From: an uncultured Acidiferrobacterales bacterium
GTDB lineage: Bacteria; Pseudomonadota; Gammaproteobacteria; Acidiferrobacterales; UBA6901
Reading direction: 5' to 3'
NCBI GenBank assembly: GCA_964368085.1
Contig: CAYJBG010000004.1
Coordinates: forward strand, 1 to 48,349
DNA: 48,349 bases
Notes under the pieces: model-generated
The model's input: only the letters and a program-made list of their open reading frames with translations
What the model was told of the DNA's origin: nothing
Database searches by the model: none
Shown here: positions 1 through 48,349 of the stretch, one piece after another
How the letters are laid out: the number at the start of each line of letters is the position of its first letter
Position numbering within the stretch: position 1 is the first letter of the stretch
Program-made: the position numbers and the translations under genes

Positions 1-186
1 ATGCTGGCCATTTACCGGGTCGCCGTACAAGGCTGGAGCATGCAAGATGCCGCCCAGGAAATGACCGAGGGCGGCTACGGTTTTCATGAGGTGTGGGTGA
101 ACCTGATCCCGTGGCTGAACTCGCTGGATATTGAGTCGATCCGGCAAGAGGCGGGGATTCCAAAACCGCAACCACTTGAGCGCTAA
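1..186 (+). CDS. C-terminal part of a probable protein-tyrosine/dual-specificity phosphatase family protein (5'-truncated by window edge)
   Basis: Sequence A-I-Y-R-x4-GWS-x2-DA-x2-EM-x3-GYGFH resembles the tail of bacterial Siw14-like phosphatases; the catalytic CX5R motif lies outside the window. Confidence 0.55.
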   Translation: MLAIYRVAVQGWSMQDAAQEMTEGGYGFHEVWVNLIPWLNSLDIESIRQEAGIPKPQPLER

Positions 187-320
187 GAGCGCCTAATAAA
201 ATGAACTCGGCGTTCGACCCCCACCCTAACCCTCTCCCTTTGTATAGCCCGTACACGTTGAGGGAATGGGAGGGGGTGCGGCGTGAAGGGTTGGGTGTTT
301 GCTCATTTTGTTAGGCGCTC
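187..320. mobile_element. MITE-like element with 18-bp terminal inverted repeats and an internal CCCTCTCCC-family palindrome
   Basis: GAGCGCCTAATAAAATGA (187-204) versus TCATTTTGTTAGGCGCTC (303-320), 17/18 inverted match; flanked by TAA and CAA. Confidence 0.7.
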
Positions 321-323
321 CAA

Positions 324-454
324 GGAAACTCTGAACGAGTCCCGACACCTGTCATTGCGAGCGTAGCGAAGCAATCTTTCATACGTACGATCAGGTAGCT
401 AAAGATTGCTTCGTCGCCTTCGGCTCCTCGCAATGACATTTAATCAGAGCTTCC
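324..454. mobile_element. MITE-like element, copy 1 (IS5-like ends enclosing a GTCATTGCGAG...CTCGCAATGAC palindrome)
   Basis: Ends GGAAACTCTGA / TCAGAGCTTCC; flanks CCAA and CTAA; homologous copy at 17422-17542. Confidence 0.7.
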
Positions 455-472
455 CTAAGCGCAGCCTTCGAC

Positions 473-1369
473 TCAACCTCGGGGATGATGCTGCGCGTGC
501 AACTGCTTCAGCCGTTCGCGCGCCACCTGTGTGTAAATCTGGGTGGTCGAGAGGTCGACGTGGCCGAGCAGCATCTGCACCACGCGCAGGTCGGCGCCGT
601 GATTCAGAAGGTGCGTGGCGAATGCATGCCGTAAGGTGTGCGGTGACAAATGTGTTTCGATACCGGCGAGGCGTGTGTAGCGCTTGAGGTTGTGCCAGAA
701 CGCCTGGCGGGTCATGGCCGTGCCGCGCGCGGTGACGAAGAGCGCATCCGAGGTCTGGCCGCGCAACAGCTCGCCGCGCGATTCGGCGATATAGCGTTGC
801 AGCCATTCGATCGCTTCCTCGCCGAGCGGCACGAGGCGCTCCTTATCACCCTTGCCGACCGCCTTTACCACGCCGACCTGAAGGTTGGCCTGTTGCACGG
901 CAAGCCCGACCAATTCCGAAACGCGCAGGCCGGTGGCGTACAAGGTTTCGAGCATGGCGCGGTCGCGCAGGCCGAGCGCGGTCTTCGCATTCGGCGCCTG
1001 CAGCAGCCTCTCCACCTGTTCTTCGGTAAGCGACTTGGGCAGCGGCCGGCCGAGCTTGGGCGATTCGATCAGCGCCGTGGGGTCTTCGGTAATCAACTGT
1101 TCGCGCAACAGATACTGATAGAAGCGCCGCAGGCTGGAAAGCAGCCGCGCGGTGGTGCGCGGCCGCGAACCCCGGCCGACACAGGTCGCGAGGTAATTCT
1201 GCAATTGCGCGCGCGTCGCCGTGCCTGGCACGGCGTGCTGCGTGCGCAACCAGCTTTCAAAACCTTCGAGATCGCTGCGGTAGGCGCTTAAGGTATTGCG
1301 GCTCAGGCCCGCCTCCAGCCAGAGCGCGTCGAGGAAGCGCTCGAGCTGCGCGTCAGCCTGCGGCTTCAT
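473..1369 (-). CDS. xerD: Site-specific tyrosine recombinase XerD
   Basis: LYATGLRVSEL, SPHTLRHAFATHLLNHGADLRVVQMLLGH, STTQIYT, HHPRG C-terminus; start taken at MKPQADAQ. Confidence 0.95.
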   Translation of the reverse strand: MKPQADAQLERFLDALWLEAGLSRNTLSAYRSDLEGFESWLRTQHAVPGTATRAQLQNYLATCVGRGSRPRTTARLLSSLRRFYQYLLREQLITEDPTALIESPKLGRPLPKSLTEEQVERLLQAPNAKTALGLRDRAMLETLYATGLRVSELVGLAVQQANLQVGVVKAVGKGDKERLVPLGEEAIEWLQRYIAESRGELLRGQTSDALFVTARGTAMTRQAFWHNLKRYTRLAGIETHLSPHTLRHAFATHLLNHGADLRVVQMLLGHVDLSTTQIYTQVARERLKQLHAQHHPRG

Positions 1370-1829
1370 GCTTGAGCAGCCAGCGTTTGATGTCCATGGC
1401 CCGGCCGCGGGTCGCGCCCATGAAGCCGCCGAGACCGTTGGCCGCCACCACCCGGTGGCAGGGCACGACGATCGGAATGGGATTGGCGCGGCAGGCGCCG
1501 CCCACGGCGCGCGGCGCGCTTTTGAGGCGCTTTGCCAGCTCACCGTAGTTGCGTGCCGTGCCGGACGGAATCTGTCTCAACGCGCGCCATACCCGCTGCT
1601 GGAAGTCGCTGCCGGCGGCGGCGAGCGGCAGATCGAAGTGTGTGCGCGAATCGGCGAAGTACGCCTTGAGCTGGGTATACGCCTTGCGCGCCACCGGGGT
1701 GCGGGCCTTCTTGAGCGGTATGCGCGCGGAAACGAAATCGATATTGGTGAGCGCCGCCGCGGCGTTGATGCCGAGGCGGCCGAGCGGTGTCGCGATTACC
1801 GCGTCGTAGTCTTTTTTTCGATCAGCCAT
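1353..1829 (-). CDS. ogt: Methylated-DNA--protein-cysteine methyltransferase
   Basis: FQQRVW, RAVGGAC, NPIPIVVPCHRVV active-site motif; start taken at MADRKK. Confidence 0.92.
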   Translation of the reverse strand: MADRKKDYDAVIATPLGRLGINAAAALTNIDFVSARIPLKKARTPVARKAYTQLKAYFADSRTHFDLPLAAAGSDFQQRVWRALRQIPSGTARNYGELAKRLKSAPRAVGGACRANPIPIVVPCHRVVAANGLGGFMGATRGRAMDIKRWLLKHEAAG

Positions 1830-3640
1830 AGTTGCTGGATGTTGCGTTCGAGCACGGCACGTTGTTTGGCGTCCCCGGTGTGTTTGAGCAATGCGCGGTA
1901 GACGAGACGCGCATCCTGGGTGAGCCCGGCCTTGCCCAACTGTTCGGCGGCATGGTAGCGCGCCGTCTGTCCCCACATGTCGCCGCCGGTGGGATGCCGG
2001 TAAGCGGCGGAACGCAGATACAATTCCGCCGCCTGCTGATGCTCGCCGAGCGCGCCCCTGGAATCGGCGATCCAGTAGAGAATCTCACGCTGCAGGCGCA
2101 CATTCTCCACCAAGCGTTCATTATTCACCAGGCGGAACACCGACTCCAGCAGCGCGATCGCCTGCGCGTGGCGCTCGGCGGCCTGCAGGTCGAACAACAC
2201 CTGTATGTAGCGTTCGGCAAAGGCGACGGTGATTGCAGGCTTGTCGGCGAGTATGCCGTTCAGGTGCTGCTCCGCGTCCGGGTAGTTCCCGGCGTAGATC
2301 AGCACGCGCGCGCGACGCAGCGCCCAGCCGTCCGGATCCTCGCCGGCGGGCGGACGCGTGAGGCCCTGCATGACGCGCGCGGCAAAGGCGATGTCGTAAT
2401 CGGCGAGCGCCTGATCGGCGAGCCGGTAGCGCGCGACCTCCGGCACCGCCTGAAGGTCTGGATAACGGCGGCTCCCGGTGTACAGGGCGCGCAAGACCTC
2501 GGCGCGTCCGTCTTCGATGAGCGAATTGACGAAACGCTGCGCGACTTTTGCTCTCGTTTCGTCGAGACTCGCGTGCGTCAGGAGAAACGCATAAAACGCG
2601 CGCGCCGGCATGGCGTCGTCGCGCTTGTACGCCTCGGCCTTTTTCAACCAGGCGGCGTCGTCGCCGACCAGCAGGCGCGCATCGTTGCCCAGCGCCTCGG
2701 CATACTGCTCGTAGGTCCGCCACAGGTCATCGGCGTTTGCGACCAGCAGCGCATCGGGCGCGGCATGTTCGCGTGCGCCGGTCAGCGCGCGTTCCAGAGC
2801 GTACATCCTGCGCAGAACGTCGTTAGCGCGCGCCGCGGCTTCGGCCGCCAGCAGCCAGACCTGGTAATTGAGCGCCGGCTTGTTGCGTGTCTCCTCCGCG
2901 AGCTTGGACGCGCGCGTGCGCACGGTGGCGGAGGCAAGCTGTCCGCCACGCAACCCGGCCAGCAGCGCCAACAGTTGGCCATCGTGGGTCTTGATGTCGC
3001 CGACGAGTGCGTACGCTTCCTTGGGCCTGCCGGCACGAACCAGGATGGTGGCTTCGAGCTGGCGCCACGCCGGACCGTTGACCTGAAAATCCTCGCGATA
3101 TTGTTGCAGCGCGGTATGCGCGTCGCCGACGTTGTTCTCGATCAGATAACTGCGGATGACGAGCTGGCGCCACTCGGCGCGCTCGTCGCGGCTGCCCTGC
3201 TCCCGCCACAGCAGGTCACGCAGCACCTGGCGCGCACCTTCTGCGTCGCCGGCGCTGAGACGCGCTCGCGCCGCCTCGGTCTTGGCCCAATGCACGAACT
3301 CAGGCGACAGACCGGCGGGCAGGCTCGTGGCGCGCCCGGCGAGCCGTGCCCAGTCGCGCTGCGCGCGGTACAGGGCGTAGCGTTCCTTCTCCCATTGCAT
3401 CCAGGCCTCGGTCTGGATGGCGGCGGTTTGCTGCAGGTCAATGAGGCGCAAGGCAAGCTGCGTGGCGCCGCCCCGGGTCAGCGCGCGGACGCGTTCGAGT
3501 GCATCGTCGTCAGCGGCGCGGGAAACAAGCGGGGCGTGAAACAGAAACAACAATATGGAGAACAACAAAAAGCGGACGCCGCCCGCGAGGACGGCATCCG
3601 CTTTGTTCAGGCACACCCGGCCGGGCATCGTCACAGCCAC
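1796..3640 (-). CDS. Exported TPR-like helical protein of unknown function
   Basis: Hydrophobic N-terminal signal and Ala/Leu-rich helical repeats; co-oriented between rplS and ogt; start uncertain. Confidence 0.7.
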   Translation of the reverse strand: MAVTMPGRVCLNKADAVLAGGVRFLLFSILLFLFHAPLVSRAADDDALERVRALTRGGATQLALRLIDLQQTAAIQTEAWMQWEKERYALYRAQRDWARLAGRATSLPAGLSPEFVHWAKTEAARARLSAGDAEGARQVLRDLLWREQGSRDERAEWRQLVIRSYLIENNVGDAHTALQQYREDFQVNGPAWRQLEATILVRAGRPKEAYALVGDIKTHDGQLLALLAGLRGGQLASATVRTRASKLAEETRNKPALNYQVWLLAAEAAARANDVLRRMYALERALTGAREHAAPDALLVANADDLWRTYEQYAEALGNDARLLVGDDAAWLKKAEAYKRDDAMPARAFYAFLLTHASLDETRAKVAQRFVNSLIEDGRAEVLRALYTGSRRYPDLQAVPEVARYRLADQALADYDIAFAARVMQGLTRPPAGEDPDGWALRRARVLIYAGNYPDAEQHLNGILADKPAITVAFAERYIQVLFDLQAAERHAQAIALLESVFRLVNNERLVENVRLQREILYWIADSRGALGEHQQAAELYLRSAAYRHPTGGDMWGQTARYHAAEQLGKAGLTQDARLVYRALLKHTGDAKQRAVLERNIQQLWLIEKKTTTR

Positions 3641-3650
3641 CGGGAGAGGC

Positions 3651-3995
3651 TTACACCTTTTCGGTGATGCGCGCGGCCTTGCCGGTGAGGTTGCGCAGGT
3701 AGTAGAGCTTGGCGCGGCGCACGTCGCCCTTGCGCTTCACTTCGATCTTGGCGACCGTCGGGCTGTACAGCGGGAACACCCGTTCCACGCCTTCGCCGTA
3801 GGAAATCTTGCGCACCGTGAAAGAAGAGTTGGAGCCGGCGTTGCGCCGCCCGATCACCACGCCTTCGAACGCCTGCAGGCGCTCGCGCTCGCCTTCCACC
3901 ACCTTCACGTGCACAACGACGGTGTCACCCGGGTTGAAAACCGGGATCTTCTTGTCCATCTGTGCCGCTTCCAGTTCCTGAATCATCTTGCTCAT
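3651..3995 (-). CDS. rplS: 50S ribosomal protein L19
   Basis: [38 protein letters not shown]. Confidence 0.97.
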
Positions 3996-4014
3996 GGCAT
4001 CACTCCAGTAGAAA

Positions 4015-4755
4015 TCACAAATTCGTTTTGTCTTGCCGGTACTCATCGAGCAGCGCCTGCTGCTCGGCGTCCAGATCCAGCTTCGCGAGCAGATCCGGGC
4101 GCCGTTCCCAGGTCCTGCCCAGCGCCTGCTTCAGGCGCCAGCGCCGGATCTCGGCATGGTTGCCGGACAACAACACTTCCGGCACCCGCCGGCCTTCATA
4201 CTCTTCCGGCCGCGTGTAGTGCGGGCAATCCAGCAGGCCGGCCGCGAACGAATCCTGGCTGGCCGAATCCTCGTGCCCGAGGGCGCCGGGGATCTGGCGC
4301 GCAATCGCGTCGATAACCACCATCGCCGCAAGCTCGCCGCCCGACAAGACGTAGTCGCCGATCGACCACTCCTCGTCCACTTCGCTTTCGATCAGGCGCT
4401 CATCCACGCCTTCGTAGCGCCCGGCGAGCAGGATCAACCCTTCCCGCCCCGCCAGCTCCAGCACACCGGCATGGTCGAGCCGCCGGCCCTGCGGCGAAAG
4501 ATAAATCACCTGCGCCTGCGGGTTGTTGGCCCTTGCCGCCGTCAGGGCCAGCTTGAGCGGCCCCGGTATCATCACCATCCCCGGCCCGCCGCCGTAAGGC
4601 CGTTCGTCCACGCGCCGGTACGGGTCGGTCGTGTAGTCGCGCGGGTTCCACACGCGCAACGCCAGCAATCCGTTCTCGATCGCCCGCCCGGTAATACCCA
4701 TCCCGGTCAGGGCGTCGAACATCGGCGGGAAGAGACTGACTACATCGATCTTCAT
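4015..4755 (-). CDS. trmD: tRNA (guanine37-N1)-methyltransferase
   Basis: [34 protein letters not shown]. Confidence 0.97.
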
Positions 4756-4805
4756 CGCCGACCCCAGCTTGCTGAAAACCTGTTTTTCAGCAAGCGAAGC
4801 ATTAA

Positions 4806-5339
4806 TTAAAATTCCGCGTCCCAGTCCACGCGCATGACACGCGCCTTGAGATCCACACTCTTCACCGCGTCCTGGGTGTAGGGAATCAGCCGTTCGCGCT
4901 CGCCTTTGACGACCACGACGTCATTCGCGCCGGTCTCGAACAGGTGGCTCACGGTCCCGAGTTCCTTTCCCTCCAGGTTCACGACCTGCATGCCCTCGAG
5001 GTCGGACCAGTAATACGTTCCGGGTGCGGCCGGCGGCAAGTCTTGCTTGCGCACCGCGATCTCGGTCCCGATCAACGCATGCGCCGCATCGCAATCTTCA
5101 ATACCTTCCAGCCGGGCGATAATGCCTTTGGCCTGCGCCCGCCCTTCGATCAATCGTACCGCCTGCCAGCCGTCCGGGCGCTTCAGATACCAGCGGTCGA
5201 ACCCCAGAATGTCGGTGCGCTCGCGCGTTTCCGCGTACACCTTCACCCAGCCGCGCAACCCGTAGACCCCGGATAAGCGGCCGAGAATAATATAGTCGTC
5301 CGTCGCGTTCTGCCCCGCGGCCGGAATGGCCGACCTCAA
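4806..5339 (-). CDS. rimM: 16S rRNA processing protein RimM
   Basis: G[10 protein letters not shown], [22 protein letters not shown]; operon position; start uncertain. Confidence 0.95.
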
Positions 5340-5349
5340 GGCCCGGCCC

Positions 5350-5595
5350 TCAGGCAGCCGCTTTTTCCTTCACCAGCACCAGGATGCGATCCGAGGCCTT
5401 GGCGCCCTTGCTCAGCCAGTAGCCGTAGCGCTCCATGTCCAGGCGCAGCGTCTCTTCCTTGTCGTTGGCGAGGGGGTTGTAAAAGCCAATGCGCTCGATG
5501 CATTTGCCGGTGTTGGCGCGGCGGCGATCGGTGACGATGACGTCGTAGAAAGGGCGTTTCTTGGCGCCGCCACGGGCGAGACGAATGGTAACCAT
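5350..5595 (-). CDS. rpsP: 30S ribosomal protein S16
   Basis: [26 protein letters not shown]. Confidence 0.97.
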
Positions 5596-5713
5596 TGAAG
5601 TTCCTCTTGGGTGTAATCCGGCGCCAAGGAATCAAGCGGCCGGCGGAAAGCGCGGTATTCTAGCCTTAATCCGGCGGGAAAGGAATGGTCTGTCCTGGCT
5701 TTCGCGGCGTCTT

Positions 5714-5759
5714 GTTGGTCGGGCCTTAGCCCGACATGTCGGCCTGAAGGCCGGCCTAC
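5714..5759. repeat. REP doublet (GTAG family), same layout as 17575-17619
   Basis: GTTG-GTCGGGCCTTAGCCCGAC-AT-GTCGGCCTGAAGGCCGGC-CTAC. Confidence 0.75.
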
Positions 5760-5780
5760 AATGCCCGCGGCCAAGCGGCT

Positions 5781-5810
5781 GTAGCAGGTTGTTGTTCAAC
5801 ATCCTGCTAC
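5781..5810. repeat. GTAG...CTAC-bounded hairpin (REP-like)
   Basis: GTAGCAGGTTGTTG-TT-CAACATCCTGCTAC. Confidence 0.5.
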
Positions 5811-6147
5811 ATGCCGTGACTTGAATATGGATCGGCGGGGATGGCGATACGACTATTGTGTAGCCGTCGAAACCAGGGCGGGGCTCACTGATCGCAGGCT
5901 TCTCGCCACCACCCCACTTTCCCTGACTCGGCGAGGGAAATTCGCTTCGGGGAAAATCCTCCTCCAATTTTCCTGATGAACTGCACTACTTCCCATTGAT
6001 GCGTTCGTCGTTTCATTCTTCGCTCACCATCGACCCTTCGGCGCACATTACCGCGCTCACCACCGCATACGGCCAGTCGCGAAAAACCGGCGCGCGCCGC
6101 GCTAACGTTGTGCCGCGGCCCTGTGCGATGTGCTCGATTGATCTCGC

Positions 6148-7920
6148 TCAACTGCCCAAGTCCACCGCTTCGCCTATCGCGTTGAGACCATCGCCCCGGT
6201 TATCGGTGTCGCCGAGGCCGAGTTGACCCGAGTTGTTGAATCCCCAGCACTTGACCGCGCCGTCACGTAGTTGGCCGCAGGTGTGGGTTCCGTTCATGGA
6301 TACAGATACATCGAGTGCCGGGGCGTTGCCGAAGAAATCCTGTCCCAAGTCCACCGGTAGCAGGTTGTCGCCCATCTCGGTTTCGCCCGTCGCGTTGAGA
6401 CCATCGCCGCGATTGATCATGTCGCCGAGACCGAGTTGACCGAAATTGTTACCACCCCAGCACTTGAGCAGAGCGGGGCCAGCGACAAGCGGCTCCGCGA
6501 GGCGGGCGCATGTTTGTCTTCCTCCGGCCGCGAGCTGCAACACCGTGAGGCTTCCGAAAAAGCCTGCCGATCCCAAGTCCACCGGTAGCAGGTTGTCGCC
6601 CATCTCGGCTTCGCCCATCGCGTTGAGACCATCGCCGCGATTGATCATGTCGCCGAGACCGAGTTGACCAGCACTATTCAATCCCCAGCACTTGACTCGG
6701 CCGTTGTCGAGGCGGGCGCAGGTATGAGCGCTACCGGCTACAATCTCCACCGCCGTCCGGCTGGAACCTAAATCCACCGGCGGCAGAGTGTCGCCCATCT
6801 CGTCGGGACCATCGCCCCGATTGATCATGTCGCCGAGACCAAGCTGACCAGATTCGTTGAGTCCCCAGCACTTGACCGCGCCGTTGTCGAGGCGGGCGCA
6901 GTTGTGCAGGAGACCCGCGACAAGTTCGACTGCCGTGCGGCCGTTGCCCATATCCACCGGCGGCAGGTTGTCCCCCATCTCGTTGTCGTTGGCGCTATCG
7001 CCTCGCAGGGCGCCGGCGATGCCGAGGCCGAGTTGGCCGAAATTGTTCCATCCCCAGCACTTGACCACACCGTTGTCGAGCCGGGCGCAGGTGTGAACAT
7101 TGCCGGCCACAAGCTGTAACGCCGTGCGGCCGTTGCCTAAGTCCACCGGCGGCAGGTTGTTGCCCATCTCGCTTTGGCCCGTGGCGTTGAGACCATCACC
7201 CCGGGCATCGGTGTCGCCGAGGCCGAGTTGGGCGAAGTTGTTCCATCCCCAGCACTTGACCGCACCGTTGTCGAGCCGGGCACAGGTGTGGAAACTGCCC
7301 GCGACAAGCTGTAACGCCGTGCGGCCGTTGCCTAAATCCACCGGCGGCAGGTTGTTGCCCATCTCGGTTTCGCCCATCGCGTTGAGACCATCGCCCCGAT
7401 TGATCATGTCGCCGAGGCCGAGTTGACCTGAATTGTTGCGTCCCCAGCACTTGACCCGACCGTCATCGAGCCGGGCGCAGGTGTGGACCTCGCCCGCGGC
7501 GATTTTCTTGCCGGTGTTGAAGCGCCAGACGTAATCGGCGGCCAGCGAGTTACCGGCCGTGTCCTGGATCGCGGTGGTGAGGCGCGCGGTGTAGTCGGTA
7601 TTAAAAGCGAGCGCCGCCGAGGGCGTAAAATGCACGGCGTTGTCGACCAGCGCGACGGCACCGTTTACCGGACCGCCCGGTCCAGTAAGCGTGAAGCTCC
7701 CGTCGTTGACGGTGGTCGCATTCAGCGCCTGCGAGAAGACCGCCACGATCGATTGCGTAAGAGCGGCGCCGTTTGCGGTATTGACCGGATTGGTGGCGGT
7801 CACGCTGGGGCCGGGGCCGCCCCCACCCCCGCTACCACCACCGCCACCCCCTCCGCCGCAGCCCCCTACACCCAGCATGGCTACCAGCAAACTCGAATAC
7901 AAAAATAAACGATGTTTCAT
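6148..7920 (-). CDS. Surface lipoprotein: Ig-like (Big_5-type) domain plus 7 RCC1-like repeats
   Basis: Signal peptide ending VGGC followed by poly-Gly; PSVTATNP...Y-x-W-x-F-x-T Ig-like domain; seven HTCA-x5-VKCWG-x-N-x2-GQLGLG-type repeats; start taken at MKHRLF. Confidence 0.85.
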   Translation of the reverse strand: MKHRLFLYSSLLVAMLGVGGCGGGGGGGGSGGGGGPGPSVTATNPVNTANGAALTQSIVAVFSQALNATTVNDGSFTLTGPGGPVNGAVALVDNAVHFTPSAALAFNTDYTARLTTAIQDTAGNSLAADYVWRFNTGKKIAAGEVHTCARLDDGRVKCWGRNNSGQLGLGDMINRGDGLNAMGETEMGNNLPPVDLGNGRTALQLVAGSFHTCARLDNGAVKCWGWNNFAQLGLGDTDARGDGLNATGQSEMGNNLPPVDLGNGRTALQLVAGNVHTCARLDNGVVKCWGWNNFGQLGLGIAGALRGDSANDNEMGDNLPPVDMGNGRTAVELVAGLLHNCARLDNGAVKCWGLNESGQLGLGDMINRGDGPDEMGDTLPPVDLGSSRTAVEIVAGSAHTCARLDNGRVKCWGLNSAGQLGLGDMINRGDGLNAMGEAEMGDNLLPVDLGSAGFFGSLTVLQLAAGGRQTCARLAEPLVAGPALLKCWGGNNFGQLGLGDMINRGDGLNATGETEMGDNLLPVDLGQDFFGNAPALDVSVSMNGTHTCGQLRDGAVKCWGFNNSGQLGLGDTDNRGDGLNAIGEAVDLGS

Positions 7921-8089
7921 GATCAAACCCTCATATCGATATTTAAAATAAAAATCCTCGCGCTTATTTGCCCTGTTCGGCTTCCCAGCCGGTTTCCGGA
8001 ATTTACCTAGTGGTCGCAAGCGACCGCCTGTTGATGTTTTTCAGCCCGTTCATTACCTCGGCAGACAGGCTTAAGCCCACCGAAGGTTT

Positions 8090-8782
8090 TTAGTGCCGCT
8101 CGATCTTGCGGGTCATGGTGACGGACCCAGGGTTCGTCCCCGCCGTCCCCGTGTCCGTGGTGCTCGCATCCATGCGGTAGGCCGAAACCTGAGTGGGGTT
8201 CAAATTCCCCACGTAGGCATACTTCAGTGTGTCGGCCGCCGCGCTCGCACCCTTGGTTAGGGTCGATGGAAACGCGCGCGCGCGATTACGCACGGTGCCG
8301 AGGCTCTTTAAAGCCCCGGTTGCGGCGTCGATACGGTAGACCGAGACGGTATTGGGATTTTTATCCTCTACGTACACGAATTTTCCGGAGCGCTCGACGC
8401 TGACGGACCGGGGATGCGGGGCAAACACCGGCACACCGACCGGAGTCAAGGCTCCGGTCCCGGGGTCGATGCGGTAGACCGAGATCTCGTTGGCGGCCTC
8501 ATTCGCGACATAGGCGAATTTGCCCGTGGGGTCGACGCTGACGGTGAGAGGGCCGCCCGCCTCGGTCTCGCTTTTGTCGTGCAACCGACTGGCGGCGGAG
8601 TCCACGGCGTACAGGGACAAGGTTCCCTCGTTGACGTAGGCGACATAGGCGACGCGATGGACATCGGCCGGTGTGCTCACCACACCGGCCGATGATCCGC
8701 CGCTCTGTCCGTCACAGGCGCTGAGCGCCAGCAACGTTAACCCTCCGATAAATGACTTGCCTGGCAGTCTCTTCAAGTTCAT
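8090..8782 (-). CDS. Lactonase-type beta-propeller lipoprotein, shortened paralogue of 13481-15133
   Basis: Lipobox LSAC; VDPTGKFAYVAN...ISVYRID...TGALT repeats; only about 4 repeat units. Confidence 0.75.
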   Translation of the reverse strand: MNLKRLPGKSFIGGLTLLALSACDGQSGGSSAGVVSTPADVHRVAYVAYVNEGTLSLYAVDSAASRLHDKSETEAGGPLTVSVDPTGKFAYVANEAANEISVYRIDPGTGALTPVGVPVFAPHPRSVSVERSGKFVYVEDKNPNTVSVYRIDAATGALKSLGTVRNRARAFPSTLTKGASAAADTLKYAYVGNLNPTQVSAYRMDASTTDTGTAGTNPGSVTMTRKIERH

Positions 8783-8841
8783 GGCTGAGCCTCATTCAGT
8801 GAGTGTGCAGCCTTACTGTGGCCCATCGTGCGCGCGGCTGC

Positions 8842-8857
8842 TGTGAGCCAGTTCACA
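8842..8857. promoter_or_regulatory. Canonical CRP box 1
   Basis: TGTGA-GCCAGT-TCACA, a perfect TGTGA-N6-TCACA, 60 bp upstream of the start at 8782. Confidence 0.8.
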
Positions 8858-8891
8858 GTTTTGCAAAATCCCCGCGTGCGACGGCGCATTC

Positions 8892-8907
8892 TGTGAACCA
8901 GTTCACG
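8892..8907. promoter_or_regulatory. CRP box 2
   Basis: TGTGA-ACCAGT-TCACG (9/10 match), 50 bp from box 1. Confidence 0.7.
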
Positions 8908-8952
8908 CATCCGGCCCGCCGGGCGCCGTGGGCGTCTTGCCGCCTCGACACC

Positions 8953-9627
8953 TCATGGCGTTAACGGATCCCTGGCGGGCGTCATCGCTTGCGACGGCGA
9001 CACCCCGTGCACCACGATGCTTTTGCCGTCCACCGCGATCAGCCCTTGCTGTTCCAGATCGAGCAGTACTTGCCCGGCCGTCTCGCGCGAACAGCTCACC
9101 AGCCGGCCGAGTTCCTCACGCGTGATGCGCACCAGCATGCCCTCGGGATGGGCGATGGCCTGCGAGTCGGCGGCGAGGTCAAGCAGGGCGCGCGCGATCC
9201 TTCCGGCCACGTCCAGGAACGCGAGGTTGCCGAGTTTTTGGCTGGCGGCACGCAGGCATCGCGCGATCTGCCCAACAATCGGCAGCAGCAGGCCGGGCGC
9301 CGCCTGAATCAAGTTACGAAATTTTTCGTAGCTGATCACCGCCACTTCACAATCGGTGCGTGCGCGCACCGAGGCGCTGCGTTTGATATTGGCGTCGAAC
9401 AAACCCAGTTCGCCGAAAAACTCCCCGGGCCCGAGATACGCGAGGATCAGTTCCGCGCCGTCCGGGTCCTGCACCCATACCGTCACCGACCCCGCGAGGA
9501 TGAAATACAGCACATCGGAATTTTCGCCCTCGCGCATGATCAAACGCTTGGGCGCAAAGCGCTTGCGCGTCGCGTGTTGCAGCAGCGCGGCGATCTCGGG
9601 GGTAACGGCAGGGCCGCTCGCGGTCAT
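8953..9627 (-). CDS. Crp/Vfr-family transcriptional regulator (paralogue 1)
   Basis: FFGELGLF...RSA cNMP pocket, LAFLDVAGRIA hinge, HTH TREELGRLVSCSRETAGQVL. Confidence 0.92.
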   Translation of the reverse strand: MTASGPAVTPEIAALLQHATRKRFAPKRLIMREGENSDVLYFILAGSVTVWVQDPDGAELILAYLGPGEFFGELGLFDANIKRSASVRARTDCEVAVISYEKFRNLIQAAPGLLLPIVGQIARCLRAASQKLGNLAFLDVAGRIARALLDLAADSQAIAHPEGMLVRITREELGRLVSCSRETAGQVLLDLEQQGLIAVDGKSIVVHGVSPSQAMTPARDPLTP

Positions 9628-9747
9628 GGTCTAACGCCCGGGCTATTTCGATAATTTAAAAACGTCGCCATCCACACTGTCTCTCGGTAAAAATGCTCCA
9701 TAATTCCCGCGCCGTATGAAATGCGGGCCGTTACGGAAAGGTTCCCT

Positions 9748-11577
9748 TCAATACAGATACACCGCGCCGGCTTGGACGGCAGTGTTGTCGTTCTGATCGC
9801 CGTTGATGCCGGTGGCGTTGCTGGCTTCGGTAAAAGCCCCCACTGCCAGGGTGTTGCCGTCGTTATTTAAGGCAAGAGACCAGCCGAAGAAATCGTTCGC
9901 TCCCGTGTTCGAGGCCTTCACATAGGCCTGCTGGTTCCAGGTGGAACCGCTGCGGGTGAACACATACACCGCGCCGGCAAAGGCGGAGTTGTTAACCGTT
10001 TGATCGCCGTCAATCCCGGTGGCGTTGCTGGCTTCGCCAATAGCCCCCACCGCCAGGGTGTTGCCGTCATTGCTTAAGGCAAGTGAGGCGCCAAAGTTAT
10101 CATCCGCCCCCGTATTGGAAGCCTTCACATAGGCCTGTTGGCTCCAGGTAGAGCCGCTGCGGGTGAACACATAGGCCGCGCCGGCACTTGAGGCGGCGTT
10201 ATTAGCCTGATCGCCGTCGATCCCGACGGCGTTGCTGGCTTCTTGAGTAGCCCCCACCGCCAAGGTATTGCCGTCACTGCTTAAGGCGACGGAGGTGCCG
10301 AAGTTATCATTCGCGTCCGTGTTGGAAGCCTTCACGTAAGCCTGTTGGCTCCAGGTGGAGCCGCTGCGGACGAAGACATAGACGGCGCCCGCACGGAAGG
10401 CGGCATTATTCGTCTGATCGCCGTCAATGCCGGTGGTGGTGCTGGCCTCGAACATCGCCCCCACCGCCAGGGTGTTGCCGTCATCGCTTAAGGCCAGGGA
10501 GTTGCCGAATAAGTCATTCGCATTCGTGTTGGAAGCCTTCACATAGGCCTGCTGGCTCCAGGTGGAACCACTGCGGGTGAACACATAGACCGCGCCGGCG
10601 CTCACGGCTGTATTAATAGTCTGATCGCCGTCGATCCCCACGGCGTTGCTGGCTTCGCCAATAGCCCCCACCGCTAGAGTGTTACCGTCATTATTTAAGG
10701 CAAGAGACCAGCCGAAGGAATCACCATTCCCCGTGTTCGAGGCCTTCACATAGGCCTGCTGGCTCCAGGTGGAGCCGCTGCGGGTGAACACATAGACCGC
10801 GCCGGCCGCTACGACGGTATCGTTAGTTTGATCACCGTCGATCCCCGTTGCGTTGCTGGCTTCGGCGCGGGCCCCCACTGCCAGGGTGTTGCCGTCGTCG
10901 CTTAAGGCGAGGGCAATGCCGAATTCGTCACCCCCGTCGGTATTCGAGGCCTTCACATAGGCCTGTTGGCTCCAGGTGGAGCCGCTGCGGGTGAACACAT
11001 ACACCGCGCCGGCAGTGCCGAGCGAGTTGTTATTCGTCTGATCGCCGTCAATGCCTACGGCGTCGCTGGCTTCGTTAGGAGCCCCCACCGCCAGAGTGTT
11101 GCCGTCACTGCTTAAGGCGATAGACCCGCCGAAACGGTCAGCCGCTCCTGTGTTCGAGGCCTTGAAGTAGCCGATGGCCTGAAGCACCGCCCCGGCCGTG
11201 TTGACTTCGTTGGAGTCGGCGCTACAGCCGACGCTATTGCAGGCTTGTACCAGGTAACGGGCATTGGCCCAGTCGTGGCGAAGCACGGACACATCGCGGG
11301 TGGCGTTAATGGCCGTTATATTCCCTCCGACTTGGGTAAAGCCCGAGACCCCGTCGGGATTTTCGAAAAGCCGGTAGTAGCTGGCGCCGCTTACCGCGTT
11401 CCAACTGAACTGCAGTTGTTTCACGCCGAAGCCGATCAAGAGCGCCGGCGCCGAGGAAGGGGCGCTCGTGGGGGCGCTCCCCCCGCCTCCGCCTCCCCCA
11501 CCCCCGCAGGCGGTAAGAAAAAGCATCGACAGCAGTACCAGGAACCCTGTTTTGATGTTTACGGTATTTATGTTCAT
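9748..11577 (-). CDS. FG-GAP/integrin-alpha-like beta-propeller surface lipoprotein
   Basis: Lipobox LTAC plus poly-Gly; FN3-like segment; seven KASNT-x3-D-x-FG-x2-ALS-x-DGNTLAVGA...AGAVYVF repeats. Confidence 0.85.
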   Translation of the reverse strand: MNINTVNIKTGFLVLLSMLFLTACGGGGGGGGGSAPTSAPSSAPALLIGFGVKQLQFSWNAVSGASYYRLFENPDGVSGFTQVGGNITAINATRDVSVLRHDWANARYLVQACNSVGCSADSNEVNTAGAVLQAIGYFKASNTGAADRFGGSIALSSDGNTLAVGAPNEASDAVGIDGDQTNNNSLGTAGAVYVFTRSGSTWSQQAYVKASNTDGGDEFGIALALSDDGNTLAVGARAEASNATGIDGDQTNDTVVAAGAVYVFTRSGSTWSQQAYVKASNTGNGDSFGWSLALNNDGNTLAVGAIGEASNAVGIDGDQTINTAVSAGAVYVFTRSGSTWSQQAYVKASNTNANDLFGNSLALSDDGNTLAVGAMFEASTTTGIDGDQTNNAAFRAGAVYVFVRSGSTWSQQAYVKASNTDANDNFGTSVALSSDGNTLAVGATQEASNAVGIDGDQANNAASSAGAAYVFTRSGSTWSQQAYVKASNTGADDNFGASLALSNDGNTLAVGAIGEASNATGIDGDQTVNNSAFAGAVYVFTRSGSTWNQQAYVKASNTGANDFFGWSLALNNDGNTLAVGAFTEASNATGINGDQNDNTAVQAGAVYLY

Positions 11578-11790
11578 AAAAATTCCTCTCGTTTTCGTTT
11601 GTCTTTGCCGGCATTTGCGGCCTGCGGTCCCTGCTCGCGAGCTACAGCCGGTTCTGCGCCATCGCCACGCGGTTGTATATCAAGGGTGGTATGGAGCGAG
11701 GCCCCGCTGACGGCGAGACCTCGCTCCTGATCGTCACTCGTACCGATGAAGCTATTCAACAACCTCCCCTATCTGTAAGCAGTGCCCCGA

Positions 11791-12129
11791 TTACTGCACG
11801 ACCCGCGGCTGAACGGGAGCGACTGGTGAACTCTCGCCGGCAAGCGGCGGTCTCTGGACGGTCGTGTCTCCCCTGCAATTCACGAAGTCAGTCTTGCCTT
11901 TGTCCTTGCAAGTCTTGCCTGACATCGCAACGCAGTTGGCCGCATTCGGAGGCTGTGTCGACGGGGTTACGGCGATGGGCGTATTACCGCAGGTACACTC
12001 ACAGTACTCCTGCATCGTGGGCAATTTGCGAGCGGCCATCGCCGAGCTGGAGCCCCAGACGACGAAGCCCAAACCGATCAGAAGACCGATATTTTTGAGA
12101 AGCGTTGATGAAATCGAAGCTTGACGCAT
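11791..12129 (-). CDS. Small secreted Cys-rich protein
   Basis: Strong RBS (AAAGGAG), signal-peptide-like N-terminus ending AMA-A, six Cys (CxCxC...C...C...C), co-oriented with its neighbours. Confidence 0.65.
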   Translation of the reverse strand: MRQASISSTLLKNIGLLIGLGFVVWGSSSAMAARKLPTMQEYCECTCGNTPIAVTPSTQPPNAANCVAMSGKTCKDKGKTDFVNCRGDTTVQRPPLAGESSPVAPVQPRVVQ

Positions 12130-12266
12130 TGCATTCTCCTTTCTGTTAATGAATGTGGCGCTATTGTTGCTAAATCGAGACTGTCTCTCCTCATCCGCAG
12201 CCTGAACTTTGTCCGATGCGACCAGCGTGTCCGGTGCAAAACGGCGCCGGCTGCTGCTGATCCAAT

Positions 12267-13079
12267 TTAAAAACTGTAGTTAGTGGAACCTGCCATGGTG
12301 CCGCCGGCAAAAGGCGTAATGGTTCCGCCGACCGTGTTGTCCAGGAACAGGGTTGTGCCGCCGAAATCAATCGCGTTCAGGATCCCAATTTTCATGTTGA
12401 CAATCCGATTTCCAACGACGGTGTTCTTGCCGGAGGCCAGAACGGCGATGCCTCTTGATCCGGTCGAACCCACGATTGCGTTGCTGACGACATTTCGCTC
12501 CACCACTACGCCGGCGCCGCCTATTCTGATGCCGACAACTTCGTTGGGCGTTACACCGACGCCGGTTTCCACCACCTCGTTGTCGTGCACGTGCACACCG
12601 GTGCCCGCGACAAAAATCGCCCATTTCGCGCCGGCACCCGCAACGCCGCAGTTGTTGAGGAATAAGTTGTCGCGCACAACGCTGCCGTCTCCGTGCACGG
12701 AGATGCCCGCGTTGCCGTTGTCGCTTACTCGCAACTGCTCGAACAAGTGGCCGTGCGATGCCTTGCCGTCGACCCGGATGCCTGTATGAAATCCGCGTAT
12801 CGTGCCGTTACGCACGGTGAGGTTCTTGCGATCAACGGCGTAGATGCCGGTCCCCGTACCGAGGCCTTCGAGCGCATGTCCGTTCAGGTCGATCACGACG
12901 CCGTCGGCATTGACTTGGATCTGGCTGCTGATGGAACTGTTGAGGCAGTAAATCCCCGGCGCGCCGATGGTGTACCACGCACCCGTGATCGGCGTGCAAT
13001 TTGTCGTTTCCGCGTGTGCCACCGCGCTCAGGACCATCGAGAGAACGGCCAAACCGATAAATCGAGCTGTTGATTTCAT
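12267..13079 (-). CDS. Secreted right-handed parallel beta-helix protein
   Basis: RBS GGAGG, signal ending AHA, PGIYCL...VVIDLNGH...VRNGTIRGF and N/G-rich beta-helix repeats. Confidence 0.8.
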   Translation of the reverse strand: MKSTARFIGLAVLSMVLSAVAHAETTNCTPITGAWYTIGAPGIYCLNSSISSQIQVNADGVVIDLNGHALEGLGTGTGIYAVDRKNLTVRNGTIRGFHTGIRVDGKASHGHLFEQLRVSDNGNAGISVHGDGSVVRDNLFLNNCGVAGAGAKWAIFVAGTGVHVHDNEVVETGVGVTPNEVVGIRIGGAGVVVERNVVSNAIVGSTGSRGIAVLASGKNTVVGNRIVNMKIGILNAIDFGGTTLFLDNTVGGTITPFAGGTMAGSTNYSF

Positions 13080-13116
13080 GCTGGTCCTCCAATGAAAGCG
13101 AAATGTGTTTTCGACA

Positions 13117-13192
13117 GAAAATTTATAAGCCGTTGCAAGGCTTATTTCCCGGAACCGGTTCCGGTTTTGAGGGAATTTTCCGTACCCGGGCT
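13117..13192 (-). promoter_or_regulatory. Duplicated promoter copy 1: CCGGA-N6-TCCGG palindrome (13149-13164) plus -10-like TATAAA (13127-13122)
   Basis: ~75-bp near-identical direct repeat of 15311-15386; palindrome centre lies 29.5 bp from the -12 base, i.e. at -41.5. Confidence 0.7.
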
Positions 13193-13205
13193 GTTGTTCC
13201 GTGCG

Positions 13206-13358
13206 GCAGGTTGGGCCGCGCTGGCGAAACCCAACGCTTCAAGCCCATGTCCACCACGCCGGTCTCTCGCACGATCCACCATCGACATTCATCCTCCACG
13301 TCTCATTAACAGCATTGCCGTTGAGTTGTTGGGCTTCATTTCATTCAGCCCAACCTAC
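13206..13358. repeat. REPIN-like inverted pair of the GTAGGTTGGG family
   Basis: GCAGGTTGGG...CCCAAC (13206-13235) and GTTGGGCTTC...GCCCAACCTAC (13328-13358); related to 41245-41328. Confidence 0.6.
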
Positions 13359-13422
13359 GGGCTTACTATTCCAGTGCGGCGATCGATTCCGGCGAAACCA
13401 TTCATGATCGTCTCCTCTGGAA

Positions 13423-13448
13423 GAAAGCCCCGCTGACGCGGGGCTTTC
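13423..13448 (-). terminator. Probable intrinsic terminator hairpin
   Basis: GAAAGCCCCGC-TGAC-GCGGGGCTTTC just downstream of the stop at 13481; U-tract is weak. Confidence 0.55.
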
Positions 13449-13480
13449 CGTTCATGCCGTTACAGAAAGCACAATCCGGT

Positions 13481-15133
13481 TTACTGGATCGTGCCGGTAG
13501 TGGTGACGTAGAAGGGATCGGCCCCCGTAACAAAGGCCAAGCCAAGGCTGGCCAAGGCGCCGCTAACGCTGTCGATGCGGTAGGCCGAGACGCTGGTGGA
13601 GTTGAAATTCGCCACGTAGGCGAACTTGCCGGAGGGGTCGACGCTGACGGAGACGGGACCGTTCCCCGCCGCCACGGCCGCGCCGACGCTGCTGAGCGCC
13701 CCGGTGGTGGCGTTGATGGTGTAGACCGAGACGTTGCTCGAGCCGCCATTCGCCACGTAGGCGAACTTGCCGGAGGGGTCGACGCTGACGGAGCGGGGAT
13801 TGGTCCCCGCCGCAAACGGGCTGCCCGCCACGGCGGTCAAGGCCCCGGTGGTGGCGTTGATGGTGTAGGCCGAGACGCTGGCGGAGCCGTTATTCGCCAC
13901 ATAGGCGAACTTCGGCGTATAGACGACCGCCGCCGTGCCCCGGGTCATGGCCATCGCGATATTGCCGTTGCGGCCCGCGACCGTGGGCAGCGGCGTCAAG
14001 GCCCCGGTGGTGGCGTCGATGGCAAAAGTCGAAACGTTGTCGGAATTCACGTTGGCCACGTAGACGAACTTGCCCGAGGCATCGACGCTGACGGCGGCGG
14101 GGTTGGTCCCCGCCGTAAAGTTCGCGCCGTTGCATCCCGCGCCACCGCCGCAATCGATCTGCGTGAACGCCCCCACAGTCCCCACGTTGGCGGCGTCTAT
14201 GGTGTAGGCCGAGACGTCGCTGGAGACGTTATTCGCCACATAGACGAACTTGCCCGAAGGGTCGATGGCGACGGAGATGGGGCCGTCCCCGGCCCCCCCG
14301 ATGGCGGAGCCAGGCGAGAAGGCGCCGGTGGCGGCATTGATGTGCTGGGCCATTACGAAATCGTCGCCGTTACGCGCGATGAGGATCACCCTACCAGTCG
14401 GATCGAAGGTAATGGAGCGAGGCGCGGCGCCAGCCCCCATCGCAAACGGACTGCCCGCCGCGGGAGTCAGGGCGCCGGTGGCGGCGTCGATGGCATAGAC
14501 CGAGATGCTGTTGCCTCCCACTCCGTCAAAGCCGTTCGCGACGTAGGCAAACTTGCCCGCCGGGTCGACGGTGACGGCGCGGGGACCGCTCCCCGCCGGG
14601 AAGTTCTGAATACCGGCCAGAGCGCCGTCGGCATCAATCCGGGTCAGGGCCCCGGTGGTGGCGATGATGGCGTAGGCTGAGACGCTGTTACCGCCTGCCC
14701 CGTTAAAGCTATTCGCCACGTAGACAAACTTGCCGGTGGGGTCGACGGTGATGGAGACAGGATCCGTGCCGGCCGCCACGGCCGGGCCGACGCTCGTCAA
14801 AGCGCCGGTGCTGGCGTTGATATTGTAGGTCGAGACGTTGTTGGAGCCGTTATTCGCCACGTAGGCGAACTTGCCCGATGGGTCGACGGCGACGGAGCCG
14901 GGATTCGTTCCGGCTGCGATATAACCGTTGTGCCGCAACTGGCCGGTGGCGGCGTTCACCGTATAGATCGAGACAGTGTTGTCGTTGAAATTGGCCGTAT
15001 ACGCGAAGCGCGGCACGTTGTTGGGTGGGGGCGATGCGGCGCCACCTCCACCACCCCCGCCCCCGCCGCAAGCGGCAAGCGCGGCCAGAACGAACAGGGC
15101 GACAACACCGGTTAACGTGCGTTTGCTGGTCAT
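13481..15133 (-). CDS. Lactonase-family multi-blade beta-propeller surface lipoprotein
   Basis: RBS AGGAG, lipobox LAAC plus poly-Gly/Pro; about ten P-x-SV-x-VDPSGKFAYVAN...VS-x-Y-x-I-x3-TGALT repeats; start taken at MTSKR. Confidence 0.85.
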   Translation of the reverse strand: MTSKRTLTGVVALFVLAALAACGGGGGGGGGAASPPPNNVPRFAYTANFNDNTVSIYTVNAATGQLRHNGYIAAGTNPGSVAVDPSGKFAYVANNGSNNVSTYNINASTGALTSVGPAVAAGTDPVSITVDPTGKFVYVANSFNGAGGNSVSAYAIIATTGALTRIDADGALAGIQNFPAGSGPRAVTVDPAGKFAYVANGFDGVGGNSISVYAIDAATGALTPAAGSPFAMGAGAAPRSITFDPTGRVILIARNGDDFVMAQHINAATGAFSPGSAIGGAGDGPISVAIDPSGKFVYVANNVSSDVSAYTIDAANVGTVGAFTQIDCGGGAGCNGANFTAGTNPAAVSVDASGKFVYVANVNSDNVSTFAIDATTGALTPLPTVAGRNGNIAMAMTRGTAAVVYTPKFAYVANNGSASVSAYTINATTGALTAVAGSPFAAGTNPRSVSVDPSGKFAYVANGGSSNVSVYTINATTGALSSVGAAVAAGNGPVSVSVDPSGKFAYVANFNSTSVSAYRIDSVSGALASLGLAFVTGADPFYVTTTGTIQ

Positions 15134-15310
15134 GGTTTCTCTCCTGTTATCGGTCACTGTGCAATAGACATTCATGAAAAATTTCTCTCGTTTGTTTAAC
15201 CGTTCACGGTTTCGTGCCGGGCGCTCGTATCATTCAGCCCAAGCTACGGGCTATCTCTGTCCTGTTTGCCTATTCCATGTCGCAGCAACGAAGACGATGC
15301 CGCACCCATT

Positions 15311-15386
15311 GGAAATTTATATACGGGTGCAAGGCTTATTTCCCGGAACCGGTTCCGGTTTTGAGAGAATTTTCCGTGTCCGGACT
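15311..15386 (-). promoter_or_regulatory. Duplicated promoter copy 2: CCGGA-N6-TCCGG (15343-15358) plus TATAAA (15321-15316), overlapping the 3' end of crp paralogue 2
   Basis: Same sequence and spacing as 13117-13192. Confidence 0.7.
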
Positions 15387-16040
15387 CTCGTTCGGCCCCG
15401 GCGGTTGCGGCGGAACGCCCATCACCACGATGCTTTTGCCATGCACCTGGATCAGCCCCTGTTCTTCGAGGTTGCGCAACACCCGGCCGACCATCTTGGG
15501 GGAGCAGTTGACCAGCCGCCCCAGTTCCTCGCGGGTCATGCGCACCAACGTGCCGTCGGGATGCGAAACCGATTGGGAATCACGCGCCAGATCGAGCAAG
15601 GCGCGGGCGATGCGCCCGGTGACATCGAGGAACGCCAGATGACCGAGCTTTTCGCTGGTGGCGCGCAAGCGTTCGACGATCTGCATGGTGAGCTGCAACA
15701 GCAACTCGGGTTGCTCGCGGATGAACTGCTTGAGCCGGCCATAACCGATCGCGGCGATTTCGCAGTCGGTACGAACGCGCACGTAGGCACTGCGTTTGGC
15801 GTTAATGCCGAAGAACCCCAGCTCACCGAAGAATTCCCCGGGCCCGAGGTACGACAGAATCAGCTCATGGCCGTCCTGGTCTTCCATCAGCACCACCACC
15901 GACCCCTTCAAGATGAAAAACAACTCAGTGGGCGTCTCGCCCTCGTTCACAATCCTGCTCTTGGCTGTGTAATGCCTGCGCGTGGCCGCGGCCAGCAGGG
16001 TTTCGATCTCGGCGGTATAGAGTTTGCGCGCTAATGTCAT
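15336..16040 (-). CDS. Crp/Vfr-family transcriptional regulator (paralogue 2, altered recognition helix)
   Basis: RBS GGAGG; FFGELGFF...RSA, RLRATSEK...LAFLDVTGRIA, HTH TREELGRLVNCSPKMVGRVL. Confidence 0.92.
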   Translation of the reverse strand: MTLARKLYTAEIETLLAAATRRHYTAKSRIVNEGETPTELFFILKGSVVVLMEDQDGHELILSYLGPGEFFGELGFFGINAKRSAYVRVRTDCEIAAIGYGRLKQFIREQPELLLQLTMQIVERLRATSEKLGHLAFLDVTGRIARALLDLARDSQSVSHPDGTLVRMTREELGRLVNCSPKMVGRVLRNLEEQGLIQVHGKSIVVMGVPPQPPGPNESPDTENSLKTGTGSGK

Positions 16041-16084
16041 TGCTTTGCCCTCCTTCAGACCTCACGAGTAAATTGGCTTCACAT

Positions 16085-16294
16085 TCACTTCTCTGGGTCG
16101 TTGCGGCGTCTGCCGGTCACGGATTCCGGCAACACAGAATCTGAGATTGCGTGCGGCGGATCGTTACCGGCCAGCACGGCCCATAGCTCTTCGACGCTGT
16201 GGAAGGACGACTGCTGGTTGCTGGCCGTTTGCTCAATGAGCCCCACGATCCGGGTTCCCTCGCGGCGGTAGATGCGCAGCACGTAACTTTCCAT
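16085..16294 (-). CDS. Small hypothetical protein (SYVLRIYR...G-x2-E...F-x-S-x-EELW type)
   Basis: ATG start, compact beta-beta-beta-alpha-like pattern, 45 bp upstream of crp2 and co-oriented with it. Confidence 0.65.
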   Translation of the reverse strand: MESYVLRIYRREGTRIVGLIEQTASNQQSSFHSVEELWAVLAGNDPPHAISDSVLPESVTGRRRNDPEK

Positions 16295-16300
16295 ACAGCA

Positions 16301-16336
16301 AAGTTACCGCTGGCAATTCACGGATTGTTCACGGAT
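16301..16336 (-). promoter_or_regulatory. SARP/OmpR-type direct repeat plus -10 element
   Basis: Minus strand ATCCGTGAA-CA-ATCCGTGAA-TT-GCCAGCGG-TAACTT-N6-ATG; 11-bp periodicity. Confidence 0.6.
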
Positions 16337-16418
16337 CGCGGGGGCGGGGAGAAAAATTCAGGGAATGGGCGGGAAAAACCCAGGGATGGGGTTGTTTTAA
16401 TGGTTCTGTCCCATGTCG

Positions 16419-16508
16419 GTCGGGCTGAAGGCCGACCTGCAACAGCCGATATCGTTCCTTTTCCATCCACTGGAACCGATGGGTTTCGCTCCGCTCTACC
16501 CATCCTGC
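16419..16508. repeat. Two degenerate REPs
   Basis: GTCGGGCTGAAGGCCGAC-CTGC (16419-16440) and GATGGGTTTCGCTCCGCTCTACCCATC-CTGC (16478-16508). Confidence 0.5.
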
Positions 16509-16532
16509 GCGAGCTAAAATGACAAGTTGGGC

Positions 16533-16560
16533 TTGCGACTTATACCTGTTAAGGTATAAC
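16533..16560 (+). promoter_or_regulatory. TA promoter with operator palindrome
   Basis: TTGCGA...TATAAC overlapped by TTATACCT-GTTA-AGGTATAA (16540-16559); GTG start 6 nt after the -10. Confidence 0.65.
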
Positions 16561-16566
16561 CAAGGC

Positions 16567-16947
16567 GTGACGAATCACCAAGAGAAGCCCCTCGCCTGGG
16601 TGGGAAGCAGCAAAAGGGACTTGATGGCGCTGCCGGTGAGCGTTCGCAAGTTCTTCGGTCATGCCTTGGATTTTGTGCAGCGCGGCGAACAACACGATGC
16701 AGCGAAGGTTCTTAAAGGCTTCGGCAGCGCGGGCGTCTTGGAGATCGTCTAGGATGACCCCGGTGGGACTTACCGGGCTGTTTATACGGTCAAGTTCAAA
16801 GAAGCGGTTTTCGTGTTGCATGTATTCCAGAAAAAGAGCAAGCGCGGCAGCGCGACACCCAAGCCAGACATGAACATCATCCGCGAACGCCTGAAGGTCG
16901 CGGAGCAAGTTGCCCAGGAGATGCGTGATGAAAAAGCGAAAAATTAA
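16567..16947 (+). pseudogene. RelE/HigB (Gp49-like) toxin with an in-frame amber stop
   Basis: KPLAWVGSSKRDL...LKGFGSAGVLEIV*DD-x2-GTYRAVYTVKF-x2-AVFVLHVFQKKSK; TAG at 16750-16752 and the same frame continues to TAA at 16947. Confidence 0.85.
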
Positions 16948-17263
16948 AGGTATCGAAATCGAGATGAGCTCCGGCAATGTCTTTGCCGACCTGCGCTTAC
17001 CGGACGCCGATAAACTGAAAATAAAATCCGGCCTCGTGATTGAAATCACCAAGGCCGTGCGCCGACTGGGTTTGTCGCAAGAGGAAGCGGGGCGCCGTAT
17101 GGGCCTGCCTCAACCCAAAGTCTCCGGCCTGTTCCGTGGCGAGTTTACGAACGTCTCTGAGCGCAAGTTGATGGAATGTTTGAACCGGCTGGGATACGAC
17201 GTTGAGATCAAGGTTAAACCAACCGCCAGGCGCATGGGGCATTTGAGGCTGGCCGTCGCGTGA
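16928..17263 (+). CDS. HigA-like XRE-family antitoxin
   Basis: SSGNVFADL-x-LPDA, LSQEEA...GLPQPKVS, LGYDVEI; overlaps the toxin stop. Confidence 0.88.
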   Translation: MKKRKIKGIEIEMSSGNVFADLRLPDADKLKIKSGLVIEITKAVRRLGLSQEEAGRRMGLPQPKVSGLFRGEFTNVSERKLMECLNRLGYDVEIKVKPTARRMGHLRLAVA

Positions 17264-17421
17264 TTTTAATGGCCGTCACCGTCTCGAATGTCGAAGGGCG
17301 CCATCCTTGCCACACTCTCCACCTTCGTGTGATTCTATCCCGATGTATTGACAGTAAACGCAGGGTGCGCCTGCGCACCGATTCAGTCGGCCGGGCCCGT
17401 GGTGCGTGGAACATATTTTAA

Positions 17422-17542
17422 GGAAGCTCTGAACAAGTCGTTTGCCGTCATTGCGAGCGAAGCGAAGCAATCTCCTAATCAATGGGCTGGAGATTGCTTC
17501 GTCGCCTTCGGCTCCTCGCAATGACACTTAATCAGAGGTTCC
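17422..17542. mobile_element. MITE-like element, copy 2
   Basis: GGAAGCTCTGA...GTCATTGCGAGCGAAGCGAAGCAATCT...AGATTGCTTCGTCGCCTTCGGCTCCTCGCAATGAC...TCAGAGGTTCC; flanks TTAA and CTAA. Confidence 0.7.
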
Positions 17543-17574
17543 CTAACGAACTACAAATTTATTCGCTGAGATTT

Positions 17575-17619
17575 GTAGGTCAGGCTTCGCCCGACATGTC
17601 GGCCTGAAGGCCGACCTAC
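17575..17619. repeat. REP doublet (GTAG family)
   Basis: GTAG-GTCAGGCTTCGCCCGAC-AT-GTCGGCCTGAAGGCCGAC-CTAC. Confidence 0.75.
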
Positions 17620-17660
17620 AGCACCCGATGTCGCGCGGCGATAAGTTCCGACGGGGCCGC

Positions 17661-20600
17661 TCAGCGCGTGGCAATCAACGCATTTCGCAATGCGTCGGTC
17701 TGGGGCGAAGGTGCGATATTGAGTGAGTCTTGCAGGCGCTTGCGGCAACGCTCATAGGCCGCAAGTCCCTCGGTGCGCTGGCCGAGCGCTTGGCAGCAAT
17801 GCAAAATGCGCTGGTAAAGGACTTCCGTCAGATCGTCCTGATCCAGTCCACGGCGATACCAGCGGAGCGCCGCCTCGAAATCGCGCTGTGCTTCCAGTTC
17901 CCGGCCGTGCGCCAGGATGGCGTCGAGATACTTGCGGTGCAGGCGCTCGCGGAAAACCACAGCCCAGGACTCACCGGATTCGCCGTTGAGAAACGGCCCG
18001 GTGTAAAGCTGCGTGGCACGCTCGATCGAAGGCGGCGCCGCACCGTCCGGCGACGGCACGCCATCGGCCAGTAACGACTCGAACGCCCAGCTGTCCACCC
18101 AGCACATACGCGGGTCGAGGCGAAGCCGGCCATCCGCGGTCAGCACACTGTCCTCGCCGGTCAGCTTGCGCAACCGATGCAGCGCCATGGCGTAGCTCTT
18201 GTAGGCTTGGGTCCCGGTCATTTCCGGACCGAGCGCTTCGACCACCTGCTCGACCGGCAGGCCGCGTTCACCGCTGGCCACGAGAAGTTTGAGCAGGTCG
18301 AGCGGCTTGCGCTGGGCCTTGCCGGAGGATGGCAGGGGCCGGTCGCGGACGGTTACGGCAAAACGGCCGAGAGTGTGAATCCGCACTTCCCACGGCCAGC
18401 GTTCCAAGTGCCGCACGGACGCGACGGCTTCGAGGCGGCGCGTACGGATGAGATGTTGTACGTACTCCACTTCAATGCCGTTTTCGATAGCGATGGAAAA
18501 AAGACGCCGCATGATTTCCGGCGTCCACAACGGACGATTGACGTAGCCGTGCAGTTTGGCCATGTGCAACGTCTTGCGCAGCAAATTAATCGCGAGGCGG
18601 GTTTTGCCGCGATCCAGCGCGAACAACACGAGTGTGAACAACGACCCGAATTCGACATTCTTGCTGCGCAGGCGCCGCCCGAGGTGCCGTGCCTGCGCCA
18701 GACAGGCCAGCGCCTCGCGCCGTTCGCCCTGGTCGAACAAGGCTTGTGCCAGCCCCAACCGGTAAAGTGCCTGGCCAAACGGGACACCGGCAGCATCGCT
18801 GAGCGCGGCCGCCTGGCGCGCGTTGGCGACCGCATGCAGGGTGTCTTTGCGGAAGAAGGCGTCTAAAAAAACAAGATAGTAATAGTGTGCGCGATCCAGT
18901 TGACGTGCGCCTTGAATCGATTCCGCGCTGCCTTTGAGCAGACGCCCGGCCATGGCGAAATCGCCGGCAGTCAGGCTGCCGATCACGCCCTGCGACAGCA
19001 ACAGGCCATTCAGCATCTGCACGCCGCTGCGGTTGGCCACCTCCAGCCCTCTGTTCACCGCGTGCAGGCATTCATCATGTGCCGCCATGAACCAGTGATA
19101 ACCGGCCTCCATGGCGCACCAGGCGATGTAAGCGAGCGGTGAAGCGTCGGCAAGGCTTTCGGGTGGACGCACGGCTTCGAGGATCTGGCGTGCCTTGCCA
19201 AGATCGCCGATCCAGGCGGTGTAATAAAGCAGCAGTTGATTGCCGAGCACCATGCGCGCGCGTATCCGGATGGTGAAGAACGACTGTCTGTACCTGCTCC
19301 GCCCACATCGGAAGTTGCGGGTTTTGCGGTTGGCGATACATCAACGCCATGAACATGCCACAGGCAACCTGTGCGGCGATCTCGGGTGACGGAAACCCGG
19401 GTGAATCGGCACGCTGCAACTCGATCTCGGCGATCCATCGATCCACCGGATGAAAGTCGCCCCACTCGTAAACGAAGCTGTCGATGATTCGGCACCAGGC
19501 CAGCAACATACCGGCCCGGTCGTTGGCCTGGCTCTTGAACCGTTCGTAGGCGGATTCGAAATAGCCACGCGCCTGAACCGGATTGAAGGCGAGGCGACAG
19601 GTACCAAGCCAGTACAACAGCCAGCCATCGCTGTGCAATACGGTCTCTGGCAATGCGCGCAGCCAGGATTCCAGAGTTTGGAATCGCGCTTGCGCCGTAA
19701 GCGCCGGGGCATGTTTTAGGACATGCGCTTCCAATGCTGGCCAGTCCGATGCGGCGCGCCACAGCTCCGCCGCCGGCTCACTGTCGTCCGCCGCTTCGAG
19801 CAGCGCCGCCGCCTGGGTGCGCAACGCATTGAGTTGCGCAGGCGCGAAGGTATCAAGTGCGCGCTGCAGCAGAAACTCGTGGAATAAGGGATGGAACCGA
19901 TAAACCTCGCCCTGCCCTTGTTTGGTAACGAAATAATTTCGCCGGTACAGGTCGGCAAGAATTTTCCCGACGCCGGGCTCGCCGGTGATCTGCTGCGCGA
20001 TTGCCGTATTGGCTTCCGGCAGCAGGGCGGTTTGGCACAAAACCGATTGGGTCGTGGCGTCGAGCTTGTGAAAGATTTCGGTGGCGAAGTAATCGAACAA
20101 CACCTGATGCCCGGAGGCTTCAGCGAGCGCGGGTGCTTCGAGTTCGGGCCGCTCCAACAGCAACACCAGCCCCGCCGTCCAGCCACCGGTGCGTTCGTGC
20201 AGACGTTTCAGTTCGTGCGGGTCGAGCTTGCTCCGGTTGCGCAGCGTGACCACGGCGCGCGCCTCGTCGAGAGTGAGTTTTAATTCCGCGCCTTCCAGCA
20301 AGGCCAGTGCTTCGTTGGCGCGCAGCCGCGCGAACGCCGGCGGCGGTTCGGCGCGGCTGATGATGATAAGAGACATGCCCCCGGGCAACACGGCCGCCGC
20401 CTCGGCGACCACGGCATGGAAAGCGGATTCGGCGGGAACCTCCTGATAATTATCCAGCACCAGCACCGCCGGGGCCTTTAACCGTGCATAGAGCGCCTCG
20501 AAATAGCGGCGTGCGAACAAGACGAGGCCGGGGCGCTGTTCAGGCGTGAAGACCGGCAACGGCGTTCGATACCGCGAGGCGGCGTGGCGCGCGGCAATAC

Positions 20601-21036
20601 CTATATAGTGGAAGAACGTGGCAGGGTCGTCATCGCCCGCGTCCACTTGATACCAGATGCCATGAAGACGGCGGGCATCGAGATAACTGCTGACCATGGT
20701 GGTTTTGCCGGCGCCGGGCGCTCCGGTGACCCAGACCACCGGTTTTGCGCGCGAACGATCCAGATATTTGTAGAGGCGCGTGCGCGCCAGGGCGTGCGAG
20801 ACCTGGGGACGGGAAAGCTTGGCCGGAACGGGACCCGTAGCTGTTACGGGCGGGGTCAGGGGTAAACGTGGTGTGGATTCGCCTTTCCGGCGTGCCGGAC
20901 TCCCGCCTTTCGCGACGGCGGATTGGCGGCTGAGTCGGGCTTTTACCTTTTTGACAGGCACGGCCTTGCGGGAACGGCGTTTATTCTTCCTGTAGCCTGT
21001 TCTGCGCACGGTGACTCTTCCTCCCTTCACCAGCAT
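17661..21036 (-). pseudogene. MalT/AfsR-like STAND ATPase-TPR-SARP(HTH+BTAD) regulator, split by one frameshift near 19254-19262
   Basis: ORF 19075-21036: P-x-KLSRP, Walker A GAPGAGKTT, Walker B LVLDNYQ, RTGGWTAGL, YRFHPLF. ORF 17661-19253: TPR-like region, then IHTLGRF, LHRLRK, WVD, LYTGPFL and a BTAD tail. The frames join at a GC dinucleotide run. Confidence 0.85.
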
Positions 21037-21117
21037 AGCAGGACGCTTGGGAGATTCGGGAACGAGTCACCTTTGTCATTTTGATGACGATCGGCAGGTT
21101 TCATAAGGAAATCGTGA

Positions 21118-21570
21118 TCAGGGTCGTGGTTCCCAGCCATGCCGCTCTCCTTGGGCCGATTGGCACCAGGTGTAGAGCGCGTCGTACAGGACCATGCCAT
21201 GGCGCAGCATTTCGTGATCGTCGCTGATGTTGCGCGACAATCCCAGCGAAATGGCCAGCAGGCCGGGCGATTGCGGTGCGAGGTCAAGCCGATCCGTGTC
21301 GGCGCCACGAACGATCACGGCCAACTGTTGTAATGCCGGTTCGGTGAGATTGTATTTTTTCAAAAAGGCATCGAAGCTGCACAGCTCGCCCACGTGGCTC
21401 ATCTCAACGCCCGGAATGTCGTACGGAATGGCGCCGGTTTCCATGGCGACTTTCAGCACCTGATTGGTCGGCACGTAGAGGAACTCAGGGTCTTTATCGA
21501 TGAACCGGGCAATCAGCCACGGGCAGGCGATGCGGTCTATTTTCGGGCGTTCGCGGGTGATCCATTTCAT
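21118..21570 (-). CDS. Chromate resistance protein, ChrB C-terminal domain only (ChrF-like)
   Basis: MKWITRERPKIDRIACPWLIARFID, CSFDAFL, IVRGADT. Confidence 0.88.
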   Translation of the reverse strand: MKWITRERPKIDRIACPWLIARFIDKDPEFLYVPTNQVLKVAMETGAIPYDIPGVEMSHVGELCSFDAFLKKYNLTEPALQQLAVIVRGADTDRLDLAPQSPGLLAISLGLSRNISDDHEMLRHGMVLYDALYTWCQSAQGERHGWEPRP

Positions 21571-21592
21571 GGTGGGATTGATTCCAGTTTAT

Positions 21593-21657
21593 GTCGCCCT
21601 GAAGGGCGACCTACATAAATTTGGTAAATCTTGCTGTAGGTCGCCCTTCAGGGCGAC
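21593..21657. repeat. REP pair left of RAYT
   Basis: GTCGCCCTGAAGGGCGAC-CTAC (21593-21614) and GTAG-GTCGCCCTTCAGGGCGAC (21636-21657). Confidence 0.9.
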
Positions 21658-22109
21658 AACGACAACCAAATGCTGTCCCAATGCGGGTAATCGCCCAAGC
21701 GCTCAACAATACCGGCGCGCAATGGATTCGCCACGACATAACGGGCAATCTCAATTCTGTCCTCCTCGCTGCGCAGAGCATGATCGTGGAAACTTCTTTG
21801 CCAGAAAGGGCCCGTGCGACCAGAATGGGCGTTGATAGCTCGGGCACTTCGACCTTTCAGCTTGTTCATGGCCTCACCAAGAGAACCCGCCCCGCCCAAC
21901 GAAAGTAGCGCATGAAAGTGGTCTGGCATAATCACCCAGGCGAGCCAGGTTGCGACACCTTCATTCTCCAATCGTTGCATCTCTATCGCCAGCAGCCGCG
22001 CGGAATAAAAATCCTTGAACCACGGGATACGCCGGTGTGTAACCGCAGTAACAAGGTATTCGCGCCCTGGCTCCGAATAGCGTCCTTTGCGTAGATTGCT
22101 GTAGGGCAT
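21648..22109 (-). mobile_element. REP-associated tyrosine transposase (RAYT/TnpA-REP, Y1 HUH)
   Basis: LRKGRYS-x-PG-x2-YLVT, VIMPDHFHAL (HUH), FWQRSFHDHALR, YVVANP (catalytic Tyr); flanked by four identical REPs. Confidence 0.93.
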
Positions 22110-22125
22110 CCTTGCCTCGCTTGTT

Positions 22126-22191
22126 GTCGCCCTGAAGGGCGACCTACATAAATCTGGATAAATCTGGTTGTAGGTCGCCCTTCAGGGCGAC
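22126..22191. repeat. REP pair right of RAYT
   Basis: Same 22-mers at 22126-22147 and 22170-22191. Confidence 0.9.
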
Positions 22192-22228
22192 GGTTTACTT
22201 CTCGAACAGGCGCGCGGCATTCGCCCTC

Positions 22229-23407
22229 TTAACGAATAAGCCACTCAATGAGACCCGCGGCGGCGCCGGCGAACATGGGCGGCAACGGGCCGATGTGCCA
22301 GACGAGCAATGCGGTCACCGTGGCGACCACGATCAGCGCGGTGAAGACATCCGTCACCGCCGCGGGCAGCATTCCGCTCAGCGCGACAACCAGCACGCCG
22401 ATGACCGCCGGCATGACGCCTTTGAGCGCGGCGCGCATCCATTGCTTTTGCGTGATGCGCGACAGCCAGGGCAGGAGCCCAAGCATGAGCAGAAACGAAG
22501 GCAGGAAGATCGCCGCCGTCGCGGCCAGCGCGCCCGCCATACCGGCGAGCTTATAGCCCACGAAGGCCGCCACCATCAGGATCGGACCCGGCGTCAATTG
22601 TCCGAGCGCAAGGCCATCGAGGAATTCGCGCGCGCTTAGCCAGTGCATTTGATTCACCACTTGCTCCTGCATGAATGCCAACACGCTCAGGCCGCCACCG
22701 AAACTGAATACGCCGACGCCGAAGAAAAACAATGCAATGTCGCCGATGCCGGCGGCGGCGTTTTGATCCAGGGCCAATGCGGCGGGTTCGACCGCACCGC
22801 CCGACAGCCGCAACGCAGCATAGAGCGCGATGAGTATAGCCGCTGACGCCAATCCCGCGCGACGCCGGTGGTAGATCGCCACGCCGAGGCAACCTGCCAG
22901 CAACATCGTTGCCACGACGCCAAACGGCGACAATGCCACCAGCGAGGCGGCGCCCACGGCCAGCAAGGCCTGCCTGCGGTCTCCAACGGCGGTGCGGCCC
23001 AGGCGATACACCGCGACGATAAAAATGGCCACGACCACGGGCGCGAGCCCATAAAATACATCTCGCATGAAGGGCAAGGCGCCGTATTCGGTGTAAACCA
23101 GCGTCAGGAGGAGCATGATGAAGAATGCCGGCAGCACGAAGCACAGACCGGCCAGCAGTCCGCCCCACCAACCGGCGCGCGCATGACCGATAAAAATGAC
23201 CAGCTGCGTGGCGGTCGCGCCCGGCAGGAGCATGACAATCGCCAGGCCCTCGAGAAGCCGTTCCTTCGAGAGCCAGCCGCGCTTTTCCTGGAACTCTGCT
23301 TGCATGAGGCCCGTGACCGCCGCGCTCCCGCCGTAACTCATGGCGCCGATTTTAAGAAATCCGCTGACCACTTCACGCCAATGCATACTCAATGCTTCGT
23401 AATTCAT
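22229..23407 (-). CDS. chrA: Chromate transporter (long-chain CHR), second copy
   Basis: FLKIGAMSYGG, LLPGATATQL, FSFGGGL, GQLTPGPIL. Confidence 0.88.
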   Translation of the reverse strand: MNYEALSMHWREVVSGFLKIGAMSYGGSAAVTGLMQAEFQEKRGWLSKERLLEGLAIVMLLPGATATQLVIFIGHARAGWWGGLLAGLCFVLPAFFIMLLLTLVYTEYGALPFMRDVFYGLAPVVVAIFIVAVYRLGRTAVGDRRQALLAVGAASLVALSPFGVVATMLLAGCLGVAIYHRRRAGLASAAILIALYAALRLSGGAVEPAALALDQNAAAGIGDIALFFFGVGVFSFGGGLSVLAFMQEQVVNQMHWLSAREFLDGLALGQLTPGPILMVAAFVGYKLAGMAGALAATAAIFLPSFLLMLGLLPWLSRITQKQWMRAALKGVMPAVIGVLVVALSGMLPAAVTDVFTALIVVATVTALLVWHIGPLPPMFAGAAAGLIEWLIR

Positions 23408-23435
23408 GGCCCGTCTCCTTGCGGGTGAGAAAGAC

Positions 23436-24830
23436 TCAAATGCCGATCACCGGCCGCGCGAATGTATAAACCAGACCGGCCAGGCCGCAGGCGCCGATGA
23501 CGGAAATAATTCCAATCTTGAAGCGCCAGAGCGCAACAAAGGCGGCGATACCGATCAGCATCGATATCCATTCGAATCCGGTGAAGAACGTCGATAGGCT
23601 GAACGGTTGCACGAGCCCCAGCGGCCAGAGCACATGGTAGGCAAAGAATACGGCGAGGTTCAGGATCACACCGACGACAGCAGCGGTGATGCCCGTGAGC
23701 GGCGCGGTGAATGCGATATCATGGCGCGTACGTTCCACCGCGGGCGCGCCGACCAGGATAAACAGGAACGACGGCAGGAAGGTGAAAATGGTCGCCACGA
23801 TGGCGCCGGCGATGCCGGCCAGAGCCAGCTGGTCCGGACCGAATACTTCTTTGGTCCAGCCGCCGATGAAGCCGACGAACGCCACCACCATGATGAGCGG
23901 ACCCGGGGTCGTCTCGCCGAGCGCCAGGCCGTCGATCATCTGCAGACCGGTCAGCCACTGGTATTGCTCCACGCCGCCTTGATACACATAAGGCAACACC
24001 GCGTAGGCGCCGCCGAAGGTCAACAGCGCCGCCTTGGTGAAGAACCAGCCCATTTGCGTCAGCGTGCCCTGCCAGCCGTAGACCGAATACAGAAAGCCTT
24101 CGATGCCGGCCCAGATCGCCAAACCGATCACGCTGAAGCTAATAACACGTACCCACCTGAAGCGCGTGTGCCCGGCGGGTGGCGTGTTGTCATCGATCAG
24201 CGCCGCACCATAGCTTTTATTTCCGTCGCCGTGATGCCCGCCGGACTTGAATTTGTCCGGCGCGAGACGGCCACCGATGATGCCGATAATACCGGCGCCG
24301 AGCACGATGTACGGGAACGGAATAGCGAGCGCGAAAATCGCCACAAACGCGGCCGCTGCAATGGCCCAGAGCACGCCGTTCGTGAGCGCGCGCGAGCCAA
24401 TGCGGTAAGCGGCAAATACCACGATCGCCGTCACCGCCGGCTTGATGCCGTAGAGAATACCCGCCACCACCGGCAGGTTGCCGAAGGCGATATAGATCCA
24501 GGTGAGCGCGATCAGAATGAACAGCGACGGCAATACGAACAAGGTGCCGGCGATAATGCCGCCTATTGTTCCGTGCATCAGCCAACCGATATAAGTGGCG
24601 AGTTGCTGTGCCTCGGGCCCCGGCAACACCATGGTGTAGTTGAGTGCATGCAGGAAACGATGCTCGGAAATCCAGCGCCGCCGCTCGACCAGTTCCTGGT
24701 GCATCATGCTGATCTGGCCGGCCGGTCCGCCGAAGCTGATGAAGCCGAGCTTCAGCCAGTAAGGGATTGCCTCACCCAAAGAAACAGGGTTGGGCGGCCG
24801 GCTGGTATCTATGCTCGATGGTGAGGACAT
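23436..24830 (-). CDS. chrA: Chromate efflux transporter ChrA
   Basis: LGFISFGGPAGQI, LPGPEAQQLA, LTFGGAYAVL, GETTPGPLIM. Confidence 0.93.
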   Translation of the reverse strand: MSSPSSIDTSRPPNPVSLGEAIPYWLKLGFISFGGPAGQISMMHQELVERRRWISEHRFLHALNYTMVLPGPEAQQLATYIGWLMHGTIGGIIAGTLFVLPSLFILIALTWIYIAFGNLPVVAGILYGIKPAVTAIVVFAAYRIGSRALTNGVLWAIAAAAFVAIFALAIPFPYIVLGAGIIGIIGGRLAPDKFKSGGHHGDGNKSYGAALIDDNTPPAGHTRFRWVRVISFSVIGLAIWAGIEGFLYSVYGWQGTLTQMGWFFTKAALLTFGGAYAVLPYVYQGGVEQYQWLTGLQMIDGLALGETTPGPLIMVVAFVGFIGGWTKEVFGPDQLALAGIAGAIVATIFTFLPSFLFILVGAPAVERTRHDIAFTAPLTGITAAVVGVILNLAVFFAYHVLWPLGLVQPFSLSTFFTGFEWISMLIGIAAFVALWRFKIGIISVIGACGLAGLVYTFARPVIGI

Positions 24831-24845
24831 GGGGTCTCCGAGGTT

Positions 24846-25796
24846 TTACTGACTTTGATAGGCGCTATAGAGGTGGTCGAATAGTCGTGAGGCTTCGTTC
24901 AGCAACTTGTTGTCATCAGGAATCGAATCGCGCGCACCTTTGAGCAAGGTTTCGAGCCCGGCCGATTCGGCAACCGGTACGCCGCCGACATCGAGATAAT
25001 GCACAAGCTGGCCAAGGCGTTCCAGAACCTTGTCGTCTTCCAGCGCAAAACTCGCCAGCAACACTTCGAACGTCACACGCGCGCCGACATGGGTAAAGGC
25101 GGCGCCATCGAAATCGAAACCGAGCGCACGGCGCGGGCAGGTCTTGACGTCCTTGAGCCAGACAATGCGCGCCTTCGGGTCGATGAAACGTTTGATGAGC
25201 CAGGCACTCGCCAACCGGTCCACCCACGGACGCGCGCGCGTCGCCCAGATGCGGCCACGGTAATCCCTGCGACTCAGCCGGGGAATGCAACCAACCAGCA
25301 TCCGCGGCTCACCCGGGGCGGTAAGCGCCATCTCCATTTCTGCAAGTAATTCCCCGGCCTGCGCGGACGCCGGCCCGGGAAAATAGTCGGTCGCGTAAAT
25401 CGACTCAAATTCACGCCGCAGCTGCTTCATGGTTCGTGCGGCGACCGCGAACCGCCGCGGGCTGAGGCCGGATTTGAGCTTGCGCGCATTCTGCATAATG
25501 CGCGCATAATCGTCGGCACGGTCGAACAGCGCGCGAAACTGGCGGTCCTGATCCGCCTCCGGGGCATCGACGCGCAGAACCTGTGCCGTACCGCCGGAGC
25601 GTTCCACCTCGATCGCCTGTTGCGTCAAGGCCGCTTGCGCAGACTGACTGTCCGGCAGCAGGTACACGCCGTCGCGCAGCACCGCCGCGCCCAGCCCCTT
25701 GAGCGCACGCCACACGCGCATGCGCGGCGTGGCGCGGTTGCTGGGCAGGCTGATCACCAGCAGCCGCCAGCCGGTGGGGGCAATGGGCATGGTCAT
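24846..25796 (-). CDS. chrB: Chromate-responsive regulator ChrB
   Basis: RMRVWRALK-x-LG-x3-LRDGVYLLP, W-x-TR-x-RPWVDRLASAWLIKRFID, GFDFDGA-x-FTH. Confidence 0.9.
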   Translation of the reverse strand: MTMPIAPTGWRLLVISLPSNRATPRMRVWRALKGLGAAVLRDGVYLLPDSQSAQAALTQQAIEVERSGGTAQVLRVDAPEADQDRQFRALFDRADDYARIMQNARKLKSGLSPRRFAVAARTMKQLRREFESIYATDYFPGPASAQAGELLAEMEMALTAPGEPRMLVGCIPRLSRRDYRGRIWATRARPWVDRLASAWLIKRFIDPKARIVWLKDVKTCPRRALGFDFDGAAFTHVGARVTFEVLLASFALEDDKVLERLGQLVHYLDVGGVPVAESAGLETLLKGARDSIPDDNKLLNEASRLFDHLYSAYQSQ

Positions 25797-25831
25797 GTAG
25801 AATACTCTACACAGATGTAGTGTCTATTACA
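25796..25831. promoter_or_regulatory. Tandem palindromes, probable ChrB operator
   Basis: TGTAG-AATACT-CTACA (25796-25811) and TGTAG-TGTCTA-TTACA (25816-25831), directly at the chrB start. Confidence 0.6.
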
Positions 25832-25853
25832 ATACACTAACAACGCCGGATAA

Positions 25854-25955
25854 ACCCGCGGGAACAAGGGCTTGAACAATAACCTCGGGTTCGTGGTCGG
25901 CGACGCCGGCGCGCTGGTGATCAATACCGGCCCGGGCCTGCGCGTAGCGCGCCTC
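25854..25955 (+). pseudogene. Remnant of an MBL-fold metallo-hydrolase gene
   Basis: Isolated frame TRGNKGLNNNLGFVVGDAGALVINTGPG matches the N-x-G-F-x4-G-x-LVIDTG strand of MBL-fold proteins; no HxHxDH motif follows. Confidence 0.55.
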
Positions 25956-25958
25956 GCC

Positions 25959-26765
25959 TCAGGGCGTGCGGACCGGGCTCTTGGCGGGCTTCGGGGGGGT
26001 GCTTTCCGCCTCGTCATCGACGAAGACGGGCTTGGGCGGGTTGCCGTCGTAAATCAGACTGCGGCGGCGCTGGCGATAGGCCTCGCGGAAAAAGACGTAC
26101 CTGTCGTCTCCCGCGGCCTGCTCGATGACCTTGTCGACCGGCAGCAAACGCGCACGGGTGTCGACGACATCGACCCCCCACAGACCCCACGAGGTATACG
26201 GATCTTGTATGTGGTTTACGGGATTCGAGAACCAGTCGAGACCGAAACCGAAAGTGTCGCGCAAAAAACGCGGGCCGATAATCGGCCAGACGAAGTACGG
26301 CCCGTCGCCCGCGCCCCAGACGGCGAAGGTCTGGCCCCAATCCTCTTCTTTCGGTTCGAGGCCAATAACTTTGGCGACATCGACGAACCCGAGGATACCG
26401 ACCGTGGAGTTCACCAGAAAGCGTCCCGTGTCGCGCCCCGACTGCGCAAACTTGCCCTGTAACAAATCGTTCAGAGCGACGCGCGGCTGGATCAGGTTGC
26501 TGAAGAAATTTCCCACACCCTGCTTCACCACATCGGGCAAGAGCCGGTCATAACCCCTGGCCACCGGCTTGAGCAGCCACTGGTCGAACTTCTCGTTGAA
26601 AGTGAACATCGCCCGGTTGAACGGTTCGAGCGGATCCCAGGTCTCTTCGTCCAACGCTGCCGGTGCCGCCTTCGATTCCGGCGTGCCACCGGGCGTCGTG
26701 CAGGCACTGGTGGCGAACGCCAGCAGCACGACAAGCAGAACGAGCGCGGGGCGCGAAACAGACAT
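25959..26765 (-). CDS. mlaA: VacJ/MlaA lipoprotein
   Basis: Lipobox TSAC, DPLEPFNRAMF, RFLVNSTVGILG, EDWGQT, AYRQRR. Confidence 0.93.
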   Translation of the reverse strand: MSVSRPALVLLVVLLAFATSACTTPGGTPESKAAPAALDEETWDPLEPFNRAMFTFNEKFDQWLLKPVARGYDRLLPDVVKQGVGNFFSNLIQPRVALNDLLQGKFAQSGRDTGRFLVNSTVGILGFVDVAKVIGLEPKEEDWGQTFAVWGAGDGPYFVWPIIGPRFLRDTFGFGLDWFSNPVNHIQDPYTSWGLWGVDVVDTRARLLPVDKVIEQAAGDDRYVFFREAYRQRRRSLIYDGNPPKPVFVDDEAESTPPKPAKSPVRTP

Positions 26766-26817
26766 GCGACGTAGTCTTAATAGACTGGATTGTTGTGAGG
26801 TTGGGTTGCCCGGGAAC

Positions 26818-27897
26818 TCAGGCTGTTCCCGTGCCGAGCACCCTGCTCTTGAGTTGCGCAGCGAAATCCAGCATGCGCTGGGTGGCGCGTAACGCCTTGA
26901 CGCGAACCGCTTCCGGAACGTGAATCTCGTTCGCGCCGGTTTCGAGCACGCGCGCGAGGTCCGGCAGGTCGTTCATCGCCATCCACGGGCAGTGCCCGCA
27001 ACTGCGGCAACTGGCGCCGGTGCCGCCGGTCGGCGCCTCGATTAACTCCTTGCCCGGTGCCGCTTGCTGCATTTTATAGAAAATGCCGTTGTCGGTACCG
27101 ACAATCAGTTGCCGGTTCGGCAGATCGCGCGCGGCGGCTATCAGCTGGCTGGTGGAGCCGACCACATCGGCCATGGCGATCACCTCGGCCGGCGATTCGG
27201 GATGCACCAAGATCGCGGCCTGCGGATACTTCTGCTTCAACTCGCGCATGGCGCTGGCCTTGAATTCCTCGTGCACCACGCAGCGGCCGTCCCAGATGAG
27301 CATGTCGGCGCCGGTCTGGCGCTGAATATAGTGGCCGAGGTGTTTGTCCGGCGCCCACAGGATTTTCCTGCCCTGTTCGTGCAGATGCTGGACGAGCTTG
27401 ACCGCGATGCTCGACGTCACCACCCAGTCCGCGCGTGCCTTCACCGCCGCACTGGTGTTGGAATACACCACCACCTCGCGCTCCGGGTGGGCGTCGCAAA
27501 ACGGGATGAACCTGTCGGCCGGGCAATCGAGATCGAGCGAGCACTCGGCCTCGAGGGTCGGCATGAGCACGCGCTTCTCCGGATTGAGAATCTTGGCGGT
27601 CTCGCCCATGAAGCGCACCCCGGCGACCACCAGTGTTTTTGCCGGGTGTTCATGGCCGAAGCGCGCCATGTCGAGCGAGTCGGAGACATGACCGCCGGTC
27701 TCCTCGGCGAGGCGCTGCAGGTCCTCGTGCACGTAATAATGCGCGATGATGACCGCCTCTTTCTCGATCAGCAGGCGTTTAATCTTGTCGATCAGAAGCT
27801 CCCGCTCCGCCGGCGATGGATGCGGCAGCTGCCGCATCACCTCGGCGGTGACCGGCGCATCGCGCAGGGCGACTGGATAGTTGAGGACCAAAGCCAT
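26818..27897 (-). CDS. nadA: Quinolinate synthase A
   Basis: [21 protein letters not shown]-x-VH, HPES, CPWMAMN; RBS AGGAG before MALVL. Confidence 0.95.
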
Positions 27898-28148
27898 GGT
27901 TACTCCTGAGCGCGGACGGAAACCGGCTGTTTTCATGCAAGCGTGCCATCCTTAGGATCATTCTGCGCTATTTCCGGAATAACTGCCAAGAACCGCCCCG
28001 CACAGCCCCCGCAAAGATCGCCATTCTTGATGAAAGCAGGCCTGCACAAAAATAGCCATTTCACCCGGGACTGACCTTATAATTTTCAAAGCCCCGACCC
28101 GCGGCTCGGACATATGGTCCGGCCACCACCCAAGCACGCAGGAGAGAC

Positions 28149-28829
28149 ATGATCCGGGCGATTGTCACTGACATTGAAGGCACCACCTCCTCCCTGTCAT
28201 TCGTCAAGGACGTACTGTTCCCATACGCGCGCGTGCGCATGGCGGCGTTCGTGCACGAGCATGCCGCGCAACCTGCGCTGCGCGCCCAGCTCGGGGCAGT
28301 CGACGAGATAGTGGGTCGCACACTCACTGAAGACGAAGCAGTCGCCCAGCTGACCCGCTGGATCGACGAGGACAAAAAAATCACCCCGCTCAAGACGCTG
28401 CAAGGCATGATCTGGGAAGCCGGTTACCGGAACGGCGATTTCCAGGGACATGTGTACGAAGATGCCGTACGCCTCCTGCGCGAATGGAAAGACCGGGGCC
28501 TCGCGCTCTATGTGTTTTCTTCCGGTTCCGTGCACGCCCAGAAACTGCTGTTCGGTTACAGCGTCTGCGGCGATCTCACACCTCTGTTCTCCGGTTACTT
28601 CGACACCACCATCGGCGCGAAACGCGCGACCGACGCCTACCGGCACATCACCCAGGACATCGGCATAGCGGCCGGCGAAGTCCTGTTCCTGTCCGACATC
28701 CGCGAGGAACTGGATGCGGCGCAGGCGGCGGGCCTGCACACCTGCTGGCTGGTGCGCGACGGCGCGCTGCCCACCAACCCGCCGCATCCCGTAGCGCGGG
28801 ATTTTTCCGAAATCGCCCTGCCGCGCTAG
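28149..28829 (+). CDS. mtnC: Acireductone synthase / enolase-phosphatase E1
   Basis: DIEGTT, FV-x2-VLFPY, LQGMIW, SSGSV-x-AQKLLF, LFLSD-x3-ELDAA. Confidence 0.95.
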   Translation: MIRAIVTDIEGTTSSLSFVKDVLFPYARVRMAAFVHEHAAQPALRAQLGAVDEIVGRTLTEDEAVAQLTRWIDEDKKITPLKTLQGMIWEAGYRNGDFQGHVYEDAVRLLREWKDRGLALYVFSSGSVHAQKLLFGYSVCGDLTPLFSGYFDTTIGAKRATDAYRHITQDIGIAAGEVLFLSDIREELDAAQAAGLHTCWLVRDGALPTNPPHPVARDFSEIALPR

Positions 28830-28901
28830 TCATGGCCGTGAATACACGCATGCTAGACTGACCTCGACCATTCCCGCGATGGATTCTTCGGAGTAATTGC
28901 C

Positions 28902-29789
28902 ATGCCACATCGACTGACCGCGCTCCTGTTTCTGATATCCGCTCTGCTCCTGACGCCGGCCCTGGCGGCAGAAGACGCAGCCAAAGCTGCGCCCGCGTCA
29001 CCCGGTATCGCCTGGTGGTGGGACGACGCCTGGTGGGAGCAAGGCCGGATTCCGGCGCCAACCAACTACCCGGTCGAAACCCGTTGGGTTTCTTATATGA
29101 GCGGCGACACCGAAATACCGGCGCTGGTTGCGCGCCCGCGCGGCAAGGGAAAATTTCCGGCGGTGCTCTACATGCATGGCCGGCGCGGGCTGGATGAATT
29201 GATCCAGCTGCAGGTGAAGCGCCTGGCAGCGCGCGGCTTCGTGGTGCTGGCGCCGGATGTGTACAAGGCGCATTTCATTCCACCCATGCCGATCGAACAC
29301 GACTACAAGCTGGAAGCGGACGTGAATCATGGCGTGGACGCACTGCTTAAACTTCCGGACGTGAGCACCAAGCAAGCCTGCCTGGCTTCGCTGTCGCGCG
29401 GCGGTTATTACACCCTCAAGGTGGCGGTGACATTCAAGCGTCAGGAACAGGACATCGCCTGTTACGCGTCCTGGTACCCGCACATGCAGGATCCGAATGC
29501 ACCCGAGGCGATGCAGGTCTACGGCTACGCGAAAGAAGCGGACGAACTGAAAATCCCGGCGCTCATCTTCATCGGCGAACAGGAACAATACCAGCGCCGG
29601 CGCAGCATCGAGGAGGCGGTCAAGAACATGGAATTGATGAAGCGCCCGGTGCGGCTCATCGTTTACCCGGGCGTGGGCCGCGGTTTCGACTTCCGCCCGC
29701 CGAACGTGCGCACCTTCGCCGATGACCTGGCCAGCAAGGACGCGTTGCAACGAGCCGCGGATTTCATGCGCCGGCATTTGCAGAAATAA
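28902..29789 (+). CDS. Exported dienelactone-hydrolase-like alpha/beta hydrolase with an atypical active site
   Basis: Signal peptide; PAVLYMHG-x2-G, LAARGFVVLAPD, elbow SLSRGG, YPGVGRGF. Confidence 0.75.
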   Translation: MPHRLTALLFLISALLLTPALAAEDAAKAAPASPGIAWWWDDAWWEQGRIPAPTNYPVETRWVSYMSGDTEIPALVARPRGKGKFPAVLYMHGRRGLDELIQLQVKRLAARGFVVLAPDVYKAHFIPPMPIEHDYKLEADVNHGVDALLKLPDVSTKQACLASLSRGGYYTLKVAVTFKRQEQDIACYASWYPHMQDPNAPEAMQVYGYAKEADELKIPALIFIGEQEQYQRRRSIEEAVKNMELMKRPVRLIVYPGVGRGFDFRPPNVRTFADDLASKDALQRAADFMRRHLQK

Positions 29790-29814
29790 TTAATCGCCGC
29801 AGATAACGCAGGCC

Positions 29815-29884
29815 ATGGGATGGGTGAAACTCATCGGCCTGCTTCCCGCCTGTGGCAGTGACTGATGGGTTTCACCCATCCTAC
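29815..29884. repeat. REP doublet (GTAGGATGGG family) between convergent genes
   Basis: ATGG-GATGGGTGAAACTCATC ... GATGGGTTTCACCCATC-CTAC. Confidence 0.6.
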
Positions 29885-29890
29885 GTGAGT

Positions 29891-30538
29891 CTACAGCTCG
29901 CGCGACGGACAGAGTGGCCCGAGTTTGCAGGCGCCACACAATGGACGCTTGCGGCAGACATCTTTGGCGTGCGCCACGATCAACGCATGGTATTCATTGA
30001 ACAGCGGCGCGTCAGTTGTCAGTGACTTCTCGAACAACCTGCGCAGTGTTTCATAGTCTTCGTCGCCCTGAATCAACCCGAGCCGCCGGAAAAGACGGCG
30101 CGTGTAGGCATCGATCACAAACACCGGCCGATTAAAGGCGTAGAGCAGAATATCGTCGGCGGTTTCCGGGCCGATGCCGTGCACCTGTAACAATTCGGCG
30201 CGCAAGATTTCGGTCGGCAGGCGCGCGATGCGCTGCGCGCCGCCTTGGCGGATCAACCATTCGCAAAACGCGCGTATACGCTGCGCCTTGATGTTGAAAT
30301 ATCCGGAGGGCTTGAGCCATGCGGCCAGGCGGCGGTGCGGAGCGGCGGCAATGGTTTCGGGTGACAAGGCCATGGCCGCCTTGAGATTGGCGATCGCCTT
30401 CTCGACGTTTGTCCAGGCGGTGTTCTGGGTCAGCACCGCGCCGACCATGATCTCGAAGGCGCTGTCGCCCGGCCACCAGTGTTGCGGCCCGTGCGCGGCA
30501 GCAAGCCGCCGATAGACCGCCATCAACCGGCGCTTCAT
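29891..30538 (-). CDS. Endonuclease III-related HhH-GPD protein
   Basis: GPQHWWP, GAVLTQNT-x-W, GIGPETAD, C-x6-C-x2-C-x5-C Fe-S motif. Confidence 0.88.
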   Translation of the reverse strand: MKRRLMAVYRRLAAAHGPQHWWPGDSAFEIMVGAVLTQNTAWTNVEKAIANLKAAMALSPETIAAAPHRRLAAWLKPSGYFNIKAQRIRAFCEWLIRQGGAQRIARLPTEILRAELLQVHGIGPETADDILLYAFNRPVFVIDAYTRRLFRRLGLIQGDEDYETLRRLFEKSLTTDAPLFNEYHALIVAHAKDVCRKRPLCGACKLGPLCPSREL

Positions 30539-31419
30539 CGACCGCGGCGACGGGTGGCGGGAGGACGGCCTGACCGCGCGGCCGATTTCTTCGTGTCCGG
30601 GCGTGTGTGTGCGGCGCGCTTCCGGGCGGTGGGTTGGTTCTTGCGTTGACGCGGCTCCTCCGGCGGGAGCCCGACACTGGCAAGCAACGCCGCCATCGTT
30701 TCCTTGTCCAGTTCCTCCCAGCGTCCCGGTCGCAGCAGGCGCGGCAGCTTTACCGGCCCGAAGCGCACGCGGATCAGGCGGCTCACCTTCACGCCGACCG
30801 CTTCCCACAGACGCCGTACCTCGCGGTTGCGGCCTTCCTTGAGCGTGACGTGATACCAATGGTTGGCGCCTTCGCCGCCGGCGTCCGCGATGTCATCAAA
30901 ATGCGCCGGACCGTCCTCGAGCTGTACGCCCGCGCGCAGACGCGCGAGCATGTCTGCGTCCACATTGCCCAGTACGCGCACCGCATACTCGCGCTCGATT
31001 TCGCTGGACGGATGCATGAGACGATTGGCCAGCTCACCGTCGGTGGTGAACAGCAGCAGGCCCTGGGTGTTGAAATCGAGGCGCCCGATGACGATCCAGC
31101 GCGCGCCGCGCAATACCGGCAGATGATCGAAGACCGTCGCGCGGCCTTGCGGATCGGCGGTGGTACAGACCTGGCCTTCCGGTTTGCTGTATACGATGAC
31201 GCGCTGACGCGTGCCGTGGCGAGCGCTGGCCGAGAGCGGCTGACCATCCACGCGGATATCCTGCTCCGGTAGCACGCGATCGCCGAGCTTGGCCACGACG
31301 CCGTTCACGGTCACGCGTCCGTCTTCGATCCAGAGCTCAAGTTCGCGGCGCGAGCCCAGGCCCGCGCGCGCCAGCACTTTCTGAAGCTTCTCGGTCGGGT
31401 GCGCAACCTTTTCAGCCAC
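30535..31419 (-). CDS. rluB: 23S rRNA pseudouridine synthase B
   Basis: EKLQKVLARAG-x-GSRRE, GRLDFNT-x-GLLLFT, EGRNREVRRLW. Confidence 0.93.
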   Translation of the reverse strand: MAEKVAHPTEKLQKVLARAGLGSRRELELWIEDGRVTVNGVVAKLGDRVLPEQDIRVDGQPLSASARHGTRQRVIVYSKPEGQVCTTADPQGRATVFDHLPVLRGARWIVIGRLDFNTQGLLLFTTDGELANRLMHPSSEIEREYAVRVLGNVDADMLARLRAGVQLEDGPAHFDDIADAGGEGANHWYHVTLKEGRNREVRRLWEAVGVKVSRLIRVRFGPVKLPRLLRPGRWEELDKETMAALLASVGLPPEEPRQRKNQPTARKRAAHTRPDTKKSAARSGRPPATRRRGR

Positions 31420-31613
31420 GGATGAACCCGGATGAACATGGGTTAAAAATAATTATATTTCGCCACAGATGCACACAGATCAAGAAAGGAGTAATACCAA
31501 TCCAATTTTAATCAGAAAATAACCAATATCCCCTTCTCCCCGCAAGCGGGGAGAAGGGGTGATGGTGCGCTCTTTAATTTAGAATTGGAGTTATCTGTGT
31601 TCATCTGCGGCCA
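31415..31613. repeat. CCACAGATGAACACAGAT-family repeats plus a CCCTTCTCCC hairpin between scpB and rluB
   Basis: GCCACGGATGAACCCGGATGAACA (~31415), GCCACAGATGCACACAGAT (~31462), inverted ATCTGTGTTCATCTGCGGC (~31593); hairpin at 31530-31559. Confidence 0.6.
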
Positions 31614-32223
31614 CCGTGTTTTCAGTGACGGCCTGCGCAGGAGTTTCTTCGTCCACCGGCAGGCGCAGATTGAGTTCGGCGCTGATCTTCTCGATGTCAC
31701 GCAGCTCGATGAGCGGCGGCAGCTCGTCCAGACCGCTCAGATTGAAGTGTTCGAGGAAACCGCGCGTGGTGCCGTACAGCGCCGGGTGGCCGGGCACGTC
31801 GCGCGTGCCCACCTGACGCACCCAGTCGCGGCCGAGCAGGGTCTTGATGATCTCGGTCGACACCGCCACGCCGCGGATGTCCTCGATCTCGCCGCGCGTC
31901 ACCGGCTGGCGATAGGCGATGATGGCCAGTGTTTCGAGCAGCGCGCGCGAGTAGCGCACCGGGCGTTCCTCCGACAGGCGCGCGATCCATCGCGTGTACT
32001 TTTCCTTGCTCTGAAAGCGGAAGCCCTGATCGGCCTGGCGCAGTTCGATGCCGCGCTGTTCGCATTCGGCCTCGAGCGCCTTGAGCGCCGCGCGCACCTC
32101 GTCGCGCGCCGGGCGCGATTCCTCGGGGAACAGCGACAGCAACTTGTCGATGGTCAACGGCTGGCCGGCCACCAGCAACGCGGCCTCGATGATGTTCTTG
32201 AGTTCGGAGTGGGTATCAGTCAT
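31591..32223 (-). CDS. scpB: SMC segregation protein ScpB
   Basis: YSRALLETLAIIAYRQPVTRGEIEDIRGV, PGHPALYGTT. Confidence 0.95.
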   Translation of the reverse strand: MTDTHSELKNIIEAALLVAGQPLTIDKLLSLFPEESRPARDEVRAALKALEAECEQRGIELRQADQGFRFQSKEKYTRWIARLSEERPVRYSRALLETLAIIAYRQPVTRGEIEDIRGVAVSTEIIKTLLGRDWVRQVGTRDVPGHPALYGTTRGFLEHFNLSGLDELPPLIELRDIEKISAELNLRLPVDEETPAQAVTENTVAADEHR

Positions 32224-33041
32224 CAGGCTACAGCCTTCACGTGGATCGGGGCATAAGGTTCATTCTGGACCAGCACCAGCAGCGACTCCTTGAGCAGTTC
32301 GAGCACCGCCATGAAGGTCACGACCACGCCCATGCGGCCCTCGCGCACGTCGAACAGCGACTCGAAGCTCAGAAAGTTCTCGGCATCGATGCGGCCCAGA
32401 ATCTGGGTCATGCGCTCGCGCACCGACAGCGCCTCCATCAGCACGCGGTGGTGACGGTACATCTGCGCGCGCTGCAGCACGCCGCGGAACGCGTCGAACA
32501 TCTCGAACAGCGTCACGTTCGGCTCGACGCGTTTGACCGGCTGGTCGTCGCACTCGACCAGTGCCAGGAACACCTCGCGCCCGGCACGCGGCCGGCCGTC
32601 GATGTCCTCGGCGGCCTGGCGATAGCGCTCGTATTCCTGCAAGCGCCGGATCAACTGGGCGCGCGGGTCATCTTCCTCATTTTCGCCCTCGGGCGGACGT
32701 GGCAGCAGCATGCGCGACTTGATCTCGGCCAGCATCGCGGCCATCACCAGATACTCGGCGGCCAGTTCGAGACGCGCCGACTGCATCAGCCCGACGTATT
32801 CCATGTACTGGCGGGTGATTTCGGCGATCGGGATATCGAGGATATCGAGGTTCTGTTTGCGAATGAGATAGAGCAGAAGATCGAGCGGGCCCTCGAAGGC
32901 TTCGAGAATCACCTCAAGCGCGTCCGGCGGAATGTACAGGTCGAGCGGCATCTCGGTGATCGCCTCGCCGCGTACGATGGCGAACGGCATCTCCGCCTGC
33001 GGCGATTGCGGGAGCGGCGTTTCGGTGGTCGGTGTGGTCAT
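32223..33041 (-). CDS. scpA: SMC kleisin ScpA
   Basis: FEGPLDLLLYLI, AAEYLVMAAMLAEIKSRMLLP, VVVTF-x-A-x-LEL. Confidence 0.95.
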   Translation of the reverse strand: MTTPTTETPLPQSPQAEMPFAIVRGEAITEMPLDLYIPPDALEVILEAFEGPLDLLLYLIRKQNLDILDIPIAEITRQYMEYVGLMQSARLELAAEYLVMAAMLAEIKSRMLLPRPPEGENEEDDPRAQLIRRLQEYERYRQAAEDIDGRPRAGREVFLALVECDDQPVKRVEPNVTLFEMFDAFRGVLQRAQMYRHHRVLMEALSVRERMTQILGRIDAENFLSFESLFDVREGRMGVVVTFMAVLELLKESLLVLVQNEPYAPIHVKAVA

Positions 33042-34261
33042 CAGCTGTATTCCAGTCCCATGCTGCGGCGCACATCCTGGAGCGTCTCATCCGCGGCTTC
33101 GCGTGCGCGCCGGCAGCCCTGCGCAATCACGTTCTTGACCAGCGTCGGGTCGGCGGCGAGCGCCACGGCGCGCTCCTGGATCGGTTGCAGTTCGGCCAGC
33201 ACGGCGTCGATGACCGGCTGCTTGCAGTCGAGGCAGCCGATCGAGGCCGCACGGCAACCCTGCTGCACCCATTGTTTCACATCGGCACCGGAGTAGACCA
33301 GATGAAACGGCCACACCGGGCACTTGTCCGGATCGCCCGGGTCGGTGCGATGCACGCGCTGCGGGTCGGTCGGCATGGTGCGCAGCTTTTTTGTGATCTC
33401 CGCGGGCGGCTCGCGCAGGCCGATGGTGTTGTTGTACGACTTGGACATCTTCTGGCCGTCCAGACCGGGCATTTTCGCCGCCTCGGTGAGCAGCGCCTGC
33501 GGCTCGACCAGGATCTGGCGCCCGCCGCCCTCGAGGAAACCGAGCAGACGCTCGCGGTCGCCGAGCGTGATGTTCATCTGCTTTTCCACCAGCTCGCGCG
33601 CGGTGCCAAGCGCCTCGCGCTCGCCGCGCTCGAGCCAGGCGGCACGCAGCTCGCCGTACAGCTTGCCGGCCTTCTTGCCCATCTTCTTGATCGCCGCGCG
33701 GCACAGATCTTCATAACCCGGCTCGCGCCCGTACAGAAAATTGAAACGCCGTGCCACCTCGCGGGTGACCTCGACATGCGCCACCTGGTCCTCGCCGACC
33801 GGCACCAGGCCGGCGCGATAGATGAGAATATCGGCGCTCTGCAACAGCGGGTAACCGAGAAACCCGTAGGTCGAAAGATCCTTGTCCTTGAGCTTGATCT
33901 GCTGGTCCTTGTAGGTCGGCACGCGCTCCAGCCACGAGAGCGGCGTAATCATCGACAGCAACAGGTGCAGCTCGGCGTGCTCCGGCACGCGCGACTGAAT
34001 AAAGAGCGTGGTACTGTCCGGGTCGACGCCCACGGCCAGCCAGTCGATCACCATGTCCCACACGTTTTCCTCGAAGCCGCGCGGGTCCTCGTAGTGGGTG
34101 GAGAGCGCGTGCCAATCGGCAACGAAGAAGAAGCACTGGTATTCGTTCTGGAGCCTGAGCCAGTTCTTGAGCACACCGTGGTAATGGCCCAGGTGCAGGC
34201 GGCCGGTCGGGCGCATGCCGGAGAGTACGCGTTGCGTCTGGCCGGGGCGAACGGCGCTCAT
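33041..34261 (-). CDS. trpS: Tryptophan--tRNA ligase
   Basis: SGMRPTGRLHLGH, YPLLQSADIL, VPVGEDQ, KMSKS. Confidence 0.96.
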   Translation of the reverse strand: MSAVRPGQTQRVLSGMRPTGRLHLGHYHGVLKNWLRLQNEYQCFFFVADWHALSTHYEDPRGFEENVWDMVIDWLAVGVDPDSTTLFIQSRVPEHAELHLLLSMITPLSWLERVPTYKDQQIKLKDKDLSTYGFLGYPLLQSADILIYRAGLVPVGEDQVAHVEVTREVARRFNFLYGREPGYEDLCRAAIKKMGKKAGKLYGELRAAWLERGEREALGTARELVEKQMNITLGDRERLLGFLEGGGRQILVEPQALLTEAAKMPGLDGQKMSKSYNNTIGLREPPAEITKKLRTMPTDPQRVHRTDPGDPDKCPVWPFHLVYSGADVKQWVQQGCRAASIGCLDCKQPVIDAVLAELQPIQERAVALAADPTLVKNVIAQGCRRAREAADETLQDVRRSMGLEYS

Positions 34262-34265
34262 CGGA

Positions 34266-34922
34266 TCACAACCCGACCGCGAACTTCACAAATCCTTCCA
34301 CCAGCTTGGTCATCGGACCGATGATGAACCAGAGCATGCCGGTAATCATGAGCCCCAGAAGGATAAAGAAGCCATAGGGCTCCACACGGCTCAACCGCCA
34401 GCCCCAAGGCCCCGGCAACAGGCCCACGGCCACGCGCCCGCCGTCGAGCGGCGGCAACGGCAGGAGGTTGAAGACCATCAGCAACACATTGACATAAATT
34501 CCGATCGTGCCCATGAGCTGCATCGGTACCGCCGCCCACGCCCAGTCCGGCGGCGTCAAGGTACTGAGCTTCGCGACCACGCCCCAAAGCAGCGCCATCA
34601 GCAGATTGGCGGCCGGGCCGGCGGCGGCCACAAAAATCATGTCGCGCTTCGGGTGACGCAGGTTCTCCCAGGTGACGGGCACCGGTTTGGCCCAGCCGAA
34701 CAGGAATCCGGACTTGAGCAGAAGCAGGAGTCCCGGGACCAGAATGGTGCCGACCGGATCGATGTGCTTGACCGGATTCAGCGTCAATCGTCCAAGACGC
34801 TGTGCGGTGGGATCGCCGAATTGCTTGGCGACCCAGCCGTGGGCAACTTCGTGAACAGTAATGGCGAACAGTACCGGCAGGATCGCAACCGCAAACACCT
34901 GCAGTGAATTCAATTCTTGCAT
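34266..34922 (-). CDS. Site-2 protease (M50) family protein
   Basis: HEVAH, AAAGPAAN, FNLLPLPPLDGG. Confidence 0.92.
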   Translation of the reverse strand: MQELNSLQVFAVAILPVLFAITVHEVAHGWVAKQFGDPTAQRLGRLTLNPVKHIDPVGTILVPGLLLLLKSGFLFGWAKPVPVTWENLRHPKRDMIFVAAAGPAANLLMALLWGVVAKLSTLTPPDWAWAAVPMQLMGTIGIYVNVLLMVFNLLPLPPLDGGRVAVGLLPGPWGWRLSRVEPYGFFILLGLMITGMLWFIIGPMTKLVEGFVKFAVGL

Positions 34923-35013
34923 CGCGGGAGTATATCAGGCTACCGGCCCCCGGCAGAAACACAGCCGGAATCCCCCGAGTGAACAGGGGCGCGCGAAGGC
35001 GCGCATCGGCTCG

Positions 35014-35092
35014 CCCCCCTCTCCCCCTGGGAGAGGGGATGGGGGTGAGGGCAATCTCCCTCACCCTTTGCCCTCTCCCAAGGGGAGAGGGG
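35014..35092. repeat. CCCTCTCCC/CCCTCACCC palindromic repeat pair
   Basis: CCCCTCTCCCCCTGGGAGAGGGG...GGGGTGAGGG followed by the inverted unit; same family at ~218-276, 43961-43992 and 44039-44073. Confidence 0.7.
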
Positions 35093-35173
35093 AAGTAGGT
35101 GAGAATCTCTATTCCGGTCGGAATGAGTGTGAGGGTGGGTGAGGAGATGAAGGTGCACGTTGACTATTTTGAA

Positions 35174-35797
35174 TCAGGCTTGAAACGGCGCCGGGTCGCC
35201 CTTGCCGGTGCGCGTGACCCGCGCCGCGCCTTCTTCCAGCACCACGACCGTGGTCGGCTCGATGTCGCAGGGACCGGCGTCGATCACCAAATCGATCTCA
35301 TGTTCGAGACGCGCGCGGATTTCGTGTGCGTCGGCGAACGGCGCTTCCTCGGACGGCAGGATCAGGCTGACGCTCATCAGCGGCTCGCCGAGCTCGGCGA
35401 GCAGCGCATGCACCACCGGATGCGCCGGCAGGCGCAGACCGATGGTCTTGCGTTTGGCGTGCTGCAGGCGCCGCGGCACCTCGCGGGTCGCCGGCAATAT
35501 AAAAGTATAGGCGCCGGGAGTGTGCGCCTTGAGCAGGCGGAAATCGGCGTCGCCGACGCGTGCATACTGGGCGAGCTGCGAGAGATCGGCGCACACCAGG
35601 GTGAAATTGTGCTTGTCGTCCAGACGGCGGATGCGGCGGATGCGCTCCATCGCCTGCTTGTCGCCGATGTGGCAGCCGAGCGCGTAGCTGGAATCGGTGG
35701 GATAGGCGATCACCCCGCCGCGCCGGATAATCTCCACTGCCTGACGAATGAGGCGTTGTTGCGGGTTGACGGGGTGAATCTGGAAATACTGGGCCAT
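35174..35797 (-). CDS. yciO: Sua5/YciO/YrdC-family protein
   Basis: MAQYFQIHP-x-NPQ-x-RLI, YPTDSSYALGC, HNFTL, TPGAYTFIL. Confidence 0.9.
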   Translation of the reverse strand: MAQYFQIHPVNPQQRLIRQAVEIIRRGGVIAYPTDSSYALGCHIGDKQAMERIRRIRRLDDKHNFTLVCADLSQLAQYARVGDADFRLLKAHTPGAYTFILPATREVPRRLQHAKRKTIGLRLPAHPVVHALLAELGEPLMSVSLILPSEEAPFADAHEIRARLEHEIDLVIDAGPCDIEPTTVVVLEEGAARVTRTGKGDPAPFQA

Positions 35798-35907
35798 GAC
35801 GAATGCAGACTGCGGGGCGCGGAGTCCAACCGCCTCCGCAGCCCCGCTGGGCGGTGTGATCAATGGTTAATTTTATGCAGGCATGCTTTCCTCAAGACGG
35901 ATTCGGT

Positions 35908-36588
35908 CTATGGCTTCTTGCGCCCGCGCGTCTGCATGAAGCGCTCCAGCATTTCGCCCGCCCACTTCTGGCTGCCGAGACCGAAGGCCAGCGCCGCGCC
36001 GAAGCAGGCGGCGCCGAACGCAATATAGAAGGCGTTCCTGAGAATCTCGCCGCCGATGTCCATTTGCGCAAGCGCCAGAATCACCACGAAGGACATGATC
36101 GCGTAGCGCGTGAAGCGCCCGAGAATCTCCGCGTCATCCAGGCCCACATTCTTACCATAGGTAATAACGCTCTCGGCCAGCAGGCGGGCAAAGTACAGAC
36201 CGATGGCGATAATCAGCACCGCGACAATCACGTTCGGCACGAACAGCGCCACGCGCCGCAGCAATTCCGACACCACGCCCAGACCAAGAGTATTGAAGGC
36301 GGTGAGCAAGGTAATCAGAATGACCAGCCAGTAGCCGAGCACGCCAAGCACATCGATGGTGGTCATGCGGCTGCCGCCGTTTTTAAGAAAGTCATCCACC
36401 CCGGCTTTCTCGGCGATCACGTTGAAGCGCGCCAGCTTCAGGCCGCGCACAATCGCCCACTGCACGGCCTTGGCAATGAGCCAGCCGAGCACCAGCACAA
36501 TGAGCGCGCCGGTGAGTTTGGGCAGAAACCGGCCGATCTCGACCAGATAGGTGTGCACGGAATCCATAATCAGATTGACCTGATCCAT
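35908..36588 (-). CDS. Conserved TM-helix repeat membrane protein (CmpX/MscS N-terminal-like)
   Basis: RBS GGAGG; two FLP-x-L-x2-A-type repeats; ALAFGLG. Confidence 0.8.
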   Translation of the reverse strand: MDQVNLIMDSVHTYLVEIGRFLPKLTGALIVLVLGWLIAKAVQWAIVRGLKLARFNVIAEKAGVDDFLKNGGSRMTTIDVLGVLGYWLVILITLLTAFNTLGLGVVSELLRRVALFVPNVIVAVLIIAIGLYFARLLAESVITYGKNVGLDDAEILGRFTRYAIMSFVVILALAQMDIGGEILRNAFYIAFGAACFGAALAFGLGSQKWAGEMLERFMQTRGRKKP

Positions 36589-36626
36589 ACTCCCTCCTTG
36601 ATAGCGTGTTGTCACAGGAACGGCGC

Positions 36627-37787
36627 TTACACTACCACAGGCGTCAGTGCGGGCAAGCCGCCGGCGGATGTGGCCGCGCTGCTCCGACCGCCATGGATGG
36701 CGACCGCTTCGGGCTCCTGCCCTCTCGCGGCATTACTCCATCCATGGAGGGCAGAAGTGCCGGCGACCGCCAGGGATGGCGGAAGTGCGGAAAACGCAGG
36801 AGCAGTTTTTCCGCAAACGCAGGAGCAGTTTTCCGGCCGACCGCCTGGGAAGGCGGGAGCGCCGGAGCAGTTTGTCCCCGTAGGGACGGCTTCGCGCTCC
36901 GGCCACGCCTGCCATATCGGCGTACATCCATCCGGCAGCGGCGGCAACGGTCCCAGGTCCATGCGGCAATTTTGCGGGCTGTGGAAATCCGAGCCGCTGG
37001 AGGCAAGCAGACCGTGGTTACGCGCAAGCTGCGCGAAGCGAAACATGTCGTCGCGGCTGTGGCTGCCGGAAACCACTTCGATGGCCGCGCCGCCGGCATC
37101 GCGAAACTCGTTAAGCAGCTTCTTGAGGCGCGTGGCGGTAACCTTGTAGCGTGCCGGGTGCGCCAACACCGCCTGGCCGCCGGCGGCGCGTATCCAGCCG
37201 ATGGCTTCGTCGAGCGTCGCCCACTGTCCCGGCACATGCCCGGGTTTGCCCTGCACCAGAAATTTCTTGAATACGCTGCGCACGTCGGCGGCGTGGCCGG
37301 CGCCCACCAGGAATTGGGCGAAATGGGTGCGACTCACAAGGCCGCGCCGGGCGCGTGCACGTGCACCTTCGATGGCGCCCGCTATGCCGGCCTTGGCCAG
37401 ACGCCGGCCGATCTCCTCGGCGCGCCAGTCGCGGAATTCGCGCAGGCGCGCGAGTCCGGCTTGGAGCGCGGCATTGGCCGTATCGATGTTGAGGCCGAGG
37501 ACATGCACCGTCTGCCCGCCCCGACCGCCATGGATGGCGGAAGTGCCGGAAACGCAGGAGCGGTTTTCCGGCCAGGTGACTGAAATCTCGACCCCCGGCA
37601 CCAGCGTGATGCCGGCCGCATCGGCGGCAGCGCGCGCTTCGGGCAGGCCGTCGGTCACGTCGTGATCGGTGAGCGCCAGCACCTGCACACCGTTGGCCGC
37701 AGCGCGCAACACCAGCTCGGCCGGCGATAAGGCACCATCGGAATAGAACGTGTGGGTATGAAGATCGTAGACAGGCGTCTCGGTCAT
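36627..37787 (-). CDS. yciV: PHP-domain phosphoesterase (YciV/TrpH) carrying in-frame repeat insertions
   Basis: DLHTHT-x2-SDG, LALTDHD, GVEIS, LAHPARY, GSDFH; 17-aa and 73-aa inserts derived from the 51-bp element. Confidence 0.9.
   Translation of the reverse strand: MTETPVYDLHTHTFYSDGALSPAELVLRAAANGVQVLALTDHDVTDGLPEARAAADAAGITLVPGVEISVTWPENRSCVSGTSAIHGGRGGQTVHVLGLNIDTANAALQAGLARLREFRDWRAEEIGRRLAKAGIAGAIEGARARARRGLVSRTHFAQFLVGAGHAADVRSVFKKFLVQGKPGHVPGQWATLDEAIGWIRAAGGQAVLAHPARYKVTATRLKKLLNEFRDAGGAAIEVVSGSHSRDDMFRFAQLARNHGLLASSGSDFHSPQNCRMDLGPLPPLPDGCTPIWQAWPEREAVPTGTNCSGAPAFPGGRPENCSCVCGKTAPAFSALPPSLAVAGTSALHGWSNAARGQEPEAVAIHGGRSSAATSAGGLPALTPVVV
36685..36903. repeat. Nested cluster of 51-bp double-hairpin elements (219 bp) inside the yciV 3' end
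   Basis: Outer A 36685-36837 contains B 36703-36753 (inverted) and a second A 36764-36814; adjacent A-derivative 36838-36903 carries the 24-bp C at 36874-36897. Confidence 0.85.
37522..37572. repeat. Single 51-bp element A inserted in frame in yciV
   Basis: CGACCGCCATGGATGGCGGAAGTGCCGGAAACGCAGGAGCGGTTTTCCGGC splits EISVTW|GGQTVHVLG. Confidence 0.88.
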
Positions 37788-37825
37788 TCGCGTAGACTAC
37801 CACGCCCACGGTCACCGTGCCGCCG

Positions 37826-38002
37826 GCCGGAAAACTGCTTCTGCGTTGCCGGCACTTCTGCCCTCCATGGATGGAGTAATGCCGCGTGAGGGCAGGAGCC
37901 CGAAGCGGCCGCCATCCATGGCGGTCGGCAGAAAAACCGCTCCTGCGTTTGTCCCCGTAGGGACGGCTTCGCGCTCGGCACTTCCGCCATCCATGGCGGT
38001 CG
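37826..38002. repeat. Inverted nested cluster (177 bp) in the yciV/yciB divergent intergenic region
   Basis: A+B 37826-37927 (102 bp; B at 37859-37909) and A+C 37928-38002 (75 bp; C at 37951-37974). Confidence 0.85.
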
Positions 38003-38058
38003 CGTTGCCCGTGTGAGGCATTAATGCGAAAATGCCGGTCCATTCCCGGATGTCGCCA

Positions 38059-38631
38059 ATGAAATTCCTGTTCGACCTGTTCCCCCTGCTGCTGTTTTTC
38101 GCCGCCTTCCGGCTGTACGACATCTATGTCGCCACGGGCGTGGCGATCGTCGCCTCGTTCGCGCAGGTCGGCATCTACTGGTGGCGGCAGCGCAAGTTCG
38201 AGACCATGCACCTCATCACGCTCGCCGTGATCGTGGTGTTCGGCGGCCTCACCATCGCCCTGCACAGCGACGTCTTTATAAAATGGAAACCCACCATCCT
38301 CTACTGGATATTCGCCGCGCTGGTGTTGGGCAGCCAATTCGTCGGCGCCAAGACCGTCATGCAGCGTCTGCTCGGCGGCAAAATAGAACTCGATGCGCGC
38401 TTGTGGCGGCACTATAACCTGAGCTGGGGCCTGTTCTTCGTCGTGGCCGGCGCGCTCAACGTGTATGTGGCGTTTTATCACGGTCTCGACCAGACCGAAG
38501 CGGTGCGCCAGGCGACCTGGGTAAACTTCAAGGTGTTCGGCCTGCTCGGTCTCACTTTTGTCTTTGCCATGGTGCAGGCGCTCATTGTGGCGCGCCACAT
38601 GAAAGACCCGACCGACAAGGAGCTATCCTGA
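38059..38631 (+). CDS. yciB: Inner membrane septation protein
   Basis: [29 protein letters not shown]. Confidence 0.95.
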
Positions 38632-38930
38632 TGTTCTACGCCATCCGCGGCACGGACGTGCCGGACAGCCTCGACAAACGCAAGGTTGCGCGCCCGGCAC
38701 ACATCGCGCGCCTCGAAACGCTGCGCGACGCCGGCCGCCTGCTGCTCTCCGGGCCGTTCCCGGCCATTGATGCCGAGGACCCGGGTCCGGCCGGTTATAC
38801 CGGCAGCCTGATCGTGGCCGAGTTCGATTCACTTGAGGATGCGCGCGCCTGGGCGCAGGCCGACCCGTATGTCGCCGCCGGTGTGTACGCCGCCGTGGAC
38901 GTGCAGCCGTTCCGAAAGGTGTTTCCGTGA
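38631..38930 (+). CDS. yciI: YciI family protein
   Basis: R-x3-RPAH-x-ARL, GP-x-[16 protein letters not shown]. Confidence 0.93.
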
Positions 38931-39006
38931 AGCGAGTGCAAGCAGGAAGATCGCACGCGGACACCGCAAAGGGTTCTCTCTATCACCCTCGCAGTAGCCA
39001 GTTGCC

Positions 39007-39303
39007 ATGAAAAATGAACTGAGCCACATCTGTGGCGACCGCGTCGCGCAGATCGAACAGCGCCTGCGCACGGCGCTGGCGCCGCTGCGCCTTAAGGTCG
39101 AGGACGAAAGCGCCAAGCATGCCGGCCATGCCGGCGCACGCGCAGGCGGCGGCCACTACGACGTCACCATCGTTTCATCGCGGTTCGCCGGGAAAGACCT
39201 TCTGCAACGCCACCGCCTGGTCTATGATGCGCTCGGCGAGAGCCTGAGCGCCGAGGGCATTCACGCACTCAGCATCCACGCCCTGACCCCCGATGAAGCC
39301 TGA
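39007..39303 (+). CDS. bolA: BolA family protein
   Basis: DES-x2-HAGH, GGGHY, RHRLVY, IHALSI. Confidence 0.93.
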   Translation: MKNELSHICGDRVAQIEQRLRTALAPLRLKVEDESAKHAGHAGARAGGGHYDVTIVSSRFAGKDLLQRHRLVYDALGESLSAEGIHALSIHALTPDEA

Positions 39304-39328
39304 ACAACCAGACATCCAAGGAGATTCC

Positions 39329-40147
39329 ATGATTGCCCGCCGCTCGCTCTTCCTCATTCTGTTGCTCAGCGTCGGTCTGATGCTCGCCGCCTGCGCCAAG
39401 AAGATCCCGGATGACAGCAAGGTGCTCGCCAGCGTGAACGGCGAGGCCATCACCGAGAAAGACTACGAAGATTACCTGCGCGCCCGCCAGACACAGCAGG
39501 CGCCGATCCCGGACAAGGATAAAGAACGCACGGTGGTGCTGGATGAAATGATCAACCGTGTACTGCTGGTACAAAGCGCCGCGGACCAGAGGGTCGATCA
39601 CGAGCTGGATGTCTATTTCCAGATCAAGCGTCAACGCGAAAACGTGCTGGCGCGCGCCATGCTGCGCAAATACCTCAAGGACAACCCGATCTCGGACGAA
39701 GAGGTGCAGAAGCGCTTCGATCAGGAGATGGAGAAGGCGAACAAGAACGAGTATCGCGCGCGCCATATCCTGGTGCGCACCGAGGAAGAGGCGAAGGAAA
39801 TCATCGCTCAACTCCAGAAGGGCGCGGGCTTCAACGGCCTCGCCCAGAAGAAATCCATCGACGTGCGCTCCGGCAAGCAGGGTGGCGATCTGGGCTGGTT
39901 CGCCCAGGACGTAATCGTTCCGGAGTTCTTCAACGCCGTGGTGACGATGAAAAAAGGCGAAGTCTCGAAGGAAGCGGTCAAGAGCGACTTCGGCTGGCAC
40001 ATCATCAAGTTCGAAGACAGCCGCCCGCGCAAGCTGCCGGCCTTCGAGCAGGCCAAGGGCAACATCCGCCAACTGGTGCAACAGGAGCGCGTGGACGCGC
40101 TGGTGAAATCGCTCAAGGACAAGGGCAAGGTCAAGATCAACGAATAG
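39329..40147 (+). CDS. PpiC/parvulin-type peptidyl-prolyl isomerase lipoprotein
   Basis: RBS AGGAG, lipobox LAAC, ARHILV, GGDLGWF, FGWHII. Confidence 0.9.
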   Translation: MIARRSLFLILLLSVGLMLAACAKKIPDDSKVLASVNGEAITEKDYEDYLRARQTQQAPIPDKDKERTVVLDEMINRVLLVQSAADQRVDHELDVYFQIKRQRENVLARAMLRKYLKDNPISDEEVQKRFDQEMEKANKNEYRARHILVRTEEEAKEIIAQLQKGAGFNGLAQKKSIDVRSGKQGGDLGWFAQDVIVPEFFNAVVTMKKGEVSKEAVKSDFGWHIIKFEDSRPRKLPAFEQAKGNIRQLVQQERVDALVKSLKDKGKVKINE

Positions 40148-40184
40148 CCGGCGGCGCTCTGTACAGCGCCTCCGAGCTAGCCGC

Positions 40185-41186
40185 ATGAATGCCTTTCTGC
40201 CGTATCTCCTGCTCGCCGTGCTCGCCGCCGCCGCTGCCGCGGGCCGGGCGCAGGATTCATTTCCCTCCCTCGGGGCTAAAACCGTCGACCTGTGCGAGCC
40301 ACCGTCGGCGTGCGAACGTATCGGCGGCATACGCCTGCTTGGTGTGCTGGAGCTGCCCGCGCGCACGGTGAACGGTCATCGCTTCGCCGGGTTCTCCGGA
40401 CTGGCGTGGGATGAAGACGACAACCTGCTCTACGCATTAACCGATCACGGCGTTGTGTTCGGCCTGCGCCCGGCTTTGCACAACCATCGGCTCGTCGATG
40501 TCACATTGCGCCACGCCGCCGCGCTCATCGATCCGCGCACGCGCAGGCCGATGCGCTGGAAACGCAGCGACTCCGAAGGACTCGACATTCTCAACGGCCG
40601 CAACGGCAAGAAAGGCGACGCCGAGCTGCTGGTGAGCTTCGAGCGCGAGCCGCGCATCGCACGTTACCGGCCGGACGGGTCCCACATCGCCGATATCCAA
40701 CTGTCCGCGAAGTTGCGCGACGTGAGCCGTTATCACGGTGGCAACACGATGCTGGAATCGGTTTGCATGCACCCGCGCGAAGGTATTCTGACCGCGCCGG
40801 AAAAACCGCTGGACCATGAGACCGGCGCGGCGCGACTCTACCGGATGGATGGAAGTTCCTGGCGCTTTCCCGCGAGCCGCGGCGACATCGTCGCGCTCGA
40901 ATGCCTGCCGAGTGGTGACGTACTGGTGATGGAGCGAGACTACTCCACACTCTCGCTGCGCTGGATCATCACGCTCCGCCGCCTGCGCCTGCCAGCCGGC
41001 ACGGCGCCGGACTCCCTGCTTGCCGCAGAGACCGTGGCCACGCTCGACAGCGGCGCGGGTCTGCACATCGACAACTTCGAAGGGCTCGCGCACCACCGCG
41101 AGAATCGTTTTTTCATGGTGAGCGACGACAACAACGTATTCGTGCAGCGTACGCTGCTGTTGTACTTCGAGCTGCTCGGGGAATAA
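40185..41186 (+). CDS. Esterase-like/phytase-like beta-propeller protein
   Basis: Signal peptide; FSGL, DSEGL, VSFE, DNFEGL, MVSDDN...QRTLLL. Confidence 0.8.
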   Translation: MNAFLPYLLLAVLAAAAAAGRAQDSFPSLGAKTVDLCEPPSACERIGGIRLLGVLELPARTVNGHRFAGFSGLAWDEDDNLLYALTDHGVVFGLRPALHNHRLVDVTLRHAAALIDPRTRRPMRWKRSDSEGLDILNGRNGKKGDAELLVSFEREPRIARYRPDGSHIADIQLSAKLRDVSRYHGGNTMLESVCMHPREGILTAPEKPLDHETGAARLYRMDGSSWRFPASRGDIVALECLPSGDVLVMERDYSTLSLRWIITLRRLRLPAGTAPDSLLAAETVATLDSGAGLHIDNFEGLAHHRENRFFMVSDDNNVFVQRTLLLYFELLGE

Positions 41187-41244
41187 CCGTGCGGCTTTTC
41201 TCCCTCTCCTGTAATTCTCCGCCGCTTGCGGCATAGCGTTATTT

Positions 41245-41328
41245 GTAGGTTGGCGCTGAGGCTGCAAGCCGAAGCCCAACATAGCGGCTAGATACTGTTG
41301 GGCTTCACGTTGTTCAGCACCAACCTAC
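41245..41328. repeat. REPIN-like doublet (GTAGGTTGG family) between convergent genes
   Basis: GTAGGTTGG...GAAGCCCAAC-spacer-GTTGGGCTTC...CCAACCTAC. Confidence 0.7.
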
Positions 41329-41388
41329 CCACCAACACCCCGCCGCTTGCTGCGAGGGTTGTTATCCAGGCTGTTTTTCAACGGTCCG

Positions 41389-43634
<2,246 letters not shown>

Positions 43635-43664
43635 CGCAAACTATATCCCGGTTTTCGGTAACTG

Positions 43665-43910
43665 TTGTTGCTTTTGACGTTGGGACCCGTAGCCGCCGCC
43701 GAGCATCGGAGTCGAAGGCGGGAATAGCCGCGCGTAGCGCGGTTCGCGCCGGGAGCGCGAACTCGCCAGTCGGCACAGGGAGGTGCCGTCTGGCGAGCCC
43801 CGGCTTCGGCGAGAAGCGCAGGTGTTTTTAGGCGGCTTCGGGGCGGCCTTCTTTTTGGTTACATTTTTCTTGGCCGAACAAGAAAAAGTAACCCGCCGCC
43901 GCGCGGCCAG
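43665..43910 (+). ncRNA. Structured repeat/ncRNA candidate with two GGA loops (TwoAYGGAY-like)
   Basis: GTTCGCGC-CGGGA-GCGCGAAC, CTCGCCAG..CGGCAC-AGGGAG-GTGCCG..CTGGCGAG, and a 3' hairpin GGTTAC.TTTTTCTTG-GCCGAA-CAAGAAAAA.GTAACC; boundaries approximate. Confidence 0.5.
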
Positions 43911-43960
43911 CGGCATCATTGCGGTTTAAGCATCGCCGGAGGCGATACAAACTAACCCCG

Positions 43961-44073
43961 CCCTCACCCTAGCCCTCTCCCTGAGGGAGAGGAAACAAAA
44001 GGGCGGTGCGCAAGCGCACCCTACACTGGCAACTGCGGCCCTCACCCCAACCCCTCTCCCGGAGGGAGAGGGG
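43961..44073. repeat. Two CCCTCACCC..CCCTCTCCC units bracketing a GGTGCGCAAGCGCACC-CTAC REP
   Basis: Units at 43961-43992, 44005-44024 and 44039-44073; a REP relative lies at ~17360-17379. Confidence 0.65.
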
Positions 44074-44080
44074 AAAGAAA

Positions 44081-45295
44081 TTAACTGAACAACCGCATTG
44101 CCGTGGCGCTGCCCGGAATAATCCCGCGATTGGTCATCTCGGCGGTGAGGCGTTCGATCTGGGTGCGGATCACCATCAGGCCCTGATCGGTGAGCGGATG
44201 GTGATCGTGGTCTTCGAGGCGGCCGTCGAGCTTCTCGCACAACCCCTTTGCGATCTGCGCCATTTGCTCGAACACGCGCACCGGTTGGTAGGCGCACGGC
44301 ACATTCATAAACAGCGTGAGGCCCTGGGTACGAAAACGGTCCACCTGGGCGGGATCGAACTCGCCCGGCTGGTAGAGATTGGCGAGGCTGAACAGGTGCC
44401 GGCAGCCGAGCGCCTGATCGTTCTTCTTGTGATAGACATTCATCGCCCCGAATTGCAGACCGCACAGGCGCGCGGCCTGGTCGATCGCGTGCCCGCTGAA
44501 ACCGGTTGGACCGTTGGCAAGGATGTTGATGCTGGCGAGCACGTCGTTGGTCTCGCAGAACTCGTCGAGTTCGCGCGCGCAGTCCTGCGCCGCTTCGAAC
44601 GACATGGAGAACTTGGTTGGACGTTGCAGGGTATCGGCCAGCTTGAGGGCGAGCTGCGTGAAGGTATTGAGTTCGGATTCGCCGATCGGACCCTTGCTGT
44701 CCACCATCAGGACGCTGAGCGCGATGCTGCGGTACTGCGCGTTTTCCGGATCGGTTTCCAGATTGGACCACAGGCCGGTCTTGTAACCGAGGCCGTAGAT
44801 GTAACGCGGCTTCTCCAGCAGGTACTCGTTCTGCTTGTAGACGCCAAGCGCGATGTCGCGGCTTACCGGTCCCTTGCCGGGCAGGGTCACGACGTAATCG
44901 ACCTTTTCGTCCGGCATGTTCTGGCGATTGCCGCCCTGGACGCTGAGCATGTCCGGGTCTTGCAGGCCGAGACTGAGATCGAGCGGCATGAGCGCCGTTT
45001 GTTCGTAGTCGTTCAATTGCTCGTACAGGGCTGCATCCGGCGTTATTGCCTCGGCTGGCGCCACGGCACCGTGGGACTTGAGAAAGCGGCTATCCTGCTC
45101 GCGCGGCGGCCCGGGGTTGATGTCCAGACCGGTGGCGGTCGGCGGCCGGCGGCGGGCGATAACGGCCGAGGTTTCGCCCGCGCCCCTGTCCGCCGCCAGT
45201 CGCCGCCGGCCGAAGCGCACCCTTTCATAGGTAGTAAGGGCGACGACCCCGACGATAATGCATCCAATCAGCAGTAAGGCCAGTTGCAACTCCAT
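44081..45295 (-). CDS. zipA: Cell division protein ZipA-like (N-terminal TM, C-terminal FtsZ-binding domains)
   Basis: Single N-terminal TM, GL-x-FG-x-MN-x-YH, LFSLAN-x3-PG-x-F, GLTLFM; smc-zipA-ligA synteny. Confidence 0.8.
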   Translation of the reverse strand: MELQLALLLIGCIIVGVVALTTYERVRFGRRRLAADRGAGETSAVIARRRPPTATGLDINPGPPREQDSRFLKSHGAVAPAEAITPDAALYEQLNDYEQTALMPLDLSLGLQDPDMLSVQGGNRQNMPDEKVDYVVTLPGKGPVSRDIALGVYKQNEYLLEKPRYIYGLGYKTGLWSNLETDPENAQYRSIALSVLMVDSKGPIGESELNTFTQLALKLADTLQRPTKFSMSFEAAQDCARELDEFCETNDVLASINILANGPTGFSGHAIDQAARLCGLQFGAMNVYHKKNDQALGCRHLFSLANLYQPGEFDPAQVDRFRTQGLTLFMNVPCAYQPVRVFEQMAQIAKGLCEKLDGRLEDHDHHPLTDQGLMVIRTQIERLTAEMTNRGIIPGSATAMRLFS

Positions 45296-45350
45296 CCTGC
45301 TCCATCCACGGGTGGATTAAGGTCTCGTCTGCAATAATGCAGCCTGACAA

Positions 45351-48349
45351 TTACTGAGCGACCATTTCCAACGCCTGCTCGACATCCACGGACACCAGAC
45401 GCGACACGCCCGGCTCTGACATGGTCACGCCCACCAGCATCTCGGCGATCTCCATGCTGATCTTGTTGTGCGTGATGTACACCAACTGGGTCTTCTCCGA
45501 CAGTTGCTTGAGCATGTCCGAGTAGCGCAGCACGTTGGCGTCGTCGAGCGGCGCGTCCACCTCGTCCAGGAAGCAGAACGGCGCCGGGCTGAGCTCGAAC
45601 AGCGCGAACAGCAAGGATACCGCGGTCAATGCCTTCTCGCCGCCGGATAGCAGATGAATGGTGCTGTTGCGCTTGCCGGGCGGGCGCGCCATGACGCTGA
45701 CGCCGGTGTCGAGGATGTCCGCGCCGCTGAGTTCGAGGTAGGCGTGCCCGCCGCCGAACAGCTTCGGGAAAATCGCCTGGAAGGCGGTATTGACCTTGTC
45801 GAAAGTTTCCTTGAAACGCGTACGCGTCTCGCGGTCGATCTTGCGGATCGCGTCTTCCAGAGTGGCCAGCGCCTGCGTCAAATCTTCCGACTGACTGTCG
45901 AGGTAGTTCTTGCGCGTCGACTGTTCCTCGTATTCGTCGATCGCCACCAGATTGATCGGCCCGAGCCGGTCGATCTTGGCGGTGAGCTCTTCGAGGCGCG
46001 TGTGCCAGCTTTCCTCGGTGGCCTCGGCCGCAGTTTCGGCCAGCACCTGCGCCGGCTCGGCGCCGCCCTCGCGCACCTGCTCGGCGAGCGTGTCGCGCCG
46101 CACGGAAATCTCCTGGCGGCCGATGCGCCCGTGTTCAAGTGCCTCGCGCGCCTTCTCGATCTGCTGTTCGGTCGTGTGCCGCGCCTGTTCTTGTTCGCGT
46201 AGCGTCGTGTCGAACTCTGCAACCTTCTGGCGCGCCGCGTTCATGCGGCCTTCGATTTCGATGCGCCGCGAGAGCCCCGCATCCAGCTGACGCTTGAGTT
46301 GAAGCTCCGGTTGCGCATCGTCGTCCAGCTTGTCCGCCAGTTCGGCGCGGCGGTCGCTAAGATGTTTGAGCTGACCCTCAAGGCGGGCGATGCCCTGATC
46401 GGTGCTCCCTTGCGAGGTGCGCAGGGTTTCATGCTCGATCTCGACCTGATGCAAAGCCTCGCTGGCGCCGGCAGCGTCCGTGCGCGCGGCGTCGAGCGCG
46501 GCGCGCAAACTGTCGCGCTGCCCGATGAGGTGTGCGCGCCGCTCGTCCAGCGTGCCTACCTGTTCCGAGGCTTCGCGCAGCAACGCAGCAGCGTTCGTGA
46601 TTTCGCCTTGGGAGTGCATCAGGCGTGCCTGGATGTCGCCGAGTTCCTGTTCAATCTGGCCGCGCCGCGTCTGCTGCTGGCCGAGGCGCTCCTGTTCGTG
46701 GCCGAGGCGTGCATGAAACGCGGCACGTTCGCGGTTGCGTTCGTTGAGCGCACGGCGGCGTTCATCGCGCTCACTCTCGAACGCCGCGATCTGCTGTTGA
46801 GACGCGGCGAGCTGCATCTGGGCGGCGCGCAACGCCTCGTCCAATTCCGCCGTCTCGCGTGTCAGATTCTCGATCTCGCGCTCGCGCCCGAGCACGCCGG
46901 CGCGCGCGCTCTCGCGGTCGGACACAGCCATCCAGTTAGCACCGACCCAGGCGCCGCTGCGCGTCACCACCGATTCGTGCGGAGCGAGTTGCGCGCGCAA
47001 GGCCAGGGCATCGGTCAGCGATTCGGCCGCGTAGACGCCGGCCAGCAACGGCGCAAGATCGGCCTGCGCGCGCAGCTTGCTCAGCAGCGTCGGCCAGTTG
47101 CCATTCACGGCGGCGGGCGCTGTGGCGCCGGTTTCAAAGATCGTCAGATCGGCCTGGTTGAGATTCTCAACGTCGCTGGCGAAAGTATCGAGCTTCGCCA
47201 CGCACACCGCGGCAAGGTCGGTATCGAGGACGCGCTCCACCGCTTTCTCCCAGCCCGGTTCCGCCACCACCAGACCGGCGAGGCGCGGCGCCTGTGAGAG
47301 TTTACGCTGGGCCAGCCATCGATTGAGCGTGGCATCGTGTTGACCGAAGGCCGCCGATTGCAACTCGCGCAGACTTGCCAGACGCGCCTCGCTCTTTTGT
47401 TTGCGTCCGCGCTGCTCCTCGATGCCCGCATTCATCGTGTCGAGACGGGACCGTCCGGCGCGGATTTGCGCTTCGATGTCTTCGAGTTCCTGCTCGCGTG
47501 TCACAAAAGCGGCGTCGTGCTCCGCGCCTTCGCGCCGCAGCGCTTCGATGTCGAGCGCGGCTAGGGATTCAGCTAAAGCACGCAGCTCGGTGTTGAGCCG
47601 GCCCTGGCGCTCCTGCAAATGCGCAATGTGGCCCTCCAGACTCTGGATGCGCGCGCCTTCCACATCGCGCACGCGCGCCGGTTCCGCGGATTCGCCGCCA
47701 AACGCGTCCCACGCACCCTGCCATGCCTGCATCGCCTGTTCGGCCGCACGCAGCACTTCGCCGGCACGGTCGCGCTGTGCCCGGCGTTCGCCGAACAACG
47801 ACGCGCCGGTTTCGATCTTCGCGCGCAGTTCGTTCAGCCGTTGCTGATCGGCGCGCAAATGGGTGCTGGCTTCCTCCCAGGATCGGTCCACCTGCTCGCG
47901 CTCGCGCTGGTGTTGTTCACGCGTCTCGCGCGCGTGCGCTATGGCCTGCTCGAGGTTGTTCACCTCGGCGCCGGCCGCGTAGAACTCGCCCTGCACGCTG
48001 TTGAACCGATCGTTCGCCTCGGTCTGGGCGACGCGCAGGCGCTCGATTTCGGCCTCGATGGCGCGCAGGCCGGCAATAATGCCTTCAAGTTCGGTTTCGC
48101 GCGCCGCAATTGCGCTGTCGTGGCTGTGCGCCTCTTGATCCAGCGTCCGCCAGCGCAGGCTGAGCAACTGGACGCGCACCGTGCGTTCCTCCTGCTTCAA
48201 TTCCTTATAACGTTGCGCGGCGCGTGACTGGCGCTGCAGGCGATTGAGCTGGGTTTCGAGTTCCTTGCGAATGTCCTCGACGCGTGACAGATTTTCGCGC
48301 GTGTGCTTGATGCGGTTCTCGGTCTCGCGCCGGCGCTCCTTGTAGCGCG
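45351..48349 (-). CDS. smc: Chromosome partition protein Smc (5' end outside window)
   Basis: Long coiled coil, hinge GWEKAVE, LGPINL-x-AI, LLSGGEKAL, LDEVDAPLDD, ITH. Confidence 0.96.
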   Translation of the reverse strand, partial: RYKERRRETENRIKHTRENLSRVEDIRKELETQLNRLQRQSRAAQRYKELKQEERTVRVQLLSLRWRTLDQEAHSHDSAIAARETELEGIIAGLRAIEAEIERLRVAQTEANDRFNSVQGEFYAAGAEVNNLEQAIAHARETREQHQREREQVDRSWEEASTHLRADQQRLNELRAKIETGASLFGERRAQRDRAGEVLRAAEQAMQAWQGAWDAFGGESAEPARVRDVEGARIQSLEGHIAHLQERQGRLNTELRALAESLAALDIEALRREGAEHDAAFVTREQELEDIEAQIRAGRSRLDTMNAGIEEQRGRKQKSEARLASLRELQSAAFGQHDATLNRWLAQRKLSQAPRLAGLVVAEPGWEKAVERVLDTDLAAVCVAKLDTFASDVENLNQADLTIFETGATAPAAVNGNWPTLLSKLRAQADLAPLLAGVYAAESLTDALALRAQLAPHESVVTRSGAWVGANWMAVSDRESARAGVLGREREIENLTRETAELDEALRAAQMQLAASQQQIAAFESERDERRRALNERNRERAAFHARLGHEQERLGQQQTRRGQIEQELGDIQARLMHSQGEITNAAALLREASEQVGTLDERRAHLIGQRDSLRAALDAARTDAAGASEALHQVEIEHETLRTSQGSTDQGIARLEGQLKHLSDRRAELADKLDDDAQPELQLKRQLDAGLSRRIEIEGRMNAARQKVAEFDTTLREQEQARHTTEQQIEKAREALEHGRIGRQEISVRRDTLAEQVREGGAEPAQVLAETAAEATEESWHTRLEELTAKIDRLGPINLVAIDEYEEQSTRKNYLDSQSEDLTQALATLEDAIRKIDRETRTRFKETFDKVNTAFQAIFPKLFGGGHAYLELSGADILDTGVSVMARPPGKRNSTIHLLSGGEKALTAVSLLFALFELSPAPFCFLDEVDAPLDDANVLRYSDMLKQLSEKTQLVYITHNKISMEIAEMLVGVTMSEPGVSRLVSVDVEQALEMVAQ

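Follow-up and report, generated by a model that had tools for sequence, protein, structure and literature searches.

The region at positions ~5690-21127 of the analyzed DNA (a stretch of 48,349 nucleotides from an uncultured Acidiferrobacterales bacterium, hereafter the window) is probably a mobile, strain-specific island whose core is a single copy, partly damaged in this genome, of a widespread regulatory cassette. As we reconstruct it, the cassette would comprise four parts: a STAND regulator in which the domains of AfsR appear in a different order (MalT-like NTPase, TPR sensor, and C-terminal SARP); a promoter in which two 11-bp direct repeats would replace the -35 region, 8-9 nt from a -10-like hexamer; a cytoplasmic mini-protein gene with a ~45-aa core under the predicted control of this promoter; and downstream genes for exported proteins, often Cys-polyGly lipoproteins, usually in what is presumably the same transcription unit. 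The cassette is widespread but undescribed, being absent both from the papers searched and from the family libraries.

Island boundaries and gene content

The island lies between the rpsP-rimM-trmD operon and chrB. All three same-genus genomes compared (G001, G002, and G003) are without it at the rpsP/rimM-chrB site, which measures 2.4 kb in G001, 1.8 kb in G002, and 5.4 kb in G003; the G003 site contains an IS66 transposase together with RNaseH-like and MFS genes. One metagenome contig from run X6 represents the island-free form and fuses position 5689 directly with position 21128. The island status proposed in the preliminary description was thus confirmed by both the three relatives and the fused flanks. 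A second X6 contig fuses position 13133 with position 15328 and represents a form without the lactonase-type propeller gene, and therefore the island cargo is interchangeable. REP-like repeats are located at 5713-5779, 16419-16454, and 17585-17639. No tRNA genes were found within positions 1-26000 of the window, and therefore there is no tRNA-linked integration site. A search against Rfam at gathering thresholds gave no matches in 4000-23000, and a consensus sigma-70 promoter scan of 5600-21300 gave no sites, below the shuffle counts. An IS200-like gene adjoins the island.

Gene calls and Pfam reproduced the previously noted gene order, with all genes on the minus strand except for a toxin-antitoxin insert. 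The exported cargo encoded on this strand includes a lactonase-type beta-propeller lipoprotein (13481-15175), a secreted right-handed beta-helix protein with a signal-peptide-like N-terminus (12267-13079; Beta_helix and NosD), a Cys-rich secreted protein of 112 aa from no known family (11791-12129), an FG-GAP_2 propeller lipoprotein with 207-nt internal repeats (9748-11577), a short lactonase-type propeller lipoprotein (8090-8782), and a Big_5 and RCC1 propeller lipoprotein (6148-8019), whose gene is followed by a terminator-like hairpin (6102-6090). The Cys-polyGly tether reported before as common to three lipoproteins was recovered in the RCC1, FG-GAP, and lactonase proteins.

The lactonase-type gene is flanked by 100-nt direct repeats (13119-13218 and 15313-15412; 82% identical; repeat family D13, with inverted repeat I23), a duplication of the crp2 3' end and downstream sequence. 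The palindrome CCGGAACCGGTTCCGG (13149-13164 and 15343-15358), a CCGGA box that had been matched to one of three regulator types, is present in the window. Since both of its copies fall within this single duplication, which includes coding sequence, it was rejected as the site of a third regulator; it is a duplication scar to which no regulator is assignable. The 13119-13218 copy also contains a terminator-like hairpin (13145-13125), which, together with intergenic gaps of 120-400 nt, argues against one long operon. In the window scan, neither CRP-type nor SARP-type sites were found upstream of four cargo genes (lactonase, beta-helix, Cys-rich, and FG-GAP). The window has one SARP box and one CRP pair, and therefore five of the seven cargo genes are without an identified control site.

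The regulator, its box, and the mini-protein

The N-terminal half of the regulator (19075-21036, minus strand) is a MalT-like P-loop NTPase (NOD) with matches to AAA_16, AAA_22, and MalT-N. The MalT equivalog model NF003420 aligned with this half over positions 3-411 of 903 with a score of 190.7 bits, compared to a cut-off of 537. The true start of the regulator is probably downstream of 21036; intact homologues begin aligning at position 20823. The C-terminal half (17661-19253, minus strand) contains the TPR sensor and the SARP domain and forms an intact ORF of 530 aa that has an ATG of its own and in which Pfam BTAD spans residues 386-526. Positions 287-522 of the regulator profile align with residues 29-261 of AfsR (E 6.8e-21), and a further match was obtained with EmbR (E 2.5e-8), whereas the TPR part resembles the MalT and PH0952 sensors by profile match. 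The regulator thus has the OmpR-type winged helix followed by BTAD that characterizes SARPs, and no LuxR-type HTH was found in it by Pfam.

The two halves are separated by a frameshift in a CG-dinucleotide run (19258-19265, minus strand), located between the NTPase and the TPR. In tblastn with intact homologues, the frame changes at residue 605/606 of the L005 regulator. The frameshift sequence is gap-free and identical in contigs of X3, X4, and X5 (three further runs from two studies), and all assemblies examined have the frameshifted form of the regulator; therefore, the cascade may be dead in this genome. The sole plus-strand genes of the island are an inserted higBA-type pair identified by Pfam (16519-17263), which resembles HigBA in having a HigB/Gp49-like toxin ORF followed by an HTH_37 antitoxin. 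The antitoxin (16910-17263) is intact, whereas the toxin, in contrast to that of a functional pair, is interrupted by a premature TAG at 16750-16752 that replaces a GAG of the intact 127-aa homologue in G003. The pair is found in other contexts in G003 and G006; in the island, it is a decayed insertion into the cassette and lies outside its make-up. Together with REP-like repeats, it stands between the regulator and the SARP-type box. The first tier is thus damaged here by both the frameshift and the insertion, and therefore its genes may be unexpressed or may be under the control of the free-standing 530-aa TPR-SARP fragment.

The SARP-type box consists of two 11-bp direct repeats, ATCCGTGAACA and ATCCGTGAATT (16336-16315, minus strand), followed by an 8-nt spacer and the -10-like hexamer TAACTT (16306-16301); the whole element occupies 16301-16336, and the ATG of the mini-protein gene follows 6 nt on. 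In published SARP promoters, the sites consist of direct repeats that have an 11-bp period and are set at a fixed distance from the -10 element; the afs box is 22 bp long, and in each of its repeats the first 8 bp are contacted by the protein (PMC10936776). Both of these promoter features are present here, and binding is predicted from them. The pattern ATCBGT-N5-ATCBGTDR occurs twice in the 2.37-Mb genome, each time directly upstream of a small-gene copy, compared to no occurrences of the reversed-pattern control. An 8-mer repeated at an 11-nt offset (7 or 8 of 8 letters) was found in 31 of 47 upstream regions of small genes, compared to 61 of 960 control windows of 200 nt drawn at random from these loci; a few of these 31 have the repeat without the motif itself, and the other 16 regions have no clear repeat. 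A strict box is present in 24 loci, and its distance to the following TAnnnT is 9 nt in 20 of them and 8 nt in two. Additional boxes directly precede RCC1-type and other genes in L007, L034, L019, and L024, the RCC1-type genes being those of L007 and L034, and a further box lies upstream of crp itself in G025. The pairing of the 11-bp direct repeat with the STAND regulator that had been suggested therefore stands insofar as the repeat is real and non-random, and the link between the regulator and the small gene is comparative.

The mini-protein gene (16085-16294, minus strand) encodes 69 aa, of which a core of ~45 aa is conserved whereas the tail varies, and its product has no match among Pfam and NCBIfam models. 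At E<=1e-3, the family includes 2754 representative clusters, most of which are stand-alone proteins with a length of 55-90 aa, and eight residues are invariant in 41 family sequences (M1, Y4, I8, Y9, R10, G18, F31, and L37). The amino acids are conserved across loci while the codons differ, and the AlphaFold model, in which three strands are combined with one helix, reaches a pLDDT of ~90 for residues 1-40, all of which indicates that the mini-protein is a real protein. The genome has four copies, each beside a regulator paralogue. A Foldseek search of the PDB with the model gave nothing at E<=0.001, and the highest Z in a VIA-align comparison with 48,161 chains was 2.8, at which no fold is assignable; in the protein atlas, the best feature score was 0.86, to unnamed clusters only. 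The homologue search with the single 69-aa protein returned eight matches, all unnamed or 'hypothetical protein', and none of 10 family cluster representatives has an informative name. Pfam DUF7889 was considered as a family assignment and rejected: the window protein has no match (gathering cut-off, 27 bits), five of 41 members match weakly (best E 5.8e-4), the small-gene copies of this genome have no matches, and the term is absent from the literature searched. The predicted complex between the TPR-SARP half and the mini-protein scored 0.25 and 0.22 against a mark of 0.32, in runs without controls that weigh neither for nor against such a contact.

Related loci were found by patterns from the most conserved peptide stretches, and thus the 46 loci obtained with the mini-protein are a biased sample of the family. 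A same-strand regulator ends <=1 kb upstream of the small gene in 30 of them; the regulator is elsewhere in the locus in eight, is not in reach in four, and is not judgeable in four. The regulator just upstream, present in 30 of the 42 evaluable loci, has ~1070 aa and the same MalT-like NTPase-TPR-C-terminal SARP architecture. These loci belong to Gammaproteobacteria, Betaproteobacteria, Nitrospirota, Desulfobacterota, and other MAGs, one of which is labelled Actinomycetota, and the cassette is patchy within the order (29 of 103 genomes). This genome has four modules, on contigs C4, C3, C52, and C167, in each of which a ~1090-aa regulator is accompanied by a small gene of its own and by a separate variant of the repeat. 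The predicted link from the regulator to the small gene thus has strong comparative support from synteny, the conserved SARP-type box, and the fixed promoter geometry.

A same-strand gene is found <=400 nt downstream of the small gene in 31 loci. By simple regular expressions, used rather than a trained predictor for signal peptides and lipoboxes, its product has a signal-peptide-like start in 22 loci and a Cys followed by >=3 Gly in at least eight; in the other nine, the first downstream gene is non-exported (for example, a T2SS ATPase, the regulator itself, or Crp). The downstream genes vary between loci. In this genome, seven of the 10 ORFs with the Cys-polyGly lipoprotein pattern adjoin three of the four modules, and the pattern matches support the view that such lipoproteins accompany the cassette both here and in other phyla. 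The module on contig C3 has the order regulator, small gene, Crp-like gene, and exported proteins. The recurrent co-occurrence that the preliminary description had proposed to test by a survey seeded with the 69-aa protein was obtained for the regulator and for exported and polyGly proteins but not for Crp: among the 46 loci, one (L049) has a Crp-type gene and one (L018) has cNMP-domain proteins, and Crp is thus not a general part of the cassette.

Crp paralogues and their candidate sites

Two Crp-type genes are encoded on the minus strand of the island: crp2 (15336-16040), which starts 44 nt after the small gene and has a changed recognition helix, and crp1 (8953-9627), whose product retains the CAP-type Arg-Glu pair in its recognition helix. 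Both are island-borne, as had been described, and are the only CRP-type genes in the assembly. The two proteins resemble CRP and Vfr in aligning full-length to the CAP and Vfr structures (E ~1e-63 to 1e-65) and in the presence of sites with the TGTGA-N6-TCACA consensus; they differ in scoring just below the CRP equivalog cut-off (264.2 bits each against NF008732, cut-off 266), in their island location, and in their rarity in the order. In E. coli CAP, the Arg-Glu...Arg residues of the recognition helix contact bases and read TGTGA, whereas a Glu and an Arg-Ser contact cAMP. The cAMP-contacting residues are kept in both Crps in our alignments. The Crp1 helix 'csretagq' aligned with 'csretvgr' of CAP and has R, E, and Q at the contact positions, with Gln in place of the CAP Arg at the third. 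The Crp2 helix 'cspkmvgr' aligned with 'csremvgr' of Vfr and has P, K, and R, thus differing from CAP and Vfr at two base-contact positions (Pro-Lys instead of Arg-Glu).

The two CRP-type sites, TGTGAGCCAGTTCACA and TGTGAACCAGTTCACG (8842-8907), are 50 bp apart and follow TGTGA-N6-TCACA with no mismatches at 8842-8857 and one mismatch at 8892-8907. No other site in the 48 kb has <=1 mismatch; 0.79 such sites were expected, and 20 of 100 shuffles gave at least two; at <=2 mismatches, six sites were found compared to 11.9 expected. By count, the pair is therefore weak evidence and not statistically exceptional. Its weight comes from the location of both sites in a single intergenic region (170 nt, separating crp1 from the short-propeller gene), from their 50-bp spacing, and from the conservation of the same pair behind the crp1 orthologue in G025, a member of another family of the order. 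The G025 protein is 82% identical to Crp1 and follows a TPR-BTAD regulator and a tandem box. The matching of the TGTGA boxes to Crp, as suggested previously, retains two real sites, which are confined to a single island promoter.

Of 31 related genomes, this one included, four have CRP-type genes, which were found in none of the 18 others of the family; Crp is a lineage-specific add-on to the cassette. All three class III cyclase domains encoded in the genome are on contigs other than that of the island, and no class I adenylate cyclase was found in the 79%-complete assembly. The term 'self-contained', which had been applied to this region, does not hold for the supply of cyclic nucleotide.

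Proposed mechanism, alternatives, and related systems

In the proposed mechanism, the first step of which is modelled on AfsR at afsS, a signal at the TPR/NTPase part would bring two SARP domains side by side onto the repeats, and RNA polymerase would be recruited. The mini-protein and the co-transcribed genes would thereby be turned on, namely crp2 in this island and lipoproteins elsewhere. The Crp paralogues would have been acquired by the cassette in this lineage, and Crp1 would most likely act via the two TGTGA-N6-TCACA sites on an operon of the short-propeller and RCC1 lipoprotein genes, with its cyclic nucleotide made elsewhere in the cell. As a last step, the mini-protein would most likely feed back on its own regulator. 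This role of feedback partner is put forward tentatively; that of an AfsS-like downstream effector is possible and slightly less probable, and that of a lipoprotein-related helper is unlikely. All binding, activation, and co-transcription in this cascade are inferred from the sequences. None of the sequencing runs recorded as RNA was found to contain the stretch.

The preliminary description had read the island as a complete cascade in which the STAND regulator activates the small protein and Crp2 and these, with Crp1, switch on all seven exported-protein genes as a coordinated surface coat. Its genes, motifs, and regulator-small-gene core were recovered here, but not its Crp wiring or sites for most of the cargo, and the cascade is only partly supported because the regulator is frameshifted and the higBA pair separates it from its target. 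We consider the complete version unlikely. The concentration of genes on one strand of one island, the box preceding the small gene with crp2 44 nt behind it, the box that by its position would directly drive crp in G025, and the gene order of the C3 module are all consistent with it; they are opposed by the broken regulator, by the absence of CRP- or SARP-type sites at the lactonase, beta-helix, Cys-rich, and FG-GAP genes, by the altered Crp2 helix, by the rarity of Crp near the cassette elsewhere, and by the X6 contig without the lactonase gene. It is likewise doubtful that the region is a recombination hot spot with unrelated accessory genes, in which only the regulator and small gene and crp1 and its boxes are linked. 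Such a hot spot would account for the REP-like repeats, the 100-nt duplication flanking the lactonase gene, the higBA pseudogene pair, the IS200-like neighbour, the population variants, and the IS66 transposase and other genes at the G003 site. Chance accretion is disfavoured because the links of lipoproteins to the cassette and of boxes to RCC1-type genes recur too often: of the four modules in this genome, three have Cys-polyGly lipoproteins beside the cassette, such lipoproteins also follow the small gene in distant phyla, and boxes directly precede RCC1-type genes in both L007 and L034.

Two further readings concern the nature of the cassette itself. That the 69-codon ORF is a leader or attenuator for the downstream genes rather than a functional protein is very improbable: it is short, first in its transcription unit, and variable in its tail, but the eight invariant residues with varying codons, the confident three-strand-plus-helix model, the 2754 mostly stand-alone clusters, and the change of downstream genes from locus to locus all argue against this. 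Least probable of all is an anti-phage STAND (Avs-like) defence with exported effectors. The NTPase with its TPR sensor, the island location, and the patchy distribution (29 of 103 genomes) would fit such a system; however, PADLOC gave no matches in the 10 proteins scanned, and the output domain belongs to a transcription activator, for which a promoter box is conserved, rather than to an effector such as a nuclease or protease. The reading as a mobile island around a damaged copy of the cassette is thus preferred.

The closest described counterpart of the cassette is the AfsR-AfsS pair. The main direct target of AfsR is reported to be the neighbouring afsS, which encodes a ~60-aa protein, and the box overlaps the -35 region (PMC10936776). 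The two systems share the SARP domain, the NOD NTPase, the TPR sensor, the 22-bp box of two 11-bp repeats, and an adjacent small gene as the target (predicted in the case of the cassette), AfsS being likened to the mini-protein by gene position and length. Large SARPs of the AfsR type have an N-terminal SARP, a central NB-ARC/NOD, and C-terminal TPR, and according to a 2024 review, SARP regulators occur exclusively in actinobacteria and have their SARP domain at the N-terminus (PMC10972967). In contrast to the SARP-NOD-TPR order of AfsR, the cassette regulator has the same three modules in the order NTPase, TPR, and SARP, and its NTPase is MalT-like by NCBIfam. Its hosts are Proteobacteria, Nitrospirota, and Desulfobacterota rather than actinobacteria, its neighbours are exported lipoproteins rather than the antibiotic pathways or secondary-metabolite clusters associated with AfsR-type regulators, and its box is ~3 nt further from the -10 element than the afs box. 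The regulator resembles MalT and the LAL proteins in its N-terminal P-loop NTPase and in its TPR-like sensor, which matches the MalT structure 1hz4, but it has a C-terminal SARP domain instead of the LuxR-type HTH and does not match the MalT equivalog at full length above the cut-off. In the SARP-LAL hierarchy, PimR activates the cluster-situated PimM, which activates structural genes (PMC5930380). The arrangement proposed here would be analogous, with a SARP-type NTPase regulator above a second regulator above structural genes; the second tier differs in being Crp-type rather than PAS-LuxR, and the architecture and the hosts also differ.

No paper describing the cassette was found in the literature searched, which excludes subscription journals. 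More tentatively, the loci may represent a large undescribed class of cassettes in Gram-negative bacteria and Nitrospirota, with a permuted AfsR-like activator, a beta-beta-beta-alpha mini-protein as its conserved direct target and specific partner, and switched polyGly lipoproteins, in which several insulated copies per cell would have their own repeats and CRP would have been captured as a second tier in one lineage. Such a class would be a Gram-negative counterpart of AfsR-AfsS for envelope composition. The island is real but partly decayed, and therefore an intact paralogue is the better object of study. The SARP DNA-binding domain and its box geometry are found C-terminal on MalT-like NTPases in several non-actinobacterial phyla, in which the regulator is tied to a very common, model-less small protein and to glycine-tethered lipoproteins. 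If the proposed wiring is true, the 'hypothetical' small proteins and BTAD-domain ATPases of environmental genomes would gain a functional frame, two 11-bp repeats would provide a simple promoter code for finding the targets of each regulator, and the cassette would offer a tractable system for the control of lipoprotein choice by a STAND sensor.

Gene content and variability of the island

ORF listing together with Pfam and NCBIfam scans bore out the gene map of the preliminary description, in which a single minus-strand array was proposed. This array comprises a MalT-like P-loop NTPase ORF (19075-21036), an overlapping TPR + BTAD ORF (17661-19253), a 69-aa ORF belonging to no family (16085-16294), crp2 (15336-16040), and the genes for a lactonase-type propeller lipoprotein (13481-15175), a beta-helix protein (12267-13079), a Cys-rich 112-aa protein (11791-12129), an FG-GAP_2 lipoprotein (9748-11577), Crp1 (8953-9627), a short propeller lipoprotein (8090-8782), and a Big_5 + RCC1 lipoprotein (6148-8019). 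The sole plus-strand genes of the island (16519-17263) encode a Gp49/HigB-like ORF and an HTH_37 antitoxin. The Cys-polyGly tether ascribed to three of the lipoproteins was also recovered, with 8-9 Gly following the Cys.

The island is flanked by rpsP-rimM-trmD on one side and by chrB, an IS200-like gene, and chrA on the other, at a flank-to-flank distance of ~15.4 kb. A DNA search of 30 related genomes found these flanks near each other in three genomes of the same genus, spaced by ~1.8 kb (G002), 2.4 kb (G001), and 5.4 kb (G003), the last stretch containing an IS66 transposase, an RNaseH-like gene, and an MFS gene. In one contig of the metagenome run X6, position 5689 is fused to 21128. The region 5690-21127 is thus an island at a site where same-genus genomes differ. 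In another X6 contig, 13133 is fused to 15328, and the lactonase gene is gone from between two 100-nt direct repeats, so a form without this lipoprotein gene exists in nature.

These repeats (13119-13218 and 15313-15412; 82% identical) lie on either side of the lactonase gene and contain the last crp2 codons and the sequence after them; one copy carries a terminator-like hairpin. The palindrome CCGGAACCGGTTCCGG, or CCGGA box, occurs twice, each time within this duplication. It had been proposed as the regulatory site of a third regulator type. The motif is present, but since both copies belong to the duplication around a gene that one contig lacks, it is a recombination scar to which no regulator is assigned.

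Further repeats were detected in the region. A REP-like palindromic element is present three times, at the left island end (5713-5779) and at either edge of the higBA insert (16419-16454 and 17585-17639). The summed contig depth of a short inverted-repeat element at 17438-17546 is very high (100-300) in each of the four runs, and many of the contigs continue into unrelated sequence; the element looks like a multi-copy MITE/REP-type repeat. Raised depth was also observed in the bin 13310-13843. The IS200-like (Y1 transposase) gene (21648-22109), which adjoins the island between chrB and chrA, is surrounded by mutually similar short repeats at 21592-21658 and 22123-22191.

A recurrent set of regulator, repeat box, and mini-protein

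Three more copies of the 69-aa protein are encoded in the same genome, each adjoining a regulator paralogue of ~1090 aa. A scan restricted to a single genome for each species, with three of the four copies aligned as the query, yielded 46 loci; these belong to Gammaproteobacteria, Betaproteobacteria, Nitrospirota, Desulfobacterota, and further MAGs. When the ORFs of these loci were searched with the window's proteins, a same-strand regulator was found to end less than 1 kb upstream of the small gene in 30 of the 46 loci. The regulator lies elsewhere in eight (downstream of the small gene, in divergent orientation, or separated from it by a cargo gene) and is absent in four; the remaining four were too short to judge. 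The suggested co-occurrence of the small gene with the regulator is therefore well supported in these loci. That with Crp, expected from the same description, is rare among them.

The small-protein profile matched 2754 representative clusters (E<=1e-3) among 1.84 billion, mostly of 55-90 aa. The window mini-protein had no match to any Pfam or NCBIfam model, and DUF7889 gave weak matches for just 5 of 41 family members. Its AlphaFold model consists of three strands and a helix, with pLDDT ~90 for residues 1-40, followed by a disordered tail that is often basic in the family. Some family representatives, such as P0009 and P0051, combine two cores in one protein of 115-137 aa. The mini-protein could be either the cognate partner of its regulator or a general effector; judging by gene arrangement, the former would fit somewhat better, since each regulator paralogue has a private copy beside it and the copy in locus L028 precedes the regulator.

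Upstream of the small gene we identified a conserved cis element consisting of two 11-bp direct repeats, a fixed spacer, and a -10-like hexamer. The first 8 letters of the repeat are conserved, commonly as ATC-C/T-GT-R-R. The window box (16336-16292) reads ATCCGTGAACA ATCCGTGAATT, 8 nt, TAACTT, 6 nt, and ATG. The 11-bp direct repeat noticed earlier is thereby substantiated: across the 2.37-Mb genome, the strict pattern has two occurrences, each at a small gene, and its reversed control has none, while the other two modules (cassette copies) of this genome carry variant repeats with unchanged period and spacing. Of 47 upstream regions, 31 contained an 8-mer repeated at an 11-nt offset (7-8 matches), which in a few cases is not the motif; among the control windows, 61 of 960 did. 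Among the 24 strict-box loci, TAnnnT lies 9 nt past the box in 20 and 8 nt past it in two. Additional boxes were found directly upstream of RCC1-type and other genes (L007, L034, L019, and L024) and, in G025, a genome from another family of the order, upstream of crp itself. The -10-like hexamer precedes the ATG by only 6-10 nt in three of the genome's four modules (window 16295-16336; L002 1460-1500; L062 ~590-650), so the predicted small-gene mRNA would be nearly leaderless there; the predicted small-gene leaders in other phyla are 30-66 nt long and contain a Shine-Dalgarno sequence.

We further searched Pfam with 122 proteins, encoded by the first four genes downstream of the small gene in 37 loci. 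The first downstream gene is typically large and has either no Pfam family or Ig-like, propeller, or LRR domains (Big_5, Big_2, PD40, DUF5050, SBBP + LRR, and Lcl_C). A simple heuristic detected a signal-peptide-like start in 22 of 31 first genes, and Cys followed by three or more Gly was found in at least 8 of the 31, from gamma- and deltaproteobacterial, Nitrospirota, and Bacteroidota-labelled MAGs. In the genome under study, ten ORFs fit the Cys-polyGly lipoprotein pattern (one apparently spurious), and seven of the ten adjoin three of the four modules. Based on this placement and on the first genes of distant MAGs, the tether is a hallmark of the cassette and not a local curiosity. Cargo of a different kind is present in L030 of Thermodesulfovibrionales (8362-14750), where the genes behind the small gene encode a T2SS/MshE-type ATPase, a PP2C phosphatase, a Ser/Thr kinase, and a class III cyclase.

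State of the regulator and the Crp tier

The regulator of the window is a single gene split by a frameshift at ~19258-19265, within a CG-dinucleotide run; intact homologues align to one reading frame up to this point and to another beyond it. The same sequence, without indels, was found in contigs from three other runs of two studies, one contig having 13 substitutions nearby. The frameshift is therefore not peculiar to this assembly, at least in a contig-level view, in which rare in-frame variants would go unseen. Regulators in two unrelated MAG loci are likewise split into two overlapping ORFs (L009, 4559-7764; L033, 4159-7681), and thus frameshifts or assembly errors recur in this long gene.

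Between the regulator and its box lies the higBA insert, whose HigB/Gp49-like toxin gene (16519-16900) has a premature TAG at 16750-16752, corresponding to GAG in the intact 127-aa G003 homologue; the antitoxin gene is intact. The higBA pair was found in other contexts in G003 and in the related genome G006. Given the split regulator and the intervening pair, the first tier of the proposed cascade is probably inactive in this genome, unless the 530-aa TPR-SARP ORF acts alone. Some regulators in related loci are natural short forms of 294-650 aa, with the TPR-SARP or SARP part alone, which suggests that this ORF could do so. A further regulator C-terminus (L062, 3950-4273) lies at a contig end directly upstream of the regulator on contig C167; regulators may therefore occur in tandem, with a possible fifth module in this genome.

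Crp1 and Crp2 (59% identity) align full-length to CAP and Vfr, and each scores 264.2 bits against the CRP equivalog, whose cut-off is 266. They are the sole CRP-type genes of the assembly. Of 31 related genomes, counting this one, only 4 have such genes, and the 18 others of the family have none. This distribution argues that the Crps arrived with the island. The roles of the recognition-helix residues are known from work on E. coli CAP. Crp1 keeps the Arg-Glu pair and has Gln for the later Arg, and Crp2 has Pro-Lys instead of Arg-Glu.

Just two sites with at most one mismatch to TGTGA-N6-TCACA exist in the window; both lie between crp1 and the short-propeller gene, at a distance of 50 bp from each other. 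The TGTGA boxes are thus present as described, but their number alone is unexceptional, as two or more sites also arose in 20 of 100 shuffles. The same pair follows a Crp of 82% identity in G025. In that genome, crp comes after a TPR-BTAD regulator and a tandem box, and downstream of it are another box, a small gene, and the gene of a short Cys-polyGly lipoprotein. Just past the two TGTGA boxes, G025 also has a 46-codon ORF whose N-terminus is prepilin-like (GFTLTELV; L061, ~1530-1670) in place of the window's short-propeller gene. Crp does not hold up as a regular cassette companion: near the cassette, the 46 loci contain one Crp-type gene (L049), one cNMP-domain protein pair (L018), and one cyclase (L030). 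The genome encodes three class III cyclase domains, all on other contigs.

Relation to AfsR-AfsS and proposed mechanism

In profile comparisons, the C-terminal 240 residues of the regulator were homologous to the full SARP domain of AfsR and also to EmbR, and its TPR part matched the sensors of AfsR, MalT, and PH0952. The regulator is therefore built from the same parts as AfsR, arranged in permuted order, and AfsR-AfsS is the closest system; the conserved predicted direct target is the neighbouring small gene, as afsS is for AfsR. Published SARP sites are direct repeats that recur every 11 bp and keep a constant spacing to the -10 element; the 22-bp afs box overlaps the -35 region and is contacted at the first 8 bp of each repeat (PMC10936776). 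The cassette box matches these sites in its repeat period, fixed -10 distance, and conserved first 8 letters. A 2024 review presents SARPs as exclusive to actinobacteria and large SARPs as having an N-terminal SARP domain (PMC10972967). The regulator would work like the large SARPs, but differs from them in domain order and in host and context. No description of the cassette was found in the literature searched outside subscription journals.

We propose that a signal at the NTPase/TPR part would lead two SARP domains to occupy the repeats and bring in RNA polymerase, so that the mini-protein would be expressed along with the genes behind it. In the island, this gene would be crp2, which starts 44 nt downstream with no predicted terminator in between. 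Crp1, together with a cyclic nucleotide from elsewhere in the cell, might then activate the short-propeller and RCC1 operon via the tandem sites. The remaining four cargo genes have no recognised control site and could depend on read-through, a Crp2 site, or their own promoters. The wiring from regulator through mini-protein to Crp is, as a whole, one that we infer. The observations of the preliminary description largely hold, and its interpretation holds in part. Of greatest interest is the conserved grouping of regulator, box, mini-protein, and polyGly lipoprotein to which they led, and not the local "cascade".

What the first reader, a model, noticed from the sequence alone, without database searches (positions are those of the whole stretch)
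13117..16040. Crp paralogue with a rewired recognition helix next to a matching rewired operator (CCGGA-N6-TCCGG)
Seen: crp2 has HTH CSPKMVGR where E. coli CRP has CSRETVGR. The perfect palindrome CCGGA-ACCGGT-TCCGG occurs twice (13149-13164, 15343-15358). Each copy is upstream of a secreted-protein gene and centred exactly 29.5 bp from a TATAAA, i.e. at -41.5. It has CRP 5-6-5 geometry, and its spacer (ACCGGT) nearly equals that of the nearby canonical boxes (ACCAGT, GCCAGT). Established: in CRP, R180 reads G5, E181 and R185 read G7/A8 of T4-G5-T6-G7-A8, and -41.5 is the class II activation position. Inference: Crp2 lost R180/E181 but kept R185, and the site changed positions 4-6 but kept G7-A8. 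This suggests a naturally evolved orthogonal Crp-operator pair insulated from the global CRP regulon. The cNMP pocket (GE, RSA, TS) is intact.
Basis: partly seen in the sequence, partly recalled or inferred. Interest (0 to 1): 0.85.

Follow-up and report, generated by a model that had tools for sequence, protein, structure and literature searches.

The report
Rewired Crp paralogue with matching operator
A second copy of the cAMP-receptor regulator has changed two DNA-reading residues, and the promoter box beside it has changed to match in every relative for which DNA was recovered, so this looks like a natural regulator and DNA site that changed together, though binding is untested.

Summary
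CCGGAACCGGTTCCGG lies at 13149-13164 and 15343-15358, and crp2 (15336-16040, minus) reads CSPKMVGR in its recognition helix. The two copies are not independent: they sit in one 85-bp direct repeat. The loose pattern is not enriched genome-wide.

Comparison with other loci supports the pairing. Crp genes of this lineage are followed by a fixed promoter module: box A, 34 nt, box B, 21 nt, then a -10 hexamer. Six RE-helix loci carry TGTGA-type box B. All 4 distinct [P/S/A]K-helix loci carry CCGGAAC-NN-GTTCC(G/A)G at the same position. One RK-helix locus carries CGGGA-N6-TCCCG.

The box is conserved whether it is coding (window) or non-coding (L006, L020). Among 103 genomes of the order, it appears in promoter context only in the two genomes with an xK-type Crp.

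Best reading (0.7): Crp2 is a cNMP-dependent, class II-like local activator of adjacent secreted-protein genes.

Not supported:
- Insulation from a "global" regulon. Crp1 also looks local.
- Full orthogonality. SK and AK loci keep a canonical box A.

No binding data or transcription start site exist. The helix and box switch is one evolutionary event. This is a new variant of a known kind.

The parts
15336..16040 (-). crp2: 234-aa CRP-family regulator with a cNMP-binding domain and a Crp-type HTH
   Evidence: The ORF is. Pfam hits are PF00027 (2.9e-21), PF13545 and PF00325. It is 59% identical to Crp1. The closest solved structure is Vfr 7ff9, E 8.4e-65. NCBIfam CRP equivalog NF008732 scores 264.2 bits against a cut-off of 266.
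15483..15506 (-). Recognition-helix codons CSPKMVGR. P181 and K182 stand where CRP has R180 and E181. R186 stands at R185.
   Evidence: The translation is. Numbering comes from ungapped, equal-length spans to E. coli CAP chains 1g6n and 1i5z. Vfr reads CSREMVGRVL at the same place. The AF2 model starts helix 181-193 at P181.
15343..15358 (.). Box B, copy 2: CCGGAACCGGTTCCGG. It overlaps the last codons of crp2 and is centred 29.5 nt from the -10 hexamer.
15316..15321 (-). Putative -10 hexamer TATAAA of the promoter of the 564-aa (550-aa from the likely start) gene. The predicted start site is near 15309.
   Evidence: The same column holds TATAAA, TATATA, TATAAA and TAAAGA in W1, L006, L020 and L025. 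The start site is not mapped.
13481..15133 (-). Target gene 1: a lipoprotein with lactonase-type 7-bladed propeller repeats. The ORF is open from 15175. The likely start is ATG 15133, behind AGGAGAG.
   Evidence: (PF10282, 8.6e-68). It is paralogous to the 230-aa gene driven by the crp1 promoter, with 41-48% identity in repeat segments.
13149..13164 (.). Box B, copy 1: the identical 16-mer, in non-coding DNA
13122..13127 (-). Putative -10 hexamer TATAAA of the promoter of the 270-aa gene. The predicted start site is near 13115.
   Evidence: It partly lies in a terminator-like hairpin, 13145-13125 on the minus strand, that is not conserved in copy 2.
13117..13201 (.). Direct repeat copy 1, paired with 15311-15395. 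The duplicated unit is the promoter plus about 35 nt of the crp2 3' coding end.
   Evidence: Identity is 73 of 85, ungapped at an offset of 2194, and 49 of 50 in the core.
12267..13079 (-). Target gene 2: a secreted right-handed beta-helix (NosD-like) protein of 270 aa
   Evidence: PF13229, 1.7e-09; PF05048.
8953..9627 (-). crp1: an RE-helix paralogue (CSRETAGQ) with Q at the R185 position and A at the T127 position
8842..8907 (.). The crp1 promoter module. Box A is at 8892-8907 and box B at 8842-8857, both TGTGA-type, with starts 50 bp apart. The -10 hexamer CACAGT is at 8815-8820. The module drives the 230-aa lactonase-type gene 8090-8782 (minus).

Best explanation
Crp2 is a working, cyclic-nucleotide-dependent member of the CRP lineage. 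Two base-reading residues of its recognition helix have changed: R180/E181 became P/K, or S/K and A/K in relatives.

It most likely binds as a dimer to CCGGAAC-NN-GTTCCGG. This box occupies the slot that a TGTGA-N6-TCACA box holds in the same promoter of RE-helix relatives.

The box is centred about 41.5 bp upstream of the inferred start of a sigma-70-type promoter with a conserved -10 and a poor -35 (GGGAAA). Crp2 would therefore act like a class II CRP activator.

The targets are local. One is the secreted lactonase-type propeller lipoprotein gene directly 3' of crp2. The other, reached through an 85-bp duplication of the promoter, is the secreted beta-helix protein gene.

- **Shown:** the anatomy, the helix-with-box association across loci, and conservation of the box as DNA.
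- **Inferred:** binding, activation rather than repression, the effector and the start site.
For: 1. **Homologous promoter slot.** In every two-box locus, the starts of box A and box B are exactly 50 bp apart. The -10 hexamer begins 21 nt after box B.

2. **Box B follows the helix type.**
   - Six RE-helix loci (crp1 of the window, L022, L026, L028, L029, L038) have TGTGA-N6-TC(A/T)C(A/G).
   - All 4 distinct xK loci have CCGGAAC-NN-GTTCC(G/A)G: window PK, L006 SK, L020 AK and L023/25 PK.
   - The single RK locus, L036, has CGGGAACCGGTTCCCG with CACACT 21 nt downstream.

3. **The switch is sharp.** The RE protein of L022 is 78-80% identical to the SK and AK proteins.

4. **Both half-sites changed to the same new sequence.** Each reads CCGGA on its own strand in 4 of the 5 xK boxes, counting W1. 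L020 has CTGGA on one side. This is what a symmetric dimer would require.

5. **Conservation peaks on the box.** Across the 4 xK loci, 13 of 16 box columns are invariant. The figures are 10 of 34 for the A-B spacer and 5 of 33 downstream of the -10. The variable box columns are the two central spacer bases and one base in L020.

6. **The constraint acts on DNA.** The box is coding in the window and in L023/25. It is non-coding in L006, L020 and window copy 1.

7. **Exclusivity within the order.**
   - Among 103 genomes of the order, 14 have a Crp-like match at E <= 1e-30. Only G000 and G055 have an xK helix; the others read RE.
   - The exact 16-mer pattern occurs in 7 of the 103. In the 5 genomes without an xK Crp it lies inside open frames of 241-694 aa and lacks the module.

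8. **The protein looks functional.**
   - The cNMP pocket residues and the HPDG loop are kept.
   - 15 clade members at 65-91% identity keep K at position 181.
   - The AF2 model places P181 as the first residue of helix 181-193.
   - The genome has 3 class III cyclase domains.

9. **Literature.** In PMC2677863 (passages and section 11 read), residues 180, 181 and 185 are the specificity triad, and Arg180 reads G5. An engineered Pro180 CRP activates an operator altered at position 5 but not the wild-type operator. Here G5 is lost where R180 is lost (xK) and kept where R180 is kept (RK).

10. **The targets are paralogues.** The genes driven by the crp1 and crp2 promoters are 41-48% identical in repeat segments. 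This fits an old duplication of a regulator, promoter and target unit.
Against: - There is no biochemical or expression evidence. The start site is inferred only from a conserved hexamer.
- The xK proteins form essentially one lineage (quick tree). The helix and box association therefore rests on one evolutionary switch, plus one RK locus, and could be hitch-hiking.
- The two window copies are a single duplication.
- The E. coli contact map does not predict the change. Glu181 and Arg185 read positions 7 and 8, and Lys181 was selected on position-7 operators. Here G7 and A8 stay while positions 4-6 change.
- Crp1 has Q at position 185 yet sits beside canonical boxes.
- SK and AK loci keep a canonical box A. 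G055, which is 70% complete, shows no RE-type Crp. The xK proteins might therefore also bind TGTGA, in which case they are not orthogonal, or the partner is simply unassembled.
- L025 has a weaker -10 hexamer (TAAAGA).
- The AF2 model is only moderate, with mean pLDDT 70.4.
- Neither G000 nor G055 shows further sites, so no wider regulon can corroborate the motif.
Confidence: 0.7

Rival explanations
1. Crp2 binds the palindrome but represses. The site overlaps the -35 region, so occupancy would block RNA polymerase at a promoter that is otherwise constitutive or activated by another factor.
For: The box spans about -49 to -34 relative to the inferred start. No direction of regulation has been measured. 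AR2 is not strictly kept: T20, R22 and R102 stand where E. coli has H19, H21 and K101 (the residue list is recalled).
Against: The -35 hexamer is poor (GGGAAA, 3 of 6 to TTGACA), and the consensus scan finds no sigma-70 promoter there. That is typical of activator-dependent promoters. RE-helix relatives have the same -41.5 and -91.5 layout, which matches the class II and class III positions described for E. coli Crp (PMC5957442, passages). The AR1 loop HPDG is kept.
Confidence: 0.1
2. A different dimeric DNA-binding protein reads the palindrome. Crp2's altered helix binds elsewhere or has lost specific binding, and the link to crp2 is only synteny inherited from one ancestor.
For: The association is a single phylogenetic event. 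A large AAA/BTAD regulator is syntenic with crp2 in 3 of 4 xK loci: the window, L020 and L025. The region between the box and the -10 is also fairly conserved, with 12 of 21 columns invariant.
Against: The box keeps the CRP 5-6-5 geometry, the GAAC/GTTC inner bases, the AAA flank and the exact slot of the ancestral CRP box. The residues that changed are those known to set CRP specificity. The RK locus shows a graded change: R kept with G5 kept. BTAD/SARP-type regulators bind direct repeats, not dyads (recalled). L043 has a response regulator, not the AAA/BTAD gene, directly upstream.
Confidence: 0.12
3. The palindrome is a structural or mobile element, such as an RNA hairpin, a terminator of crp2, or a REP-like repeat, rather than a protein operator.
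For: It can form a 6-bp stem with a 4-nt loop in the crp2 transcript. It is followed by TTTT on the plus strand. Copy 1 is followed by a terminator-like hairpin at 13145-13125. The region does contain other repeats.
Against: There is no U-tract on the crp2 strand, and the terminator scan does not call it. There are no plus-strand genes to terminate. There is no Rfam match. Only 2 copies occur in the genome, and 1 in G055, so it is not a dispersed repeat. RE-helix relatives have a weakly self-complementary TGTGA box in the same slot, 8-14 of 22 positions. The slot is therefore conserved, not the hairpin.
Confidence: 0.04

Closest known systems
E. coli CRP (CAP) at class II and class III promoters
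   Same: Both have a cNMP-binding domain and a Crp HTH. E. coli CAP chains match at E about 1e-62 over ungapped spans. Both use a 5-6-5 dyad operator. The site is centred at about -41.5, with a second site 50 bp upstream in relatives. These are the Crp motif positions reported for E. coli: -41.5 for class II, and near -40 and -90 at the class III deoC promoter (PMC5957442, passages).
   Different: The helix has P/K where CRP has R180/E181. The operator half-site is CCGGA, not TGTGA. Only two sites exist in the assembly, so the regulator is local rather than global. A 25-residue disordered C-terminal tail runs into the promoter.
Pseudomonas aeruginosa Vfr (PDB 7ff9, 2oz6)
   Same: It is the best solved-structure match, E 8.4e-65. 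Its recognition helix CSREMVGRVL is identical to that of Crp2 except at the two changed residues.
   Different: Vfr keeps RE. Crp2 lacks a 3-residue insertion in the cNMP domain.
Engineered CRP specificity variants (Desai et al. 2009, PMC2677863)
   Same: The same idea applies: changing residues 180, 181 and 185 together with the operator gives new cognate pairs. A Pro180 variant activates an operator altered at position 5 but not the wild-type operator (passages and section 11 read, tables not held as text).
   Different: Those pairs were designed from distant subfamilies (FNR, HcpR, CooA and PrfA types) and tested in E. coli. In the passages read I saw no P/K pair and no CCGGA operator. Here the pair arose naturally among proteins about 80% identical, at one orthologous promoter.
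Other CRP/FNR subfamilies with their own helix signatures and sites (FNR, FixK, NtcA and others)
   Same: The general principle is the same: family members differ in helix residues and operator half-sites. NCBIfam gives weak hits to NtcA, Fnr and FixK models.
   Different: Those hits score 27-38 bits against cut-offs of 228-300. By sequence, Crp2 belongs to the CRP/Vfr group, not to these subfamilies.

Membership tests
CRP/FNR superfamily | N-terminal cNMP-binding beta-roll domain plus C-terminal Crp-type helix-turn-helix | tested here: met
   PF00027 at 2.9e-21, PF13545 at 1.5e-12 and PF00325 at 4.7e-07, all above the curated cut-offs. The AF2 secondary structure fits this fold.
CRP proper (NCBIfam NF008732, cAMP-activated global regulator CRP) | Score at or above the curated equivalog cut-off | tested here: not met
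   The score is 264.2 bits against a cut-off of 266, for both Crp2 and Crp1. The miss is 1.8 bits, so this is borderline.
CRP proper | DNA-contact triad R180/E181/R185 in the recognition helix | tested here: not met
   Crp2 has P181, K182 and R186 at these positions. The triad is as described in PMC2677863.
CRP proper | cAMP-contact residues G71, E72, R82, S83, T127 and S128 (list recalled) | tested here: met
   Crp2 has G72, E73, R83, S84, T128 and S129. Ligand identity itself cannot be tested here.
CRP proper | Binds TGTGA-N6-TCACA | not testable with these tools
   There is no TGTGA box at either crp2-linked promoter of the window. The homologous slot holds CCGGA-N6-TCCGG.
CRP proper | Global regulon with many sites per genome | tested here: not met
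   The assembly is 79% complete and holds 2 exact 16-mers. Sites with at most 2 mismatches number 15, against 32 for the reversed control. Crp1 also has only 1 exact TGTGA-N6-TCACA site.
Class II CRP-dependent promoter | Activator dyad centred at -41.5 relative to the start site, overlapping a weak -35 | tested here: inconclusive
   The centre is 29.5 nt from the first base of a conserved TATAAA-type hexamer in all 5 xK promoters. The -35 is GGGAAA. The start site is not mapped.

The most novel reading that the evidence does not exclude
A Crp clade in uncultured soil, sediment and groundwater Gammaproteobacteria is diversifying its recognition helix: RE, RK, RQ (two origins), PQ and [P/S/A]K. 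The cognate box at one orthologous promoter follows a simple readable code. R at 180 goes with G5, and loss of R with C5. K at 181 goes with G6 and C4, and E with T6 and T4. The half-sites are TGTGA, CGGGA and CCGGA. In SK and AK loci, hybrid promoters carry a canonical box at -91.5 and a rewired box at -41.5. These would then be natural two-input gates that need two Crp paralogues, possibly answering to two different cyclic nucleotides.
Probability: 0.3. Interest if true: 0.75.

Novelty: new variant of a known kind. Interest (0 to 1): 0.6.

Why it matters
How duplicated transcription factors escape cross-talk is usually reconstructed from distant paralogues or built by mutagenesis. Here proteins about 80% identical differ at the two known specificity residues. 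The same promoter slot, with the same spacing and the same flanks, carries the matching new dyad.

That gives a small, directly testable natural series of three helix and operator pairs. It can test the CRP recognition code. It can show whether two residue changes are enough for the switch. It also offers candidate parts for orthogonal cNMP-responsive switches.

It also shows that a protein just 1.8 bits under the NCBIfam "global regulator CRP" cut-off (relatives carry JGI's generic CRP/FNR cAMP-receptor name) may be a local regulator with a different site.

Tried and rejected
**Searches that gave nothing or little**
- The metagenome scan with the single Crp2 protein found no relative. The allowed second scan, with alignment A2, gave 23 loci.
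- The genome-contig scan gave 32 loci, of which only L043 is xK-type. No DNA could be obtained for the PQ-helix proteins. Only one locus each was obtained for RK (L036) and RQ (L035, which has no module).
- Rfam gave no match in 8000-17000.
- No TGTGA-type or CCGGA-type box scoring 8 of 10 or better lies within 330 nt upstream of the xK crp genes, except one weak hit in L020. Autoregulation is therefore not indicated.
- Sites with 2 mismatches in G055 number 20 hits against 34 for the control. The paired sites on C57 lie in a long open frame.

**Ideas considered and rejected**
- *Sigma-54 promoter.* By eye the GG-to-GC spacing is one base too long against the recalled consensus, TGGCAC is absent, and RE-helix homologues lack TTGC.
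- *Terminator.* See the third rival.
- *Mis-binning of contig C4.* No genome of the same family (0 of 18) has a Crp match. However, C4 has typical GC (0.622 against a mean of 0.612). It also has the highest tetranucleotide correlation of the 68 contigs of 10 kb or more.

- No RNA holder was listed for the region.
- Read laying on four DNA contig runs was uninformative. Contigs break at the repeated box.
- The careful treekit search did not finish. The quick tree (SH-aLRT only) is the one used.
- Supplements of the papers were not opened. The tables of PMC2677863 were not held as text, so I cannot exclude that a P/K or CCGGA pair is listed there.

**Novelty searches**
None of the titles and abstract openings that the four searches listed describes this helix or box. 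Only PMC2677863 and PMC5957442 were opened, and only in part; the others were seen as listings only.

Full report
**1. What is in the window**

All genes in 8000-16300 lie on the minus strand. In transcription order they are:
- crp2 (16040-15336)
- a lactonase-type propeller lipoprotein (15133-13481)
- a secreted beta-helix protein (13079-12267)
- a 112-aa ORF
- an FG-GAP lipoprotein (11577-9748)
- crp1 (9627-8953)
- a 230-aa lactonase-type protein (8782-8090)
- an RCC1-repeat protein

Crp2 and Crp1 are 59% identical. Each scores 264.2 bits against the NCBIfam CRP equivalog, just under the cut-off of 266. The closest solved structures are Vfr (E 8.4e-65) and E. coli CAP (about 1e-62). Alignment spans to the CAP chains are ungapped and of equal length, which fixes the numbering.

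Crp2 reads CSPKMVGRVL where Vfr reads CSREMVGRVL. P181, K182 and R186 therefore stand at CRP positions R180, E181 and R185. The pocket residues G72, E73, R83, S84, T128 and S129 and the HPDG loop are kept (the residue lists are recalled). An AF2 model (mean pLDDT 70.4) starts the recognition helix at P181. It leaves residues 210-234 disordered.

**2. The observation**

The 16-mer CCGGAACCGGTTCCGG is at 13149-13164 and 15343-15358. On the minus strand each copy is followed by 21 nt and then TATAAA. The dyad centre is therefore 29.5 nt from the hexamer, or -41.5 if the hexamer spans -12 to -7.

- The copies belong to one ungapped direct repeat. It runs 13117-13201 against 15311-15395, with 73 of 85 positions identical and 49 of 50 in the core.
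- Copy 2 is inside crp2, where it encodes T-G-T-G-S-G of the tail. Copy 1 also carries about 35 nt resembling the crp2 3' end. It is therefore a duplicated crp2 tail plus promoter, placed in front of the beta-helix gene.

The loose pattern is not enriched in the 2.37-Mb, 79%-complete assembly. It has 12 sites against 13 for the reversed control, or 12 against 10 in my own scan. Only the full 16-mer is special, with 2 exact sites, both here.

**3. Relatives of the protein**

Of the best 120 homologues, the helix pair at positions 180/181 reads as follows:

| Helix pair | Proteins |
|---|---|
| RE | 80 |
| RQ | 18 |
| PK | 9 |
| SK | 5 |
| RK | 4 |
| PQ | 3 |
| AK | 1 |

The 15 xK proteins are 65-91% identical to Crp2, and K is invariant. 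In a quick ML tree, the xK and PQ rows fall in one 20-row group that also holds 2 RE rows (SH-aLRT 85). A 13-row core has support 98 and is nested among RE-helix relatives. RK has one origin and RQ has two (the careful search did not finish).

Eight of the 15 xK proteins end in a K/E-T/S-G-T-G/R-S-G/R type tail. This is the peptide imprint of the box.

**4. Relatives of the locus**

DNA was obtained from three sources:
- the order-level genome search
- a metagenome scan with alignment A2 (23 loci)
- a genome-contig scan (32 loci)

A fixed module lies 3' of crp. It reads box A (16 nt), 34 nt, box B (16 nt), 21 nt, then a -10 hexamer. The starts of A and B are exactly 50 bp apart in all six two-box arrangements printed. 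All rows align without gaps.

Box B depends on the helix type:

| Locus | Helix | Box B |
|---|---|---|
| crp1 of the window | RE | TGTGAACTGGCTCACA |
| L022 | RE | TGTGAACGGCATCTCA |
| L026 | RE | TGTGAACTGCATCTCA |
| L028, L029 (= L030-32, L007, L044), L038 | RE | TGTGAACTGGATCACG |
| L037 | RE | degenerate (CGCCA...TCACT) |
| L027, L034 | RE | no module |
| L033 | RE | contig ends at the stop codon |
| Window | PK | CCGGAACCGGTTCCGG |
| L006 (= L043, G055) | SK | CCGGAACGGGTTCCGG |
| L020 (= L021) | AK | CCGGAACTGGTTCCAG |
| L023/24/25 | PK | CCGGAACCCGTTCCGG |
| L036 | RK | CGGGAACCGGTTCCCG, with CACACT 21 nt on |
| L035 | RQ | no module |

Fourteen more distant RE loci (40-53% identity) show no CCGGA dyad. 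One of them (L046) has a TGTGA dyad downstream.

In summary, 4 of 4 distinct xK loci have the CCGGA type. None of the 9 RE loci at 54% identity or more has it.

The switch is sharp. The RE protein of L022 is 78-80% identical to the SK and AK proteins, and its promoter flanks align base for base with theirs.

Across the 4 xK loci, invariant columns are distributed as follows:
- 13 of 16 in box B
- 10 of 34 in the A-B spacer
- 12 of 21 between the box and the -10
- 5 of 33 downstream of the -10

The three variable box columns are the two central spacer bases and one base in L020. This is the pattern expected of a CRP-like dyad. The box is non-coding in L006 and L020 and coding in the window and L023/25, so the constraint acts on the DNA.

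**5. Exclusivity**

In the 103 genomes of the order, 14 have a Crp-like match at E <= 1e-30. Only G000 and G055 have an xK helix, and all the others read RE. The exact pattern CCGGAACNGGTTCCGG occurs in 7 of the 103. In the 5 genomes without an xK Crp it lies inside open frames of 241-694 aa and has no module flanks. The reversed control gave 17 hits spread over 12 genomes by my count of that table.

G055 has one exact site and G000 has two. The putative regulon is therefore local.

**6. Mechanism**

Passages of PMC2677863 state four things:
- Residues 180, 181 and 185 form the specificity triad.
- Arg180 reads G5.
- Glu181 and Arg185 read positions 7 and 8.
- A Pro180 variant activates an operator changed at position 5 but not the wild-type operator.

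Here the half-sites are TGTGA (RE), CGGGA (RK, one locus) and CCGGA (xK). G5 goes with R180. G6 and C4 go with K181. G7 and A8 never change. That is a coherent code, but it is an inference.

Two observations do not fit a simple transfer of the E. coli contact map. Lys181 was selected in E. coli on position-7 operators. Crp1 has Q at position 185 yet sits beside canonical boxes.

The position at -41.5, the poor -35 (GGGAAA) and the A/T-rich stretch upstream fit class II activation. Box A at -91.5 in relatives fits the class III layout. PMC5957442 (passages) reports motifs at -41.5 for class II and sites near -40 and -90 at the class III deoC promoter.

SK and AK loci keep a perfect canonical box A (TGTGAACCGGTTCACA in L006) that overlaps the crp stop codon. 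PK loci have coding sequence in that slot and no box A. No RE-type Crp was found in the 70%-complete G055 assembly. It therefore remains open whether box A there is read by an unassembled paralogue or by the SK protein itself.

**7. Targets and context**

The crp1 and crp2 promoters drive paralogous lactonase-type propeller proteins, 41-48% identical in repeat segments. Other xK loci drive different secreted lipoproteins with glycine-rich linkers:
- an SBBP propeller protein in L020
- a haem-peroxidase-like protein in L025
- an unassigned 544-aa protein in L043

An AAA/BTAD regulator is syntenic in the window, L020 and L025. The genome holds three class III cyclase domains.

Exact TGTGA-N6-TCACA occurs once in the assembly, at the crp1 promoter. 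Neither paralogue looks global by this crude count.

**8. Verdict**

It is not supported in two respects. The two copies are not independent, and the promoters are not shown to be insulated from a global regulon.

The remaining weaknesses are these:
- There are no binding or start-site data.
- The association rests on one evolutionary switch plus one RK locus.
- Orthogonality is open.

By sequence and fold Crp2 belongs to the CRP/Vfr group. It fails two defining features of CRP proper, the RE triad and the global regulon, and narrowly misses the equivalog cut-off. I rate it a new variant of a known kind, with interest 0.6.

My literature searches listed nothing that describes this helix or box. 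The library is limited, and supplements and tables were not seen.

Noticed in passing
window 17661-21036 (minus): An AAA-ATPase/BTAD (SARP-like) regulator appears split into two overlapping ORFs, 19075-21036 and 17661-19253. The single 759-aa open frame of L020 aligns its residues 1-230 to the first ORF and 236-755 to the second. This suggests a frameshift or an assembly error near 19100-19250. The gene is syntenic with xK-type crp in L020 and L025.
   Followed up: partly
window 8953-9627 (crp1): Crp1 is itself unusual. It has Q at the R185 position and A at the T127 position (CSRETAGQ). Even so, it sits beside two canonical TGTGA boxes. One of these is the only exact TGTGA-N6-TCACA in the assembly.
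   Followed up: partly
L036 1600-1720 (metagenome contig, RK-helix Crp): An RK-helix Crp (CSRKMAGRVL) is followed by CGGGAACCGGTTCCCG, with CACACT 21 nt downstream. This is an intermediate half-site between TGTGA and CCGGA. A further dyad, GTGCCGGACGGCAC, lies just after the stop codon.
   Followed up: partly
window about 13326-13365 and about 15231-15258: A short repeat (CATTCAGCCCAA-C/G-CTACGGGCT) occurs in both intergenic regions. In run X1, bin 13328-13434 has depth 301 while neighbouring bins are at about 14-25. It looks like a REP-like element that is common in the community.
   Followed up: no
window 16519-17263 (plus): A Gp49-like (DUF891) small ORF, just under the Pfam cut-off at 23.2 against 23.9 bits, is followed by an HTH_37/XRE protein. 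This looks like a toxin-antitoxin-type pair. It lies between crp2 and the AAA/BTAD gene and is not seen in the other xK loci.
   Followed up: partly
L007 / L044 (RE-helix Crp of an Acidiferrobacterales MAG): The tandem TGTGA module 3' of crp drives a gene that begins MDKQKAGFTLTELV. This looks like a prepilin-type N-terminus (recalled motif).
   Followed up: no
L023/L024 versus L025: These loci share the same PK-type crp and box, but the sequence diverges about 70 nt downstream. L025 continues into a haem-peroxidase-like lipoprotein gene. L023 and L024 continue into what looks like the 3' end of a transposase-like frame (not checked).
   Followed up: no
G000 versus its family: No genome of the same family (0 of 18) has a Crp-like match at E <= 1e-30, yet contig C4 has the most typical tetranucleotide composition of the MAG. 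The two-crp region may have been acquired horizontally, or the family may otherwise lack Crp.
   Followed up: partly

Follow-up and report, generated by a model that had tools for sequence, protein, structure and literature searches.

A small two-hairpin repeat that nests in its own copies and inserts in protein-coding genes of an uncultured Acidiferrobacterales bacterium

The genome of an uncultured member of the Acidiferrobacterales (GenBank assembly GCA_964368085.1, here G000) contains a family of 51-bp repeats, element A, that recur beyond chance, are mobile on an evolutionary time scale, and interrupt unrelated protein-coding genes in frame. The family was characterized starting from a window of 48,349 nucleotides (contig CAYJBG010000004.1, positions 1 to 48,349). 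The interpretation we favor, with somewhat better than even confidence, is that A is a small nonautonomous mobile element of the REP/RPE type that encodes nothing, is read by way of its two folded hairpins, and is moved by a mobilizer acting in trans. An earlier note on this DNA had proposed a nonautonomous, coding-tolerant mobile family with a preference for its own copies and an unknown mobilizer, and that proposal is borne out by the empty insertion sites, in-frame insertions, and fixed nesting points reported below.

Repeat structure and nesting

G000 is a metagenome-assembled genome (MAG) of 2.37 Mb, 79% complete, in which 16-mers of the first hairpin of A (hairpin 1) number 121. A search with the hairpin-1 24-mer, allowing at most two mismatches, gave 111 matches and none for the reversed control, confirming the expectation that further copies would be found in the genome. 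A census based on a loop motif, which caught mainly uninterrupted A copies, returned 80 matches, 73 of them with the A stem, and none in the reversed genome. Repeat scans with 13-mers were overrun by GC-rich coding repeats and were set aside. Within the window, the arrangement of A, a second element, B, and a module, C, that had been described at 36685-38002 was confirmed (Table 1), and taking out the two guests at 36703-36753 and 36764-36814 does regain a clean 51-nt A. The two window composites in which B lies inside A, written A[B], are 96% complementary to each other over 84 nt.

Table 1. Repeat copies in the window (the cluster formed by 36685-36837 and 36838-36903, and the copies at 37522-37572, 37826-37927, and 37928-38002), their guests, and the gene yciV
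Feature	Position	Strand	Remarks
Outer A, split 18+10+23 nt by two guests	36685..36837	+	153-bp nest inside 3' end of yciV frame
Element B, 51 bp, diverged two-hairpin relative of A, inverted	36703..36753	-	after position 18/19 of A
Inner whole A, at position 28^29 of outer A (5' foot of hairpin 2)	36764..36814	+	
A with 9-nt deletion plus module C, 66 bp in total	36838..36903	+	
Module C, 24 bp	36874..36897	+	mirror-image site of hairpin 2, AGCAGTTT^..^TCCGGC
A copy, 51 bp, in frame in yciV, +17 residues	37522..37572	+	
A[B] composite, 102 bp, yciV-yciB intergenic region	37826..37927	-	reverse A
Element B inside reverse A	37859..37909	+	
A[C] composite, 75 bp	37928..38002	-	75-bp class, n = 25 in genome
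Module C at usual site, CTGCGTTT^..^YCCGCACT	37951..37974	-	site common to 66/67 C copies
yciV (trpH; PHP-domain 5'-3' exoribonuclease family)	36627..37787	-	PF02811; 2yb1, 7ug9

Element A consists of two hairpins. As single-stranded DNA it folds with -18.8 kcal/mol, compared to -7.9 ± 2.0 for shuffled sequences (z = -5.5; 0 of 200 as good), and the A[B] composite at 37826-37927 forms one long hairpin (z = -4.05). Hairpin 1, CCGCCA-TGGA-TGGCGG followed by GAAGTGC, appears to be almost fixed in sequence, with CGAC preceding it in 67 of 75 whole copies, while hairpin 2 would require only pairing and the loop GCAGGAGC. Among 58 copies of hairpin 2 from many genomes there were 112 two-sided changes, versus 42.7 ± 4.4 in shuffles (0 of 500 as many), and the share of paired cells was 92%, versus 27-57% with a slid partner. 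Positions 26/49 and 28/47 of this hairpin covary within G000 as well. The ends of A, CGACCGCC... and ...TTTTCCGGC, are not mutual inverted repeats.

Unit lengths had been said to be always multiples of three, in intergenic clusters also. As a strong tendency this holds, as a rule it does not. Paired units in G000 measure 51, 75, 90, 99, 102, 126, or 141 bp in 115 of 120 cases; the other five measure 50, 76, 89, 127, and 130 bp, the last being no real unit but the product of arms wrongly paired within the nested cluster of the window. A 50-nt guest/11-nt duplication and 52-nt variants are also present, and units of 50 nt appear elsewhere, as a tandem period in L046 and in the 36 of 75 copies whose hairpin 2 closes at nucleotide 50. 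The independent module lengths are few (51, 51, 24, 39, and 39, the second being related to the first), and the argument from multiples of three rests on these. The label "intergenic" was itself partly wrong, since one such cluster, 36685-36903, lies inside the yciV frame. That A is open in all six frames was substantiated for 54 of 55 copies of 51 nt; the window B has four open frames and the window C five, and most composites contain a stop codon in some frame. At this length such openness is not rare; its frequency is 7.4% among shuffles and 13.6% among 51-mers of the genome.

Single A units account for 55 of the 120 paired units, and tandem arrays of A are common, head-to-tail tandems being as frequent as inverted A[B] doublets. 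B occupies the same position of A in 42 of 43 genomic copies and C in 66 of 67, the sole exception being the C at 36874-36897; insertion at single fixed points argues for recognition rather than accident. The earlier note had also suggested that composites move as units. This is supported by the 43 A[B] and 67 A[C] composites of G000, compared to at most 3 and at most 6, respectively, in same-genus genomes, but it is not the whole account: all but one of the 12 module combinations occur, and at one orthologous site the copies in different genomes are alike except for C. Modules thus also come and go one at a time. Growth at a single site is seen at C12:13120, which is unoccupied in genome G003, holds A.A in G000, and holds A.A[C] in G002. 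A second such site, C90:5468, is unoccupied in G002 and G004, with a lone 66-nt variant in G003 and A plus A[B] in G000. No long elements bounded by A arms were found in the genome, the unpaired arms being contig ends or mismatches.

It is scarcely credible that the nests are assembly artifacts of a short-read metagenome bin. The assembly is indeed broken at repeats of the family, with 36 of 165 clusters near contig ends, and Logan contigs, which are too short to span a whole nest, leave the inner order beyond their length (uncovered parts were given no weight). Against an artifact, each composite class is found 5 to 25 times, next to different unique sequences, frames stay open in known genes, the relative G002, assembled in 10 contigs, has a comparable triple nest within a long one, and the junctions between unique DNA and repeats were confirmed in Logan contigs from independent runs of different studies.

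Mobility and insertion in genes

Clean empty alleles in same-genus relatives were recovered for 14 sites: the internal copy and the C-terminal nest of yciV; the genes for PrlC, DinB, aldehyde dehydrogenase, NadE, and RibE; five intergenic sites on contigs C12 and C90; and two sites on C81. In keeping with the earlier note, these verified sites have no target duplication beyond one or two bases of ambiguous assignment or a fortuitous similarity to the element end. The tally leaves out C90:2026 and C90:6362, where the flanks have diverged, and the C38 clusters, which are without usable flank matches; in PdxA and at C81:6349 the insert is absent in relatives and the junction is not cleanly alignable.

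Target choice follows a weak motif: CCKG on the left, its four bases present in 54, 44, 58, and 55 of 82 flanks (54-71% per position), and C as the first base on the right in 70 of 84. In about half of the verified empty sites the last four bases are CCGG, CCTG, or CCGC. Look-alikes of hairpin 1 (at least 12 of 19 matches) are in modest excess, in 19 of 111 rebuilt empty sites versus 8.8% of 20,000 control sites. This excess is in line with a model without any transposase, in which copies would arise by copying errors at hairpins (template switching, microhomology-mediated copying, or unequal crossing-over), as are the resemblance of several targets to the 5' end of A (CAACCGCCAGCAC in DinB, CGCCGACCGG in PrlC, CGAC in NadE, and CTCGACCGCCGTG in RibE), the common tandem arrays, the range of module combinations, such as intercopy recombination would yield, and the failure to find an enzyme. 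We nonetheless regard it as unlikely: 92 of the 111 rebuilt sites have no look-alike, element ends are identical across copies with unrelated flanks, permuted units were not seen, the single nesting points of B and C indicate recognition, and bursts of A differ strongly between close genomes.

Inside genes, 16 of 123 assessable clusters are in frame, and all 16 host genes have Pfam families. These insertions use all six frames and both orientations and affect unrelated genes. A further 11 clusters lie in C-terminal open reading frame (ORF) tails, which brings the share in coding sequence to at least 22% of assessable clusters (27/123). For the six genes yciV, PrlC, DinB, aldehyde dehydrogenase, NadE, and RibE, the empty orthologs are available at the nucleotide level. 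yciV hosts both an internal insertion and a C-terminal nest. The internal one, at 37522-37572, is shared with L001, faces an exact 51-bp gap at the matching place in relative L002, and corresponds to a 17-residue gap in the solved homolog 2yb1_A, between two conserved segments. The C-terminal cluster is read through to the same stop codon as in L002, and YciV is 386 amino acids long here versus 292 in that relative; a co-occurring strain, represented by Logan contigs, lacks 36667-36902. Near gene starts and ends, 36 copies are upstream and 20 downstream, with no preference for the 3' side. Beyond this order, a 51-nt copy is in frame in an ORF of an Endozoicomonas MAG that resembles phosphomannomutase as named by eye.

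These inserts amount to a natural experiment on how proteins tolerate insertions of 17 to 42 residues, and they bear on whether selection can make a selfish element codon-neutral. They also matter to annotators of MAGs, since repeats of this family break short-read assemblies and inflate ORFs.

Copy number varies widely among relatives. Hairpin-1 matches, 111 in G000, number 57 in G003, 45 in G004, 11 in G002, and 1 in G001; A is present in 14 of 41 relatives, and the six genomes of the sister genus that were searched all have none. The exact hairpin-1 24-mer occurs in at least 102 sequence stretches from many gammaproteobacterial genera, and matches are present in named strains of Marinobacter, Saccharospirillum, Microbulbifer, Halopseudomonas, and Salinicola, with 4 in Marinobacter nauticus and 17 in Saccharospirillum salsuginis. 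A plasmid collection held no match to A and a viral contig collection held one exact match in total. One complete chromosome with 35 copies, inspected by eye with its origin unmapped, showed no obvious pattern of orientation by replichore.

Conservation across genera could also mean that the hairpins are working host sites, for protein binding or RNA structure, that are kept by selection and spread only secondarily. Besides the breadth of the 24-mer, the conserved loop and covarying stem of hairpin 2 and the location of copies near gene starts as well as gene ends speak for such a role. We consider it very unlikely, given that close relatives have anywhere from 0 to 111 copies, that copies lie in both orientations, six frames, and unrelated genes, that orthologous sites are empty in sister genomes, and that an Rfam scan of 36500-38100 gave no match at E ≤ 1.

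Candidate mobilizers and mode of movement

No mobilizer of A was found, and neither RAYT nor IS91-type genes are linked to it. The earlier note had suggested looking for a nuclease or transposase gene flanked by the units; none turned up among the Y1_Tnp and Y2_Tnp genes. G000 has six Y1_Tnp (RAYT-like) genes, G003 has 10, G004 has 5, and G006 has 7, versus 1 each in G001 and G002. Their presence in G000 and in A-rich relatives would suit an ordinary REP/REPIN family moved by the genome's own RAYT (a Y1 HUH enzyme). Such a family would also account for the inverted hairpin-1 pair of A[B], which gives one long REPIN-like hairpin, and for exact ends without target duplication, and REPs inside genes have been described (Di Nocera 2013, PMC3733652). 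Four observations make this explanation quite improbable. In the 79% complete assembly, the 900-nt flanks of the six Y1_Tnp loci contain their own GTAG-type palindromes or other repeats and no A motifs; hairpin 1 bears CGAC at its 5' side and not GTAG or CGTC; the distributions of Y1_Tnp (35 of 41 relatives) and A (14 of 41) disagree; and Y1_Tnp was not detected in one genome carrying 10 A-like copies. Y1_Tnp was accordingly rejected as the mobilizer, having no link to A.

The sole Y2_Tnp (IS91-type) gene, at C41:9822-10496, has no A-like ends, which sets A apart from IS91 and rolling-circle elements; a related element lies in frame inside this gene. A link of Y2_Tnp to the A-rich genomes G000, G003, G004, and G006 was not upheld over 41 genomes (5 of 14 with A, 6 of 27 without), and this candidate was rejected too. 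Clustering of the neighboring genes at 80 loci of other genomes revealed no gene family that recurs next to A, the sole cluster being an ABC-transporter ATPase in seven related loci. Because G000 is 79% complete and broken at these repeats, a mobilizer gene could be absent from the assembly.

The favored model, a nonautonomous element mobilized in trans, would operate as follows. A trans-acting enzyme would cut A exactly at its ends and paste it without target duplication; the likeliest kind would be an enzyme whose substrate is a folded single strand, as with the HUH Y1/Y2 transposases, although hairpin 1 and hairpin 2 are dissimilar, contrary to the paired ends of IS200/IS605 elements. Excision may be precise, as the pattern at C12:13120 suggests. 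Preferred targets would be the weak CCKG^C motif and, in hairpins belonging to the family itself, defined positions in the loop and at the foot; insertion into such family hairpins would lead to tandem arrays and nests. B, C, and C' are probably companion modules living only inside A, and the composites A[C], A[B], and A[B][C] would then be copied as units. The open frames of A and the module lengths (51, 51, 24, and 39) may reflect selection on the element lineage rather than a measuring mechanism: in a mostly coding genome, only stop-free variants with lengths in multiples of three would survive inside genes, and the habitat of the element would thereby be widened. The outcome of such codon-neutral units would be short loop or tail insertions rich in Gly, Ala, Pro, and Ser.

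More tentatively, and as a possibility we rate well below that model, A may belong to an undescribed, order-spanning gammaproteobacterial "hairpin-homing" class. Here an enzyme acting on folded strands, perhaps a conserved host protein and not a transposase, would read the loops CAKGGATG and GCAGGAGC and paste into loops or feet of the same family, the modules in this lineage being multiples of three and A being open in six frames. If true, this would represent large-scale colonizing of coding DNA, with dozens of housekeeping proteins reshaped.

How palindromic families without a transposase move is unsolved, and intragenic ones have been described mostly in Rickettsia and a few REP families. 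The sharp ends of A, its fixed nesting points, a hairpin shared by cultured genera, and recent bursts that set sister genomes apart make the search for a mobilizer testable.

Relationship to known palindromic elements

The A family is best filed as a variant of the REP/RPE-like small palindromic elements. Searches of full-text literature gave no match to the hairpin sequence or the encoded peptides, and no description of the family was found in topical papers, a comparison that covered the main text available of PMC3733652 and lay outside its supplementary lists of intragenic REPs. Rickettsia palindromic elements (RPEs), as described in two papers, are about 150 bp long and confined to Rickettsia (PMC10969869), and are palindromic, in frame in unrelated genes, translated, and devoid of a transposase of their own (PMC10969869, PMC3733652). 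A is likewise palindromic, in frame in 16 unrelated genes, and without its own transposase. It differs, on the published description of RPEs, in its 51-bp length, two unlike hairpins, fixed-point self-nesting, and occurrence in free-living Gammaproteobacteria.

With REPs and REPINs, A shares short GC-rich hairpins, high copy number, inverted pairs that form long hairpins, exact ends, and presence or absence between strains. According to PMC3733652, the conserved tag of REPs, GTAG or CGTC, is left unpaired at one end of the palindrome, and intragenic units and REPs inside other palindromes have been reported. A has neither tag, does not lie beside RAYT genes, possesses a further hairpin whose loop is conserved, occurs in coding sequence in the proportion given above, and shows no 3'-side preference. 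The CGTC-tagged REPs, in the same source, have no dedicated transposase, include intragenic units, lie inside longer palindromes in one species, and are mainly alphaproteobacterial, with stems of 8 to 9 bp beginning with A/T pairs, loops of 4 to 5 nt, and a CCA tail. Against this description, the stem of hairpin 1 is 6 bp long and follows CGAC.

In contrast to classical miniature inverted-repeat elements derived from DDE transposons, A has no terminal inverted repeats and no target site duplication. Miniature elements derived from IS200/IS605 (PATEs) have hairpins near both ends, no terminal inverted repeats or target duplication, a short preferred motif, and the possibility of precise loss. 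A resembles them in its exact ends, subterminal hairpins, and lack of target duplication, but its hairpins are unlike each other, its motif is weak, no strand bias was seen, and no IS200-type TnpA is linked to it; none of the Y1_Tnp genes examined proved to be a matching TnpA whose own ends bear A hairpins. The small dispersed repeats of cyanobacteria, on which Elhai and colleagues worked in 2008, are reportedly very small, mobile, and able to insert into one another; they belong to another phylum and differ from A in sequence and in their shorter units. In a further likeness to the CGTC-tagged REPs, the hairpins that host A in other genomes often end in ...GACGG, which reads CCGTC on the other strand.

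Element A and its nests in the window

Re-examination of the sequence from 36685 to 38002 agreed with the description in the earlier note: a 51-bp element A occurs there six times, with a diverged relative B inside A, a small module C, and one A copy lacking 9 nt, all laid out as claimed. A consists of a 5' hairpin (hairpin 1, CCGCCA-TGGA-TGGCGG) and a 3' hairpin (hairpin 2, CCGGAAAACGC-AGGA-GCGGTTTTCCGG), and its folding as single-stranded DNA gave -18.8 kcal/mol, compared with -7.9 ± 2.0 for shuffles (z -5.5).

Features of the window, with the A nests at and beyond yciV
Feature	Positions	Strand	Length (bp)	Remarks
Repeat sets of 40 and 53 nt	6390-7416 and 9914-11001			two sets of near-identical stretches; 53-nt set spaced by multiples of 207 nt; look like tandem repeat modules within a large gene
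REPIN-RAYT unit	21592-22191			classical; unrelated to A
RAYT-like Y1_Tnp gene	21735-22058	-		within the unit; both flanks are 67-nt inverted doublets of a GTAG-type palindrome (GTAGGTCGCCCTTCAGGGCGAC)
Palindromic repeat CCCTCTCCC..GGGAGAGGG	34999-35080 and 43973-44074			often with CCCTCACCC; common in the genome
yciV	36627-37787	-		
Nest	36685-36837		153	A split after nt 18 by inverted B and after nt 28 by an entire second A
B inside the nest	36703-36753	inverted	51	relative of A
Inner whole A of the nest	36764-36814			
A minus 9 nt, with C	36838-36903		66	C of 24 bp
Clean A	37522-37572		51	uninterrupted copy
A with B	37826-37927	reverse	102	
A with C	37928-38002	reverse	75	

A modular family with fixed nesting points

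The bin to which the window belongs as contig C4 (G000; 2.37 Mb in 275 contigs, 61% GC, 79% complete) has Acidiferrobacterales MAGs as its nearest named relatives. Searched across this genome, A proved to be a large family that extends far beyond the window. The hairpin-1 24-mer matched 111 times with at most two mismatches (0 for the reversed control), 75 uninterrupted 51-nt copies lay within eight substitutions of the consensus, and BLAST with six composite forms as queries gave 165 clusters summing to 14.4 kb, the true number being higher since 36 clusters are at contig ends. One end of contig C17 consists of some 49 consecutive G residues (23612-23660), most likely a sequencing or assembly artefact.

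Pairing of left and right arms resolved 120 units, with sizes of 51 bp (n = 55), 75 (25), 90 (5), 99 (1), 102 (6), 126 (17), and 141 bp (6), all of them sums of the modules A (51), B (51), C (24), and C' (39), the last an alternative to C in which the 8 inner bases are replaced by a 23-nt hairpin. Units of 50, 76, 89, 127, and 130 bp were found once apiece, the 130-bp unit reflecting mis-paired arms in the nested window cluster. The places of nesting are nearly invariant. C sits at CTGCGTTT^..^YCCGCACT, position 28^29 of A, in 66 of 67 copies, the lone exception being the window copy at 36874-36897, which occupies the mirror-image site of the palindromic hairpin 2; B follows position 18/19 of A, always inverted, in 42 of 43 copies, and the 43rd lies at the corresponding place of a hybrid relative. 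A third point, the hairpin-1 loop (CCATG^GATGG), is occupied by a related unit and by the 23-nt hairpin of C'. Neither B nor C was found in the genome outside A-type hosts, and 11 of the 12 combinations of B (present or absent), inner module (none, C, or C'), and two covarying hairpin-2 types were seen. Folding turned the A[B] composite into one long hairpin (z -4.05). Four same-genus genomes hold at most three A[B] and six A[C] junctions each, compared with the 43 B and 67 C copies of G000, and the composite forms have thus expanded in the G000 lineage.

In many other genomes A occupies another hairpin's loop (...CATC^[A]^CTG...) or lies between other small-repeat modules, so nesting is a trait of the whole class. 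The CCCTCTCCC..GGGAGAGGG palindrome hosts A and related units (e.g., C9:20904-21099). About 10 A copies have a further small repeat (..ATGGCTNNTTTTGTG^CAGGCNTGC..) as host, as does the A[C] at G000:C81:7023-7097 (and in stretch L333); the orthologous place in the same-genus genome G003 holds three such repeats in tandem, without A. Nested and tandem A copies also occur at one end of a 949-kb contig that bears an Actinomycetes MAG label (L036:520-650), adjoining a gene that by eye resembles a Nudix (RppH-like) hydrolase; this end may be chimeric, or the label wrong.

Distribution and structural constraint

The exact hairpin-1 24-mer is present in at least 102 stretches, carriers among the matches listed being named strains of Marinobacter, Saccharospirillum, Microbulbifer, Halopseudomonas, and Salinicola and MAGs labelled Endozoicomonas, Sedimenticola, “Ca. 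Spongiihabitans,” Arenimonas, Nevskiaceae, Steroidobacter, and Woeseiaceae. Five genomes examined had 2 to 35 copies each. Fourteen of 41 relatives carry A, including 4/4 genomes of its own genus and 0/6 of a sister genus. Among 58 distinct copies compared, in which hairpin 1 is invariant by mode of retrieval, hairpin 2 retains the loop GCAGGAGC, and its stem varies by paired substitutions: eight of nine pairs have changed on both sides, both-side-changed cells number 112 versus 42.7 ± 4.4 in shuffles (0/500), and 92% of cells are paired versus 27 to 57% with the partner slid.

Evidence of turnover and growth at orthologous sites

Comparison with relatives exposed precise empty alleles. Relative L002 (79% protein identity) lacks precisely the 51-bp copy of yciV, which L001 (86%) shares, and the inserts in PrlC (75 bp) and DinB (102 bp, tandem) are in no relative that has the gene, with clean nucleotide-level gaps in five and four relatives, respectively. 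A 126-bp aldehyde dehydrogenase insert is absent from G004, G001, and G003; the NadE copy, which G003 also has, is missing from G004, G002, G001, and G006; G003 lacks the RibE copy. Intergenic sites with empty alleles are C12:9170, C12:9413, C12:13120, C90:4198, C90:5468, C81:5803, and C81:7023. In contigs of two studies, a ~92%-identical strain skips 36667-36902 and has 16 different letters there. The strain lacking this yciV C-terminal nest co-occurs in the samples of runs X1 and X2.

No target duplication was present at any examined empty site, genic or intergenic; repeats at the joints are limited to 1 or 2 ambiguous bases or to pre-existing likeness of the target to the element end. At two sites the cluster has grown in place. 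C12:13120 is vacant in G003 but holds A.A in G000 and A.A[C] in G002; at C90:5468, neither G002 nor G004 has an insert, a single 66-nt variant is present in G003, and G000 carries A plus A[B]. Elements have landed repeatedly at the 3' end of yciV. In L001, the closest named relative, the same spot after yciV (2385-2700) has a different nest of related units, with loops CATGGATG/CAGGGATG, and the L001 yciV frame ends inside it.

Insertion into genes and the multiples of three

A codon-usage score trained on long ORFs was applied to the 123 clusters not too near contig ends: 16 lie in frame within a gene, 56 border coding sequence on a single side, 47 on neither side, and 4 sit between same-strand frames or across them. 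Each of the 16 host ORFs has a Pfam family (aldehyde dehydrogenase, GlnD, a halogenase-like flavoprotein, a glycosyltransferase, DinB, PrlC, an M23 peptidase, RibE, SucB, NadE, PdxA, a DUF3426 protein, GltB, a GGDEF-HD protein, CtaG, and YciV), the domain often spanning the insert, and the in-gene copies use both orientations and all six frames. Bacterial genomes are roughly 85 to 90% coding, and random insertion would place far more copies in genes; A is therefore filtered out of genes, yet much less strictly than classical REPs. A related two-hairpin unit (C41:9719-9770) lies in frame in the C-terminal part of a 526-aa Y2_Tnp ORF, the sole IS91-type transposase ORF of the assembly.

Where clusters lie 3' of a coding flank, the upstream ORF reads fully through 11 of 20, among them the 219-bp nest at the yciV 3' end. 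This nest had been taken as intergenic, wrongly, because the yciV frame runs through it to the same stop codon as in L002, the protein going from 292 to 386 residues. In an alignment of YciV with the solved homologue 2yb1_A, the 17 internal residues fall in a clean gap flanked by two conserved segments, and nothing in 2yb1_A corresponds to the last 88 residues.

Divisibility by three, previously described as universal, holds for 115 of the 120 units and is a strong rule, not an absolute one; it is broken by ±1 variants (GCAGGGAGC), by a 50-nt guest or 11-nt duplication in the hairpin-1 loop, and by one 50-nt copy. Freedom from stops in six frames applies to A only (54/55 copies), composites usually having a stop in at least one frame, and such openness is not rare in 51-mers (7.4% of shuffles, 13.6% of genomic 51-mers). 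Of 75 copies in other genomes, 36 have hairpin 2 closing at nt 50 and 31 at nt 51, and tandem periods are 50 in L046 and 51 in L099, G004, G006, and G011. An Endozoicomonas MAG copy, in frame in an ORF named by eye as phosphomannomutase-like, measures 51 nt despite an extra loop base. We read the multiples of three as belonging to the lineage that underwent the burst in G000, with selection as the simplest explanation; because independent lengths are few (51, 24, 39, and 39, with the 51 of B by descent), chance at the 1% level may also account for them.

Mechanism and relation to known repeats

Ends are exact, no duplication is left, both hairpins are constrained, nesting points are fixed, and bursts are lineage specific. 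Flanks show a weak preference, CCKG^C, and some targets resemble the 5' end of A. A trans-acting enzyme may read the folded single strands; HUH enzymes are the known kind leaving such footprints. Among the Y1 and Y2 genes of G000 and other carrier genomes, none was found to be tied to A. All six RAYT-like genes of G000 are flanked by their own GTAG palindromes, one genome with A copies has no Y1 match, and the IS91-type gene has ends unrelated to A and itself hosts a related element. No recurrent neighbour gene was found beside A at 80 loci. The earlier interpretation of a mobile, coding-tolerant family is supported, with the corrections described. A purely replicative origin, by template switching at hairpins, is a serious rival to an enzyme acting in trans; a host function for the hairpins is unlikely, and the nests are almost certainly not assembly artefacts. 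The question of mobilising activity is now testable.

Nested very small repeats were reportedly described in cyanobacteria by Elhai in 2008. Published accounts describe in-frame palindromic repeats, namely the RPEs of Rickettsia (PMC3733652, PMC10969869) and GTAG/CGTC REPs within genes of Opitutus, Rickettsia, and Thioalkalivibrio, as well as REPs inside other palindromes, and CGTC REPs are said to have no dedicated transposase (PMC3733652). The A family belongs with these REP/RPE-like small palindromic mobile elements, and no published account of it was found in searches of open-access papers, supplements aside. What appears to be new is a two-hairpin unit with one hairpin fixed and one covarying, a fixed nesting grammar with companion modules existing solely inside A, a range over many gammaproteobacterial orders, and a codon-neutral module set in the burst lineage.
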